Shown in pieces: positions 1 to 64,000 of a stretch of DNA of 64,000 bases. Position 1 is the stretch's first letter. Each line of letters starts with the position of its first letter. The notes under the pieces were generated by a model. That model searched no databases. It was not told where the DNA came from and saw nothing but the letters and a program-made list of their open reading frames with translations. Origin of the DNA: Flavobacteriaceae bacterium (lineage in GTDB: Bacteria; Bacteroidota; Bacteroidia; Flavobacteriales; Flavobacteriaceae); the NCBI GenBank assembly GCA_038153605.1, contig JAYOYS010000001.1, forward strand, positions 57,527 to 121,526. Reading direction: 5' to 3'. The translations under genes were made by a program, and so were the position numbers.

Positions 1-2
1 AC

Positions 3-3000
3 CTGGTCTTGGATAAATTTGGCGAGGATTTGGCGAAGGCTAATTTTGTCGTGGGCCAGAATATCGGCTTTGATCTCAACATAGTGGGTTGTGAGTTTTT
101 TCGTTTGGGTCGAACGGATGTATTTGAGCCTTATGAAATTTTAGATACCTGCTCCGAGGCTACTGCAGAGCTATGTCAAATACCCGGTGGACGCGGAGGC
201 CGTTATAAATTGCCGACCCTAACCGAGCTACATAGTTTTTTATTCCAAAGTGATTTTGATCAGGCCCACAATGCTACAGCGGATGTGGTGGCTACGGCCC
301 GTTGTTTCTTTGAACTAGTCAGAAGGGGCTATTTTAAACAGGAGTTGACTCTAGTATCGCCAAATTTCTTTAATGAGTTTTTGGCGGTAAACCAAGATGT
401 TATTGCCCCCGTTGAATTTGAACATCAAAATTTAAAGAAGGCTTCTAAGGCCCTGAGAAAAAAGATTCAGCAACCAGGGGTGACCTCCGGTCAATCTGAG
501 CCTGCTGCCGATACTGGACTGATGGACGGTTGGCCCTTTATCCACTGTCATGCGCATTCACAGTTTTCTATACTGCAGTCTACGGCTTCAACTCAAGACT
601 TAATTGCGGCCGCGGTCAAAGATAAAATGCCCGGAATCGCCCTTACGGATATGGGTAATATGATGGGCGCTTTTCACTTTTTACAGCAAATCGATCAGCA
701 CAATAAATCATTAACCCCAGGGGATGAGCGGCAGCCCTTAAAAGGGATTGTGGGCTGTGAACTCAATGTCTGTGAAGATCACACTAACAAAAACCACAAA
801 GACAACGGTTACCAAATTGTTTTTCTTGCTAAGAATAAAACGGGCTACCACAATCTCTCCAAGCTTTCATCTCTGGCATACACTGATGGGTTTTACTACG
901 TGCCCCGGGTAGATCGTCAATTAGTTGAGCAGTACAAAGAGGGGCTAATCGTGCTTACGGGAAATTTATACGGCGAGGTGCCCTCTAAGATTCTCAATGT
1001 GGGTACCAACCAGGCAGAAGAGGCTTTAGTTTGGTGGAAAGAGCAATTTGGCCCTGATTTATATGTAGAAATCATGCGTCATGGGCAAGAGGATGAGGAC
1101 CGCGTTAACCAGGTACTGATTGAACTCGCCCAAAAGTATGAGATCAAGCTTGTAGCCTCGAACAACCTGTTTTACATTGATAAAGAGGACGCCAATGCCC
1201 ATGACATATTACTTTGTGTAAAAGACGGAGAAAAGCAGTCTACACCGATCGGTCGTGGTCGCGGTATGCGCTATGGCCTGCCCAACCAAGAATACTATTT
1301 TAAAAGTACCCAGGCCATGAAGGCCTTATTTCAAGATTTACCTCAGGCCATTGCTTCGACTAAGGAAATCTTCGATAAAATAGAATCATTTAGTTTATTT
1401 AGGGATGTACTCCTGCCCAAATTTGATATTCCTGAAGCTTTCATTGACCCTGAGGACCAAAGCGATGGGGGCAAACGTGGGGAAAATGCCTATTTAAGAC
1501 ATTTGACCTTACAAGGGGCTCAGCGTCGTTACCCTGAGATCACCCCTGAGATACAGGAGCGTTTGGCATTTGAACTGAGTGTTATTGAAAACACAGGCTA
1601 CCCAGGATACTTCTTAATAGTTCAGGATTTTATCGCTGAGGCCCGAAAAATGGCGGTTTCAGTAGGGCCGGGCCGAGGTTCTGCCGCTGGAAGCGCGGTG
1701 GCTTATTGTTTGGGCATCACCAATATTGATCCGATTCGCTACGACTTACTTTTTGAGCGTTTTTTGAATCCGGATCGAATTAGTCTTCCGGATATTGATA
1801 TTGATTTTGATGATGAAGGGCGCTCCAAGGTCATGGATTATGTGATCCAAAAATATGGCGCTAATCAGGTGGCCCAAATCATCACTTACGGGACTATGGC
1901 AGCCAAGAGCTCCATTAGAGATACGGCCCGAGTGCTTGATTTGCCCCTGCATGAGGCTGATCGCATCGCCAAGCTCATTCCCAATATGACTAAGCTCAAA
2001 AAGATATTTGCTGCCTCAGAGCAAGAATGGCGATCGACCTTCCGTTCTGATGAATTGCCCAAGGTGTCTGAGTTGGTGAGTTTGGCTCAGAGTTCTGCCT
2101 TAGAGGGTAAGACCATTCAGCAAGCCAGGGTGCTTGAGGGTTCGGTGCGTAACACGGGCATTCATGCCTGTGGTGTGATCATCACTCCAGATGACATCAC
2201 AAATTTTGTTCCCATAGCTACAGCGAAAGACTCAGAACTCTACGTCACTCAATTTGACAATGCCGTGGTAGAAAGCGCAGGGCTTTTGAAAATGGATTTC
2301 TTAGGGCTTAAGACGCTAACTTTGATTAAAGACACCGTGGCTTTGGTTGAAGAAAAATACAAAATCACCCTAATTCCCGATGATTTTCCCATAGATGACC
2401 CCAAGACCTATGAACTTTTTCAGAACGGGGAGACTGTGGGGATTTTTCAGTATGAATCTGTGGGCATGCAAAAGCACTTAAAGGATCTTAAGCCCACGGT
2501 TTTTGCCGATTTGATTGCGATGAACGCCCTGTACCGTCCAGGTCCTATGGAGTATATACCCTCTTTTGTACGCCGTAAGCACGGTCAAGAGCAGATTACC
2601 TATGATTTGCCAGAGATGGAGGAATACCTCAACGAGACCTATGGGATTACGGTTTATCAAGAGCAGGTTATGTTATTGTCGCAAAAGTTGGGCGGATTTA
2701 CCAAGGGTGAGGCCGATGTACTGCGCAAGGCTATGGGTAAAAAGCAAAAGGCCGTTTTGGATAAGATGAAGCCCAAGTTTATCCAGCAGGCCGAAGCTAA
2801 AAATCACCCGGCTGAGGTTCTGGAAAAAATTTGGAAAGACTGGGAAGCCTTTGCAAGTTATGCTTTCAACAAAAGTCACTCCACATGTTACGCCTGGATT
2901 GCCTATCAAACGGCCTATCTCAAGGCACATTATCCAGCCGAATATATGGCTGCAGTGCTCAGTAATAATATGAGTGATATCAAACAAGTGACCTTTTTTA

Positions 3001-4106
3001 TGGAAGAGTGTCGGCGTATGGGGCTGGAAGTCTTGGGTCCTGATGTCAATGAATCAGCCTATAAGTTTACCGTAAACGACCAAGGGGCCATTCGATTTGG
3101 TATGGGTGCCATAAAGGGCGTGGGTTCTGGTGCTGTGGAGACCATCGTGGCCAACCGAGATGAAGGGCCATACAAAAGTATTTTTGACCTGGCCAAGCGC
3201 ATAGATTTGCGCGCCGCCAATAAGAAGGCCTTCGAGAACTTAATTTTGGCCGGTGGGTTTGATGGATTTGACACCCATCGGGCGCAATATATGCACGATG
3301 ACGGTGATGGCGTATGCTTTTACGAGAAGGTGCTGAGATATGCCGCCCGTTATCAGGAATCTATGAATTCTGCCCAGGTGAGCTTATTTGGTGGGGGCAG
3401 TGATGTTCAGATTCCTGAACCTGAAGTCCCCCCTTGCGAACCTTGGGGGGCCATGAAGAAACTCAAACAAGAAAAAGAAGTGGTGGGCATCTATATCTCT
3501 GGACATCCTTTGGATGAGTTTAGGGTTGAGATGAATGAATTTACCAGCATCAAAGTGGCTGATTGCAATAACCTGGAGGCTTTGGTCAACAAGGAGATTA
3601 TTTTTGCCGGGGTTGTGAGTTCTGTGGAACACAGAGAAAGCCGTCAAGGTAAAGGCTGGGGCTTATTTACCCTTGAGGATTATGACGATAGTTTTGAATT
3701 TCGAATCTTTGGTGAGGAGTATTTAAAATTCAGACACTTTTTAAGTGTTAACGCATTTTTGCACATTCGGGCCTTTGTCAAAGAAGGATGGGTCAATCGA
3801 GATACGGGTCAGCAAGGAGCCCCTAGACTACAGTTTAATCAATTTCAGCTGTTGCACGACGTACTGGACAATATGACTAAGCGTATTACTTTTCAAGCGC
3901 CTATATCAGGAATCGATCAGGATTATATCAATACTCTAGTCGATTTGACCAAGCGTTTTAAGGGTAAAAAAAGTGTTCATTTAGCGGTATACGATCAAGC
4001 TAAGAATTTGTACTTGACCATGCCAAGTCGCACGGCTAAGATTGACATCAATCGTGAATTAATCAAAACCCTTGCTCAGAAGCGCTTGTTGTACAAGTTG
4101 AATTAA
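3..4106 (+). CDS. dnaE: DNA polymerase III alpha subunit (DnaE) with N-terminal DnaQ-like 3'-5' exonuclease domain; 5' end truncated by the window edge
   Basis: Open frame runs off the left edge. Exo II-like QNIGFDLNIV and Exo III-like HNATADVVATARCF motifs are followed by a PHP domain (HCHAHSQFSILQS). Polymerase core motifs include GRGSAAGS and PDIDIDF, and an OB-fold tail follows. Confidence 0.95.
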   Translation: MVLDKFGEDLAKANFVVGQNIGFDLNIVGCEFFRLGRTDVFEPYEILDTCSEATAELCQIPGGRGGRYKLPTLTELHSFLFQSDFDQAHNATADVVATARCFFELVRRGYFKQELTLVSPNFFNEFLAVNQDVIAPVEFEHQNLKKASKALRKKIQQPGVTSGQSEPAADTGLMDGWPFIHCHAHSQFSILQSTASTQDLIAAAVKDKMPGIALTDMGNMMGAFHFLQQIDQHNKSLTPGDERQPLKGIVGCELNVCEDHTNKNHKDNGYQIVFLAKNKTGYHNLSKLSSLAYTDGFYYVPRVDRQLVEQYKEGLIVLTGNLYGEVPSKILNVGTNQAEEALVWWKEQFGPDLYVEIMRHGQEDEDRVNQVLIELAQKYEIKLVASNNLFYIDKEDANAHDILLCVKDGEKQSTPIGRGRGMRYGLPNQEYYFKSTQAMKALFQDLPQAIASTKEIFDKIESFSLFRDVLLPKFDIPEAFIDPEDQSDGGKRGENAYLRHLTLQGAQRRYPEITPEIQERLAFELSVIENTGYPGYFLIVQDFIAEARKMAVSVGPGRGSAAGSAVAYCLGITNIDPIRYDLLFERFLNPDRISLPDIDIDFDDEGRSKVMDYVIQKYGANQVAQIITYGTMAAKSSIRDTARVLDLPLHEADRIAKLIPNMTKLKKIFAASEQEWRSTFRSDELPKVSELVSLAQSSALEGKTIQQARVLEGSVRNTGIHACGVIITPDDITNFVPIATAKDSELYVTQFDNAVVESAGLLKMDFLGLKTLTLIKDTVALVEEKYKITLIPDDFPIDDPKTYELFQNGETVGIFQYESVGMQKHLKDLKPTVFADLIAMNALYRPGPMEYIPSFVRRKHGQEQITYDLPEMEEYLNETYGITVYQEQVMLLSQKLGGFTKGEADVLRKAMGKKQKAVLDKMKPKFIQQAEAKNHPAEVLEKIWKDWEAFASYAFNKSHSTCYAWIAYQTAYLKAHYPAEYMAAVLSNNMSDIKQVTFFMEECRRMGLEVLGPDVNESAYKFTVNDQGAIRFGMGAIKGVGSGAVETIVANRDEGPYKSIFDLAKRIDLRAANKKAFENLILAGGFDGFDTHRAQYMHDDGDGVCFYEKVLRYAARYQESMNSAQVSLFGGGSDVQIPEPEVPPCEPWGAMKKLKQEKEVVGIYISGHPLDEFRVEMNEFTSIKVADCNNLEALVNKEIIFAGVVSSVEHRESRQGKGWGLFTLEDYDDSFEFRIFGEEYLKFRHFLSVNAFLHIRAFVKEGWVNRDTGQQGAPRLQFNQFQLLHDVLDNMTKRITFQAPISGIDQDYINTLVDLTKRFKGKKSVHLAVYDQAKNLYLTMPSRTAKIDINRELIKTLAQKRLLYKLN

Positions 4107-4212
4107 TGCCGATCAAAGCCCAGTTCAAAAGGTATTTATAGCGCATCACTAAGGCTAATGCATGAATCGAGTAAAGTGATACCTCAAAATCAAATAAATA
4201 GGCTAAAAAAAT

Positions 4213-4220
4213 TAACTTTG
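4213..4220 (+). promoter_or_regulatory. Bacteroidota-type -7 promoter box TAACTTTG upstream of trxA
   Basis: Exact match to TAnnTTTG, 50 nt upstream of the trxA ATG. Confidence 0.5.
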
Positions 4221-4270
4221 TAACGCAAATTAGCAATAACATTATTCCGATAATTAAATAATTATAGTCG

Positions 4271-4588
4271 ATGGCTTTAGAAATTACCGACGCGTCTTTT
4301 GAAGAGACCGTATTAAAAAGTGACAAACCAGTAATGGTTGATTTTTGGGCAGCATGGTGCGGGCCCTGCAGAATGGTAGGACCAATCATTGAAGACCTCA
4401 GTGCAGAATACGAAGGAAAAGCTGTAGTGGGCAAAGTTGATGTAGATGCAAATCAAGAGTTTGCTGCCAAGTACGGGGTACGCAATATTCCTACAGTTCT
4501 TGTTTTTAAAGATGGAGAAGTTGTGGGGCGTCAAGTAGGTGTAGCGCCAAAGAACGTATATGCTGAGGCTTTAGACGCTTTACTATAA
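4271..4588 (+). CDS. trxA: thioredoxin
   Basis: 105 aa with the WCGPC active site and thioredoxin-fold sequence throughout. Confidence 0.95.
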   Translation: MALEITDASFEETVLKSDKPVMVDFWAAWCGPCRMVGPIIEDLSAEYEGKAVVGKVDVDANQEFAAKYGVRNIPTVLVFKDGEVVGRQVGVAPKNVYAEALDALL

Positions 4589-4624
4589 GTGGATTTTAGG
4601 ATTTAACCCTAAGAATTTTTAAAA

Positions 4625-4653
4625 GGCTCGTCGATTATGGCGGGTCTTTTTTT
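4625..4653 (+). terminator. putative rho-independent terminator after trxA
   Basis: About 8-bp stem (ggctcgtc / ggcgggtc, with G-U pairs) and a 6-nt loop, followed by a run of 7 T. Confidence 0.5.
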
Positions 4654-4664
4654 ATCTTGTATCC

Positions 4665-5588
4665 ATGCTATATAACAGCCCGCAAATCAATCAATTTTCC
4701 CATTTAGAGCTCAGAGCGCAGCAAATAGTTGAGGGCTTCATGTCTGGATTGCACAAAAGCCCCTTTCACGGCTATTCGGCTGAATTTGCGGAGCACAAGA
4801 TGTACCATCCTGGTAGTGCCACTCGGTTTATTGATTGGAAACTCTATGCGCGAACCGAGAAGTTATACACTAAAAAGTTTGAGGAAGAAACCAATATGCG
4901 CTGCCATCTGGTTTTGGATCAAAGCAGCAGCATGTATTATCCTGAGGTGAGCAATTTGATGGGGACTGAGATCAATAAAATTGGCTTCTCTGTTTTGGCC
5001 AGTGCTGCGATAATGCAATTGCTCAAACGACAACGCGATGCCGTGGGATTGAGTGTTTATGATGAATTACAAATAGTGCAAACCCCGGCAAAATCCAGTG
5101 AACGTCATCATCAATTTATCCTGGGTAAGTTGGAGGAAATCGCCCGACACCCATCTACCTTAAAGAAAACGGATACCGCAAAACAGCTCAGTGGGCTAGC
5201 CCAACAATTACCCCGTCGTTCTATGGTGGTTGTTTTTAGCGATCTGCTGATGAATTCAGAGCAACGTGAGCAAGTTTTTGCCGCAATGCGTCATCTTAAA
5301 TATCGCAATCATGCCGTAGTGTTGATGCATACCTTTGACGGAGTCACGGAGCGTGAATTTAATTTTGGATCAGCGCCCCGGAAGTTTAAGGATCTTGAAA
5401 CGGGTAGCGATCTACAGGTCTTCCCAGCTCAAGTTAAGGAAGCCTATAAGGCTAAAATAGAGGCCTACTTTCAGGGCATAAAATTGACCTGTGCTCAGCA
5501 TAAGATTCAATATGTAGAGGCGGATATAAAAAAGGGATTTGAGGCGATATTTACGGCCTTTTTGGTGGCTCGGCAGAAGTTTGCTTGA
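4665..5588 (+). CDS. DUF58 domain protein (vWA-like, normally a MoxR/Bat-operon partner)
   Basis: N-terminal SPFHGYSAEFAEHKMYHPG..IDWKLYARTEKLYTKKFEEETN..LDQSSSM pattern is typical of DUF58. Confidence 0.8.
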   Translation: MLYNSPQINQFSHLELRAQQIVEGFMSGLHKSPFHGYSAEFAEHKMYHPGSATRFIDWKLYARTEKLYTKKFEEETNMRCHLVLDQSSSMYYPEVSNLMGTEINKIGFSVLASAAIMQLLKRQRDAVGLSVYDELQIVQTPAKSSERHHQFILGKLEEIARHPSTLKKTDTAKQLSGLAQQLPRRSMVVVFSDLLMNSEQREQVFAAMRHLKYRNHAVVLMHTFDGVTEREFNFGSAPRKFKDLETGSDLQVFPAQVKEAYKAKIEAYFQGIKLTCAQHKIQYVEADIKKGFEAIFTAFLVARQKFA

Positions 5589-5634
5589 GCGGATTATTTT
5601 TAGTTTTTTTATTTGTGAAAATAAAAATGCGGTG

Positions 5635-5642
5635 TATATTTG
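5635..5642 (+). promoter_or_regulatory. -7 promoter box TATATTTG (context TATATTTGCCACC) for tRNA-Asp
   Basis: Exact TAnnTTTG match. The same extended motif precedes tRNA-Leu at 12398. Confidence 0.6.
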
Positions 5643-5715
5643 CCACCGCTTGAATAAGCAACAAATTCTGTAATTCGCGCTGTTGCGTGATTCTGCTTCG
5701 GCAGATTTGAATATT

Positions 5716-5789
5716 GGTCTGGTAGTTCAGTTGGTTAGAATACCTGCCTGTCACGCAGGGGGTCGCGAGTTCGAGTCTCGTCCAGACCG
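5716..5789 (+). tRNA. tRNA-Asp (anticodon GTC)
   Basis: Acceptor stem GGTCTGG/CCAGACC, D-loop AGTTCAGTTGGTTAGA, anticodon loop CTGTCAC and T-arm GGTTCGAGTC-like GCGAGTTCGAGTCTCGT. No encoded CCA. Confidence 0.93.
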
Positions 5790-5933
5790 CAACCTAAGAT
5801 GTTGTGTTGGCAGCTTAAATGCTGCAAGTGGTTTAGAAATAGACCAATGAGAAGCTTGTCCGTTTGGATGGGCTTTTTTTGTTTAAATTTACACTTTCAT
5901 ATAATTCTTCATATTGTCCATGCGTTAAATTTT

Positions 5934-6410
5934 ATGAATCGATTTAATTGGTTAATTATTTTAATATTAATTATTTCTTCTTGTAGGGGCTTTGTTGATG
6001 AAAAATTAGAATTAGCTCAGCTTCAAATAGAGCGTTTATCCGAGATAAACTGGGATTCTGTAGATGGGCTTCCTAGTCCACCAGGTTGTTATGAGATTGA
6101 ATATTCTCATGCATTTTCTCCTTGCTTTTTGAATTTTATGAGTCAGACACTTTCTAAAGATCAAAAATTACTTGGTAAAATTCGTTCGAACTTCGGGGAT
6201 ACCTTGTATTTAAAATTAGTTGTAGATATTCATGGTGCAGTTAGGGTCCGTTTACATTCAGAAGAGAATAAAATGGATCCTTTAATGGTTGACTTATTGG
6301 CCGATCTTGAATCTTTGATTTCTAATAAATCATGGACTCCTGCAATTAAACAAGGCATTCCGGTACAGGTTGATTTTGATTACAATTTAATATTACAATA
6401 CGCTGACTAA
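5934..6410 (+). CDS. hypothetical lipoprotein
   Basis: ATG at 5934 gives the signal MNRFNWLIILILIISSC. The longer track ORF from 5799 would begin directly after the tRNA and looks like read-through of the frame. Confidence 0.5.
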   Translation: MNRFNWLIILILIISSCRGFVDEKLELAQLQIERLSEINWDSVDGLPSPPGCYEIEYSHAFSPCFLNFMSQTLSKDQKLLGKIRSNFGDTLYLKLVVDIHGAVRVRLHSEENKMDPLMVDLLADLESLISNKSWTPAIKQGIPVQVDFDYNLILQYAD

Positions 6411-6525
6411 TCTTATTAAGATTATGGCATTACAATTTTATTTGGATTTCGCGATTTATTTGCTTTAAATCAATTCATTTTTATTTAAAGTCTCTTCGAA
6501 ATTATTTTATTATATCTTGGGTCCT

Positions 6526-7074
6526 ATGAATGAGCGTATCATTTTGGGGATAGATCCTGGAACGACCATTATGGGTTTTGGACTCATAAAAGTCGTGGGT
6601 AAACGCATGGAATTTTTGCAACTTAATGAGCTGAAGCTAAATAAGTACTCTGATCATTACGTTAAACTTCGCCTTATTTTTGAGCGAACCATAGAGCTCA
6701 TTGATAGCCATCATCCAGATGAAATTGCCATAGAAGCGCCGTTTTTTGGTAAAAATGTGCAATCAATGCTCAAACTAGGTCGCGCGCAAGGGGTGGCCAT
6801 GGCCGCAGGACTTTCGCGTCAGGTGCCCATTACTGAGTATTCGCCTAAAAAAATAAAAATGGCCATAACGGGTAACGGTAACGCCTCCAAAGAGCAGGTT
6901 GCCAAAATGTTACAACAAACTTTGGGACTTAAAGAATTACCCAAGAACTTGGACAGTACTGATGGACTTGCTGCGGCGGTATGTCATTTTTATAATTCAG
7001 GTAAGCCTCAGGGGGGCAAAAGCTACAGTGGTTGGTCTGCATTTGTCAAGCAAAACGAAGGACGTGTAAAGTAA
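6526..7074 (+). CDS. ruvC: crossover junction endodeoxyribonuclease RuvC
   Basis: ILGIDPGTTIMGFG N-terminus, EAPFFGKN and LDSTDGLAAAVCH catalytic-acid motifs. ATG at 6526 is preferred over TTG at 6517. Confidence 0.93.
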   Translation: MNERIILGIDPGTTIMGFGLIKVVGKRMEFLQLNELKLNKYSDHYVKLRLIFERTIELIDSHHPDEIAIEAPFFGKNVQSMLKLGRAQGVAMAAGLSRQVPITEYSPKKIKMAITGNGNASKEQVAKMLQQTLGLKELPKNLDSTDGLAAAVCHFYNSGKPQGGKSYSGWSAFVKQNEGRVK

Positions 7075-7077
7075 TGT

Positions 7078-8211
7078 ATGGCAGGTCTTTACTATCATAT
7101 TCCTTATTGTAAACAGGCTTGTCACTACTGTGATTTTCATTTTTCGACTCAGCTAAAATCAAAATCTTCAATGGTATCGGCCATGCAGCGAGAGCTAAGT
7201 CTCAGAGCCAAAGAGCTTAAAGGTCCATTAAAATCAATTTATTTTGGCGGCGGCACGCCTTCTTTATTGACAGCCGAAGAAATAGGACTGCTTATTAACC
7301 AAGGTCGTCAACTTGGACTGGAGGCCGCTGATATAGAGATTACCTTGGAGGTCAATCCTGACGATGTGAATCCTGAAAAACTTCAAGATTGGAAAAATGC
7401 GGGGATTAATCGGCTCAGCCTAGGGATACAGTCCTTTAGTGCCCGAGACCTAAAGTTTATGAATCGAGTCCATGATGTGGAGCAGGCCCATCAAGCCTTA
7501 GTTTGGATTACCCGTCAATTTGAGAATTTTAGCGTGGATTTGATTTATGGTGTACCTCAGGAGCAAGGGGATTCCTGGATCAATAATTTGGCTATAATTG
7601 GTGAGTTTAAGCCACCGCATCTCTCGTGTTACGCCTTAACCCGAGAGCCTGAAACAGCTATGGATAAATTTATAAGGAGAGGAGTGATGCCTGACATTGA
7701 CGAAGACCAGGCCCAAAGAGAATATCAGACTTTGATCCATTGGGCCAGAGAGCTCGGATATGTCAATTATGAATTTTCAAATTTTGCCCTGCCGGGATAT
7801 GAGTCTGTTAATAATTCAGCCTACTGGTCTGGTTTGCCTTATTTAGGGATTGGCCCCAGTGCCCATAGTTATGACGGTCAAAGGCGAAGTTGGAATATTG
7901 CCAATAATCAATTGTATCTCAAAGCGCTCGATCAAGAAAAACTGCCCATTGCTCGTGAGGAGCTGACTTTTGTCGATCGTTATAATGAGTATGTCATGAC
8001 GCGCCTGAGGACTGCCAGCGGCATAAATCTAGATGAAGTTACAAAGATCTTTGATCAAAAAACACGAGATAATTTGGTGAAGATGGCTGATAAACCAATT
8101 AGTCAAGGTTTACTGGTGTTAAAAAATGGCCACTTAGCCGTGAGTAAAGAAGGAAAGTTTTTAACTGATGGGATTGCTAGTGCCTTATTCTTAGTAAATT
8201 TAGGATCATGA
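7078..8211 (+). CDS. hemW: radical SAM heme chaperone HemW / HemN-like oxygen-independent coproporphyrinogen oxidase family
   Basis: YYHIPYCKQACHYCDF (CxxxCxxC) cluster, GGGTPS motif and a HemN_C-like tail. Confidence 0.85.
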   Translation: MAGLYYHIPYCKQACHYCDFHFSTQLKSKSSMVSAMQRELSLRAKELKGPLKSIYFGGGTPSLLTAEEIGLLINQGRQLGLEAADIEITLEVNPDDVNPEKLQDWKNAGINRLSLGIQSFSARDLKFMNRVHDVEQAHQALVWITRQFENFSVDLIYGVPQEQGDSWINNLAIIGEFKPPHLSCYALTREPETAMDKFIRRGVMPDIDEDQAQREYQTLIHWARELGYVNYEFSNFALPGYESVNNSAYWSGLPYLGIGPSAHSYDGQRRSWNIANNQLYLKALDQEKLPIAREELTFVDRYNEYVMTRLRTASGINLDEVTKIFDQKTRDNLVKMADKPISQGLLVLKNGHLAVSKEGKFLTDGIASALFLVNLGS

Positions 8212-8993
8212 GATTTGAAATCGAGATTAGCGGTAAAAGGTGGGCTATAGATACAGCGAAGCCCATTGATTTGTCTATCGCTGTAAATTGCAATGAACCC
8301 AATGGTCCTAGGGCTTGGTATATCGATCCGCCGTCAAAATCCCCTGTGCGCCTCGGTAGTTGGATCGGTAATGTAGCTCAGGGAGGCGCCGTTAATTTTA
8401 ACGATTTAAATGTGAATCCACACGCCCATGGAACGCATACAGAGTCTCTGGGGCATATTTCTCCAGAAGAAGACCCAGTGGAAGGGTTATTTGATCAGTT
8501 TTTCTTTGAAGCTCTGGTGGTGAGTATCTCTGTGGGGCCTACTGAAGGTATTACGCGCGCTATGCTGCAAAAGGGTATCGAGTATTGTGAAAAACACAGC
8601 GATAAAGCAGCGGGGTTTTGGTCAAAGGGCCCTAAGGCTTTGGTGCTGAGAACCCTACCTAATCATACGGCTAAGTTAACGACTAATTATGATCATCAGG
8701 GCTGGCCTTATCTCAGTGCTGATGCCGCTCAATATTTAGTCGAGATTGGGGTTATGCACGTACTCATTGATACCCCTTCGGTCGACCCGGAAAAAGATCA
8801 AGGGGCCTTATTAGCCCACAAAGCTTTTTGGCAATGGCCAGAAAATCCCCGTAAAAAAGCGACCATAACAGAGTTTATTTACGTCCCGGATGAGGTGGTC
8901 GATGGGCCTTATTTGTTAGAACTTCAAATGGCGGCCATAATAAACGACGCTACTTTTTCTCGACCCCTTATTTATGCTTTGGAGGCTCTTTAA
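8208..8993 (+). CDS. cyclase family protein (arylformamidase-like)
   Basis: HAHGTHTESLGH resembles the HxGTHxDxPxH cyclase motif. ATGA overlap with hemW. Confidence 0.65.
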   Translation: MRFEIEISGKRWAIDTAKPIDLSIAVNCNEPNGPRAWYIDPPSKSPVRLGSWIGNVAQGGAVNFNDLNVNPHAHGTHTESLGHISPEEDPVEGLFDQFFFEALVVSISVGPTEGITRAMLQKGIEYCEKHSDKAAGFWSKGPKALVLRTLPNHTAKLTTNYDHQGWPYLSADAAQYLVEIGVMHVLIDTPSVDPEKDQGALLAHKAFWQWPENPRKKATITEFIYVPDEVVDGPYLLELQMAAIINDATFSRPLIYALEAL

Positions 8994-9007
8994 AATCATT
9001 CAGAGTT

Positions 9008-9361
9008 ATGCTTATTGATGAATTTCAAGACTATTGTTTGGCCAAAAAAGGAGTCAGTGAGTCCATGCCGTTTGATCAGCATACTTTAGTCTTTAAAGTA
9101 GGGCCAAAAATGTTTGCCTTGGCCAGTTTAGATCAAATTCCCCTCAGGGTAAACCTCAAATGTGCGCCCGACCAGGCCATTTTTTTAAGGGAGGAGTATC
9201 CCGAAGTTGTGTTGCCCGGATACCATATGAATAAAACCCATTGGAACACTATAGTGATGAGTCGTGATTTATCCCGATTGTGGTATCAAGGATTAATAGA
9301 CCACTCTTATGATTTGGTCTGGGCCAGCTTAACAAAAAAACAAAAAGCACTTATCGAATAA
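9008..9361 (+). CDS. MmcQ/YjbR family DNA-binding protein
   Basis: 117 aa. The pattern FDQHTLVFKVGPKMFA...YHMNKTHWNTI is typical of YjbR-like proteins. Confidence 0.65.
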   Translation: MLIDEFQDYCLAKKGVSESMPFDQHTLVFKVGPKMFALASLDQIPLRVNLKCAPDQAIFLREEYPEVVLPGYHMNKTHWNTIVMSRDLSRLWYQGLIDHSYDLVWASLTKKQKALIE

Positions 9362-9399
9362 GCCTATTCAGCCTGCTTGATCATCATGAATTCATTTTA

Positions 9400-9867
9400 T
9401 TAATGATCGCTGGCACTCATGTCGGCGATGATCTTCCACCCGCCCTGAATGTTTTTAAATATGACGATAAAACTGCCTTGGGCATCACCAACTTCCCGCA
9501 CCAAGTGATAGCGCCCCATGACCCAGTAGGCATCTTGGGCAATAGGACTAATATCGAGTAACTCAAAATTTAGTTCCCCGGAATGCGCTGGGCTAGGATA
9601 GGATTTTTTATAATTGTCTAAAGTGGGCTGCCAGCCTTTGGTCAGGCCTGATTGACCATAAAACTTGAGAGAGTCACTTTGCCAATAACCCTGCATAAAC
9701 CCTTCCAAATCGTGTTTTGACCAGGCCTGTTGTTGATCCAGCATGACTTGTCTAATGGCAGCAACATTTTCCTGGTGATTGGTCTCGGGGTTTGCCGGTT
9801 GATCGCTTTGGTTATGGCATGCCAGAACTAAGCTTAAAGCACAGAGCAGAGGGATATATATTTTCAT
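9400..9867 (-). CDS. SnoaL/NTF2-like (DUF4440-type) lipoprotein
   Basis: Lipoprotein signal LSLVLAC. The NTF2-like pattern includes WSKHDLEGFMQGYW and a C-terminal GGWKIIADMSA. Confidence 0.55.
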   Translation of the reverse strand: MKIYIPLLCALSLVLACHNQSDQPANPETNHQENVAAIRQVMLDQQQAWSKHDLEGFMQGYWQSDSLKFYGQSGLTKGWQPTLDNYKKSYPSPAHSGELNFELLDISPIAQDAYWVMGRYHLVREVGDAQGSFIVIFKNIQGGWKIIADMSASDH

Positions 9868-9948
9868 GAGTTTGATTTGATATAAATGTACATTGAATTT
9901 TTTGACCCACTAAAAAATTAAATATCTTGGACTATTGATTTTTATTTC

Positions 9949-10848
9949 ATGACCGACATCACTATACTGACTTGCAAGGCCTACTTCGCCCCAAAAACAC
10001 CCTCAGCATATACCGATAATATTTTACTGGAATATCGTCTACTCAAAGAGGCCCTTGAAAGGATGGGCCTTAAAGTAGAACGGACTTATTGGGACGACCC
10101 AAACTACGATTGGTCCCAAACACGGGCGGTGGTGTTCCGAACCATTTGGGATTACTTCGAGCGATTTGAGGAGTTTTGGCCATGGTTACAGTCCATAGAG
10201 ACCAAGACCAAACTCATCAACCCCATGAGCCTGATTGAGTGGAATATCGATAAGGCCTATTTATTTGAATTAGAAAAAAGGGGTATACCCGTTGTGCCCT
10301 CGGTCTTGGTCAAAAAAGGGCGGTCCCAAAATCTGATTGAAATTACCCGATCGATGAACTGGACCGATTTAGTGGTCAAACCCACCATAGCGGGCGGAGG
10401 ATATCTTACTTATAAATACAGTTACGCGGAACTAGCCGGCCATCAAGCTCAATTTGATGATTTGGTTGCCGAGCGCGACATGCTGGTTCAAGGTTATATT
10501 TCAAGTATTACCGAAAAAGGTGAGGCTTCCTTGATGGTCTTTGGCGGGGAATTTACCCACAGTATTTTAAAAAGAGCCAAAACAGGAGATTTTCGAGTGC
10601 AGGACGATTTCGGAGGCAGTGTTCATCCTTATGAGCATAGTCCAGATGAAGTGCTACTGGCTCAAAAGGTAATGGCTCAATGCCCCGAGGTTCCCGCTTA
10701 TGGTCGCGTGGATATTGTATGGGATGATAACAACCAACCCATGGTTTCTGAATTGGAAATTATTGAGCCAGAATTATGGGTGCGCCAGGCTCCTTGGGCT
10801 GCTGATCATTTTGCCCGGGCTATTGCAGCTCAACTCAAACCTGTATAA
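9949..10848 (+). CDS. ATP-grasp domain protein
   Basis: VVKPTIAGGG, LVQGYI and GRVDIV...SELEIIEPEL segments are typical of the ATP-grasp fold (RimK/GshB-like). Confidence 0.6.
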   Translation: MTDITILTCKAYFAPKTPSAYTDNILLEYRLLKEALERMGLKVERTYWDDPNYDWSQTRAVVFRTIWDYFERFEEFWPWLQSIETKTKLINPMSLIEWNIDKAYLFELEKRGIPVVPSVLVKKGRSQNLIEITRSMNWTDLVVKPTIAGGGYLTYKYSYAELAGHQAQFDDLVAERDMLVQGYISSITEKGEASLMVFGGEFTHSILKRAKTGDFRVQDDFGGSVHPYEHSPDEVLLAQKVMAQCPEVPAYGRVDIVWDDNNQPMVSELEIIEPELWVRQAPWAADHFARAIAAQLKPV

Positions 10849-10921
10849 AAGCACATTAATACAAGGTTCGCCAGTAATATACCTGCTGCCCTAATCTTTT
10901 TTATCCGAAAAAAATCCCAAG

Positions 10922-12313
10922 TTACCCTTTAGCCATCGCTGCAAAATGGTGGAAGAAACGCGGAATGGTCTCAATACCTTTAAAATAATTCCAAACCCCA
11001 AAATGCTCGTTTGGCGAGTGGATGGCATCGCTGTCCAGACCGAAGCCCATGAGTATGGTCTTGCTGCCTAACTCTGATTCAAACAAGGCCACAATGGGGA
11101 TGCTGCCGCCGCCGCGTTGAGGAATAGGGTCAACACCAAAGGCGTCTCGATAAGCCGCTGCCGCAGCGCGATAGCCCGGATGATCAATAGGGGTAACATA
11201 GCTTTGCCCTCCGTGATGCGTGGTGACCTCCACTTTAACCCCTCTTGGCGCAATTGATTTAAAATGTTTGGCAAACTGGGCTGAAATTTTCTCCCAATCC
11301 TGATTGGGGACCAATCGCATACTTATTTTGGCAAAAGCTTGACTCGGAATCACGGTCTTTGACCCTTCTCCAGTATAACCACCCCAAATACCATTGACAT
11401 CTAAAGTAGGTCTGATGGAGTTGCGCTCGTTTGTACTAAAGCCTTGCTCACCGTGAACGGATTCGATATCTATAGCCTTACAATAGGCTTCGAGACTGAA
11501 TGGGGCTTGAGCCATAGCCTCGCGTTCTTCGGTGCTGAGTTCGACTACATCATCGTAAAATCCAGGAATGGTGATTCTGTTTTGCTCATCTTGCAATGAG
11601 GCGATCATTTGGGTCAAAATATTGATTGGATTGGCTACGGCGCCCCCGTAAAGTCCACTGTGTAAATCACGGTTAGGCCCGGTTACCGCCACCTCCATAT
11701 ACGAGAGCCCACGAAGTCCTGTAGTGATCGATGGGATGTCATTCGCAATCATGCCCGTATCGCTGATTAAAATGATGTCATTTTTAAGTAAGGCTTTGTT
11801 TTCGGTTACAAAAATGCCCAAATTTTTGCTCCCGACCTCTTCTTCTCCTTCTATCATGAATTTGACATTGCAGGGCAGTTGACTGGTTTGAGTCATGAAT
11901 TCCAAAGCTTTGACGTGCATATACATCTGCCCTTTGTCGTCGCAGGCACCTCGAGCAAAAATGGCGCCTTGGGGATGAAGCTCTGTATTTTTTATTACGG
12001 GATCAAAAGGGGCGCTATCCCACAACTCAACAGGATCTGCTGGCTGAACATCGTAATGACCATAAACTAAAACTGTAGGGAGATCGGGGTTGATTATTTT
12101 TTCTCCATAAACTATGGGATTCCCGGCTGTAGGATAAATTTTTACATGATCACAGCCCGCCTTTCCTAACTGTTTTGCAACCAGATTGGCTGTAGCAATA
12201 ACATCATTTTTATAGGCTGAATCCGCACTCACTGAGGGGAGTTTAAGTAACTCGAAGAGTTCTTCTAAAAAACGATTTTTATGGGCATTGATATAATCTT
12301 TAGGAGAGGTCAT
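10922..12313 (-). CDS. M20 family dipeptidase (ArgE/DapE/PepV-like)
   Basis: VYGHYDVQP, ARGACDDKG and IEGEEEVGS metal-site motifs. ATG at 12313 is preferred over TTG at 12322. Confidence 0.88.
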   Translation of the reverse strand: MTSPKDYINAHKNRFLEELFELLKLPSVSADSAYKNDVIATANLVAKQLGKAGCDHVKIYPTAGNPIVYGEKIINPDLPTVLVYGHYDVQPADPVELWDSAPFDPVIKNTELHPQGAIFARGACDDKGQMYMHVKALEFMTQTSQLPCNVKFMIEGEEEVGSKNLGIFVTENKALLKNDIILISDTGMIANDIPSITTGLRGLSYMEVAVTGPNRDLHSGLYGGAVANPINILTQMIASLQDEQNRITIPGFYDDVVELSTEEREAMAQAPFSLEAYCKAIDIESVHGEQGFSTNERNSIRPTLDVNGIWGGYTGEGSKTVIPSQAFAKISMRLVPNQDWEKISAQFAKHFKSIAPRGVKVEVTTHHGGQSYVTPIDHPGYRAAAAAYRDAFGVDPIPQRGGGSIPIVALFESELGSKTILMGFGLDSDAIHSPNEHFGVWNYFKGIETIPRFFHHFAAMAKG

Positions 12314-12397
12314 ATGGTCCAAATTTGAATGTGCGCACGAAGTTACGAAAAGTGATAATTTTTAAAACCGCGCTCTATGTAAATTAAAAACAATATG

Positions 12398-12405
12398 TAT
12401 ATTTG
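12398..12405 (+). promoter_or_regulatory. -7 promoter box TATATTTG (TATATTTGCCACC) for tRNA-Leu
   Basis: Exact TAnnTTTG match, 25 nt upstream of the tRNA 5' end. Confidence 0.65.
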
Positions 12406-12429
12406 CCACCCTGATTTAAGGAATCCATT

Positions 12430-12511
12430 GCGGCTGTGATGGAATTGGTAGACATGCTAGACTTAGGATCTAGTGCCGCAAGGCGTGGGGGTTCGACTCC
12501 CTTCAGCCGCA
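12430..12511 (+). tRNA. tRNA-Leu (anticodon TAG), class II with long variable arm
   Basis: Acceptor GCGGCTG/CAGCCGC, anticodon loop ACTTAGGAT, long variable arm and T-arm GGGGGTTCGACTCCC. Confidence 0.93.
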
Positions 12512-12512
12512 C

Positions 12513-12541
12513 AAAACCCGGAAAATTTTCCGGGTTTTTTT
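12513..12541. terminator. bidirectional rho-independent terminator
   Basis: Perfect 26-nt palindrome AAAACCCGGAAAATTTTCCGGGTTTT flanked by A and T runs. It lies between tRNA-Leu (+) and the 3' end of the minus-strand TonB-dependent receptor. Confidence 0.85.
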
Positions 12542-12588
12542 ATGGCTGTAAACCAGGAATTAATTTGACGTTAACCCCTAAGAACAGC

Positions 12589-14826
12589 TCAATATTGATA
12601 ATTAAGGTTGATCGAAACGGCACGAGGATGCCCCGGGCGTAATCCGGCGGGGTGACGCGCGGCGATATAAACCTGGTCCAAAGCGTTTATAACCGAAAGT
12701 CCAACATTCCACGATGAGCTAATCTGATAATTTGCAGCAAAATCCACGATGGTCCGCTGAGGTATTTTCTCTTGCTCCATGATGGGGCCCTGTCCAGCGA
12801 CACTGCGTGCATCACTTTGGTATCTCGCGTTAAGTGTGGCCGACCATCGGGGGTGGGTTAAGCCGATCATAAGACTTGCTTGATGAGGGGTAATGTAGGG
12901 CATTTGGTCGTCAGGCTTTACTGAACCAAATAGGCTGTTGTCACTATCAAATGAGGAGAGAAAGCGTGTTTGTGTTCCAGTGTAAACCAGAGAAACGGGT
13001 AATTCAATCTTTTGAGAGGCACTCAATATCCACTTTTTTGAGACTTGCGCTTCGGCGCCCCATACTTGAGCCTCACCAGCATTGAATCGCTCGTTATTTC
13101 CATAGCCGCCACCAGCGGCTAAATCCGAGCCCAGCAATTGATTAAAATGATTAAAAAAACCGACTATTTCCAGACTCAATTCTGCCCTATTGTGACGCAA
13201 TCCGAGTTCTTGATTCCAACTAATTTCAGCCTTTTGCTCTGGCGTAAAGCCAGGAGGAGAAAAGCCTTTGTGTAAACCACCGAAAAGTGCGGTCTGATTA
13301 TCCCACTTAAAGCAAAACCCCAAGCCTGGGATAAGAACAACAGTATTGTTCAAGGTATTTTCTTCAGGGGGCTTTATTCGATTTGTGTTTGTCTTCCCAA
13401 AATCCAGCGTTCTCAGGGCAATAGATTCCATGCGAAGACCGGGCTTAAGCGTAAGTTTCCCTAGTTTTTGGGTCAGTAAGAAAAAACCAGAAAGGGCAGT
13501 GGCTTTTTTAATTTGATTGGCGTCACTCCCTCTTAGACCACTTTCACGCAAGATCATTCTTTGGCTTTCCAGGGCATACTGGTCGACCCATTGAAAACGA
13601 TCTTCAGCATCACTGTGCCAGCGAATACCAAGGCTGAGTCGGCGTCCGGGGTCTGAAATAGACTGCCAATCGAGATGACTTTGGATTCCTCGAGAATAGT
13701 ATCGTCGGTTATTGGCCTTGACAGATAAACTCGCTTGGTCAGTTGTAGAAGCACCGGTGAGATTTTGATAAGCTACTGCGAATTCCTCAGGATTGTCTAA
13801 AATCGTCCCAATACTCAGGACTTCATCTTGCATACGGACTTTATCTAATTTATACCAGTTACGCCTGAAAATATTATTATAGGTTGTAGTTCTAATGCTC
13901 ATCGATTTATTTACAGACCAAACATGAGTGAGGGTAAATTGCTGGTGAAAAGAGCGCATTTGATCTTGAGCTGAAGCAGCATAGCGCCTGAATGCACTGG
14001 CATCGAAGTCTTCTTGACTCAAACCTAGATAAGTTTCATTAGCGTTTTCTTGGGCGTATCCCAGTTTGAGGATTACCGAATGCCTTTTACCCAGAAATTC
14101 TGGTGTCCACTGAAATTTTCCCAGTAGGTCATGCTTGTCAAAACCAGAATTGCCACCACCATCGATTTTTTTGAATCCATCGCTCTGATAACCCAAATAT
14201 TGAGTGATGTATGAGATATCTTTATGTTTATTGCCCAAAGTGAGTTGCTGGTTTTGGGAATTAAATCTCCCTGCAGAAGCTCTTGCCTCTAAAGTGAATT
14301 TTTCGGCAGGAGCGACCGAACGAAAGTTAATTGCACCTCCAGAGGTATTGGGGCCATATTCGATTTGACTGCTCCCTTTGTAAACTTCTACCGCATCCAT
14401 TCGCCCCAGAGAAGGGAAGTAATATGCTGCAGGAGCAGTATAAGGTGCAGGCGCTGCCAGAACACCGTCTTCCATTAAATTGACTTTTGAACTCCTTTGT
14501 GGCGCCGTACCACGCATGCTGATGTTGGGTCTCAAGCCAAAGCCATCTTCTTCGTATACCTGAATTCCTGCCAGACGTTGAAACAGTCGATTTGCATCCA
14601 ATGAGCCTAACTGCTGAATCTCTTTTTTTGTGATTTTTTGGGCTGAGCCTGTGCGTTGTTCTGCACTAAATCCATCTAAAACAGAGCTATATGAGAGCAG
14701 TACAGTTTGCAATAGCTCACTAGAATTTAAAGAATCCCGAACGATTTTGGGGTCTTTTTCTTGAGCGTGAATCGAGATCATCAGAGGACTAAGCGCGAGG
14801 ATTAATATTTGTTTGAACCCCGTCAT
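12589..14826 (-). CDS. TonB-dependent outer-membrane receptor (non-SusC type)
   Basis: Signal peptide, plug domain (NISMRGT..., DGVLAAPAPY, VEVYKGSSQIEYGPNTSGGAINF) and a long beta-barrel ending in an aromatic residue. Confidence 0.9.
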   Translation of the reverse strand: MTGFKQILILALSPLMISIHAQEKDPKIVRDSLNSSELLQTVLLSYSSVLDGFSAEQRTGSAQKITKKEIQQLGSLDANRLFQRLAGIQVYEEDGFGLRPNISMRGTAPQRSSKVNLMEDGVLAAPAPYTAPAAYYFPSLGRMDAVEVYKGSSQIEYGPNTSGGAINFRSVAPAEKFTLEARASAGRFNSQNQQLTLGNKHKDISYITQYLGYQSDGFKKIDGGGNSGFDKHDLLGKFQWTPEFLGKRHSVILKLGYAQENANETYLGLSQEDFDASAFRRYAASAQDQMRSFHQQFTLTHVWSVNKSMSIRTTTYNNIFRRNWYKLDKVRMQDEVLSIGTILDNPEEFAVAYQNLTGASTTDQASLSVKANNRRYYSRGIQSHLDWQSISDPGRRLSLGIRWHSDAEDRFQWVDQYALESQRMILRESGLRGSDANQIKKATALSGFFLLTQKLGKLTLKPGLRMESIALRTLDFGKTNTNRIKPPEENTLNNTVVLIPGLGFCFKWDNQTALFGGLHKGFSPPGFTPEQKAEISWNQELGLRHNRAELSLEIVGFFNHFNQLLGSDLAAGGGYGNNERFNAGEAQVWGAEAQVSKKWILSASQKIELPVSLVYTGTQTRFLSSFDSDNSLFGSVKPDDQMPYITPHQASLMIGLTHPRWSATLNARYQSDARSVAGQGPIMEQEKIPQRTIVDFAANYQISSSWNVGLSVINALDQVYIAARHPAGLRPGHPRAVSINLNYQY

Positions 14827-14867
14827 TTATCAGATTAATTTTATTTAGACTTATTAAAAATAAAGTG

Positions 14868-14875
14868 CAAATGTA
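14868..14875 (-). promoter_or_regulatory. -7 promoter box TACATTTG for the TonB-dependent receptor
   Basis: Exact TAnnTTTG match on the minus strand, about 40 nt upstream of the ATG at 14826. Confidence 0.5.
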
Positions 14876-14990
14876 AAGGTCGTCAAACTCAAAAACAAGC
14901 TGTAGTGGAAATGATTTTGATATTTTTTAATTCGTCCAAATGCGGCATGTTTATTGCGTTGGTTCCGAAGGAATTATTAATTTTAGCATC

Positions 14991-15332
14991 ATGAAATTAC
15001 CATTATATTGGCTCATTTACTTTGGTTTATTATCCCAAATATCTTTGGGTCAAAAGCTCTTTAAAACTGATTATGCTCATCAGGCAGATTTTAAGGTTTT
15101 TATTGTGGAATACGCTCATCAGGCAGATTTAAGTGTTTTTACGGTGGATTACGATCATCAAGCAAAAGGCAATGAGGGTCTGTGGATTTTCACTAAATAT
15201 GCTCATCAAGCAGACAAAAGCGTATTTTTTGTTGACTACCTGCATCAAGCGGACCTAAAAATTTTTATGGTAAAATACCCTCATCAGGCTAAATGGCACT
15301 CTTCTTCTAAAAAGCATTTGATGTTTCGTTGA
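14991..15332 (+). CDS. small secreted protein built from six 13-residue YxHQA(D/K) repeats
   Basis: ATG at 14991 gives the signal peptide MKLPLYWLIYFGLLSQISLG. The mature part is six units of the pattern h-x-h-F-x-h-x-Y-x-H-Q-A-D/K. No family recognised. Confidence 0.7.
   Translation: MKLPLYWLIYFGLLSQISLGQKLFKTDYAHQADFKVFIVEYAHQADLSVFTVDYDHQAKGNEGLWIFTKYAHQADKSVFFVDYLHQADLKIFMVKYPHQAKWHSSSKKHLMFR
15054..15293 (+). repeat. in-frame 39-nt (13-codon) tandem coding repeat, 6 copies
   Basis: Tyr residues at positions 28, 41, 54, 70, 83 and 96 of the protein. The nucleotide core TA(T/C)GCTCATCA(G/A)GCAGA recurs. Confidence 0.85.
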
Positions 15333-15347
15333 CCTTGGCCTTTTCGC

Positions 15348-15355
15348 TATCTTTG
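15348..15355 (+). promoter_or_regulatory. -7 promoter box TATCTTTG (TATCTTTGCC) for the mevalonate operon
   Basis: Exact TAnnTTTG match, 27 nt upstream of the ATG at 15382. This argues against the TTG start at 15361. Confidence 0.6.
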
Positions 15356-15381
15356 CCGGGTTGCAGTACAATGATTCATCC

Positions 15382-16500
15382 ATGAATACAGATCTTTTTT
15401 TGACCTTACCGAAATTAGAACTTCCGCAAACTATTGGATCTATTGCGGTCACTGCACCGAGCAATATCGCATTGGTGAAATATTGGGGTAAATCTCAGGG
15501 GCAAATTCCAAAAAATGCGAGTATCAGTTTTACACTGAACAACTGTATGACGCAGACTACACTGAGTTATACGCCATTGCGCTCAGGCCCTGAGCAGAAC
15601 GACTTGAAAAACACAGATGCCCAGATGGTGGATTTTGAGGTCTTTGTGGATGGTCAGCTTAAGCCTGAATTCGCGCCAAAAATCGCAACATTTTTTATGC
15701 GAATAAAGGATTATATGCCTTGGATAAGCTTATTTAATTGGCGCATTGATACAAAAAACACTTTCCCTCACGGCAGTGGTATTGCCAGTTCTGCAAGTGG
15801 GTTTGCTGCTTTGGCTGGGGCATTGATGCATTTAGAAGCCAGTTGGTGCACCTTCGCTGTTGATCAAGAAAAATGGGTTCAGAAGACCTCTTTTTTGGCA
15901 CGACTGGGCAGCGGAAGTGCAGCGCGATCAGTGATAGGCCCCTTAATGTATTGGGGACAACACCCCGCATTACCCGCCTCAAATGATTTATACGCTCAAG
16001 CCATGACTCAAGATATTGCTTCTGTTTTTATGGATTATAAAGACACTATATTGCTGGTAGATCAGGGGGAGAAGGAGGTGAGTAGCACCGTGGGACACAA
16101 CTTAATGCACAATCATCCTTTTGCTGCACAGCGTTTTGAACAAGCACAGCAAAACCTATCGACACTATTAGGCATACTGTCCTCAGGGGACACGGCAGGC
16201 TTTTGCGAGGTTGTAGAGGCAGAGGCTTTGTCTTTACACGCTATGATGATGACTTCCAATCCATCCTATCTGCTTATAAAACCCAATACTTTAGCCATCA
16301 TTGAAAAGGTTCGGAGATTTAGGCGTGACCAAAATATTGCGGTATGTTTTACTTTAGATGCAGGCGCAAACGTGCACATCCTTTATCCCAATAAGGCCAC
16401 CAATGACGTGATGCCTTGGATTCAAAAGGAATTAGCGCCATTATGCCAAGGAGGTCAGTTTATTGAAGATCATGTTGGTCAGGGTTTGAAAAAACTTTAA
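15382..16500 (+). CDS. mvaD: diphosphomevalonate decarboxylase
   Basis: APSNIALVKYWGK, GSGIASSASGFAALA and ARLGSGSAARS motifs of the GHMP-fold decarboxylase. Confidence 0.9.
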   Translation: MNTDLFLTLPKLELPQTIGSIAVTAPSNIALVKYWGKSQGQIPKNASISFTLNNCMTQTTLSYTPLRSGPEQNDLKNTDAQMVDFEVFVDGQLKPEFAPKIATFFMRIKDYMPWISLFNWRIDTKNTFPHGSGIASSASGFAALAGALMHLEASWCTFAVDQEKWVQKTSFLARLGSGSAARSVIGPLMYWGQHPALPASNDLYAQAMTQDIASVFMDYKDTILLVDQGEKEVSSTVGHNLMHNHPFAAQRFEQAQQNLSTLLGILSSGDTAGFCEVVEAEALSLHAMMMTSNPSYLLIKPNTLAIIEKVRRFRRDQNIAVCFTLDAGANVHILYPNKATNDVMPWIQKELAPLCQGGQFIEDHVGQGLKKL

Positions 16501-16519
16501 TTTTACAACAAAATAGGTG

Positions 16520-17455
16520 ATGAAAGGACCCTTATTTTATTCTAAAATATTGCTCTTCGGAGAGTATGGCATCATCAAAGATTCCAAAGGCCTTTCCATA
16601 CCTTATAATTTTTACAAAGGAGCGCTGATTATTCCTCAGCAGCAAACACCCGAGACCCTTCAGTCCAACAAGCACCTCAAGGCCTTTTGCGCTTACCTGG
16701 GGCAAATTGAAGAAGAGGGCCAATCACTCACTCGATTCAATTTAAGTCAAATGCATGACGATTTGGCTCAAGGGATGTATTTTGACTCAAGTATTCCACA
16801 GGGTTATGGCGTAGGGAGTAGTGGCGCGCTTGTGGCGGCGATATACGATCGATATGCTATTGATAAAATTACCATTTTAGAAAATTTAACTCGTGAAAAG
16901 CTCCTGACGCTCAAGTCAGCTTTTGCGCAGATGGAGTCTTTTTTTCATGGCAAGTCCTCTGGTCTTGATCCATTGAATAGCTATTTGAGTTTGCCCATTT
17001 TAATTAATTCTCAAGAGCATATTGAGCCTGCCGGAATCCCTTCGCAAACCAATACTGGAGGGGCCGTTTTTTTACTAGATAGCGGCATGACCGGGGAAAC
17101 CGCCCCAATGGTCCAACTATTTATGGAGAAAATGAAGCATGAAGGCTTCCGCAGTATGTTAAAAAATGAGTTTGTCACCTACACCGATCGTTGTGTGGAG
17201 GATTTTCTCAAAGGAGATGTGGGGTCACTTTTTGGTAATATTAAACGCCTGTCAAAAGTGGTTCTTGACCACTTTCAGCCTATGATTCCAATGCAGTTTC
17301 ATGAATTGTGGCAACGTGGATTGGATTCAAATGCTTATTACTTAAAGTTATGCGGATCAGGTGGCGGAGGTTATATGCTCGGATTTACCCGAGATTTAGA
17401 TCATGCAAAGGCCGTTCTCAAAGACTACAAATTAGAAGTAGTCTATCAATTTTAG
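16520..17455 (+). CDS. GHMP-family kinase, mevalonate kinase-like (a phosphomevalonate kinase role is not excluded)
   Basis: KILLFGEYGII N-terminus, GHMP motif 2 GYGVGSSGALVAA and motif 3 KLCGSGGGGY. Confidence 0.8.
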   Translation: MKGPLFYSKILLFGEYGIIKDSKGLSIPYNFYKGALIIPQQQTPETLQSNKHLKAFCAYLGQIEEEGQSLTRFNLSQMHDDLAQGMYFDSSIPQGYGVGSSGALVAAIYDRYAIDKITILENLTREKLLTLKSAFAQMESFFHGKSSGLDPLNSYLSLPILINSQEHIEPAGIPSQTNTGGAVFLLDSGMTGETAPMVQLFMEKMKHEGFRSMLKNEFVTYTDRCVEDFLKGDVGSLFGNIKRLSKVVLDHFQPMIPMQFHELWQRGLDSNAYYLKLCGSGGGGYMLGFTRDLDHAKAVLKDYKLEVVYQF

Positions 17456-17473
17456 CCATCAAATTTTGGGCTT

Positions 17474-18379
17474 ATGATTACACGCCCTCAAAAAATAATC
17501 TTAATAAAACTTCTCAGTGTCGTCTCTGTGGTTCGTGGCTATGCCATAGTCCTTATGATTGCGGCTCAACTATTTACAGCAGCATTTATTCTTGCCCCCG
17601 AGACTCCGCTTAGCGTGGTTTTTTTTTCTTGGAACCTTTGGTTACTTATTTTGGCCTCTGCTCTATCCATAGCGGGCGGATACATTATCAATAATTTTTA
17701 TGATCAAGAAAAGGATTTGATCAACCGACCCAGGCGGAGTAAACTAGATCAAATGCTGCGACAGCAAACCAAGCTCTCTGGGTATTTTGTTTTAAATTTT
17801 GCTGCCGTATTGGCGGCCAGTGCTGTTTCTTTTCAGGCCGCCCTATTTTTTTCGGGGTTTATATTCCTAATGTGGTATTACTCTCATCGTCTCAAAAAAA
17901 TAATTTTTGTGGGTAATTTGACCTCTGCAATGCTCACAGTGATGCCACTTTTTATATTGGTGGTTTACTATAAATCGTTTTCTTCAATTATAGTGGTTCA
18001 CGCTTGTTTCTTACTAATGCTTCTTGCATCACGCGAATTACTAAAGGATTTAGAAAATATCACAGGAGATTTAGTTCAAGGCTATAAAACAATCCCTGTA
18101 GTCTATGGAGTGCAGGTTGCTAAAATTATGGGCATAGGGCTTATCGGTTTGACCTATGTGCCGTCACTGATCTTAATTTTAGATTATGACATTAAACTCA
18201 TGCGTTTCTACTTTTTTGCTACCATGAGCGTTTTGCCGTATGGTGCAATTTTGCTTTGGCGCGCCAATGAGCGACGCGATTTTCTCGTGCTGCATGCCTT
18301 ACTGAGATTGGGAATTATTATAGGAGTATTGAGTATTGTGCTGCTTAATCCAGAAAGACTGATATACGGTTGGTATTAA
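17474..18379 (+). CDS. UbiA-family integral-membrane prenyltransferase
   Basis: About 8 TM segments, first Asp-rich motif NNFYDQEKD, second KDLENITGD. Confidence 0.85.
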   Translation: MITRPQKIILIKLLSVVSVVRGYAIVLMIAAQLFTAAFILAPETPLSVVFFSWNLWLLILASALSIAGGYIINNFYDQEKDLINRPRRSKLDQMLRQQTKLSGYFVLNFAAVLAASAVSFQAALFFSGFIFLMWYYSHRLKKIIFVGNLTSAMLTVMPLFILVVYYKSFSSIIVVHACFLLMLLASRELLKDLENITGDLVQGYKTIPVVYGVQVAKIMGIGLIGLTYVPSLILILDYDIKLMRFYFFATMSVLPYGAILLWRANERRDFLVLHALLRLGIIIGVLSIVLLNPERLIYGWY

Positions 18380-18459
18380 ATTATTTGGACCAAGGCTGGT
18401 GAATTTCCTCAGTTTAAATTATCTCAAAATGGCTAAGGCTTTAGACGTCTTTTATTGAC

Positions 18460-18467
18460 TATCTTTG
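18460..18467 (+). promoter_or_regulatory. -7 promoter box TATCTTTG (TATCTTTGCC) for the pseudouridine synthase gene
   Basis: Exact TAnnTTTG match, 25 nt upstream of the ATG at 18492. This overlaps and argues against the track start at 18465. Confidence 0.6.
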
Positions 18468-18491
18468 CCCTCTAAACTCAATTTAACCATA

Positions 18492-19340
18492 ATGGCCAAG
18501 AAAAAAGGGGGTTCGCCAAAGGCCCAAGCCTCAACTCGTAAACCTGCACAAGAACGCCCTGTTCAAAAAAATAAAAGACCTTTTGAGTCGGCAAGTAAAC
18601 CGTCCAAAAAGTCTAGCCCGAAAACTGATGGCCCTAAGCGTGATGGTACGCGTCTTAACAAGTTCATTGCCAATAGCGGGGTTTGTTCCCGTCGTGAGGC
18701 CGACACTTACATCACCTCAGGATTGGTGACGGTCAACAATAAAGTCATCAATACTATGGGTTACCTGGTTCAGCCTGGAGATGAAGTTAAGTTTGATGGT
18801 CGTCGTCTTCAACAAGATCCGCCAGCTTATATTTTATTAAATAAACCCAAAGCAGTTGCCTCGACTACCAGTGAGTCTAAAGGTCTGACCGTTATGGATT
18901 TGATTGCCAATGCTACCAAGGCTAGAGTGGCCCCTGTAGGGCGACTTGGGCGCAATGCCACGGGCTTATTTTTATTTACGAATGATGATCGCTTGATGCA
19001 AAAATTACATAAAAAAGGACTGCCTCGATTGTTTCACGTGGAGCTCGATAAAAACCTCAAAAATGAAGATTTACTTAAGATAAAGGAAGGTCTGAATATT
19101 GAGGGTAAAACGGTCACCGTTGAAGAAATAAGTTATGTTGTCAACGCGCCTAAAAAGGAAATCGGTCTCAAGATTAAGAATATGGGCAGTAGTGTAATCC
19201 GGGACTTATTCGAACATTTAGGATACCAAGTGGTCAAAGTTGATTGTGTTACCTTAGCACATCTCACTAAAAAAGATCTTCCAAGAGGGCGTTATCGTCA
19301 TTTAACAAATGATGAAATTAGCTTATTTTCAATGCTTTAA
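18492..19340 (+). CDS. rRNA pseudouridine synthase (RsuA/RluB family) with basic N-terminal tail and S4 domain
   Basis: S4 domain (RLNKFIANSGVCSRREAD) and catalytic GRLGRNATGL (GRLD-type loop). Confidence 0.88.
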   Translation: MAKKKGGSPKAQASTRKPAQERPVQKNKRPFESASKPSKKSSPKTDGPKRDGTRLNKFIANSGVCSRREADTYITSGLVTVNNKVINTMGYLVQPGDEVKFDGRRLQQDPPAYILLNKPKAVASTTSESKGLTVMDLIANATKARVAPVGRLGRNATGLFLFTNDDRLMQKLHKKGLPRLFHVELDKNLKNEDLLKIKEGLNIEGKTVTVEEISYVVNAPKKEIGLKIKNMGSSVIRDLFEHLGYQVVKVDCVTLAHLTKKDLPRGRYRHLTNDEISLFSML

Positions 19341-19399
19341 ATAAAAAATAAAGCCGCTTATTTTTTTTCATATCTGGGCTTGTTTTTCAAAAAATAATT

Positions 19400-19407
19400 T
19401 ACATTTG
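19400..19407 (+). promoter_or_regulatory. -7 promoter box TACATTTG (TACATTTGCCC) about 260 nt upstream of speA
   Basis: Exact TAnnTTTG match with the same TTTGCC extension seen at the tRNA promoters. Confidence 0.6.
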
Positions 19408-19464
19408 CCCAGTTTTTAGCTGAACGAGTGTATCAAGTTTCTACCTTCGGGTTTTTGAAAAAAA

Positions 19465-19531
19465 GGAAGTCATATTCAAAAACTGCTTACCAGGTAAGCG
19501 ACCGAAATTTAAAGCTAGCTTCCGTTTTTTT
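19465..19531 (+). promoter_or_regulatory. terminator-like element inside the speA leader (possible attenuator)
   Basis: GGAAGT...GCTTCC closing stem around an inner GCTTACC-A-GGTAAGC palindrome, followed by G plus 7 T. It lies 135 nt upstream of the speA ATG. Confidence 0.35.
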
Positions 19532-19665
19532 GATTCCGCGCACCGCTCATCTTTTGCGTAAAAAGATTTGGGCCCTGTTGCCAATAATTGTTTGAGTTTT
19601 TACCTCATTAACTCTGCAACACAATTATTATTAACACCACTCACTACCGGTAAGGCAACAAAAAA

Positions 19666-21063
19666 ATGAATACAAAATACATTGATCTAATTGATCAAAC
19701 CTATGAATTCCCTCAGGAAGAATTTACCCTAGAGGGAGACCACCTGCGCTTTCATGATATTGATTTGATGAATTTAGTAGAGACCTATGGCGCTCCACTT
19801 AAATTCACTTATCTGCCAAAAATCTCAGAAAACATTCAAAAGGCCAAGTCTTGGTTTGCTAGTGCGATTAAAAAACATGATTACAAAGGCAACTATAATT
19901 ACAGTTATTGCACCAAAAGCGCTCATTTTAAGCATGTATTGGTCGAGGCCCTAAAAAATGATGTACATATTGAAACTTCTTCTGCCTATGACATTAATAT
20001 TGTCGAAAATTTAAAAGCAGAGGGTAAGATTAGTCAAGATACTTATGTCATTTGTAATGGCTTCAAGCGCGAAGAGTACATCGAGAATATTGCACGACTC
20101 ATCAATTCAGGTCACGAGAATTGTTTTCCGATAATTGACAATTACGAAGAGTTAGGCCTGCTTGGCGACGCTATTGAGCGCGATTTTAAAATTGGTATTC
20201 GCATCGCATCCGAAGAAGAGCCGAAATTTGAGTTTTATACATCAAGATTGGGTATCGGATACAAGAATATAGTACCGTTCTACGAAGACAAAATCAAATA
20301 CAACGATAAAGTAGAGCTCAAAATGCTCCACTTTTTTATCAATACAGGCATCAAGGATAATGCCTATTATTGGAATGAGCTTATCAAATGTCTTAAGGTT
20401 TACACCAAACTTAAAAAAGTATGTCCGACACTAGATAGCCTGAATATTGGCGGTGGTTTTCCTATCAAGAATTCCTTGGCTTTTGATTATGACTATAACT
20501 ATATGGTCGACGAAATCATCAACCAAATCAATATTGCTTGTCATAATGAAGGGGTCCCTGTACCTCACATTTTCACAGAGTTTGGCAGTTTTACTGTGGG
20601 CGAAAGTGGGGGTGCGATTTATGAGATCCTTCATCAAAAACAGCAAAACGATCGTGAAAAGTGGAATATGATCAATTCTTCATTCATCACAACCCTGCCC
20701 GATACCTGGGCCATTAATAAGCGTTTTATAATGTTGGCTGTTAATCGATGGTATGACGAGTACGAGCGTGTTTTACTCGGAGGACTGACCTGTGATAGCG
20801 ATGACTATTATAATAGTGAACAACACGTTAACGCTATTTATTTACCCAAGTTTAAAAAAGACAAACCTTTATATATAGGGTTTTTCAATACTGGGGCTTA
20901 TCAAGAGTCCATAGGGGGTTTTGGTGGGCTACAACACTGTTTAATTCCCACGCCAAAACATATATTAATTCAAAAAGACGCCGATGGTAATCTCGAGACC
21001 TCGGTGTTTACACCACAACAAACAAGTGAACAATTACTCTCAATTTTAGGATATGAGCACTAG
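19666..21063 (+). CDS. speA: arginine decarboxylase (short, alanine-racemase-fold PLP enzyme)
   Basis: 465 aa. Orn/DAP/Arg decarboxylase-type pattern (YSYCTKSAH, LNIGGGFPI, EFGSF, GGLTCDSDD), followed by agmatinase. Confidence 0.82.
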   Translation: MNTKYIDLIDQTYEFPQEEFTLEGDHLRFHDIDLMNLVETYGAPLKFTYLPKISENIQKAKSWFASAIKKHDYKGNYNYSYCTKSAHFKHVLVEALKNDVHIETSSAYDINIVENLKAEGKISQDTYVICNGFKREEYIENIARLINSGHENCFPIIDNYEELGLLGDAIERDFKIGIRIASEEEPKFEFYTSRLGIGYKNIVPFYEDKIKYNDKVELKMLHFFINTGIKDNAYYWNELIKCLKVYTKLKKVCPTLDSLNIGGGFPIKNSLAFDYDYNYMVDEIINQINIACHNEGVPVPHIFTEFGSFTVGESGGAIYEILHQKQQNDREKWNMINSSFITTLPDTWAINKRFIMLAVNRWYDEYERVLLGGLTCDSDDYYNSEQHVNAIYLPKFKKDKPLYIGFFNTGAYQESIGGFGGLQHCLIPTPKHILIQKDADGNLETSVFTPQQTSEQLLSILGYEH

Positions 21064-21988
21064 AACTTATGCAGGAATTCCTGCAGCTTATAGCAGTCTT
21101 GATACTAGTAAAATAGTTTTAATTCCCGTACCATACGACGGCACCAGTACTTGGCAAAAAGGTGCGGACAAGGGGCCTGAAGCATTTTTAAGAGCCTCTG
21201 AAAACATGGAGCTTTACGATATCGAAACCGATAGTGAAGTTTACAAACAAGGGGTTTATTTGGCGGAGGCCATTGACGAGAAAAGTAGCCCTGAGGCTGT
21301 GGTTGCCAAGGTGCACAAAACAGTTAAAGAATATATACTGCGCAATAAATTTGTGACCATTTTTGGTGGGGAGCACAGCATTTCTATTGGTACAATTCGC
21401 GCCTTTAATGAGTGCTTTGATGACTTGACGGTACTGCATATTGATGCTCACGCTGATTTACGCGCTTCATATGAAGGGTCGAAATGTAATCACGCCTGCG
21501 CGGTTTATGAGGCGAGTCAAACGACAAATTTGATACAAGTAGGGATCCGCAGTATGGACGTTTCTGAGACTACAGTAATGGATACAGAGAAAACTTGGTT
21601 TGCCCATGATATGGTCAATGAGGAATATTGGATGGACAGTGTTATTGAGGCTCTTGGGGAGAATGTGTTTATCACTTTTGACCTAGACGCTTTCGATCCA
21701 TCTATTATGCCCTCTACAGGTACTCCTGAGCCCGGAGGTTTACTTTGGTATGAAACGCTAGACTTTTTACGCCGTGTTTTCGAGCAGCGCAATGTAGTGG
21801 GCTTTGATATTGTGGAGTTGTGTCCTCGTGAAGAAGAAAAAAGTTCTGATTTTTTAGCCGCAAAGCTCTATTACAAAATGTTATCCTATAAATTTGACGG
21901 CATTGATTCTGAGGATAGCTTCGAAAGCAATTTCAATGACACCTCTAAAAAATCATTACCAAAATTTAACAACGACATTGATGAGTAA
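21053..21988 (+). CDS. speB: agmatinase (ureohydrolase family)
   Basis: GGEHSIS, HIDAHADLR and TFDLDAFDPS Mn-binding motifs. 11-nt overlap with speA. Confidence 0.9.
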   Translation: MSTRTYAGIPAAYSSLDTSKIVLIPVPYDGTSTWQKGADKGPEAFLRASENMELYDIETDSEVYKQGVYLAEAIDEKSSPEAVVAKVHKTVKEYILRNKFVTIFGGEHSISIGTIRAFNECFDDLTVLHIDAHADLRASYEGSKCNHACAVYEASQTTNLIQVGIRSMDVSETTVMDTEKTWFAHDMVNEEYWMDSVIEALGENVFITFDLDAFDPSIMPSTGTPEPGGLLWYETLDFLRRVFEQRNVVGFDIVELCPREEEKSSDFLAAKLYYKMLSYKFDGIDSEDSFESNFNDTSKKSLPKFNNDIDE

Positions 21989-22952
21989 CAAGCCCATTTC
22001 TGAATTTATTCAAAAGTATTACAAGCACTTCAACGCTGCAGCATTAGTAGATGCTGCCAAAGGTTATGAAGCACAATTAAACCAAGGGTCCAAAATGTTG
22101 GTTTCTTTGGCAGGTGCCATGAGTACCGCCGAATTGGGCAAAATCTTTGCTGAAATCATTCGCCAAGATAAAGTGCAAATTATTTCTTGTACTGGAGCCA
22201 ATTTGGAGGAGGATGTGATGAATCTCGTAGCACATTCCCACTATGAGCGCGTACCAAACTATCGCGATTTGACTCCTGAACAAGAGTGGGCTTTATTGGA
22301 GCGCGGTTTAAATCGCGTTACGGATACCTGCATTCCCGAGGAAGAAGCATTTCGCAGGCTTCAGGGGCATATTTTTAAGATATGGAAAGAGGCTGAAGAG
22401 CGCAATGAGCGCTTTTTTCCACATGAGTTCATGTACAAGCTATTACTCAGTGGGGTTCTAGAACCTTACTACGAAATAGATTTGAAAGATTCATGGATGT
22501 ATGCTGCGGCTCAAAAAAACCTGCCAATGGTAGTGCCTGGATGGGAAGATAGCACCATGGGCAATATTTTTGCCAGTTATGTTCTGAAAGGGGAGCTTAA
22601 GGCCTCGACTATGAAGTCAGGAATCGAGTATATGACATTTTTGGCCGATTGGTACACAGCCAATTCCGAAAAGGGTATCGGATTTTTCCAAATTGGTGGG
22701 GGGATTGCCGGAGATTTTCCGATTTGTGTGGTCCCGATGCTTTACCAAGATATGGAGCGCACCGATACCCCGTTTTGGAGTTATTTCTGTCAAATCAGTG
22801 ACTCTACCACCAGTTATGGAAGTTATTCTGGGGCCGTGCCTAATGAAAAAATCACCTGGGGTAAACTGGACATAAATACCCCGAAATACATTATAGAAAG
22901 CGACGCTACCATAGTAGCGCCATTAATTTTTGCTTATTTGTTAGAATATTAA
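21981..22952 (+). CDS. deoxyhypusine synthase-like protein (candidate homospermidine synthase)
   Basis: ATG at 21981 in an ATGAGTAA overlap with the speB stop. DHS-family sequence (SLAGAMSTAELG, CTGANLEEDV, GGGIAGDFP). Confidence 0.86.
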   Translation: MSNKPISEFIQKYYKHFNAAALVDAAKGYEAQLNQGSKMLVSLAGAMSTAELGKIFAEIIRQDKVQIISCTGANLEEDVMNLVAHSHYERVPNYRDLTPEQEWALLERGLNRVTDTCIPEEEAFRRLQGHIFKIWKEAEERNERFFPHEFMYKLLLSGVLEPYYEIDLKDSWMYAAAQKNLPMVVPGWEDSTMGNIFASYVLKGELKASTMKSGIEYMTFLADWYTANSEKGIGFFQIGGGIAGDFPICVVPMLYQDMERTDTPFWSYFCQISDSTTSYGSYSGAVPNEKITWGKLDINTPKYIIESDATIVAPLIFAYLLEY

Positions 22953-22954
22953 TT

Positions 22955-23260
22955 ATGAGACGCGTCATAGTAGATTATAAAAAACTCAACAACGAAATAC
23001 TCGATCTTTTGGTCGATAAGTTTCCCTACGGTTACGAACCTGAAGACATCATCACTTTTCGCAATGCCCAAAATGAAATCATTGAGGCTGTAGAAGTCCG
23101 CACTGAGGATACCATTTATTTAGTCAAAGTAAGCAAGCGACTTGCCGATACTATGGAGAGTTTTCAAGACGATGATGACAATGATTATGACGATGAAGAA
23201 AAAGATAGCACAGACACTCCGGAGCTATCTGATGAGGATGATCAAGACGACGATTATTAA
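22955..23260 (+). CDS. small protein with an extremely acidic C-terminal tail, last gene of the polyamine operon
   Basis: 101 aa, 2 nt after the DHS-like stop. About 60 structured residues precede QDDDDNDYDDEEKDSTDTPELSDEDDQDDDY. Confidence 0.6.
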   Translation: MRRVIVDYKKLNNEILDLLVDKFPYGYEPEDIITFRNAQNEIIEAVEVRTEDTIYLVKVSKRLADTMESFQDDDDNDYDDEEKDSTDTPELSDEDDQDDDY

Positions 23261-23317
23261 GCTTCATAATGTGAAGGGGATACCCAAGTTACCAACCACA
23301 TTCTGTTCATAATTCTA

Positions 23318-23358
23318 TTAAGCCATTTTACTGCGGAACAGTAAAATGGCTTAATTTT
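23318..23358 (+). terminator. strong rho-independent terminator of the polyamine operon
   Basis: Perfect 16-bp stem TTAAGCCATTTTACTG / CAGTAAAATGGCTTAA with loop CGGAA, followed by TTTT. Confidence 0.88.
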
Positions 23359-23402
23359 CTATAGACACAAAACTAACGTCAATTGATTTCTGTTTATAGA
23401 CC

Positions 23403-23816
23403 ATGAATCCACAATTCCATTTGTCATTGCCTTGTCGTCATCTTGAAGCGACGCGTCGTTTTTTTACCGAAATTATTGGGGCCTCGGTGGGCCGTCAATC
23501 AAATTTGTGGTGTGACATCAATCTATTTGGTCATCAAATAACCTACACTAAATGCGGTACATTTCGATTTGATTATCCCAATTATAGTTTTGAAAAAACC
23601 ATTTTGCCCTCCTTTCATTTTGGAATTGTATTGAAGCGCCCAGAATGGAATACCCTTCATGATCGATTGGAAAAAGAAGAATTTCTCCACACCCCAGCCA
23701 CAGAGTTCCTCACCGGGCGTATTGGGGCACATCGTTCATTTTTTGTAAAAGACCCCAACGGTTTTTTGATTGAGTTTAAGTGTTTTGATCAAGAGGATGA
23801 GGTTTTTGCCCATTGA
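23403..23816 (+). CDS. VOC (glyoxalase/bleomycin-resistance/dioxygenase) family protein
   Basis: 137 aa. FHLSLPC...FGHQI...HFGIVL...DPNGFLIEFK pattern of paired beta-alpha-beta-beta-beta modules. Confidence 0.6.
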   Translation: MNPQFHLSLPCRHLEATRRFFTEIIGASVGRQSNLWCDINLFGHQITYTKCGTFRFDYPNYSFEKTILPSFHFGIVLKRPEWNTLHDRLEKEEFLHTPATEFLTGRIGAHRSFFVKDPNGFLIEFKCFDQEDEVFAH

Positions 23817-25201
23817 TCCTTGGTGTTTCGGGCGTTTTTAAGCTCCCAGAATATAAAAGCAAAAAGAGGAATATATTCGATACTTAGCCAAAGGCCATGT
23901 TCTTGAACTGGGTCATTACCATAGGCTGTATAGCTCAGAAAGACCAGTGCACTGCCTAATAGACCAATTCTGCTTTGGGTTAAAATACTCAAAACTAAAA
24001 CTGTGGTCCAATACCAAGGGTGCACTGTAGTTGACAACAATAAGAAAATCAAGATAGCCCCCAACATGGCCTGATATAAGTTGATTTTTTGGGTCCAAAC
24101 TCGAAAACTGAAATACAGTATGCCCAAGGTGGTGGCGATCGAGAGTAGGGGCCCGAATTGGGCAATCATATTATAGCCTTTCCACTGAAAGCCCAGCCAG
24201 CGCAAGAGATAATATATACTGGCGTTAAATTCAAACTTTGTAAACCAAAGGGCTGTTGTAGCGCTGTAATTGATAAGGTTTTCATTATTGATCAATGGTA
24301 AAAAAATAAGCCCAAGCGTCGCAAAGATTCCTGTGACAAATAACAACAAAGGTTTGATTTTGACTTTGGAAATTGGGTGAAAATGACCGACTATAGAGAC
24401 GCTAATAAGGGGTAAAAACATCAATGGAATAAGTTTTAGACCGACCCCAACACTCAAGAAGATCCCAGAGTATAAATACTTTTTTTGGGTTAAAAAAAGA
24501 AGGCTCGTTAAAATTGTGACTGCCATAATGCCCTCAAAGTGAACATTACCTGTGAGTTCTAAAATGATTAAGGGGTTTAGGAAGTACCAATTGATGTATT
24601 TCGGGTTTAATGATTGATTTAAAAGTAAACGACGTCCCAAGAAAAAAACCCCAATATCGCCCAGTATTATAAGCAGTCTTAAAACCGAAATTTGATCGAT
24701 AATCGTTTTGAGGCCAATCCATTGAGGTAAGGCGAAAATCAGCTGTTTGACCGGGGGGTAATTACTAAAATTACCGGCGCTAAGGGCCCCCATGGTTGAA
24801 TAGAGCTGCTCAAAATTGGGAATAATTAAGCCGTGAAGATTAAGTTCTTGAATCAGCGTATTTGGGGTATAGTCATAAGGAGAAAATCCTTGAGCAAATA
24901 AGGCGCCATCCCATAAAAAACGAAAAACATCCTGCGATAAATTAGGCCAAGAAAAAAGCAACATTAGCCTGAGAAATAGGCCTGCAAATAAATCGTATTT
25001 CCAGGGTCTTGAGGCTTGATTCTGATAAGATTGCTCAAGGCGCAACCAAGGCCAGCTCAACAACCAAAGACCAGCGTAACTTAGCAAAAGGCTCTCGGTA
25101 TGACTGCGGTCCATGTAATGGCCAAAGGCGAAATAACCCACACACAATATTAGCCAAGTAACTGCTAGTATGGTGATCTGATTATGCCGCAGGGCCCCCA
25201 T
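23789..25201 (-). CDS. polytopic membrane protein, GT-C-like (polyprenyl-phosphate-dependent glycosyl/mannosyltransferase-like)
   Basis: More than 10 predicted TM segments. The first-loop motif LSQDVFRFLWDG...GFSPY resembles the DxxRYxWDG loop of GT-C mannosyltransferase-like families. Confidence 0.45.
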   Translation of the reverse strand: MGALRHNQITILAVTWLILCVGYFAFGHYMDRSHTESLLLSYAGLWLLSWPWLRLEQSYQNQASRPWKYDLFAGLFLRLMLLFSWPNLSQDVFRFLWDGALFAQGFSPYDYTPNTLIQELNLHGLIIPNFEQLYSTMGALSAGNFSNYPPVKQLIFALPQWIGLKTIIDQISVLRLLIILGDIGVFFLGRRLLLNQSLNPKYINWYFLNPLIILELTGNVHFEGIMAVTILTSLLFLTQKKYLYSGIFLSVGVGLKLIPLMFLPLISVSIVGHFHPISKVKIKPLLLFVTGIFATLGLIFLPLINNENLINYSATTALWFTKFEFNASIYYLLRWLGFQWKGYNMIAQFGPLLSIATTLGILYFSFRVWTQKINLYQAMLGAILIFLLLSTTVHPWYWTTVLVLSILTQSRIGLLGSALVFLSYTAYGNDPVQEHGLWLSIEYIPLFAFIFWELKNARNTKDQWAKTSSS

Positions 25202-25212
25202 AGTCTAATAAA

Positions 25213-26316
25213 TTAATCTTGCCACTCGGCTATGAATAAATTTGTGTCGCGTGTACCTCCGTTATTTCTGTTCGAAGAAAAGACTAAATACTTTCCATCA
25301 TTGCTAAATACTGGAAAGGCATCAAAGGTTTCGCTATGAGTAACGCGTGTTAAATTTTTCCCATCAGTATCAATCATATACAGGTTGAAGGGGAACCCAC
25401 GCTCGGCCTCGAAATTACTCGAGAATAATATTTTGTCTCCACTGGGGTGAAAAAATGGACTCCAGTTTGCATTTCCTAGGCGTGTTAACTGTCTTAAATC
25501 CGAGCCATCAGCGTTACAGATAAACAATTCCATTTCTGTGGGTTCTACAAGACCTTCAGCCAATAGGGACTTGTATTTTTCTATGGCTTCAGGTGTTTTA
25601 GGACGTGAAGCGCGGAAGATAATTTGGGAACCATCCGGAGAGAAAAATGCGCCACCATCATAACCGAGTTCATCGGTGATTTGTTTTACATTCGATCCAT
25701 CAATATCCATAGTATATAACTCCAAATCACCACTTCTGGTAGAGGTAAAAACGATTTTATCTCCTTTAGGAGAGACCGTAGCCTCAGCGTCATAACCAGG
25801 TTCAGTGGTAAGTTGTCCTGTAATATTGCCTTCTAAATCGGCAACAAAAATGTCAAAGCTGTCATACACAGGCCAAACATAGTTGCCATTTTTTCTCAAG
25901 GGCACCTCTGGGCAATCTTCATTGTCTAAGTGTGTTGAAGCATAGACAAAATGAGTATTGTCGGGTAAAAAATAACCGCATGTGGTACGTCCTTTTCCGG
26001 TTGAAATCATTGGCGGTTGCTTTGTGGAGAATTCTTCATCGACATTCATGAGAAACATTTGGTCACAACCCACACCCCAGCTGGCATTGTTGGATTGAAA
26101 TAAAAGTTGCTGATCGTCAAAACGCCAATAGGCCTCGGCATTATCCCCTCCAAAAGTGACTTGACGCAAGGATTTAAAATGGGTCTCTTCCGGGTAAATC
26201 AGTGGGTTTTGGTTGAGGGTATTTTCGGTAGGCTCACTTTTTGTCTCTTGATTCTCTTGTTTTTGACCACAAGCGGCAAAAATCAAAAGCATCATTACAA
26301 AGGGTAGTTTTCTCAT
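25213..26316 (-). CDS. TolB-like / PD40 beta-propeller lipoprotein
   Basis: Lipoprotein signal LLIFAAC. Repeated PD40-type units (SPDGSQIIF.S.R, SNDGKYLVFSSNR, DIFVADLEG). Confidence 0.75.
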   Translation of the reverse strand: MRKLPFVMMLLIFAACGQKQENQETKSEPTENTLNQNPLIYPEETHFKSLRQVTFGGDNAEAYWRFDDQQLLFQSNNASWGVGCDQMFLMNVDEEFSTKQPPMISTGKGRTTCGYFLPDNTHFVYASTHLDNEDCPEVPLRKNGNYVWPVYDSFDIFVADLEGNITGQLTTEPGYDAEATVSPKGDKIVFTSTRSGDLELYTMDIDGSNVKQITDELGYDGGAFFSPDGSQIIFRASRPKTPEAIEKYKSLLAEGLVEPTEMELFICNADGSDLRQLTRLGNANWSPFFHPSGDKILFSSNFEAERGFPFNLYMIDTDGKNLTRVTHSETFDAFPVFSNDGKYLVFSSNRNNGGTRDTNLFIAEWQD

Positions 26317-26347
26317 TTTTCAATTACTTTTGTGCAAAAATAAAGAT

Positions 26348-27583
26348 ATGCGCACAATTAAAGTCCTTTTTTTCCTGCTGATTTTGTCCTCGTGTGGTGC
26401 TCCAACAATAGCGCCAATTGACCAATTAAAAACCGATCTTGGCTATTTGTCTGCAGATGCATTAGAGGGACGTGAAACAGGAACTAATGGGGAGCTAATG
26501 GCGGCCGATTATTTGGCTCAACGATTTACCGATCTTGGTCTTTCAACCAAAGGAACAGAGGGTTATTTTCAAAAGTTCAGCTTTAAACCGAGCTTAAATC
26601 CTCATGAGCAGACTCAGGTAGATGTCCCTGGACAGCAAGACGCATACCAAGGAACTAATGTTATTGGCTACATGGATAATGGCGCAGAGAAAACCGTGGT
26701 CATCGGGGCACATTTTGACCATCTGGGCTGGGGCGGCGAAGGATCGCTTTATCGAGATAGTATTCCAAACATCCACAATGGTGCTGATGATAATGCCAGT
26801 GGCGTTGCCTTAATGTTGTACCTGGCTGAACGCTTGAATGAAGGACCAAAGAAACGAAGTAATTATATGTTCATCGGTTTTTCTGGTGAAGAAAAAGGTT
26901 TACTGGGGTCCAATTATTTTGTAAAAAATCCAACCATTGACCTCGCTAGCGTAAATTTTATGGTCAATATGGATATGGTAGGTCGTTTGAATGAAGAAAA
27001 AACACTCGCTGTGCATGGTGTAGGGACTTCACCAAAATTCAAACAATTAATATTTGCCAACAATGAATTTGGGTTAAATATTGCGGAACATGAAAGCGGC
27101 GTGGGCCCATCAGATCATACTTCTTTTTATCTCATGGACTTACCAGTGTTGCATTTTTTCACAGGTCAACATGAAGACTATCACAAGCCTTCAGATGACG
27201 CTGATAAAATCAATTATCCGGGACTAGAGACCATCGGGCAATACATTTTTGCCATCATAACAGACCTTGACGATGATGCTCCTTTGAGTTTCCGTAAAAC
27301 AAAAAATGAAAGCGAAGAAACCCCTCTTTTTAAAGTAGGCCTAGGTGTAGTTCCAGATTATTTGTATACCGGCACAGGAATGCGTATTGATGGGGTCAGC
27401 GAGGATAAGCCCGCTCAAAAGGCCGGACTTCAAAAAGGAGACGTCGTGGTGCGCTTAGGCGATAGCACGGTCACTGACATGATGAGTTATATGCGTGCCC
27501 TTTCTGTGTTCAAACAGGGAGATTCTACTGAAGCAACTATTGAGCGTGGGGAACAGACCCTTGAGGTTCAAATTGATTTTTAA
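26348..27583 (+). CDS. M28 family metallopeptidase with C-terminal PDZ domain
   Basis: Signal and lipobox LILSSC. HFDHLG, GADDNASG, GEEKGLLGS and SDH metal-site motifs. PDZ-like GLQKGDVVVRLGD. Confidence 0.85.
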   Translation: MRTIKVLFFLLILSSCGAPTIAPIDQLKTDLGYLSADALEGRETGTNGELMAADYLAQRFTDLGLSTKGTEGYFQKFSFKPSLNPHEQTQVDVPGQQDAYQGTNVIGYMDNGAEKTVVIGAHFDHLGWGGEGSLYRDSIPNIHNGADDNASGVALMLYLAERLNEGPKKRSNYMFIGFSGEEKGLLGSNYFVKNPTIDLASVNFMVNMDMVGRLNEEKTLAVHGVGTSPKFKQLIFANNEFGLNIAEHESGVGPSDHTSFYLMDLPVLHFFTGQHEDYHKPSDDADKINYPGLETIGQYIFAIITDLDDDAPLSFRKTKNESEETPLFKVGLGVVPDYLYTGTGMRIDGVSEDKPAQKAGLQKGDVVVRLGDSTVTDMMSYMRALSVFKQGDSTEATIERGEQTLEVQIDF

Positions 27584-27588
27584 GCTAT

Positions 27589-35730: not shown

Positions 35731-36794
35731 GTCACGGCACCTTGACAACTGCTTCCTGCACCTGCGGTACATCCGTAACAGTGTTGTGAAATTTTAATCA
35801 ATCGTCCATCCATTAAATCATTTTCATACTCTGAGATATGCTTACGGGAATCATTGATGGGCATTTCCAACATTTGATTAAAGTCGCAATCATACAGATA
35901 ACCCTCCCAAGAAACAGACAGGGTATTAAGACACATTACTGCTCGAGCCGCTGCCGGATTAAAGGATTCAACTAAAGTCCACATATAGTCCTCATAATTG
36001 TCTGAGGCGATCAAATAATCTAAAAACCTTGAGATTGGTAGATTAGTCAAGGCAAAGAGGCCATTAAATTTTATGCCAAAACCCTCATCAAGTCGTCGTT
36101 TAAAATCTTGACAGAGTGCATCTTGATCTCCCGGTAAAAAGGCACCGCTAGGATTGTATACTAAATCGAGTACAAGGTCACTTTCTGGGTTGCCATAGCC
36201 CACTTCGTTCAGCATTTTTAGCGCTTTGATAGAATCTTCAAAGACACCCGAACCACGTTGGCGATCTGTTTTTTCTTTAGTCCAATGGGGCATACTGCTG
36301 ACCACATGAACCTTATTTTGGGCAAAAAACTCAGGTAAATCGTGGTATTTCTTATTTGCCACAATTATAGTGAGATTACTGCGAACAATGATTTCGCCGA
36401 CCCCACATGCTTTGGCTTGGGTGACAAACCACCGAAAGTTTGGATTCATTTCAGGAGCACCGCCAGTGAGATCTAATGTCTTTACACCACTAGATTTCAT
36501 AACCTCTAGACAAAGTTCCATAGTTTCTTTTGTCATGATTTCTTTACGGTCGGGACCGGCATCCACATGACAATGGGCACAAACTTGATTGCACATGTAT
36601 CCCAAATTTACTTGGAGAATGTCCAATTGTGTAGTTTTTAAAGGGCTTTCCAGAGTCTGCTTTATTTTATCACTAAATAAGGGAGCCTCACCACAGGCAA
36701 AAATACCGTCTTCTAAAATTTTGAGTTGACGCTCGGTTTGTGCCAAGGGACTATGCCTTTTGCGAAGGGACTGTAACGATTTGAATTGACTCAT
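35727..36794 (-). CDS. arsS: radical SAM/Cys-rich protein, ArsS-type (arsenosugar biosynthesis)
   Basis: CNQVCAHC (CX3CX2C) cluster, GGAPEMNP, and a C-terminal Cys-rich tail QHCYGCTAGAGSSCQGA characteristic of this family. Confidence 0.82.
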   Translation of the reverse strand: MSQFKSLQSLRKRHSPLAQTERQLKILEDGIFACGEAPLFSDKIKQTLESPLKTTQLDILQVNLGYMCNQVCAHCHVDAGPDRKEIMTKETMELCLEVMKSSGVKTLDLTGGAPEMNPNFRWFVTQAKACGVGEIIVRSNLTIIVANKKYHDLPEFFAQNKVHVVSSMPHWTKEKTDRQRGSGVFEDSIKALKMLNEVGYGNPESDLVLDLVYNPSGAFLPGDQDALCQDFKRRLDEGFGIKFNGLFALTNLPISRFLDYLIASDNYEDYMWTLVESFNPAAARAVMCLNTLSVSWEGYLYDCDFNQMLEMPINDSRKHISEYENDLMDGRLIKISQHCYGCTAGAGSSCQGAVT

Positions 36795-36800
36795 ACCGAT

Positions 36801-37130
36801 TTATGAATCCAATTTATTGACTTTATTCATCATCATCACTCCGTGAACCAAACTAGCGCCACTTTTTATGGCCGCGCCTACATGTACTGCTTCCATCATT
36901 TCTTCTTTGGTGATACCGCGTTCCAGGCCATCTTTGGTATAAGCATCGATACAATAGGGACACATTTCGGTATGGGCTACCGCCAGGGCGATCAATGATT
37001 TTTCTCTTTGAGTAAGGGCTCCCTCTTTAAATACACTATTGTAATAATCAAAGAATTTTTCTCCTAGAGTCTCGCTCCATTCGGTAATGCGACCGAATTT
37101 GCGCAGGTCTTTTGGGTCGTAATAAGACAT
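36801..37130 (-). CDS. AhpD/carboxymuconolactone-decarboxylase-like peroxidase-like protein of ArsS clusters
   Basis: HTEMCPYCIDAY CxxC motif. About 110 aa from the ATG at 37130 (the track start at 37160 is a TTG). Confidence 0.78.
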   Translation of the reverse strand: MSYYDPKDLRKFGRITEWSETLGEKFFDYYNSVFKEGALTQREKSLIALAVAHTEMCPYCIDAYTKDGLERGITKEEMMEAVHVGAAIKSGASLVHGVMMMNKVNKLDS

Positions 37131-37322
37131 GTTTATAAATTTTAAAATCGAATCTTCCAAGATTCAGGATTCTAAAGATACAATTTCATCCTAAAGACTT
37201 GGGTTAAAAACACGCGCATTTAACGCCCTTTTAACCTAGGGTTCTTACCGACGATCAGTGCAACGATGTCTTGCAATTCTGGCGACAGACCAGTCCGAAC
37301 TTTACCTATTCGCAGCTTATGC

Positions 37323-38972
37323 CTATCTGAAATAAAAATAAATACCTGCGACCAGCAGCACAATCAAAGCCCCGATTGGCTTAGTGTATGGCCAAGGTCG
37401 AATGTCTACTTGTTGGGTATACTCTTGAACAAAGGCTTCTTTGCGCGGATAAAGCTTCCCAATAAGGAGCATAATCAGGACGTTCATCACAAAAAGTATT
37501 GCCATCACATCGAGGTAGTGAAGGCCGAAATACCCTTGAGATTCGATAACCCCCAGGGCCGCCGGATCGGTTATTCCCTGGGCTTTTGCAGCCTCTAGCG
37601 CCTGACTCACATAATGAGGTTTGAGAAAAAATTGGCTCAAAATATAAAGTAATGATCCGGAAAGCAATCCAATTTTAGCCGCTACTGCGGGGACTCGTTT
37701 GGTGCTGTAGCCCACCACAATAATGGTCAGGATAGGAATTGAATAAATACCATTAATTTCCTGTAAATAGTCAAAAAGGCTCCCGGCATTGGCGATGAAC
37801 GGGGCAATAATCATTGCCCCAATAGCCAAGGCAACACCAAAGGTCTTTCCGCGTTTTACTACAGTCGCCTCATCGGCCTCGGGATTAATGTGTTGTTTGT
37901 AAATGTCTACACCAAAAAGAGTGACCGAGCTATTGAGTACACTATTAAATGAACTGAGAATGGCTCCAAATATGACTGCGGCAAAGAATCCTAGTAAAGC
38001 AGGAGGCAGTACTGCAGAGACCAGTTCAGGGTAGGCTTGATCTACAGCCGGAAGGTCTGGAAACATATGATAGGCGATTATCCCAGGAAGCACCACAATG
38101 ATGGGGCCGAGGATTTTTATAAATGAACCTAAAAGCAATCCTTTCTGTCCTTCTTCAAGGTTTTTCGCCCCAAGAGCACGCTGGATAATTTGTTGGTTTG
38201 TTCCCCAATAAAATAGCTGTACCAGCATCATTCCAGTGAAAATCGTATAGAAGGGAACGGGATCAGTGCGCTGGCCCATGGATTTCAGTTTTTCTGGATG
38301 TTCCGCACCCAGAACAGCCAGGCCGTCAAGGATACTGCCATCACCTATGGCCATAAGACCTAGTACAGGAATCATTAGCCCTCCGATCAAAAGTCCTATT
38401 GCGTTTATTGTATCGGAAACTGCTACGGCTTTTAATCCACCAAATACGGCATAAACGGAGCCCACCAGGCCGATACCCCAAACACAGAGGTAAATAGCCT
38501 GAGTGTCAGAAACACCAAAGGCTTCCGGAATATCAAACATGCCGCTTATAGCCACTGAGCCTGAATAGAGTATGACCGGCAAAAGGACCACCACATAACC
38601 TGTTAGAAATAAACCAGAGGTAATGGTTTTAGTTGCTATGTCAAATCGATTCGCTAGGAATTGAGGAACCGTGGTCAGCCCCCCTTTGAGATAACGTGGG
38701 AGCAAAAATAGAGCGGTGACCACCATGGCAATTGCGGCAAGACTTTCCCAAGCCATAACAGAGAGACCACTTTCGTAGGCCGAACCATTCAGCCCTACAA
38801 TCTGTTCTGTGGAAAGATTGGTCAACAATAGGGATCCTGCGATGACCCCTGCTGTAAGGCTACGTCCACCTAAAAAATATCCGTCGGCACTTTTTTCATC
38901 TGTTTTTCTGGAAGCTAGATAAGCAATAATGGCAACCAGCGCTGTAAAGGCAATAAATGAAATTATGGTCAT
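37323..38972 (-). CDS. sodium:solute symporter (SSS/SGLT family)
   Basis: 549 aa, about 13-14 TM segments, with N-terminal YFLGGRSL and an SSS-type core. Confidence 0.88.
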   Translation of the reverse strand: MTIISFIAFTALVAIIAYLASRKTDEKSADGYFLGGRSLTAGVIAGSLLLTNLSTEQIVGLNGSAYESGLSVMAWESLAAIAMVVTALFLLPRYLKGGLTTVPQFLANRFDIATKTITSGLFLTGYVVVLLPVILYSGSVAISGMFDIPEAFGVSDTQAIYLCVWGIGLVGSVYAVFGGLKAVAVSDTINAIGLLIGGLMIPVLGLMAIGDGSILDGLAVLGAEHPEKLKSMGQRTDPVPFYTIFTGMMLVQLFYWGTNQQIIQRALGAKNLEEGQKGLLLGSFIKILGPIIVVLPGIIAYHMFPDLPAVDQAYPELVSAVLPPALLGFFAAVIFGAILSSFNSVLNSSVTLFGVDIYKQHINPEADEATVVKRGKTFGVALAIGAMIIAPFIANAGSLFDYLQEINGIYSIPILTIIVVGYSTKRVPAVAAKIGLLSGSLLYILSQFFLKPHYVSQALEAAKAQGITDPAALGVIESQGYFGLHYLDVMAILFVMNVLIMLLIGKLYPRKEAFVQEYTQQVDIRPWPYTKPIGALIVLLVAGIYFYFR

Positions 38973-39002
38973 GAGTTGTTAATTGTGGGTTAGTGTATAA
39001 AG

Positions 39003-39971
39003 TTAATCATTTAAAATATCTGAAATCACATCGGCATAATCAGGAATACGCCCGACATTTTGAAGCTTAATGGCCGCCATTTTAAGGGCCGAAGAAAGAC
39101 ACTTTTCAGGGGCTTGTCCTCTGATGTGTCCATATAAAAACCCACTCCAAAAAGCATCACCGGCGCCTGTTGCGTCCATGATTTTTTCCACTTTTAGAGC
39201 AGAGAGTTGCATCACTTCAGATCCGATGACGCTTAACTTTGCCCCGTCTTTTCCCAGGGTAAAACAAATTGTTTTTGCCCCTAGCCCATGCAGGTAGGTG
39301 AAAACTTCTGTGTGACTTAGGCCAGGACCCAATAATCGATCGACATCATCCTGACTAATTTTTACCAAAGGCCCATGTTTGCAGTAGCGCGCTAGGGCTT
39401 CCATGGCCTGGGCGCGATCTGGCCATATTTTTTCACTGTAATTAATGTCAATACTCAGTTGCACACCTTTCTGGGCTGCGCGTTCTGCAGTGCTGAGAAT
39501 CGTTTCTCGTGCGGGTTCCAGACTTAAGGCAAAGCAGGTGGTATGGTAAATTTTGCTTGAGTCTAGCAATGATTCTGGAATTTGAGTTGGATAAATCTCT
39601 TTATCCGCTCCGCGATAGGCAATAAATTCTGGGGTTCCTGAAGTGTTATTGATAAAAATTACGGTACTGGGGATTTGCTCTGCACGATGGACATAGCGCG
39701 TATCGATACCGGCCTTTTCCAAGCGATTCAGCATATAATCACCAAAACCATCGTTACCAATACTTGAAATCATGGCGACATTCATACCGAGTCTCGCCAT
39801 ATTCATGGCTACATTAGTGGGAGATCCTCCGAGGTATCTGTGATAATCTTTTGTTTCATTTATGGGCATTTCCACCTGAGTGCCGATAAAATCAATCAAG
39901 GTCTCTCCAATACAGATTAAATCTGTTGCAGGACCAGTATCACCTACATTTTCTGATAGTGTATTCATCAA
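39003..39971 (-). CDS. PfkB-family carbohydrate kinase (fructokinase-like)
   Basis: GGSPTNVA and DATGAGDAF motifs. Confidence 0.86.
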   Translation of the reverse strand: MMNTLSENVGDTGPATDLICIGETLIDFIGTQVEMPINETKDYHRYLGGSPTNVAMNMARLGMNVAMISSIGNDGFGDYMLNRLEKAGIDTRYVHRAEQIPSTVIFINNTSGTPEFIAYRGADKEIYPTQIPESLLDSSKIYHTTCFALSLEPARETILSTAERAAQKGVQLSIDINYSEKIWPDRAQAMEALARYCKHGPLVKISQDDVDRLLGPGLSHTEVFTYLHGLGAKTICFTLGKDGAKLSVIGSEVMQLSALKVEKIMDATGAGDAFWSGFLYGHIRGQAPEKCLSSALKMAAIKLQNVGRIPDYADVISDILND

Positions 39972-39986
39972 ATGAAATAATTTAAT

Positions 39987-41288
39987 TTATCGGCTCGCTC
40001 TTGGCTTCAGCCTCAGGGCCAAAACGGCGGCAATAATAAAGAAAACGCCTCCAAAAAGTATGGCATTTGTAGCACTTCCCCCCAAAAGATTCTTCATGAT
40101 TGGACCAAAAGTCAGGGTCTCTATTCCCATCGGAATCACGATCATCATATTCAAAATACCCATGTAAACCCCGCGGCGGTCTTGTGGGACAATTTTTGAC
40201 ACCATGCTGTAGGGAATTCCCATCATAGCGGCCCATCCTATTCCGAACAATATCATTGGAAAAAGCACCATTATGGGGTCGGTAATGTAAGGAATGGTTA
40301 ATAGTGCAGCACCTGTGCCAAATAAACTCCCCGCATAGGTTTTCTTCCCGCCAAAGCGCATGGTAATGGGCACTAGCATTAGGGCTACAATCATCGTGGT
40401 GATGTTATAGGTGGTGCTCATTTTGGCTGCTTGTCCTAAGGCTTGTGCTCCATCATACCCCATGGATTCTTGAAATAATGGGGCGATGTACTGCCAATAA
40501 ACAAAAAGTGCATACCACTGAAAAAGATAGACTCCAGAGAGTTGCCACATAAATTTGGGCATGAGCTTTACTGCGGCCACTATTTCGTTGAAGGGTGTTT
40601 GAATACGCTTTAAAAATGGCTCACTTCGCTCTGCTTCAATGGCTTTAAACTCCTGCTCAGAAGGAGGGATTTCGGGCGTTTTTAGCACAGACCACAAAAT
40701 CGTAACTACTGAGAGTATTGCCCCTAGGAAAAATGAGTAATAAAGCCAGGTCGGGATTCCGTCGCTTGGGGCTCCCGCGGGATCTGCAAACCAATCTTGA
40801 AAAATAAAAATTGATGCATTGGCCAAGACAATACCCGCCCCGACAAAAAGACTCTGCATTTGATAGCCTAAGGTCAATTGCTTCTCTGGTAATTTGTCCC
40901 CTACAAAGGCACGATAGGGCTCCATGGCCATATTATTACCCACATCGAGGATCCATAGGAGTCCCACCGCGAACCAGAGGCTCGGGCTATAAGGAAAGGC
41001 AAAAAGACAGAGGCTGCCGATTATTGCACCGATCAAAAAGAAGGGCTTGCGACGACCCCATTTTGGGGACCAGGTCTTGTCCGAAATTGCACCGATTATC
41101 GGCTGAACGAGGAGTCCCGTGACAGGTCCTGCTAAATTTAAAATCGGCAATTCCTCAGGTAAGGCGCCTAAAAATGAAAAAATTGGATTGATTGCGGTTT
41201 GTTGCAACCCAAAGCTGAATTGAATGCCTAAGAAGCCGACATTCATATTCCAGATATCCCAAAACGAGAGTTTAGGTTTTTTGGTCAT
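39987..41288 (-). CDS. MFS transporter of the GPH/SLC45 (sucrose/maltose-type) family
   Basis: 12 TM segments. SDKTWSPKWGRRKPF loop motif is typical of sucrose-type symporters. Confidence 0.82.
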   Translation of the reverse strand: MTKKPKLSFWDIWNMNVGFLGIQFSFGLQQTAINPIFSFLGALPEELPILNLAGPVTGLLVQPIIGAISDKTWSPKWGRRKPFFLIGAIIGSLCLFAFPYSPSLWFAVGLLWILDVGNNMAMEPYRAFVGDKLPEKQLTLGYQMQSLFVGAGIVLANASIFIFQDWFADPAGAPSDGIPTWLYYSFFLGAILSVVTILWSVLKTPEIPPSEQEFKAIEAERSEPFLKRIQTPFNEIVAAVKLMPKFMWQLSGVYLFQWYALFVYWQYIAPLFQESMGYDGAQALGQAAKMSTTYNITTMIVALMLVPITMRFGGKKTYAGSLFGTGAALLTIPYITDPIMVLFPMILFGIGWAAMMGIPYSMVSKIVPQDRRGVYMGILNMMIVIPMGIETLTFGPIMKNLLGGSATNAILFGGVFFIIAAVLALRLKPRASR

Positions 41289-41415
41289 GGTCTTTAGTTT
41301 GGTCGTTTAGTCTCGGGGTTAAGCTTTTAAAAGAATTAGGCCCTTTTTAAGCTTGCTTTGTTCACCCCAATGGACTATTCAAGATGCATAAAAAATATCA
41401 AAAATTTACGGTTTC

Positions 41416-41435
41416 GTCACGGGATGTCACGGAAT
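41416..41435. repeat. tandem 10-nt direct repeat GTCACGGGAT / GTCACGGAAT
   Basis: Read directly, 9/10 identical. It ends 6 nt from the operator-like 14-mer. Confidence 0.6.
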
Positions 41436-41441
41436 GTGTCC

Positions 41442-41455
41442 CGAAATCGTTTTCG
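41442..41455. promoter_or_regulatory. LacI-type operator candidate CGAAATCGTTTTCG
   Basis: Near-palindrome around a central CG, 154 nt upstream of the MFS ATG. The identical 14-mer occurs at 58985-58998. Confidence 0.45.
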
Positions 41456-41489
41456 ACGGCTAATTAGGTGTCGTTTGACCAAAGGATGA

Positions 41490-42407
41490 TCAATCCAAAA
41501 TCGGGGCCATTAGCTCTGCCACCCACTCCATACTATCGCCACCTTCATGAGGGTCATTGCGGTAAATCTCAATAATTTCAGAACCTAAAGTTATTTTGTT
41601 ACGCTTGGCATGATCTAAAAGGGTGTACCAGCCTTGTTGGGAAATGCGATAGTTCCCATTAAAAATAGCTTTAAGGTAGCGATCGGATTTTAGGGTTTTA
41701 AAACGCACTTCTGGATCTTCAGGTCGCGGGGAAACTGAATCAATTGGAAAACAAAAATCAAAGTTTAAATCTTGAGTTATCGGATCCCAATGGGTCACTG
41801 TAATAAAAGGATCTCCTTTTAACTCAAGGTCGTTACCTTTAATATAGTCCATAACTGTGCTGATTTGGCGCAGCATTCCCTGAGCCTTGGTCGCTTCTTT
41901 GGTTTTCACAGGAATATAGGCGCAGAAAATTGGCTTTAAAACAGTGTCACTGATACTATGAACCTCGAAATTTTTACTTTTTTCGATCATTCCCTCGGCC
42001 AGAGATTGGGTTAGCGCAATACTCCTCTGAGGCACATAACTTTGTCCAAAGGGTAGACGTAATTTTTGACTCAAGGCCATATCTTGAGCTAAAAAACGCC
42101 CTTCTACACGAGTGCTACTATCAGCAACCCGTCTAATGGACCAATTTACTGAAAGCCTTCCTTCTGAACCCTCAATTTGCTGAATGAGTCGATCATAAAG
42201 TAAAAATTCATCATTCACCACTTGTAGTGAATCACGATGGCTGTAATCAGGCCAGGCCCGCAAATGATCAAAAACCACACCCGGAGGTTGTTTGGTGGTA
42301 AAACTAACCTTGTAGTGATAAGGAAAAACAAAAAGATAACTCAACACTACGATGGCAATCGAAAAAAGACCGAGATAAATGAACTTTTGTTTTTTAGTTT
42401 TAATCAT
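41490..42407 (-). CDS. membrane-anchored protein with SRPBCC-like N-terminal and GyrI-like C-terminal small-molecule-binding domains
   Basis: N-terminal TM anchor. The C-terminal half (GDPFITVTHWDP..., YLKAIFNGNY..., EIYRNDP) resembles GyrI-like effector-binding domains. Confidence 0.45.
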   Translation of the reverse strand: MIKTKKQKFIYLGLFSIAIVVLSYLFVFPYHYKVSFTTKQPPGVVFDHLRAWPDYSHRDSLQVVNDEFLLYDRLIQQIEGSEGRLSVNWSIRRVADSSTRVEGRFLAQDMALSQKLRLPFGQSYVPQRSIALTQSLAEGMIEKSKNFEVHSISDTVLKPIFCAYIPVKTKEATKAQGMLRQISTVMDYIKGNDLELKGDPFITVTHWDPITQDLNFDFCFPIDSVSPRPEDPEVRFKTLKSDRYLKAIFNGNYRISQQGWYTLLDHAKRNKITLGSEIIEIYRNDPHEGGDSMEWVAELMAPILD

Positions 42408-42421
42408 AGGGGTGATTTTAT

Positions 42422-43771
42422 TTAATTCTGCTCAGAGAATAGAGATTTAACAATCTGCTTACCCACTGATTTTCCTTGATCTAATCCGACCTCAATAGCA
42501 GCACGATAATGAATTCCGCCATACATTCTTGAGAGCGCTGCCTCTTGTGCTGCTTGTTCAAATGAAATAAAAGAGCGGATGGGTAATCCATAAGGTACCT
42601 CTGTATCATCGTCAAAGGCAAAATCGGGCCCAAAGATTTTGGTCAAAACTGTGGATGCAGCTCCAGAGACTACCGAATGGCCAGAGGTGTATTCAGGGAA
42701 AGGCGGTGTTTGTAGCACAGGTTTCCAGTTTTCATCCACATATTGATTGATCAGGGTTTCTGGACGAATAAGATTACTGCGGTATTTTTCGTCCCAACAG
42801 CTGATAAAGGCGTCAAATATGGCCATTGAGGTGTGCACATAGGCTGATACTGTTTGTCGGAAATTAAGCCCAGCTTGATTACAGGCAATTTTTGTAATTC
42901 CCATCCAGTGGGCCCCAGGAGTAATTTTTTTTGTGGCAAACATCAGGTGCCCGCGCGTTACTGAAACGTAAGGATTACAATCCCAAAACCGGGCCATCTG
43001 AATTTCATCTGAGCCATCCCCTTCGGCCTCTATTCGTTTACTGGTATCATAAACTTCCATAAGCTCTTGGTAAAAGGCACTGTTTTTTTCTAAAGAAAAG
43101 GCAGGAGGGAGGATCGGTTTAAATTGACTTGCCGAATCCAAGATAAGGGGTCTAATCTTATTCCAATGAGGTTCTATACCATCCATATAAGCCGGTGGGG
43201 TAGGTTGCCAACGTGATGGATCTTCGGTAATTACCGTAAATTTTGGCATAGTACGCGTTTGATTGTATTGATCTGTATTCATCCAAAGTTTTATGTGCTC
43301 TGCTACAGATAGTCCATAATCTTTGGACTTACTGAATTCGGACTTGTTATGTTTTGACCAAATGCCGTAAAGGCTATCTTGATATTGCTGCATTCGTTCT
43401 TCAGAAAACACCAAAGATTTACTCAGTTCCATATGGGCAATTAATGCCGCGAGCTCAAGATTAAGTGTGCTGTCTTTAGCCTGTGGTATAGGCTTTAGAT
43501 GTTTGATGGATTGAGTCAGCGAACTCATCTTTGGGTCTGATTGCGCCAAAATTTCATAGGCCGCAATATTAGGATAGGCATAGATGCGACTGGCCACTGG
43601 AGGAGAAAAAATGTCGTGTACCATTATGCTGGTGACCTTATCTACACTGCTCTGAAAATCAGTTGAACCCAACATTATGGGCTGGTCAGGAGCACAGCTG
43701 GCCAGAAGAAAAATGGCAGTAATAAAACTTAATCTTTTAAAATTCAATGCGGTAAATTTCAGTGGTTTCAT
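42422..43771 (-). CDS. PAP2-superfamily / vanadium-dependent haloperoxidase-like lipoprotein
   Basis: Lipobox FLLASC. Motifs KYRSNLIRP (KX6RP), YTSGHS (SGH) and SRMYGGIHYR (SRX5H). 35-nt overlap with the upstream gene. Confidence 0.7.
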   Translation of the reverse strand: MKPLKFTALNFKRLSFITAIFLLASCAPDQPIMLGSTDFQSSVDKVTSIMVHDIFSPPVASRIYAYPNIAAYEILAQSDPKMSSLTQSIKHLKPIPQAKDSTLNLELAALIAHMELSKSLVFSEERMQQYQDSLYGIWSKHNKSEFSKSKDYGLSVAEHIKLWMNTDQYNQTRTMPKFTVITEDPSRWQPTPPAYMDGIEPHWNKIRPLILDSASQFKPILPPAFSLEKNSAFYQELMEVYDTSKRIEAEGDGSDEIQMARFWDCNPYVSVTRGHLMFATKKITPGAHWMGITKIACNQAGLNFRQTVSAYVHTSMAIFDAFISCWDEKYRSNLIRPETLINQYVDENWKPVLQTPPFPEYTSGHSVVSGAASTVLTKIFGPDFAFDDDTEVPYGLPIRSFISFEQAAQEAALSRMYGGIHYRAAIEVGLDQGKSVGKQIVKSLFSEQN

Positions 43772-46700
43772 TGTTATAAATTACAATTAGATAGGATTGG
43801 TTGTTTATCATAATGGTGTCCAAGTGGCGTACGGATTTATTCCAAAGGTCGAGACCTAATTCAGCGGTACCAGAGACTTTTCCTTTGTGCTCAATCAGTC
43901 CCCCCGAAAAGGAATCAAAGCGGCCGTGAAAAGGAATTACCCCAAAATAATTCCCCCCGACAAGTATTTCTGAATTTTTATCTTGATCAAAATCAGCCAC
44001 CAAAAAAGTATTAATGGGGCTTTGCTGTAGCTGCTGGTCAAATGGCACAAAATGGTATGTACCGTTTTTAAATTCAAAATAGCCACTGGCCAACTCATGT
44101 ACCTGTAATACCTTGGCTTTGCTTAGATCAATACCCCGAATTTCAGTTATGGGTTGATCAGCAAAGTCCTTGTACCGGGTATAATGTTTGCGCAGAACCA
44201 CCATTTGAGCCGCTAAGTCATCTAATCCCAACAATGGGTAATCTTTACCCTGATGATAGGTGGTGAGTAAAGTTTCGCTCGCGCCATTAGCATCAAAATC
44301 ATGATACCAAAGCTTCATTGGGTGACTTTTTGAGGCCGTGAATTTACTGTTCAGCCCCCAATTACCTAAAAGTAAGTCTAGGTCCCCATCTTGATCAATG
44401 TCATGGGCGACTATACTTTGCCAGAGGCCATTTAATTCAGGAAAGGCATTAGTATTTTCCTTAAAACCACTTGCCGTTTGAATAAAAAGTTTGGGCTTCA
44501 TCCAATGACCAATAACCACCAGATCCATGAGCGTATCTTGATTAAAGTCCATCCAAAGGGCATCGGTAATCATCCCTAAATTTTCAAAAGTCTCTATTTT
44601 TTTGTCCCCACGGAAGATATAGGAGGGGACACCCGCACCAAAGTCTTGGGGCACTGAAAAGTTGCCTATAAAAAGCAAGTCCTCGTGGCCACGCACAACA
44701 TGAGTGTTGGCCAAAGCCCCTTCTAGAGATACAGCTTTGATTTTTGATGTGTCTTGCTTTAGCGGGTTAACAGGCCAAGATTTATTTTCAAAAACAGCGG
44801 CCGATGGGGACACGGAATTCCCTGCAGCGGCCATTACAAGCTGCGGTTGGCCTTGGCTCTGGTAAATTGTTGCATCGACAAATTCTTGCAGGCTATCTTG
44901 AGCGGGTCCAAAATCGGTAATGGCTTTAAATCCTTTTTTATCGGCCAAGAATAGCTTTGCGGGTTGATTTTTACCTCCACTAATCAAGACATCTTTAAGA
45001 CCATCTTGATTAAAATCATAACCTAAATAAGCCGGTCCAAAATCTGAGGCTTGGTATGGGGAAAGTTTTTGTGCGTTAAAATCGGTGAAATCATCTTCTC
45101 TGTGGGTAAACTTAAGGCCCAGTGCCCCGGGTTCTTTGATAAATCTGAATTTTGGTCTTTGATCGACTTTATTTTGCTCAAACTCTTTTATGACTTCAAC
45201 AGGCTGTTTTTGGCCTTCATCAAAGGGGGTGTCTTCGACGTATTTTATGGTCCAAAATCCTGGAGACAAGTCTATATCAATCCATTGCTGCTGCCCATTG
45301 GGCCAAATAAGTTCTAAACCGGTTATGGTTTGATCTTTAGGTAAGGCAAAATGAAGTAAGGGCTCAGAACAAGACTGGAAGCCTCGTACGCTGTAGAGCT
45401 CTCTGTATTGCATCCCCTGTGGGGTATAGAGATAGGCTTTTGCACCAATGCCATAGTGATTTTCTCGCGTATACTCCAAGGATATGCTCAGCCCCGAATT
45501 CCGTGTTAAGGCCTCCGAAGTTCCAGAGGTCTCAGAGGCCCCCGTTAGTGTGTTAGTGCCGGAACCAGAGTCTAAGGAAATACTTTGATTAACGTACAAG
45601 CCCACAGCAGACCCCGTGTTGTTGGTGACCAAATCTAAATCTCCATCACGGTCTAAATCTCCGACTACCGAGGCTCCAGAGAGGCTCAGTTCGGTGCTGC
45701 CCCAAAGGGTACTGACATCTTTGAATTGGATGCCTTCTTGACCTTGATAAAAGAAATTTACAGCAGCGCCAGAGGGCATCATTTCTATAGCCGATTGATC
45801 CACCAAACGACTGTCATTAATTTGCTTGTGGATTTCTTGATTAGAAATGAATTTAATGTAGTCTAGGTTGTTGGGTCGTCGACTAATGCCGTTTGAGATA
45901 AACAAATCTAAATGACCATCTAAGTCGTAATCCCCGAATAAAGCACTCCAACTCCAGTCGGTAGCCGCTACCCCACTGTAGAGTGCAGTTTCCGTGAAAT
46001 TGCGCCCTTTTTGATTGACAAACAGCATATTGCGGCTATACTGATAGTGATAGCCATAACCTTGGGTGCGCAGTTTTAAAGTTTGTACTGGGTCATCACC
46101 TTCGCTGGTTTTGAGTAAAGCCTCTGTTTGAGGCAGCATATCGAGTGAAATTAAATCTGGCCAGCCATCATTGTTGATATCCGCTACATCATTACCCATA
46201 GAAAAACGAGAAATATGACTAAAGGCCGAGCGCAGCTGTTCAGTAAAAGTCCCATCCTGATTGTTGTGGTAATAGTAGTCGTCTTCGTGAAAGTCATTGC
46301 CCACATAGATATCTGGCCAACCATCTTTATCAAAGTCAGCAACACTGACCCCAAGACCATAGGCATTAACACCCCCTATAATCCCGGCCTGCTCACTCAC
46401 TTCGGTAAACACCCCGCCATCATTGCGCAACAGGCGGTCTCCTGTTTTGGGGTTGCGGGTATAACGCAGGTCAACCCGCCCAAAGGACTCTTGTGTATGA
46501 ACAGCATGATTGAGTAAATACAGATCGAGATCACCGTCTAAATCATAGTCCAGTACGGTCGACATCGTTCCAAAATCTTCAAAAGCTAATCCATATACCG
46601 CGGCCGATTCGGTAAAGGTTAAATCACCGTTATTGATGTACAGTTCATTGTGCCCTTTGAAACCATTAATCCCCACTACGGCACTAATGTAAATATCTTG

Positions 46701-47081
46701 GAGACCATCACTGTTTGCGTCAAAAATAATACAACCCGTTTGCCAGTCGCTTTGGCCTAAGACTCCTGCAGATTCTGTAATGTCCTCAAAGGTCATGTCC
46801 CCTTTATTGATATATAGAGCATTAGGACCTTGATTAGCAGTAAAATATAAGTCAGGGAGGCCGTCGTTATTGAGATCACCCATGGCTGCACCGCCCCCAT
46901 TATAATAATATAGATAATCCAAAATATTAAGACTATCCGTAGGGTTCAGGGTATTCTGAAATTTTAAACCACTCTGCTCTGCCTCCGGTATCACAAAAAG
47001 GGGAGTGGCCCTTTTATTACAGCCTACCAAGCTAAAAATAAGCATCCAAATAGTCCAATATGTCCAGAAGGTCCTGCGCAT
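43737..47081 (-). CDS. FG-GAP/VCBS repeat lipoprotein with central UnbV/ASPIC-type domain (CRTAC1-like), paralog 3 of 3
   Basis: Lipobox SLVGC. Many DxNxDGxxD Ca-loop repeats (DLNNDGLPD, DYDLDGDLD, DINNDGWPD). UnbV-like segment YGIGAKAYLY...RGFQSCSEPLLHFAL...LELIWPNGQ. Confidence 0.85.
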   Translation of the reverse strand: MRRTFWTYWTIWMLIFSLVGCNKRATPLFVIPEAEQSGLKFQNTLNPTDSLNILDYLYYYNGGGAAMGDLNNDGLPDLYFTANQGPNALYINKGDMTFEDITESAGVLGQSDWQTGCIIFDANSDGLQDIYISAVVGINGFKGHNELYINNGDLTFTESAAVYGLAFEDFGTMSTVLDYDLDGDLDLYLLNHAVHTQESFGRVDLRYTRNPKTGDRLLRNDGGVFTEVSEQAGIIGGVNAYGLGVSVADFDKDGWPDIYVGNDFHEDDYYYHNNQDGTFTEQLRSAFSHISRFSMGNDVADINNDGWPDLISLDMLPQTEALLKTSEGDDPVQTLKLRTQGYGYHYQYSRNMLFVNQKGRNFTETALYSGVAATDWSWSALFGDYDLDGHLDLFISNGISRRPNNLDYIKFISNQEIHKQINDSRLVDQSAIEMMPSGAAVNFFYQGQEGIQFKDVSTLWGSTELSLSGASVVGDLDRDGDLDLVTNNTGSAVGLYVNQSISLDSGSGTNTLTGASETSGTSEALTRNSGLSISLEYTRENHYGIGAKAYLYTPQGMQYRELYSVRGFQSCSEPLLHFALPKDQTITGLELIWPNGQQQWIDIDLSPGFWTIKYVEDTPFDEGQKQPVEVIKEFEQNKVDQRPKFRFIKEPGALGLKFTHREDDFTDFNAQKLSPYQASDFGPAYLGYDFNQDGLKDVLISGGKNQPAKLFLADKKGFKAITDFGPAQDSLQEFVDATIYQSQGQPQLVMAAAGNSVSPSAAVFENKSWPVNPLKQDTSKIKAVSLEGALANTHVVRGHEDLLFIGNFSVPQDFGAGVPSYIFRGDKKIETFENLGMITDALWMDFNQDTLMDLVVIGHWMKPKLFIQTASGFKENTNAFPELNGLWQSIVAHDIDQDGDLDLLLGNWGLNSKFTASKSHPMKLWYHDFDANGASETLLTTYHQGKDYPLLGLDDLAAQMVVLRKHYTRYKDFADQPITEIRGIDLSKAKVLQVHELASGYFEFKNGTYHFVPFDQQLQQSPINTFLVADFDQDKNSEILVGGNYFGVIPFHGRFDSFSGGLIEHKGKVSGTAELGLDLWNKSVRHLDTIMINNQSYLIVIYNNETTEIYRIEF

Positions 47082-47094
47082 GAATTGATTCAGT

Positions 47095-50000
47095 TTAGGG
47101 GAGTTTATAGACCAAAGGTTTTTGATTATTTACGGCCACAAAAATATAGGCCTTGCCATGGGCATCCTCAAATGTTTTAATGTGTTTGATCTCATCACGC
47201 ACATAAAATCCACTGTCATTATAGTTTTGCCACTTAAAATTTTGTGCTCCATCATTTATCAAGACACTGCCAAAATCAGAGTCGAGTCGAGAGAACTGAG
47301 GTCGAAATTCATGATTATTGCCTCCAGCAATGATGTCTAGGGCACCATCTTTGTTGAGATCCACACAAGCGATTCCACAGATACAAGAAAGTTGTGCTCG
47401 TGACGGTAAATCTTCAAAGGTAAATCGACCATCGCCTTGATTATAGGCAATCACTGAGTGGGCATAACGGGCTTCCAAAACCGTAGTATTACTCAGAACC
47501 GCTGGGGTAAATAGTTCTTGAATAGATTTAGTGGCGTATTCAGAGGCTTTTAAATTTTGTTTTTTTAATGAGACCATTTGAGTCGTCATTTCTTTTTTCT
47601 GGTGGATGGGCATATCCCGGCCTTCCAGATTTTGAGAAATGATTTGTTCATAGGTTCCATTGCTGTCAAAATCATTGACCCACAATCGCATTGGGGCTTT
47701 GTCGTTCGGCTTATAATGAATATTACCCCCCTGATTACCCAAGATTAAATCTGTATCGCCATCTCCATCCATGTCAGCCGCAGTAAGGGTATTCCACCAG
47801 CCAGAGCGCTGGTCCAAATCACTGGGCATAAGCTCAAATTTGTCCTTTTTCCATTGATAAATATGCGGTGCTCCCCAATCCGACACGGTTACTAGGGCAG
47901 GGCCTTGGGCCAATTCAATCCATTGTGCTCCTGTAACCATTCCTGATTCCTGCAAGGCTTTAGCCTTTTGGTTTGAGCGGTCTTCAAAACTTCCCGCCCC
48001 GGTATTCTGCAAAAAGAATTGCTTCGGGCGCATGCCATAAACCCCAACAATACTTCGAGAAGTAACCACAAGATCTAGGTCTCCATCACCGTCCACATCA
48101 AAGGGCGCGATGGCCGAGATATTATTGATATTGCTTAAACTGATTATGGGTGATTTACTAAAATTGCCACGACCATCATTCAGGTAGAGTCGTAAGGATT
48201 CTCGGGCAGCTTCATCGACTTGATTTCCTCCAGAACCCACCAGTAGATCCAAATCACCATCCCCGTCAATATCGGCAAAGGTAGCAGCGGTGTCCTCAAA
48301 ATTAGCATCTTTAGAGAGGTCCTCGTGGGATTTTTGACTGAGCTTACCCGCACCAAAGTGCAAGAGAACCTGTCCTGATTGCCCTTTGGCACCCCCTAAG
48401 AATATATCTTGATTTCCGTCACCATTGAGGTCACCCACCGCCATGCAAGGTCCTTCTTGAGAGATCATTTTACCTAAGAGACCTTCGTAATCAAAATCGT
48501 TATAGGCGTTTTCTTTGTGCTGGGTCAAAGAAGGATTATCTACAGCGCTCAGCAGTGTGGGGGTAGAGCTCTGTTTTTGTGCCCCTTGGAACCCACCGGC
48601 ATTAGCCTGGTCTTGCTTTAATTCCAGCTTTTGATTTACAGCGACATCCCTCAAAATGGTTTTTTGATCATTAGGCCATAAGACCTCAAGCGAATCAATG
48701 TGGCTTTTTGCCCCAAGACCAATGGTCATGACATAGTCCATTGAGGACTGAAAGCCTCTAGAGGGCTGCAGTTCTTGAACGATCAGCTCTTGCCCAGCAT
48801 AAAGCTTAATAGAGCTTCCAATGGCAAATTTATTTTGTGTTGGGCCTTCGAGTTGTATTTTGATATAGTTGTTTTGATCAATCTCATTACTATGATTTTG
48901 ATAAACAAAGGCCTGCATATTGACATTATTCACCACTAGGTCAAGGTCTCCGTCATTGTCAAGATCTCCGTAGGCCGCCCCATTGGAGAGACTGGGCACA
49001 CCAAGACCCCATTCTTGAGCCTTATTGTCAAAAGTAAGGTCCTTTTGATTGTGAAAGGCGTAGTTGGGCAGGGGATAGACAGGCATTTTATTGATAATGG
49101 AATCGATGGCCTCTTTTTTACCCGTTAGGGCCATATCCTGAATGATTTCATTGGCAAAGAAATCGACAAAATCTAAATCCGTGAGATCGTGATTGATCCC
49201 ATTAGTCACATAGATGTCGCGATAACCGTCATTATCCATATCAAAAATTAGCCCGGACCAGCTCCAATCGGTCGCTGACACCCCACTGAAATAGGCAATC
49301 TCAGAGAAACTACCATTTCCATTATTGAGCTGAAGCGTGTTTTGAATATACTGCTGAAAGAAATCTTTACTTTGCTTGAGCTTAAAGACGTTATAGCCCT
49401 CAAATTCCATAACGGATTTCACTCTTTGGTCCCCATCGGGCAGCATATCGGTAATAAAAATATCATTGAGTCCGTCATTATTGATATCGGCCATATCAAC
49501 CCCCATGGCCGATAGACATAAGTGTGAGGTCCAATTTTTAATGTCTTCGTTAAAGGTTCCGTCTTGATTGTTGATGTAGAGGTAGTCCCGTTCGTAAAAA
49601 TCATTAGAGACATAGATATCCGGATAGTTGTCGTGATTTACATCGCTGACCATAACCCCAAGGCCAAAGCCAATTAAACTTCCGTAAATTCCTGCTTGTT
49701 CGCTCACATCAGTAAACACGCCATTATCATTACGCAAAAGCATATCCCCAACTCCTCGAAACATTTTTGGGACATTCCAATCTTGAGCACGCACATCGCG
49801 TTGATGGGCAAAGCCGAGACTGCTCACCGGTATATTACTATTGTTTAAAATGTAGGCATCTAAGTCTCCATCCTTGTCATAATCAAAAAAACTTGCATGA
49901 GTTGAGAACCCTGTTTCTGCCAGGTTGTAGGCCTTAGCCTGTTCGCTAAAGGTTAAGTCGCCATTATTGATGTAAAGGTCATTATTGTGGTTTTCCCCTT

Positions 50001-50427
50001 CCATATTACCGGCATTGGAAACATAAATATCCAAAAGACCATCTTGATTGATATCCACCATGACTACTCCTGTAGACCAGGGTTTATTACCTTGAACTCC
50101 TGCAGCCTCTGAAATATCTTCAAAAACCCAATTACCTTTGTTGAGATATAACTTATTGGGTCCCATGTTAGCGGTAAAATAAATGTCTGAGAGCCCATCG
50201 TTATTGATGTCTCCAATGGCCACACCACCACCATTATAGAAATTACGGTATTTGAAGATGTTGAAATCCTTTTGGTTTTCGACCTTATTGCTAAAGGTGA
50301 TATTGGATTGCTCTGAGGCCACCAAGCTAAATCGCTGTGGGCCTGAGCTTTCTTGGGTTTGCTCATTTTGGCATGCTGTTACAAGCAGTACCGCGCTCCA
50401 AAGTATCCAAGGGGTTTTTTGTCTCAT
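47095..50427 (-). CDS. FG-GAP/VCBS repeat lipoprotein with UnbV/ASPIC-type domain, paralog 2 of 3
   Basis: Lipobox LLVTAC. Same architecture, with UnbV-like FAIGSSIKLY...RGFQSSMDYVMTIGLG...LEVLWPNDQ. Confidence 0.85.
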   Translation of the reverse strand: MRQKTPWILWSAVLLVTACQNEQTQESSGPQRFSLVASEQSNITFSNKVENQKDFNIFKYRNFYNGGGVAIGDINNDGLSDIYFTANMGPNKLYLNKGNWVFEDISEAAGVQGNKPWSTGVVMVDINQDGLLDIYVSNAGNMEGENHNNDLYINNGDLTFSEQAKAYNLAETGFSTHASFFDYDKDGDLDAYILNNSNIPVSSLGFAHQRDVRAQDWNVPKMFRGVGDMLLRNDNGVFTDVSEQAGIYGSLIGFGLGVMVSDVNHDNYPDIYVSNDFYERDYLYINNQDGTFNEDIKNWTSHLCLSAMGVDMADINNDGLNDIFITDMLPDGDQRVKSVMEFEGYNVFKLKQSKDFFQQYIQNTLQLNNGNGSFSEIAYFSGVSATDWSWSGLIFDMDNDGYRDIYVTNGINHDLTDLDFVDFFANEIIQDMALTGKKEAIDSIINKMPVYPLPNYAFHNQKDLTFDNKAQEWGLGVPSLSNGAAYGDLDNDGDLDLVVNNVNMQAFVYQNHSNEIDQNNYIKIQLEGPTQNKFAIGSSIKLYAGQELIVQELQPSRGFQSSMDYVMTIGLGAKSHIDSLEVLWPNDQKTILRDVAVNQKLELKQDQANAGGFQGAQKQSSTPTLLSAVDNPSLTQHKENAYNDFDYEGLLGKMISQEGPCMAVGDLNGDGNQDIFLGGAKGQSGQVLLHFGAGKLSQKSHEDLSKDANFEDTAATFADIDGDGDLDLLVGSGGNQVDEAARESLRLYLNDGRGNFSKSPIISLSNINNISAIAPFDVDGDGDLDLVVTSRSIVGVYGMRPKQFFLQNTGAGSFEDRSNQKAKALQESGMVTGAQWIELAQGPALVTVSDWGAPHIYQWKKDKFELMPSDLDQRSGWWNTLTAADMDGDGDTDLILGNQGGNIHYKPNDKAPMRLWVNDFDSNGTYEQIISQNLEGRDMPIHQKKEMTTQMVSLKKQNLKASEYATKSIQELFTPAVLSNTTVLEARYAHSVIAYNQGDGRFTFEDLPSRAQLSCICGIACVDLNKDGALDIIAGGNNHEFRPQFSRLDSDFGSVLINDGAQNFKWQNYNDSGFYVRDEIKHIKTFEDAHGKAYIFVAVNNQKPLVYKLP

Positions 50428-50430
50428 AGA

Positions 50431-53400
50431 TTATTTATTTTTTTCAATCATTAAAGGAGTATCGTTATTACGGGCCATTATCCAGAGGGTATCCTTAGGC
50501 CTAGGCAGAGTTGTCCATGCGCGACCGGCTCCGAGCCAGGGTTCTTTGGTTATTTTTTCAAATTGGAATTTACCTTGTTGATTTAATAAAGCTCCGCCCT
50601 TGAAAGCGTCCAGACGACCGAGTTGTGTGCTGAGCTGATAGTCGTTGCCGCAAAGGAGCAGATCTTCCCAGCCATCATTATTTATATCTACAATTTTTAA
50701 ATCGCGTATGCTCGAAAATTGGGCATCTACGGGTAATGAGTGTTTGATAAATGAAAGCCCACCTGTATTTTCAAAATAACAACTCTCAAGTTCTGTCACG
50801 GACTTAATAAGACCAGCAGCCAATGATTTTTCACCAAAAATATCTCCTACCGAGGCTTTAGCGAAATCCGCAAAGGACAAAAACTTTTTATTGATCATGG
50901 GAATTTGCTTGGCTAGTTCTTCTTTGGAGGCCAGAGTGGTTTCTTTACCCTGCAGATAATATGTCACTACAGTTTCTTCCGATTGGTTTTGATCAAAGTC
51001 GTAGCGATAAAGTCTGATGGGCTCCTTTGTCGAGGCCTTCCATCGCAAATTGGTTCCCCAATTACCGGCAACTATATCTAAATCACCGTCGTGATCAAAA
51101 TCTGCGACAGCTACTGATGACCAAAGGCCATAGAGTTCATCGATTATAGTATTTTGCATCCGTTGCAGGCCGGAGTCCGTATTCAGCCACAAGGAAATTG
51201 TATTCCAATGTCCGCAACTAATGGCATCAAGAGTACCATCATCATTGAGATCAGCCCAAACGATGTCGCTGATGGCCCCACTTTTGCTAAAAGTATCACC
51301 CCACTGATGGGTGACGTCTTGAAAACGACCATTGCCGAGATTTTTGAGTAAATAGTGCTTTGGATCTACGCCAAATTCGTGAGCTTTTGCTTTGGCCGTA
51401 AATACTAAATCTTCAAAACCATCATTGTTTAAATCAATAGCGGAAATAGTGCTGGTGGTTTGCACAAATTCTGGAAATGCTTTAGGGTCGTAAACAAACT
51501 CCGTCAATAAAGTAGAGTCTTTAGCAGACCTGGCCTCAGCAGCGAGGTAAAGGCGGGGGCGTAATGCTGCACCACTACTGAATTCGTTGCCACCATAGCC
51601 AATTAGGATATCAATGAGTCCGTCGTTATTGGCGTCTAGCAAGGTCACTGCGGTACCCTCACCAAGATTATCCACTTGATCCGAAAAATCTATTCTTCTA
51701 AATACGCCGTCTTTTTGTTGGAAAAATACTGCCGTATTTTGTCCTTTGGCCCCAGTAATGACCAAATCCTGTAGACCATCGTTATTAAAGTCGCCGCTCG
51801 TTATCGCCGGCCCTTCATTGTTTAGCGCATACGGGGCCAATGGATTTCGGTTGAAATCCAGAGCAGAACGCTCCTGGTGCTGCCATTCTAGCCCTTCCAC
51901 AACTTTGGCCAAGGGTTTGGTCGTGCTTTGCACTAATGATTCCTTGCGAATTGATATACTCGTATCTTTCTCAATAATTAAATATTGGTTTGTGGCTACC
52001 TCAGTAGCGACTTGACGCCCTCCAGATGGCCATAGGACCACAAGTGAATCGAGCTGTTTTATAGTACCAAGTCCAAAATGGACAAGATCAGGGCCCGATG
52101 AAAGAAATCCTCGAGTGGTATAGTTTTCGCGAATGAATTTTTGGTCTTTATAATAGGCGGTAATTCGAGCCCCTAAACCGCTCCTGTTTTTTGTGTTGTC
52201 TCTGAGTGCCACACTCAGATAATGATTTTTGGGATCCCAATTGCGTGATTGATTCTCTAAAATAAAGCAAGCTTCGTTAACATTATTCACCACTAAATCT
52301 AAATCTCCGTCCAAATCCAAATCGGCATATGCAGCGCCATGGCTATAACTCGGAATTTCTGGAATCCAAGATCCGGTCTGATCTTGAAAATGACTGCCAT
52401 CAGTATTTTTGAAAATATAATTCGGTGTTTTTTTTGCCGGAATCGCCTCGATAAAACTCATGGCATCCCGCTTCATATTTCCGCCTAATTGCTTTTGAAT
52501 AGACTCATTAGCAATAAAATTTATAAAATCCATATCATTAGTAGCCCCCAGAATTCCATTGGTGACGAATAAATCCGTAAGCCCGTCTAAATCAAAATCC
52601 GCCAGTAAGGGACTCCAAGACCATTCTGTAGCTGATATGCCAGAGGCATTTCCTATTTCACTAAAAACACCTTCCCCACGATTCAGTTGAAGAGTATTTT
52701 GCATGTACTGATAATCGTAGCCGTTTTTTATATACTGATCGTAAAGCTGATAATTGAATTCAGTTCCTGAAGTTTTATAGGTAACAAGATCTTCTGGAAG
52801 CATATCCGCTGAGACCAAATCTATCAGACCATCGTTGTTGATATCCCCACTATCATTACCCATAGAGTAGTGGGTTGTGTGTCCTACGGTTTCGTTTTGA
52901 GTGTGGATGACTTCTTTAAAGGTCTTGTCTTTTTTATTGAGGTAGAGATAATCATTTTCGAAGAAGTCATTACCGACATAGATGTCAGGATAACCATCGT
53001 TATTGTAATCTGCGATGGATAAGCCAAGGCCATAGCCTATACCTCCTTGGAAGATACCGGCCTCTGATGATACATCCACAAAAATACCCTCCTTATTTTC
53101 ATAGAGTCGGTCTCCTGAAATTGAATCAGTTTTTTCACGTTTGCCGCCATTGCCATAATTCATGTTTGGATTTACACTGTGGTTAAGTAGGTATAAATCG
53201 AGGTCACCATCGAGATCGTAGTCAAAAAAGCTACTGTGAGTGCCGAGTCCGCGAAAATCCAAGCCATAGGCCTGTGATTGATCTTCAAATATGGGTTGTC
53301 CGTTTTCATCTAAGCCTTGGTGTACCCATAAAGTGTTGTGAACTTGGGGCACTGAATCTGCAGCGACGCGTGCCAAATAAAGATCTGGCCAGCCATCTCC

Positions 53401-53784
53401 GTTGACATCACCTATTGAAATTCCATTATTCCAACCATTAGTAAGAGTAGGAAGCGTGGCTTTACTGAATTCTAAGCTTCCATTATTGATATAGAGTTCC
53501 GGAGATTTTTGGTTTGCCCCAAAAATGAGATCAGGGAGACTGTCATTATTGAGATCTACGATGGTAACTCCAGCTCCATTATAGAAGTAGATATAGTTTA
53601 AAATGTTTTGACTCGGTGAGGAGTTAATTCGATTCTCAAAGTTTATTCCTGTGTGGTCAGAGGATTTTAATATAAAGAGAAAGCGGGTTTCATCCGCACA
53701 GGCGCCAAAAAGCATAAGGATCACAATCCCGGGCAAGAGGGAAGTGCACTTGAAGTAATTTTGAACAATTTTTTGCAGCGTCAT
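50431..53784 (-). CDS. FG-GAP/VCBS repeat lipoprotein with UnbV/ASPIC-type domain, paralog 1 of 3
   Basis: Lipobox LFGAC followed by acidic ADE. Same architecture, with UnbV-like NRSGLGARITAYY...RGFLSSGPDLVHFGLG...LVVLWPSGG. Confidence 0.85.
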   Translation of the reverse strand: MTLQKIVQNYFKCTSLLPGIVILMLFGACADETRFLFILKSSDHTGINFENRINSSPSQNILNYIYFYNGAGVTIVDLNNDSLPDLIFGANQKSPELYINNGSLEFSKATLPTLTNGWNNGISIGDVNGDGWPDLYLARVAADSVPQVHNTLWVHQGLDENGQPIFEDQSQAYGLDFRGLGTHSSFFDYDLDGDLDLYLLNHSVNPNMNYGNGGKREKTDSISGDRLYENKEGIFVDVSSEAGIFQGGIGYGLGLSIADYNNDGYPDIYVGNDFFENDYLYLNKKDKTFKEVIHTQNETVGHTTHYSMGNDSGDINNDGLIDLVSADMLPEDLVTYKTSGTEFNYQLYDQYIKNGYDYQYMQNTLQLNRGEGVFSEIGNASGISATEWSWSPLLADFDLDGLTDLFVTNGILGATNDMDFINFIANESIQKQLGGNMKRDAMSFIEAIPAKKTPNYIFKNTDGSHFQDQTGSWIPEIPSYSHGAAYADLDLDGDLDLVVNNVNEACFILENQSRNWDPKNHYLSVALRDNTKNRSGLGARITAYYKDQKFIRENYTTRGFLSSGPDLVHFGLGTIKQLDSLVVLWPSGGRQVATEVATNQYLIIEKDTSISIRKESLVQSTTKPLAKVVEGLEWQHQERSALDFNRNPLAPYALNNEGPAITSGDFNNDGLQDLVITGAKGQNTAVFFQQKDGVFRRIDFSDQVDNLGEGTAVTLLDANNDGLIDILIGYGGNEFSSGAALRPRLYLAAEARSAKDSTLLTEFVYDPKAFPEFVQTTSTISAIDLNNDGFEDLVFTAKAKAHEFGVDPKHYLLKNLGNGRFQDVTHQWGDTFSKSGAISDIVWADLNDDGTLDAISCGHWNTISLWLNTDSGLQRMQNTIIDELYGLWSSVAVADFDHDGDLDIVAGNWGTNLRWKASTKEPIRLYRYDFDQNQSEETVVTYYLQGKETTLASKEELAKQIPMINKKFLSFADFAKASVGDIFGEKSLAAGLIKSVTELESCYFENTGGLSFIKHSLPVDAQFSSIRDLKIVDINNDGWEDLLLCGNDYQLSTQLGRLDAFKGGALLNQQGKFQFEKITKEPWLGAGRAWTTLPRPKDTLWIMARNNDTPLMIEKNK

Positions 53785-53870
53785 TTTTGGACGGAATTTT
53801 CCAACGACTAATATAGTTCCTTAGTGTCGCCGCTTTGGTAGTATAAAAATTAAAAAGATTAATAAAAGAT

Positions 53871-53906
53871 TAAAAAAAAAAGCCACCCTATGTGGGTGGC
53901 CTTTTT
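53871..53906 (-). terminator. hairpin plus U-run between susD and the first FG-GAP gene (intra-locus terminator/attenuator)
   Basis: Stem GCCACCC/GGGTGGC (7 bp) with a 5-nt loop. On the minus strand it is followed by a run of about 10 T. Confidence 0.7.
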
Positions 53907-53926
53907 GATGTATTGAAAACCTTAGA

Positions 53927-55486
53927 TTAGTATCCAGGATTCTGAACTAAGTTAGGGTTTGATAATAGAGCATTTACCGGAATTGGGTAAAGTTTCCATG
54001 TATCATCACCAACTGAAGCTTCGTTTTTGAATTCCCAAGCTCTTGTGAATTGTCCGAAACGCAACATGTCGTTTCTTCTCCAGAACTCAACGTATAATTC
54101 ACGTCCACGCTCAGCCAATAGATCAGCATCAGACACACTTCCTAGTGGAGTAGCACCACGAAGGGTACGTAACTCATTCACTAATGGAGTGGCATTGCCG
54201 CCCATACGCATCATAGCCTCAGCCTTCATTAAGTGCGCATCCGCATAGCGGAAAACGATCTCATGTGAACGGAAAGATCCACCATCATCACCAGGGTGAT
54301 ACTTAATGATTCGGATACCCGTGGCCTCACCATTACCCGATAGACCAGGAAGTTCTTTGGTGAAAACAAGTGGGTTACCAGAACGATCTTTTAAGATGGT
54401 TCCATCTTCTTCGTACTGCTGACCAACTAAGAAACCATAACCGATACCTAAGTTTTGAGAGTCAGCGTCATTAGCACCAGGCACCCATCCACGACGCTCT
54501 TCTTGTCCAGATCCAGCAGCGTTGCCCTCTGGTCCTTCGAAGCTGTCGTAAAATTCAGCCAAAGTAGTGAATCCGTTCCATCCTCCACCTGAGTTGTCAG
54601 GAGAGTTTTGGTTGTAGTGAAGACCATTCCAAATACGGTTTCCTACACCAGCTTTGGCATACCAAATGGTTTCAGAATCTGGAACATCTTGTTTGAAAAT
54701 ATCAAAGTAACCAGCTTGTAGCGCATAACCTTCAGCCGCAATTGCATCTACGTGATCTACAACAGCCTGGTAGTTAGGCTGAGATCCAGTGTAACGCTCA
54801 GAGTTCAACATAACCTTAGCCAACATAAAGTGACCAGCGGCACGGTTTGCTCTGGAGTGACCTTCTTCAGATGGACCAGGGCCTGCCATTGGCAAGTTTG
54901 GTAACGCTGTTTCTAGATCGTTTACGATGAAGTTATAAGCCTCAGAAGCTGAAAACACAGATGGGTTAACATCTGAAGCATCTGTTGGCTGACGGAAAGG
55001 TGCTACACCATAAAGGTCCAACACAAAATACATACTGAACGCACGTAAGAAACGGGCTTGAGCTTCTTGTTCTGCATTAGGCGCACTCAATGGATCTAGG
55101 ATCTGAGAAGCGCGCAAAACATTTTGGTTCAAGTTGTTCCAAGTGTTTAACACAAATTGGTGTGTAGGACTCCAAGTGTGTGCATGAAGCGTTCTCCAGA
55201 TTCCATTATCCCCCCAGTCTGTACCACGAGTTGGTACTAGGGTTTCGTCTGTTGATACTTCATTCAAGGCAAAGAAATTCCCTTGATCACCAAGTTGTCC
55301 GTAGGTGTCATTATATAGGTTAGTAATTGATGCATCTACATCAGCTACTCCTTCGAATACTGTAGAACCTTCAGCGATGATAGAATCAGATTCTTCAATC
55401 GCTAAGTCTGTACAGGAAACGGTCAATAAAGATAGAAACGCAGTTGCTAGAACAGGCTTCATGAATTTTATCATGTTTCTTTTCAT
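53927..55486 (-). CDS. susD: SusD/RagB family nutrient-binding outer-membrane lipoprotein
   Basis: Lipobox LLTVSC, TPR-like SusD sequence, located immediately downstream of the SusC-type gene. Confidence 0.88.
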   Translation of the reverse strand: MKRNMIKFMKPVLATAFLSLLTVSCTDLAIEESDSIIAEGSTVFEGVADVDASITNLYNDTYGQLGDQGNFFALNEVSTDETLVPTRGTDWGDNGIWRTLHAHTWSPTHQFVLNTWNNLNQNVLRASQILDPLSAPNAEQEAQARFLRAFSMYFVLDLYGVAPFRQPTDASDVNPSVFSASEAYNFIVNDLETALPNLPMAGPGPSEEGHSRANRAAGHFMLAKVMLNSERYTGSQPNYQAVVDHVDAIAAEGYALQAGYFDIFKQDVPDSETIWYAKAGVGNRIWNGLHYNQNSPDNSGGGWNGFTTLAEFYDSFEGPEGNAAGSGQEERRGWVPGANDADSQNLGIGYGFLVGQQYEEDGTILKDRSGNPLVFTKELPGLSGNGEATGIRIIKYHPGDDGGSFRSHEIVFRYADAHLMKAEAMMRMGGNATPLVNELRTLRGATPLGSVSDADLLAERGRELYVEFWRRNDMLRFGQFTRAWEFKNEASVGDDTWKLYPIPVNALLSNPNLVQNPGY

Positions 55487-55496
55487 AATTTATTTT

Positions 55497-58400
55497 TTAA
55501 AATTTAGCGTTAAGTCCAAAAGTAAATGTTCTCGGTCTTGGGTATGATGCGTAATCGATACCAAATACTGGAAGACCATTCAACAAGTCTCCACCTGAAG
55601 GCGAGCTGCTAACTTCAGGATCTAAACCTGAATAATCTGTGATAACAAATAGGTTTTGTCCTGTTACAGAGAACACTAATGACGAGAAGAATTCATCGCC
55701 AGATAGTGGCCAGTTATAACTTACAGTAGCGTTCTGGAAACGAACGAAATCACCACTCTCTAAGAAACGAGTTGAAACGTCTGCTGCAGCATCAAATGAT
55801 TCACCAGCGGTAAGTACGTCTGAAGTCACGTTACGTCCACCACGGAATGCACCTGCTGTGAAGAAAGCGTTAGCCGTGTTGTTGTAGATATAGTGACCAA
55901 ACTGTCCTGAGAAGTAAGCTGAAGCTGTCCAACGCTTGTAGCTCAATGAAGTTGAAAGACCTCCAGTTAGGTTTGGCAATGCGCTTTTACCTACGAAGTC
56001 TTGAACGTCAGTTTGAACTGGTTGTCCAGTTGCAGGATCAAATCCTTCAAATTCACGCAAGAAGTAAGAGAACAATGGTTCACCAGCTTTTAGCTTTTGA
56101 GCGAAAGCCAATGAAAGACCTTGTCCACGAATAGTACCTGCATCGAATTCTCCTTGTAATTCTTCAACCATGTTATCGTTATAAGCCGCGTTCAAGGTGG
56201 CATTCCAAGTCAAATCATCACTTGAGATTAGGTCATAGCCTAAACTCAATTCAAAACCTTGGTTCACCACTTTAGAATCAGGCAAGTTCAAGAACAAGAA
56301 TGGTTGTACTGAAGGCTGAGCCGCCAATACGTTGAATAATAGGTCAGAAGTCTCTTTACGGTATACATCAACACTACCGTTGAAACGGTCATTGTTGAAA
56401 CCGAAGTCAAGACCTGCTGCATATTGCATAGTTTCTTCCCACTTAAGTGCTGGGTTTGGATAAGAAACGTCTACGATACCAGGAATATTGATGTTACCAC
56501 CATCATCTGGTCCTCCACCAGCATAACGCTGTCTTTGTGTAAAGTTACCATATCCAAGACCTTCTTGGTTACCAGTGATACCCGCACCTAAACGAAGTTT
56601 CAAAGTAGAGATGTTGTCGCCTACGAAGTCTTCGTTGTGTAATTTCCAAGCAAAAGCTCCTGAAGGGAAGTATCCGTACTGATTGTCCTCACCAAAACGA
56701 GAAGAACCGTCTGCACGAACTGTTGCTGTGAATAAATACTTGTCATTGATTGAGTAATTCACACGACCAAAGTAAGATTGTAACTCGTCAGTATTGTCGT
56801 AAGTATCAACAAAAATCGATTTTACACTTAGATTGTTAAGGTCAGTAATCACGTCTGTAGTTGGTTCTGGGAACAAACGGTTAACGAAAATACCGCCAGT
56901 GTTTCCGGCAAAACCGTACTGCTGATAGTCACCAGTGATCTTTGCTTCGATAGCATTAGCGGTGCTTTCAATAGCATCACCCATTTCGTCCATGTTTTCG
57001 GTAAAGAATCCCCAAGCGTTAGCGGTACGACCGTTACGGTTGAAATTCTGATAAGAATAACCAGCCAAGATGTCAAGGCTAGAATTTCCGAAATCTTTAG
57101 AGTAGTTTAAGGTGGCCTCTAATAGTTCACTGCTTGTGTTTAGATCACTCAAGATTCCACGTCCATTTCCAAAAGCACCAGCACCAAAGTTACGAGCGTT
57201 TGGCGAAGAAACTCCGATTCTAGTCGATTCTGATTCATCTAGACCAATATTAACTCTTGCAGAAAGGTCAGAAGTCAAAGCGTATTCTGCGGATACATTA
57301 ACCAACATACGGTTAGTGTTTGCAGTGTTTTGATAGTAATCTAACATTGTTGCTGGAGACAATAAACCTCCAGTTCCATCGAAGTCAGGTGAAGTTGGCC
57401 AAGTTGGGTTAGCTGAGTATGCCGCACCAAGTAAGTCTCCACGGAAACCAGCACTAGCAGCGGTAGCAGCACCTTCATCATTCACACGAGAAAGTGTTGA
57501 TTGAACTCCAATCTTCAATTTATCGTTCAAGAATCTTTGATTCCAGTTAATACGACCAGTGATACGCTCCAAAGAGGTATTCTCAACAACACCAAAGTTC
57601 TTGCTGTAACCAAAGGTCGCACGCAGGTTACCTGATCCATAATTGTTAGAATAAGCTAAGTCGTTGTTGGTCGAAGTCGATGTTCTAAAAATGTAATCTT
57701 GCCAGTTTGTATTTGACCCGAAATCACGCTCCTCAACATTGAAACCAAAATCAGCGGCACGGCTCAAATATTTTTCAGCAGACAATAAGTCAAAAGTCTT
57801 TGCTACTGAAGCTACAGCCATGCTAGATGAATACTCCCATGAAGATCCTCGTGCTCCTTTACCAGATTTAGTGGTAATGAAAACAACTCCATTCGCACCA
57901 CGTGAACCATAAATGGCAGCAGCAGATGCATCTTTCAAAATACTGATACTTTCAATATCGTTAGGGTTGATAAAAGCTAATGGGTTTTTGGCAGAGTTTG
58001 ATCCGATCCCAGTATTCGCAGTTTCAGCTGAAGTATTACCTCCTGACAACGGAATACCATCCACTACAAAAAGTGGATTGTTGTTAGATCGAACAGAAGC
58101 TGCTCCACGAATACGGATATCGATGCCCGCTCCTGGCTCACCATTGCTCTGAGAAATCTGAACCCCGGCTGTTTTACCCTGGATCAATTGCTCAGGTGAA
58201 GTGATAACCCCTTGGTTAAAGTCTTCGGCAGTTACTGCTGTTACGGAACCGGTTGCATCTTGAACCGTTGTAGTACCGTAACCAATAACCACAACTTCAG
58301 CCAATGCTTGAGCGTCTTCTGCTAGCATTACGTCGACTGTCGACTGGCCATTCACGGCAACTTCTTGGGTTGCATAGCCAATATAACTGAAGACCAAAGT

Positions 58401-58610
58401 GGCGTCATTAGCGACGTCGCTGATGGAATAGTTACCGTCGAAATCAGTTTGTGCTCCAGAAGAAGTTCCTTGCACCACAACATTTACTCCGGGAACAGGA
58501 CCATTTGCATCGGTGACCGTTCCACTAACAGTCATCTGCGCAAATGCGGTACTTCCCATGAGTAAAATCACAGGGAGCAACAAAAGTTTAGTTAGTAGTT
58601 TGTTTTTCAT
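55497..58610 (-). CDS. susC: SusC/RagA family TonB-linked outer-membrane transporter
   Basis: 1037 aa. N-terminal carboxypeptidase-D-regulatory-like domain (VSGTVTDANGPVPGVNVVV), plug (SILKDASAAAIYGSRGANGVV), a large barrel, and a C-terminal ...GLNAKF. Confidence 0.92.
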   Translation of the reverse strand: MKNKLLTKLLLLPVILLMGSTAFAQMTVSGTVTDANGPVPGVNVVVQGTSSGAQTDFDGNYSISDVANDATLVFSYIGYATQEVAVNGQSTVDVMLAEDAQALAEVVVIGYGTTTVQDATGSVTAVTAEDFNQGVITSPEQLIQGKTAGVQISQSNGEPGAGIDIRIRGAASVRSNNNPLFVVDGIPLSGGNTSAETANTGIGSNSAKNPLAFINPNDIESISILKDASAAAIYGSRGANGVVFITTKSGKGARGSSWEYSSSMAVASVAKTFDLLSAEKYLSRAADFGFNVEERDFGSNTNWQDYIFRTSTSTNNDLAYSNNYGSGNLRATFGYSKNFGVVENTSLERITGRINWNQRFLNDKLKIGVQSTLSRVNDEGAATAASAGFRGDLLGAAYSANPTWPTSPDFDGTGGLLSPATMLDYYQNTANTNRMLVNVSAEYALTSDLSARVNIGLDESESTRIGVSSPNARNFGAGAFGNGRGILSDLNTSSELLEATLNYSKDFGNSSLDILAGYSYQNFNRNGRTANAWGFFTENMDEMGDAIESTANAIEAKITGDYQQYGFAGNTGGIFVNRLFPEPTTDVITDLNNLSVKSIFVDTYDNTDELQSYFGRVNYSINDKYLFTATVRADGSSRFGEDNQYGYFPSGAFAWKLHNEDFVGDNISTLKLRLGAGITGNQEGLGYGNFTQRQRYAGGGPDDGGNINIPGIVDVSYPNPALKWEETMQYAAGLDFGFNNDRFNGSVDVYRKETSDLLFNVLAAQPSVQPFLFLNLPDSKVVNQGFELSLGYDLISSDDLTWNATLNAAYNDNMVEELQGEFDAGTIRGQGLSLAFAQKLKAGEPLFSYFLREFEGFDPATGQPVQTDVQDFVGKSALPNLTGGLSTSLSYKRWTASAYFSGQFGHYIYNNTANAFFTAGAFRGGRNVTSDVLTAGESFDAAADVSTRFLESGDFVRFQNATVSYNWPLSGDEFFSSLVFSVTGQNLFVITDYSGLDPEVSSSPSGGDLLNGLPVFGIDYASYPRPRTFTFGLNAKF

Positions 58611-58984
58611 ATAATTCTCGGTTTTAGGTTAATTTACTTGTTAATCAGTCGTTTTCAAATATTACAAATACAAAGAGAGGCATTCAAACCGCAGGAATGC
58701 CGCAAATTGCGGTGAAATATACAATTTTTTTATCATATGATATAGCTTTTTTTCCTTTGGAAGTGAAACCAATCCCCGATAGCGCTAATTCTGTTTGATG
58801 TTCAGCACTTTGACTGAAGCGAAATCGACAGGGGATTGATTTCAATGCTTTTCCAAAGTACCGCACCATGTTTGACTTAAATGCTTCCATGATTACGGCT
58901 TAAGAAATAACCATATTAAGGTCCAATTTCTATCTTTTTTTTGAAAAATGAAGCGAATACAGCACAAATTGTCAATTTTGAATG

Positions 58985-58998
58985 CGAAATCGTTTTCG
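58985..58998. promoter_or_regulatory. LacI-type operator candidate CGAAATCGTTTTCG (second copy)
   Basis: Identical 14-mer to 41442-41455. It lies 76 nt upstream of the lacI-family ATG, inside the larger symmetric element AAATCG-N10-CGATTT. Confidence 0.45.
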
Positions 58999-59042
58999 TT
59001 TTCGATTTTGTTGAAATAACTTGCAGCCATTGTTAGGAATAT

Positions 59043-59050
59043 TATATTTT
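59043..59050 (+). promoter_or_regulatory. possible -7 box TATATTTT for the LacI-family gene
   Basis: 7/8 match to TAnnTTTG, 24 nt upstream of the ATG. Confidence 0.35.
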
Positions 59051-59073
59051 TCCACCATTTCACAAGTGTCCAT

Positions 59074-60096
59074 ATGAAAGAGGTTACCTTAAAACAAATT
59101 GCTGAAAACCTGGGGATATCGGTAACTACGGTATCCAAGGCGTTGAAGGACTACAAAGACGTAAGTAAAGAAACAAAGGCGTTAGTTCGGGCCGAAGCCA
59201 AGGCATTGAATTACAAGCCTAATGTATTTGCGGTAAATTTACGCACCAAGGAATCTAAAACCGTGGGCTTGATTATCCCTGAGGTAGTCCATCACTTTTT
59301 TTCGAGTGTGATTAACGGAATCATCAATGAAGCAGAAAAGCATGGTTACCTCGTGATTATTTTACAATCAAATGAATCTGAAGAATTAGAGCGCAAACAG
59401 GTCGATTTATTACTCAGTAAGCGAGTTGATGGGATCATGATGTCCTTGGCCAATACCACTGTTTCTGTCGATCACATTGCGGCGATAAAAAAGGTGAATA
59501 CACCGCTAGTGATGTTTGACAAGATTTCAAAATTGATTTCCTGTTCAAAAGTGGTCATAGACGACCGACAGGCTGCCTACGAAGCGACAAAATTTTTAAT
59601 TGACAAAGGCTGCAAGCGCATCGCACATTTTCGCGGAGCGCTTTTGCCTCAAAACAGTATTGATCGCTTTTTGGGTTATAAAAAGGCTCTGGAGGATCAC
59701 GGTTTGACTTTTGATCCGAAATTAGTGTACAAATGTGAAAAAGTAGATTATGATGATGGCAGGGCAGCGGCAAAACAACTTTTGGCCGACGGGTATAAAA
59801 TTGATGGACTTTTTGCCATTACAGATATGGCCGCAACTGGAGCTTTGACTGTCTTCAAAGAAAATGGAATACGAGTCCCTGAGGATATTGCCATTATGGG
59901 ATTCAGCAATTGGTTTTTATCTCAAGCCATAACCCCAGCACTGAGTACAGTAGATCAACCAGGTTTGAAAATGGGGCGCGAGACCTTTAAGTTATTGCGC
60001 AAAGAGATGGCCGCCAAAAAACAAGGGGTCAACTTTTCACCTGTCACTAAAATACTTGGGACTAAAGTTATTGAACGTGACTCTACACCAAAATAA
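59074..60096 (+). CDS. LacI-family transcriptional regulator
   Basis: N-terminal HTH VTLKQIAENLGISVTTVSKAL plus a periplasmic-binding-protein-like sugar-binding core. Confidence 0.93.
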   Translation: MKEVTLKQIAENLGISVTTVSKALKDYKDVSKETKALVRAEAKALNYKPNVFAVNLRTKESKTVGLIIPEVVHHFFSSVINGIINEAEKHGYLVIILQSNESEELERKQVDLLLSKRVDGIMMSLANTTVSVDHIAAIKKVNTPLVMFDKISKLISCSKVVIDDRQAAYEATKFLIDKGCKRIAHFRGALLPQNSIDRFLGYKKALEDHGLTFDPKLVYKCEKVDYDDGRAAAKQLLADGYKIDGLFAITDMAATGALTVFKENGIRVPEDIAIMGFSNWFLSQAITPALSTVDQPGLKMGRETFKLLRKEMAAKKQGVNFSPVTKILGTKVIERDSTPK

Positions 60097-60099
60097 TGC

Positions 60100-60107
60100 T
60101 ATATTTA
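60100..60107 (+). promoter_or_regulatory. possible -7 box TATATTTA for the GH32 operon
   Basis: 7/8 match to TAnnTTTG, 28 nt upstream of the GH32 ATG. The spacing is the same as at the exact-match promoters. Confidence 0.4.
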
Positions 60108-60134
60108 ACCTGACCAATAAATTAGCAACCATAT

Positions 60135-61658
60135 ATGCGCCTTTTCCTTGGCTTGTTCATTTTTTTAATGGTGATTCCTTCAGGGTGTATAGAGCCTTTG
60201 ATTAAACCAATTGATCAAAATTCAGCGCATTATATAGAAATTTACCGACCACAATATCATTTTTCCCCAAAATCCAATTGGATGAATGATCCGAATGGCC
60301 TTGTATTTCACCAGGGTCGTTATCATCTATTCTTTCAGTATTATCCCGATAGCACGGTTTGGGGTCCCATGCATTGGGGGCATGCCACAAGTAAAGATTT
60401 AACCCATTGGACTCACTTGCCGGTTGCTCTTTATCCAGATTCGCTCGGGTATATTTTTTCGGGTAGTGCAGTGATGGATTATAAGAATACCTCGGGATTC
60501 GGCACAGAGGATAATCCGGCCATGGTTGCTGTATTTACTTATCATAATATGGACGGAGAACGAGCGGGTCGAACAGATTATCAGACTCAAGGTATTGCCT
60601 TTAGCTTAGATCAAGGGATGATTTGGCAGAAATACAAGCAGAACCCAGTAATTGATAACCCAGGAATTAAGGATTTTAGAGACCCTAAGGTATTTTGGCA
60701 TGAGCCGACTCAAAAATGGATTTTGGTTCTTGTGGCTGGTGATCACGCACAAATATATCATTCCAGTAACTTGATCGATTGGGAATTTTCAAGCAGTTTT
60801 GGTCAAGATCGCGGGGCTCATGGTGGGGTTTGGGAATGTCCGGATTTATTTCCGCTGACCACAGGGCAAGGCACTCAAAAATGGATTCTCAGTGTAAGTA
60901 TAAATCCGGGGGGACCTAATGGGGGTTCGGCGACACAATATTTTGTCGGTGAATTTGATGGAACTCGCTTTTCAACAGAACAAGAGGATATTAAATGGCT
61001 CGATCAAGGCCGCGATAATTATGCAGGGGTAACGTATAACGATGCACCCAATAATGAGCGTGTACTAGTAGGTTGGATGAGCAATTGGGATTACGCGCAA
61101 GTGACCCCTACTGCTCCTTGGCGTAGTGCCATGACCCTGCCTCGGCGACTGGATTTGAAAGTTGAGGATTCCAACTATTTTTTAGTGCAAAAACCGCTAG
61201 TAGATTCTGCGCTAATTGCTAAGACCATACAAATTGATCCTGTCACCTTAAATGATGGAATGGGCCTGCCGGTAGAAAGGAGTCAAATTCAGTTTGCGGT
61301 AGATTTAAGTCAAAATACTGTATTTGAGCTGTATAATAAGCAAGAGCGATTTGTTTTTACAATCCAAGGCTCCACAGGGCAAATGATTGTCGATCGGCGC
61401 AATTCAGGTCAAATTAATTTCTCGGAGAAATTTGCCCCTGGCCTTCAGCAAGTGCAATATGTGCCTCAAGAGCGTACTGCCGAGGTCGCTGTTTTTTGTG
61501 ACACATCCTCTATAGAAATATTTGTCGATTCAGGACGCTATGTATTCACGAATCAAGTTTTTCCTGTGCAACCGTACACCCATTTGAAGATAACAGCCGA
61601 TGGGCCTTTATCTGATAACTTAATATTTACAGAACTCAATTCCATTTGGCATGAATAA
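60135..61658 (+). CDS. glycoside hydrolase family 32 (beta-fructofuranosidase/fructan hydrolase), lipoprotein
   Basis: Lipobox VIPSGC. WMNDPNG nucleophile motif, FRDPKV (RDP) and WECPDL (EC acid/base). Confidence 0.95.
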   Translation: MRLFLGLFIFLMVIPSGCIEPLIKPIDQNSAHYIEIYRPQYHFSPKSNWMNDPNGLVFHQGRYHLFFQYYPDSTVWGPMHWGHATSKDLTHWTHLPVALYPDSLGYIFSGSAVMDYKNTSGFGTEDNPAMVAVFTYHNMDGERAGRTDYQTQGIAFSLDQGMIWQKYKQNPVIDNPGIKDFRDPKVFWHEPTQKWILVLVAGDHAQIYHSSNLIDWEFSSSFGQDRGAHGGVWECPDLFPLTTGQGTQKWILSVSINPGGPNGGSATQYFVGEFDGTRFSTEQEDIKWLDQGRDNYAGVTYNDAPNNERVLVGWMSNWDYAQVTPTAPWRSAMTLPRRLDLKVEDSNYFLVQKPLVDSALIAKTIQIDPVTLNDGMGLPVERSQIQFAVDLSQNTVFELYNKQERFVFTIQGSTGQMIVDRRNSGQINFSEKFAPGLQQVQYVPQERTAEVAVFCDTSSIEIFVDSGRYVFTNQVFPVQPYTHLKITADGPLSDNLIFTELNSIWHE

Positions 61659-63003
61659 TAAAGTATTAGTTTTTTCAATAACAGTAGCCCTTGCAGGATT
61701 TCTATTTGGTTTCGATACGGTAGTGATCAGTGGGGCGAACAAGCCACTTCAAGAGCTATGGGCGCTTTCGCCTTTTATGCACGGGACCTTTATCATGAGT
61801 ATGGCCCTTTGGGGAACTGTTTTAGGATCGCTCATGGGAGGAATCCCCACGCAAATCTTGGGGCGTAAAAAAACATTATTTTGGATTGGCGTTTTATTTT
61901 TTGTTTCCGCTTTGGGCAGTGCTCTAGTGTCTGATCCGTATTTATTTTCGTTTTTTCGATTTATCGGGGGTATTGGTGTTGGGATCTCCTCGGTGGCAGC
62001 CCCAATCTACATTTCTGAGATTACCTCTTCAGACAAAAGGGGTCAGCTTGGCGGGCTTTATCAATTCTGTTTGGTATTTGGAATTTTGGTCGCCTTTATT
62101 TCGAACTGGGCTTTGAAGGGCTTTGACGGGGCGAATGACTGGCGGTGGATGCTCGGTGTTGAGGCTATCCCAGCATTGGCTTACACCCTCATGGTTTTAA
62201 AAGTGCCGCACAGTCCTCGTTGGCTTGTATTACAGAAAGGTGACGATCAACAGGCCTTGAATATTTTAACTATTATTTATCAGAAAATAGAGGTCGCCAA
62301 AAAGCATTTAGCCGAAATTAAATTAGACCGCCAAGAATCTGTGGGCCAAGAACGTTTATTCCAAAAGAAATATAAAAAAGTATTGTATTTAGGGTTTTTG
62401 ATTGCCTTTTTTAATCAGTTATCGGGGATAAATTTTGTGCTTTATTACGCCCCCCAGATTTTAGAGCAGGCCGGATTAGGGGGCAGTGATTCTCTATTCA
62501 ATTCCATAGCCATTGGTATTGTCAATTTAATCTTTACCCTAATTGGTGTTCGATTAATTGATAGACTTGGTCGTCGTCAACTGATTATCATCGGTTCTTT
62601 GGGTTATATCTTGAGCCTAATCATGGTCGGGATTTGTTTTCAGTTTGCTCTAAGCTCTACTTTGCTACTGACGTTTATTTGTTTATTTGTTGCGGCTCAT
62701 GCCATCGGTCAAGGGGCTGTGATTTGGGTCTTTATTTCAGAAATTTTCCCTAATCGTGTAAGGTCCTATGGTCAAAGTTGGGGTACCGGGACTCATTGGG
62801 TTTTTGCCGCAATTATTACCATGATTACTCCTTATTTCATTGATGACAAAGCAGGATTATTTCGCAATAATTTGGAGGTGATTTATTATTTCTTTGCTTT
62901 TATGATGATACTGCAGTTGCTCTGGGCTTTACTGAAAATGCCTGAGACCAAAGGTATTTCTCTCGAAGATCTAGAAAAGAAATTAGTGGACAATGACAGC
63001 TGA
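61651..63003 (+). CDS. sugar-porter family MFS transporter
   Basis: GRKKTLF, PHSPRWL, PETKG signatures and 12 TM segments. 8-nt overlap with GH32. Confidence 0.92.
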   Translation: MNNKVLVFSITVALAGFLFGFDTVVISGANKPLQELWALSPFMHGTFIMSMALWGTVLGSLMGGIPTQILGRKKTLFWIGVLFFVSALGSALVSDPYLFSFFRFIGGIGVGISSVAAPIYISEITSSDKRGQLGGLYQFCLVFGILVAFISNWALKGFDGANDWRWMLGVEAIPALAYTLMVLKVPHSPRWLVLQKGDDQQALNILTIIYQKIEVAKKHLAEIKLDRQESVGQERLFQKKYKKVLYLGFLIAFFNQLSGINFVLYYAPQILEQAGLGGSDSLFNSIAIGIVNLIFTLIGVRLIDRLGRRQLIIIGSLGYILSLIMVGICFQFALSSTLLLTFICLFVAAHAIGQGAVIWVFISEIFPNRVRSYGQSWGTGTHWVFAAIITMITPYFIDDKAGLFRNNLEVIYYFFAFMMILQLLWALLKMPETKGISLEDLEKKLVDNDS

Positions 63004-63895
63004 TTCACCACAAGTCATATGTTGGGGTGAAATTCTTTGGGATGTTTTTCCAGACCATTCAGATATCGGAGGGGCGCCCTTTAATGTAGCACAAAGACTC
63101 AATAGTCTCGGGGTAAATACTCTTATGGTCAGTACTATTGGCCAAGATGAATTGGGTAATGGGGTTCTAGACTACATGAATCAAAGAGGACTCGCAACTC
63201 ATGGAGTATCAAAGGACCAAACTTTGGCCACAGGAAGGGTGAATGTCACTTTGGATCATCAAGGGATTGCTCAATACACAATCGAAGATCCAGCCGCCTG
63301 GGATGATATTGAGCTTGAAAAAGAATTGGAGTTTAGTCTTCAAGCGGCTCAAGTATTGGTTTTTGGCAGTTTAGCCATGCGCCACGAAGTCAATCAAATT
63401 CGCTTAAAAAAATTAATGCTGCCAAGCATTTTTAAAGTTTTTGATGTCAATCTTCGCCCTCCACACTTTGATTTGTCATGGATAAGACAATCAATTCAGG
63501 CAGCCAACATGATTAAAATGAATGAAGAAGAGTTGGATTTTTTATTTGGACAAACCCTTGATTTTCAATCCACGCACAACATTGACCAGCGATGCCAAAA
63601 ACTTTCGAATTACGATTCAAGTAAAGTTTGGTGTATTACCCTTGGTGGTGATGGGGCTCGATTATTCTACAAAGGGACTTGGTATAGACATTCGGGTTAT
63701 TTTGTTGAGGTAGTCGATACCGTGGGCGCAGGAGATAGTTTTTTGGCAGCCTTAATTCAGGCATTAATTATTTCTGTCAATTCACCAGAAAAGGCTCTGG
63801 ATTTTGCAGTTCAAATTGGAAGTATAGTTGCCGCCAAAGCTGGAGCGAATCCTGAGATTATGCCTTCTGATCAGATTATTTTAAAGCTAAAATAA
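62993..63895 (+). CDS. PfkB-family fructokinase
   Basis: GGAPFNVA and DTVGAGDSF motifs. 11-nt overlap with the transporter gene. Confidence 0.87.
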   Translation: MTADSPQVICWGEILWDVFPDHSDIGGAPFNVAQRLNSLGVNTLMVSTIGQDELGNGVLDYMNQRGLATHGVSKDQTLATGRVNVTLDHQGIAQYTIEDPAAWDDIELEKELEFSLQAAQVLVFGSLAMRHEVNQIRLKKLMLPSIFKVFDVNLRPPHFDLSWIRQSIQAANMIKMNEEELDFLFGQTLDFQSTHNIDQRCQKLSNYDSSKVWCITLGGDGARLFYKGTWYRHSGYFVEVVDTVGAGDSFLAALIQALIISVNSPEKALDFAVQIGSIVAAKAGANPEIMPSDQIILKLK

Positions 63896-63965
63896 AGGCC
63901 GCTCAACACACAATTTTATCCCATTTAAAAATGAATTTTTTGTTTTGCAGACGCTAAAATAAATT

Positions 63966-63973
63966 TATATTTG
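63966..63973 (+). promoter_or_regulatory. -7 promoter box TATATTTG (TATATTTGCACCC) at the window edge
   Basis: Exact TAnnTTTG match with the same extension as the two tRNA promoters. The transcribed gene lies beyond the window. Confidence 0.5.
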
Positions 63974-64000
63974 CACCCGCTGCAAAGCAATAACCGCAGC

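Follow-up and report, generated by a model that had tools for sequence, protein, structure and literature searches.

A conserved SusCD locus of marine Bacteroidota with tandem CRTAC1-like propeller lipoproteins and a putative vanadium iodoperoxidase

Genes located 3' of susD usually encode surface glycan-binding lipoproteins. In the stretch of Flavobacteriaceae DNA analyzed here (64,000 nucleotides; "the window"), a susC-susD pair is followed by three tandem paralogs of an unusual lipoprotein and no recognizable CAZyme, and the question is what such a locus does. Seven genes lie in a row on the minus strand: susC (positions 55497 to 58610), encoding a SusC/RagA TonB-dependent transporter of 1037 aa; susD (53927 to 55486), encoding a SusD/RagB lipoprotein of 519 aa; P1 (50431 to 53784; 1117 aa), P2 (47095 to 50427; 1110 aa), and P3 (43737 to 47081; 1114 aa), encoding predicted FG-GAP/UnbV_ASPIC double-propeller lipoproteins; a gene for a putative vanadium-dependent haloperoxidase (VHPO) lipoprotein of the PAP2 type (42422 to 43771; 449 aa); and a gene for a membrane-anchored GyrI-like protein (41490 to 42407; 305 aa). 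The initial annotation gave this order and placed a hairpin between susD and P1, and all open reading frames and the hairpin were found as described; spacings recomputed from the coordinates were likewise as described (3 nt for P1-P2, 13 nt for P2-P3, and a 35-nt overlap of P3 with VHPO). None of the seven proteins matched a CAZyme family in Pfam or NCBIfam at an E value of ≤0.01, and a Pfam scan of the neighbors over 35.7 to 64 kb showed neither an HTCS gene nor an ECF/anti-sigma gene, both in agreement with the earlier description.

The gene cluster is real and conserved over many marine Bacteroidota: 52 full-length loci, drawn from many genera of Flavobacteriaceae and Cytophagales, contain the block susC-susD-(P1)-P2-P3-VHPO-GyrI, and its synteny holds in 49 to 52 of the 52 across two orders. 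P2, P3, and the GyrI-like protein are present in all 52, VHPO in 49, and P1 in 40. Median identity is 63% for P2 and 65% for VHPO, above the 55 to 56% of SusC and SusD, and the identity of the GyrI-like protein is only ∼29%. Median gaps in related loci are 4 nt (P1-P2), −8 nt (P2-P3), −4 nt (P3-VHPO), and 7 nt (VHPO-GyrI). Some Cytophagales loci that keep SusCD-P2-P3-GyrI lack VHPO in the operon, so VHPO is not essential to the core. The proposal that the paralogs are the cargo of the locus holds in that they form its conserved content.

SusC scores 656 bits against TIGR04056 (cutoff, 368), carries the TIGR04057 signature as well, and comprises CarboxypepD_reg, Plug, and barrel domains (Pfam); the claim that it lacks an anti-sigma-coupling N-terminal extension is borne out by the absence of an STN domain in Pfam. 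The closest PDB match of SusD (Pfam SusD_RagB) is the starch SusD of Bacteroides thetaiotaomicron (3CK7; E value, 1.5e-34), but the starch-binding region is not conserved: the middle part of the protein, where the ligand is bound, fails to align with starch SusD, and SusD falls far short of the NF033071 cutoff. The terminator-like hairpin in the susD/P1 gap (53876 to 53906, minus strand; A-run, G+C stem, and T-run) has 13 pairs (6 of them G-C), a 5-nt loop, and a T-run of at least 10. An equivalent hairpin of varying sequence lies 3' of susD in almost all of 64 related loci examined, where the susD-P1 gap (median, 154 nt) carries a hairpin and T-run in almost every case, and in some loci regulator or xylose genes are inserted between susD and P1; the hairpin and these insertions indicate that the two units are separable. 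The locus resembles Sus PULs, such as the B. thetaiotaomicron starch Sus and those flavobacterial PULs for alpha-glucans that have a divergently encoded LacI regulator, in having susC-susD followed by lipoprotein genes, LacI-type regulation, and nearby genes for sugar transporters, kinases, and GHs. Unlike classical Sus PULs, the operon has neither a CAZyme nor SusE/F/G homologs; in their place it has two or three CRTAC1-like predicted double propellers (∼1,100 aa) alongside a haloperoxidase and a GyrI-like protein.

Divergent from susC lies a LacI-family repressor gene (59074 to 60096, plus strand; Pfam LacI HTH and Peripla_BP_1/3/4), whose product best matches CytR, RbsR, and CcpA in NCBIfam, all under the equivalog cutoffs. 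A LacI-type palindrome of 14 bp, CGAAAnCGnTTTCG, has only two perfect copies in the whole 64 kb. The first (CGAAATCGTTTTCG; 58985 to 58998) lies between lacI and susC, nearer to the former and 375 nt away from the ATG of the latter, and no Bacteroidota-type −7 box was found around it; the second (CGAAATCGTTTTCG on the plus strand; 41442 to 41455) lies 35 nt past the GyrI-like stop codon and 154 nt ahead of MFS1. Of 80 related loci, about 40 have the same palindrome 5' of susC, some of them in genera without an adjacent lacI, against a chance expectation of ∼0.02 matches per locus. The lacI gene has an equally placed, divergent ortholog in 28 of the 52 full-length loci. Gene and operator together point to a LacI-type regulator of the locus. 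Eight loci have a two-component pair in place of the LacI operator; this substitution, the distance of the operator from susC in the window, the missing −7 box, the variable flanking sugar genes, the Cytophagales operons that lack VHPO, and the SusD middle region that does not match starch SusD are among the observations that run against the reading we favor below.

MFS1 (39987 to 41288) encodes a GPH/sucrose-symporter-like MFS protein (Pfam MFS_1/MFS_2; a weak NCBIfam match to GPH_sucrose) and forms a minus-strand pair (39003 to 41288) with a PfkB sugar kinase gene (39003 to 39971; Pfam PfkB), whose product resembles fructokinase/IolC in NCBIfam. In 19 of the 52 full-length loci, MFS1 comes after the GyrI-like gene; two related loci (L001 and L003) share the operator-before-MFS1 arrangement of the window, and four (L005, L006, L008, and L017) have operator copies with 1 mismatch ahead of MFS1. 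Because the second operator copy precedes MFS1, the link to the sucrose genes appears to be one of co-regulation, beyond adjacency. On the other side, the lacI-led operon (60135 to 63895, plus strand) encodes a GH32 beta-fructosidase, a sugar-porter MFS protein, and a PfkB kinase (Pfam Glyco_hydro_32N/C, Sugar_tr, and PfkB; NCBIfam scrB_fam and sugar porter). The suggestion that this operon hints at fructan or sucrose-rich material is unsupported in its fructan-specific form: the flanking sugar genes vary by genome (sucrose, trehalose, alpha-glucoside, xylose, or mannan), so that no substrate can be defined from them.

The paralogs had been described as combining a lipobox, calcium-loop repeats, an UnbV/ASPIC segment, and a second FG-GAP block, and Pfam and a motif scan agree. 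Each has 7 to 9 FG-GAP_3 stretches (E values, 1e-58 to 1e-77), a single UnbV_ASPIC domain at about residues 535 to 602, an RGFxS...WP motif near residues 557 to 566, and 10 to 12 strict DxDxDGxxD loops in two blocks (12 in P1, whose lipobox is LFGAC). Identity between paralogs is 44 to 46% in the N-terminal propeller, within the 40 to 50% estimated by eye in the initial annotation, 26 to 34% in the C-terminal propeller, and 35 to 37% overall, and the BLASTP match of P2 to P3 is far beyond chance (E value, 5e-158). Cross-genus orthologs share 57 to 95% identity for P2, the most conserved paralog, and ∼45 to 50% for P1 and P3; because separate orthologs of each paralog occur in other genera, closer than the paralogs are to each other, the three are old duplicates, as had been proposed. 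In an AF2 model of P2 (pLDDT, 80.6), the N-terminal half matches CRTAC1 9ETN by Foldseek (TM, 0.72; E value, 7e-25), and the C-terminal propeller matches integrin alpha, LGI1 EPTP, ITFG2, and Bap1, which are ligand- or protein-binding propellers. Each paralog is a predicted double propeller with a CRTAC1-like N-terminal half. Like vertebrate cartilage acidic protein 1 (CRTAC1/ASPIC) and bacterial UnbV/enediyne E4 proteins, the paralogs have an FG-GAP Ca2+-loop propeller followed by an UnbV_ASPIC domain; unlike CRTAC1, they have a lipobox and a second, C-terminal propeller of the 7-bladed type, lack an EGF domain, and are encoded in a SusCD operon. We know of no biochemical activity for the CRTAC1/UnbV group or for proteins of the P1-P3 type.

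The gene that overlaps P3 had been called "PAP2/haloperoxidase-like," which names the right kind of enzyme but is too loose: its product is a close ortholog of the crystallized Zobellia vanadium iodoperoxidase Zg-VIPO1 (PDB 4CIT/4USZ; E value, 8e-202; 67.3% identity over 428 aa), with the vanadate-site motifs K, R, SGH, and R...H identical to those of 4CIT. Both are lipoproteins with identical vanadate-binding and second-shell residues, and both belong to the same operon type, since the Zobellia VIPO1 gene lies in an arrangement of three propeller genes, VIPO, and a GyrI-like gene; the VHPO orthologs of Zobellia, Maribacter, and Abyssalbus are all housed in such operons. Zg-VIPO1 is a proven iodide-specific peroxidase, and VHPO is a putative one. 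With this 4CIT ortholog, a characterized enzyme family is represented in the locus, though no CAZyme. The literature searched gave no account of the operon context of Zg-VIPO1, and structural work on VIPO1 reportedly left its physiological role unsettled. The PAP2 and GyrI-like domains both score over the Pfam cutoffs, the latter at residues 182 to 303, C-terminal to a hydrophobic N-terminal helix seen in the translation of the GyrI-like protein.

We tentatively regard the locus, at a little less than an even chance, as a conserved sugar-regulated SusCD uptake module with propeller capture or processing partners and envelope iodide oxidation. In Flavobacteriaceae and Cytophagales the module would be built as two units. 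The first, susC-susD, would end at the conserved, presumably leaky, intrinsic-terminator hairpin, which would allow more of the transporter pair to be produced than of the proteins encoded downstream. The second, a tightly coupled operon, would supply two or three propeller lipoproteins (CRTAC1-like, Ca2+-stabilized double beta-propellers, with P2 and P3 as the probable ancestral pair and P1 added later), the VIPO1-type iodoperoxidase lipoprotein, and the membrane-anchored GyrI-like ligand-binding protein. A LacI-family repressor binding the palindrome would gate expression; in this genome the same operator may act on the sucrose-type MFS/kinase unit too, and lacI leads the GH32/porter/kinase unit. 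In the outer membrane, the propeller lipoproteins would associate with SusCD and serve as capture partners, lid or SGBP-like, for a probably sugar-bearing substrate, possibly with a processing role as well. At the envelope, the haloperoxidase would use H2O2 to convert iodide to hypoiodous acid, which might either shield the uptake proteins when algal oxidative bursts occur nearby or modify the substrate chemically. The products of the co-regulated flanking genes would carry the small sugars released through the inner membrane and phosphorylate them. A partial parallel exists in BtuG (B12) and XusB (siderophores), beta-propeller lipoproteins that are capture lids on Bacteroidota TonB-dependent transporters. 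The likeness, a surface propeller lipoprotein encoded beside such a transporter, is an analogy only: BtuG and XusB are single propellers of ∼350 to 450 aa with non-SusD transporters, and no sequence or fold match between them and P1-P3 was retrieved. That P2 is more conserved than SusC and SusD is an enzyme-like rather than SGBP-like pattern, which speaks against capture.

It is possible, if rather unlikely, that the paralogs, P2 foremost, are a new envelope enzyme class (lyase, hydrolase, or dehydratase-like) and the missing CAZyme-equivalent cargo. The operon contains no other degradative enzyme, P2 and VHPO are its most constrained proteins, and 138 positions are common to all three paralog groups, among them polar residues outside the Ca-loops (an E279-D281-Y282-Y284-N286 motif, K337, Q359, W388-S389-W390, and H637); aldos-2-ulose dehydratase 4A7K, an enzymatic FG-GAP-like propeller, also appears among the C-terminal propeller matches, at rank 40 (TMq, 0.48). 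However, Pfam, NCBIfam, PDB sequence and profile searches, and Foldseek gave no characterized enzyme family for P1-P3, as the initial annotation had expected; the PDB profile search yielded CRTAC1 and integrins only, the top 50 Foldseek matches of both the full model and the C-terminal domain include no polysaccharide lyase or glycosidase, and the nearest neighbors in structure have binding or scaffolding roles. Beta-propeller polysaccharide lyases (PL11, PL22, PL24/25, and PL42) share a Ca2+-binding propeller and PUL context with the paralogs, but none was matched in Pfam, PDB sequence or profile searches, or the top 50 Foldseek results.

A different emphasis would make the operon a sugar-induced envelope iodide/H2O2 system, in which the Ca2+-dependent propellers help to generate or channel H2O2 or bind the oxidized product, VIPO makes HOI for iodine accumulation or defense, and SusCD and the GyrI-like protein handle iodinated or oxidized small molecules. 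The ligands of GyrI-like domains are small and in many cases aromatic, and VHPO is orthologous to a proven iodide-specific peroxidase and translationally coupled to P3. To our knowledge, SusD proteins act on glycans and peptides, not halogenated compounds, which counts against this scheme, as do the paralogs, which show no redox cofactor motif or oxidase resemblance, and the VHPO-free Cytophagales loci, whose core is independent of VHPO. In its favor, the flavobacterium Arenibacter C-21 requires glucose, O2, and Ca2+ to take up iodine, a process that was ascribed to a membrane glucose oxidase and a haloperoxidase (summarized in PMC5064120). One species of Arenibacter encodes an ortholog of P2 (P0075; 66% identity), and LacI/sugar regulation is consistent with a sugar requirement. 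On balance we consider this scheme improbable.

Turning to localization, the quoted lipoboxes and post-Cys residues were confirmed, and the lipobox Cys is kept in most P1-P3 and VHPO orthologs (74 to 87% of those scanned). The acidic tail of SusD, CTDLAIEE, is kept in its orthologs as CTDLEIEET. The proposal that the paralogs occupy different envelope compartments, drawn from CADE in P1 versus CNKR in P3, fails over orthologs: post-Cys residues are a K/E mix in all four groups (P1, P2, P3, and VHPO), and only 3% of P3 orthologs lack an acidic residue there. A role of the propeller lipoproteins in attachment to algal or particle surfaces, as adhesins or matrix proteins that are co-located with SusCD but no functional part of the transporter, is very doubtful: integrin alpha and the Vibrio cholerae biofilm protein Bap1 are structural neighbors and the hairpin and insertions part susD from P1, but P2 orthologs adjoin susCD in 51 to 52 of the 52 full-length loci in two orders, and P1-P3 are lipobox lipoproteins, not T9SS adhesins, with no Pfam match to a T9SS sorting domain at an E value of ≤0.01.

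Finally, a repeat search detected a long-range inverted repeat with a stem of 12 to 14 bp in the susC leader/promoter region (58764 to 58844, minus strand). It lies in the same relative place in 16 loci, and RNAalifold gives a 12-bp stem with compensatory changes in 3 pairs.

The locus at positions 41490 to 58610 of the window is real and conserved, and it is a variant within the range of SusCD loci rather than a separate category; the best-supported interpretation is that it is a sugar-regulated SusCD uptake module, in which CRTAC1-like double-propeller lipoproteins would serve as capture or processing components partnering SusCD, with an iodoperoxidase of the VIPO1 type and a ligand-binding GyrI-like protein as further conserved partners. 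An ORF list reproduced, at unchanged coordinates, the seven minus-strand genes of the initial annotation (susC, susD, three genes for 1,110- to 1,117-aa FG-GAP/UnbV_ASPIC lipoproteins, here P1 to P3, a PAP2-type gene, here VHPO, and a gene for a GyrI-like protein), together with the spacings of 3 and 13 nt between the paralogs and the 35-nt overlap of P3 with VHPO. None of the seven proteins (0 of 7) matched a CAZyme family in Pfam or NCBIfam, so that the CAZyme of a canonical PUL was not found among these genes, in agreement with the initial annotation. A widespread SusCD locus with conserved cargo of this kind calls for caution in pipelines that infer PUL substrates from CAZymes. We found no published account of the locus in the literature searched.

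A scan for P2 using one genome per species recovered orthologs in 80 loci at 57 to 95% identity, both in Flavobacteriaceae (Dokdonia, Polaribacter, Psychroflexus, Galbibacter, Gilvibacter, Robertkochia, Sediminicola, Lutimonas, Aureisphaera, and Halomarinibacterium) and in Cytophagales (Fulvivirga, Chryseosolibacter, and Cyclobacteriaceae). Mapping of the window proteins onto these loci showed that the gene order susC-susD-(P1)-P2-P3-VHPO-GyrI is kept, with median gaps of 4 nt for P1-P2, -8 for P2-P3, -4 for P3-VHPO, and 7 for VHPO-GyrI. Among 52 full-length loci, susD, P2, P3, and the GyrI-like gene were present in all 52, susC in 51, VHPO in 49, and P1 in 40; median identities to the window, taken from 37 complete loci, were highest for VHPO (65%) and P2 (63%), followed by SusC (56%), SusD (55%), P3 (48%), P1 (47%), and the GyrI-like protein (29%). 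The nearest relative, a Flavobacteriaceae MAG (L001), has 91 to 99% protein identity, and a VHPO identical to that of the window was found in Logan contigs. Each paralog has its own orthologs across genera, and the duplications are therefore old, as had been proposed from the sequence alone; the P2-P3 pair is older than the split between the two orders (Flavobacteriales and Cytophagales), with P1 added later. Outside Flavobacteriaceae, neither the count of propeller genes nor the presence of VHPO is constant, and two Cytophagales loci (L067 and L072) have an extra P2-like paralog (40 to 41% identity) after the GyrI-like gene in an operon without VHPO. In several genera the GyrI-like gene is followed by a conserved gene of ~285 to 290 aa (L084:12298-13164 and L085:12248-13102; cluster "unk7" in 9 loci), apparently encoding a lipoprotein, for which Pfam gave nothing beyond faint propeller-like matches (SdiA-regulated and Vgb_lyase) and which has no counterpart in the window.

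The susC product is a SusC/RagA transporter (TIGR04056, 656 bits versus a cut-off of 368; TIGR04057, 67.6 bits) with Plug and TonB_dep_Rec_b-barrel domains; ahead of the plug, Pfam detected CarboxypepD_reg alone and no STN domain, the mark of the subclass engaged in trans-envelope signalling, consistent with the earlier remark that SusC has no anti-sigma-coupling N-terminal extension. Encoded 10 nt from it is a SusD/RagB lipoprotein (PF07980, 75.7 bits versus a cut-off of 23.1; lipobox LTVSC) that falls short of the starch-binding SusD model NF033071 (163 bits versus a cut-off of 725) and whose alignment to starch SusD (PDB 3CK7) is confined to the N- and C-terminal thirds, leaving the middle region unaligned. 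After susD, at 53876 to 53906, lies a hairpin whose 13-bp stem leads into a run of 10 or more T. The median gap between susD and the next gene is about 150 to 230 nt in related loci, and, with few exceptions among the 64 loci examined, this gap holds an A-run/GC-stem/T-run hairpin of varying sequence. The G+C-rich stem-loop, T-run, and conserved position are those of an intrinsic terminator or attenuator, and a predicted leaky terminator at this point would set the susCD unit apart from the partner operon. The exact Bacteroidota -7 box (TAnnTTTG) was absent upstream of susC, P1, and the MFS gene MFS1, a sigma-70 promoter scan gave nothing better than shuffled sequences, and the only Rfam matches in the window were two tRNAs away from the locus. 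The susC leader contains a conserved long-range inverted repeat, AAATCAATCCCC...GGGGATTGATTT (58764 to 58777 and 58831 to 58844, minus-strand sense), which 16 related loci share at an equivalent position and whose arms are 53 to 96 nt apart; RNAalifold returned a 12-bp stem with compensatory changes in 3 pairs, and an invariant GAATTAGC box adjoins the 3' arm. The repeat could represent either RNA structure in the leader or a second regulator site.

The domain and motif content attributed to P1 to P3 was recovered in full, with 7 to 9 FG-GAP_3 stretches and one UnbV_ASPIC domain in each (Pfam), and 10 to 12 strict DxDxDGxxD loops, which fall into two blocks on either side of RGFxS...WP. Identity in the N-terminal propeller, put by eye at ~40 to 50%, measured 44 to 46%, with 26 to 34% in the C-terminal propeller and 35 to 37% overall. 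Scores of 58 to 69 bits to PF07593 (cut-off of 23.4) place all three in the CRTAC1/ASPIC-UnbV group, and CRTAC1 (PDB 9ETN) was their top match by both sequence and fold. In an AlphaFold2 model of P2 (pLDDT 80.6, pTM 0.79), the N-terminal half has a fold like that of murine CRTAC1 (E value of 7e-25, TM score of 0.72), and the matches beyond CRTAC1 were to generic multi-propeller scaffolds only. The C-terminal half, modelled separately (pLDDT 85.7), matched CRTAC1, ITFG2, the LGI1 EPTP domain, integrin alpha, and Vibrio cholerae Bap1, with aldos-2-ulose dehydratase at rank 40, and a PDB profile search returned only CRTAC1 and integrins. A place for P1 to P3 among the beta-propeller polysaccharide lyases (PL11/22/24/25/42) is not supported: no polysaccharide lyase or glycosidase occurred among the top 50 matches of either Foldseek run or in the PDB profile search. 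Enzyme families were sought in Pfam and NCBIfam, by sequence and by profile in the PDB, and in the two Foldseek runs; only CRTAC1, integrins, and generic propellers came back, with no match to a characterized enzyme family. The main rival to the uptake module would make P2 a new enzyme, a reading favored by its stronger conservation relative to SusC and SusD and by 138 positions common to all three paralog groups.

P1 to P3, which take up ~10 kb of the operon, belong to a very large family; it comprises 5,762 representatives (50% clustering, E ≤ 1e-30), and database entries for its members carry no labels other than "VCBS repeat," "CRTAC1 family," "RNA-binding protein," and "enediyne biosynthesis protein E4." We know of no biochemical function for this family. 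In P2, a CxCxxxC motif (SCICGIAC; residues 1015 to 1021, window positions 47365 to 47385) immediately precedes the final Ca-loop of the C-terminal propeller. P2 orthologs retain this motif almost without exception, P1 and P3 lack it, and it may bind a metal or form disulfides. In P3 (43737 to 47081), the C-terminal propeller has just 3 strict Ca-loop motifs versus 6 in P1 and P2, which suggests a functional divergence of this domain.

The lipobox Cys is kept in most P1, P2, P3, and VHPO orthologs (74 to 87% of those scanned). The initial annotation had contrasted CADE in P1 with CNKR in P3 and proposed different envelope compartments, but in all four groups the residues after the Cys are mixed K and E (e.g., CQKKEQ, CSKKEN, and CKKEEP), and the CNKR of the window is an outlier, with only 3% of P3 orthologs having no acidic residue there; the proposal is therefore not supported, and these residues are uninformative on the compartment of P1 to P3 and VHPO. 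The acidic tail of SusD (CTDLEIEET) is strongly conserved in its orthologs.

VHPO (42422 to 43771) has 67.3% identity over 428 residues (E value of 8e-202) to the crystallized vanadium iodoperoxidase of Zobellia galactanivorans, Zg-VIPO1 (PDB 4CIT/4USZ, "vanadium-dependent haloperoxidase"), and has the PAP2 fold with the Lys, Arg, Ser-Gly-His, Arg, and His vanadate residues. Apo-VHPO and PAP2 proteins are also capable of phosphatase activity. In the alignment, VHPO and 4CIT share WDEKYRSNLIRPE, PEYTSGHS, SRMYGGIHYR, and the tyrosine of CNPY without change; these hold the vanadate ligands together with the second-shell residues that Fournier et al. (2014) reportedly probed by mutagenesis in Zg-VIPO1. 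On this similarity, VHPO is a predicted iodoperoxidase ortholog of the VIPO1 type. A search with the 4CIT sequence returned a 100% identical Zobellia protein, on a contig where three FG-GAP/UnbV genes (1107, 1119, and 1101 aa) are followed by VIPO1 and a GyrI-like gene, an arrangement also seen in Maribacter algarum and Abyssalbus ytuae. The structurally characterized Zg-VIPO1 therefore belongs to a module of this type. We found no mention of its operon context in the literature searched, and to our knowledge its physiological role is still open. The GyrI-like protein matches PF06445 at residues 182 to 303 (41.7 bits versus a cut-off of 26). For its N-terminal half (150 residues), neither Pfam, at a threshold as loose as E ≤ 5, nor a PDB sequence search gave a match.

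A further explanation, which we consider improbable, is that iodine chemistry dependent on sugar, Ca2+, and H2O2 at the flavobacterial cell envelope has its genetic basis in this operon. The propeller lipoproteins would then be Ca2+-dependent partners of a dedicated iodoperoxidase, supplying or channelling peroxide or binding substrate, and hypoiodous acid would lead to iodine uptake or would attack or modify recalcitrant algal material imported by SusCD. Arenibacter C-21 is described, in the summary given in PMC5064120, as taking up iodine in a peroxide-driven process that needs glucose, O2, and Ca2+. A P2 ortholog occurs in an Arenibacter species, which fits this explanation, but some Cytophagales keep the core without VHPO. 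Were it true, the operon would represent oxidative, halogen-mediated nutrient acquisition without a CAZyme. The locus offers a defined, conserved, and regulated setting in which to test the P1 to P3 family beside a crystallized bacterial iodoperoxidase, and it makes two questions testable, namely the role of bacterial CRTAC1/ASPIC proteins and why marine Bacteroidota oxidize iodide.

The sugar-regulated uptake module, our preferred reading, draws on the regulatory sequence around susC. A lacI gene (59074 to 60096, plus strand), divergent from susC, heads a GH32/sugar-porter/PfkB operon (Pfam, NCBIfam), and its intergenic operator region is shared with susC. The 64-kb window has exactly two copies of the palindrome CGAAATCGTTTTCG, one at 58985 to 58998 in the lacI/susC intergenic region and the other at 41442 to 41455, 35 nt past the stop of the GyrI-like gene and 154 nt before the GPH/sucrose-symporter-like MFS gene (MFS1; 39987 to 41288, minus strand). 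The same palindrome, CGAAAnCGnTTTCG, precedes susC in ~40 of the 80 loci, including those of Dokdonia and Polaribacter, where it stands 75 to 160 nt from the susC ORF with no lacI gene adjacent; with ten specified bases, ~0.02 chance matches are expected per 23-kb locus. A repressor with an HTH and a sugar-binding domain, a predicted site with the central CG of LacI-family palindromes, and the position of this site upstream of susC together point to a module that is, by prediction, part of a LacI-type sugar regulon. The operator is missing in 8 loci (L020, L035, L037, L038, L059, L061, L064, and L066; Robertkochia, Galbibacter, Lutimonas, and relatives), which have a divergent histidine-kinase/response-regulator pair between susD and P1; in these, the module seems to have come under the control of another regulator. 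Zobellia, Dokdonia, Polaribacter, and Maribacter are cultivable, tractable hosts of the module, and the repressor site is predicted.

Sugar genes near the module in other loci include GH37 trehalase (16), GH100-like invertase (14), GH65 (12), GH13 (11), and GH97 (9), and the flanks in other genomes also carry xylose isomerase with xylulokinase and GH26/GH5 mannan genes. The flanking genes differ between genomes; this leaves a robust link to sugar in general, whereas the link to fructan or sucrose suggested from the divergent GH32 operon is weakened. In four loci (L022, L046, L078, and L085; Muriicola, Eudoraea, Maribacter, and relatives), genes for xylulokinase, xylose isomerase, and an SSF transporter are placed between susD and the propeller genes or immediately upstream of these, and this SSF is 74 to 75% identical to that of the window at 37323 to 38972. 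Directly downstream of the window SSF gene lies an arsenosugar biosynthesis cluster, complete by NCBIfam (31275 to 37160, minus strand), that encodes a peroxidase-like protein (TIGR04169), radical-SAM ArsS (TIGR04167), a rhodanese (NF045521), TIGR04282 and TIGR04283 glycosyltransferases, a purine nucleoside phosphorylase, and an arsenosugar ArsM (NF038099).
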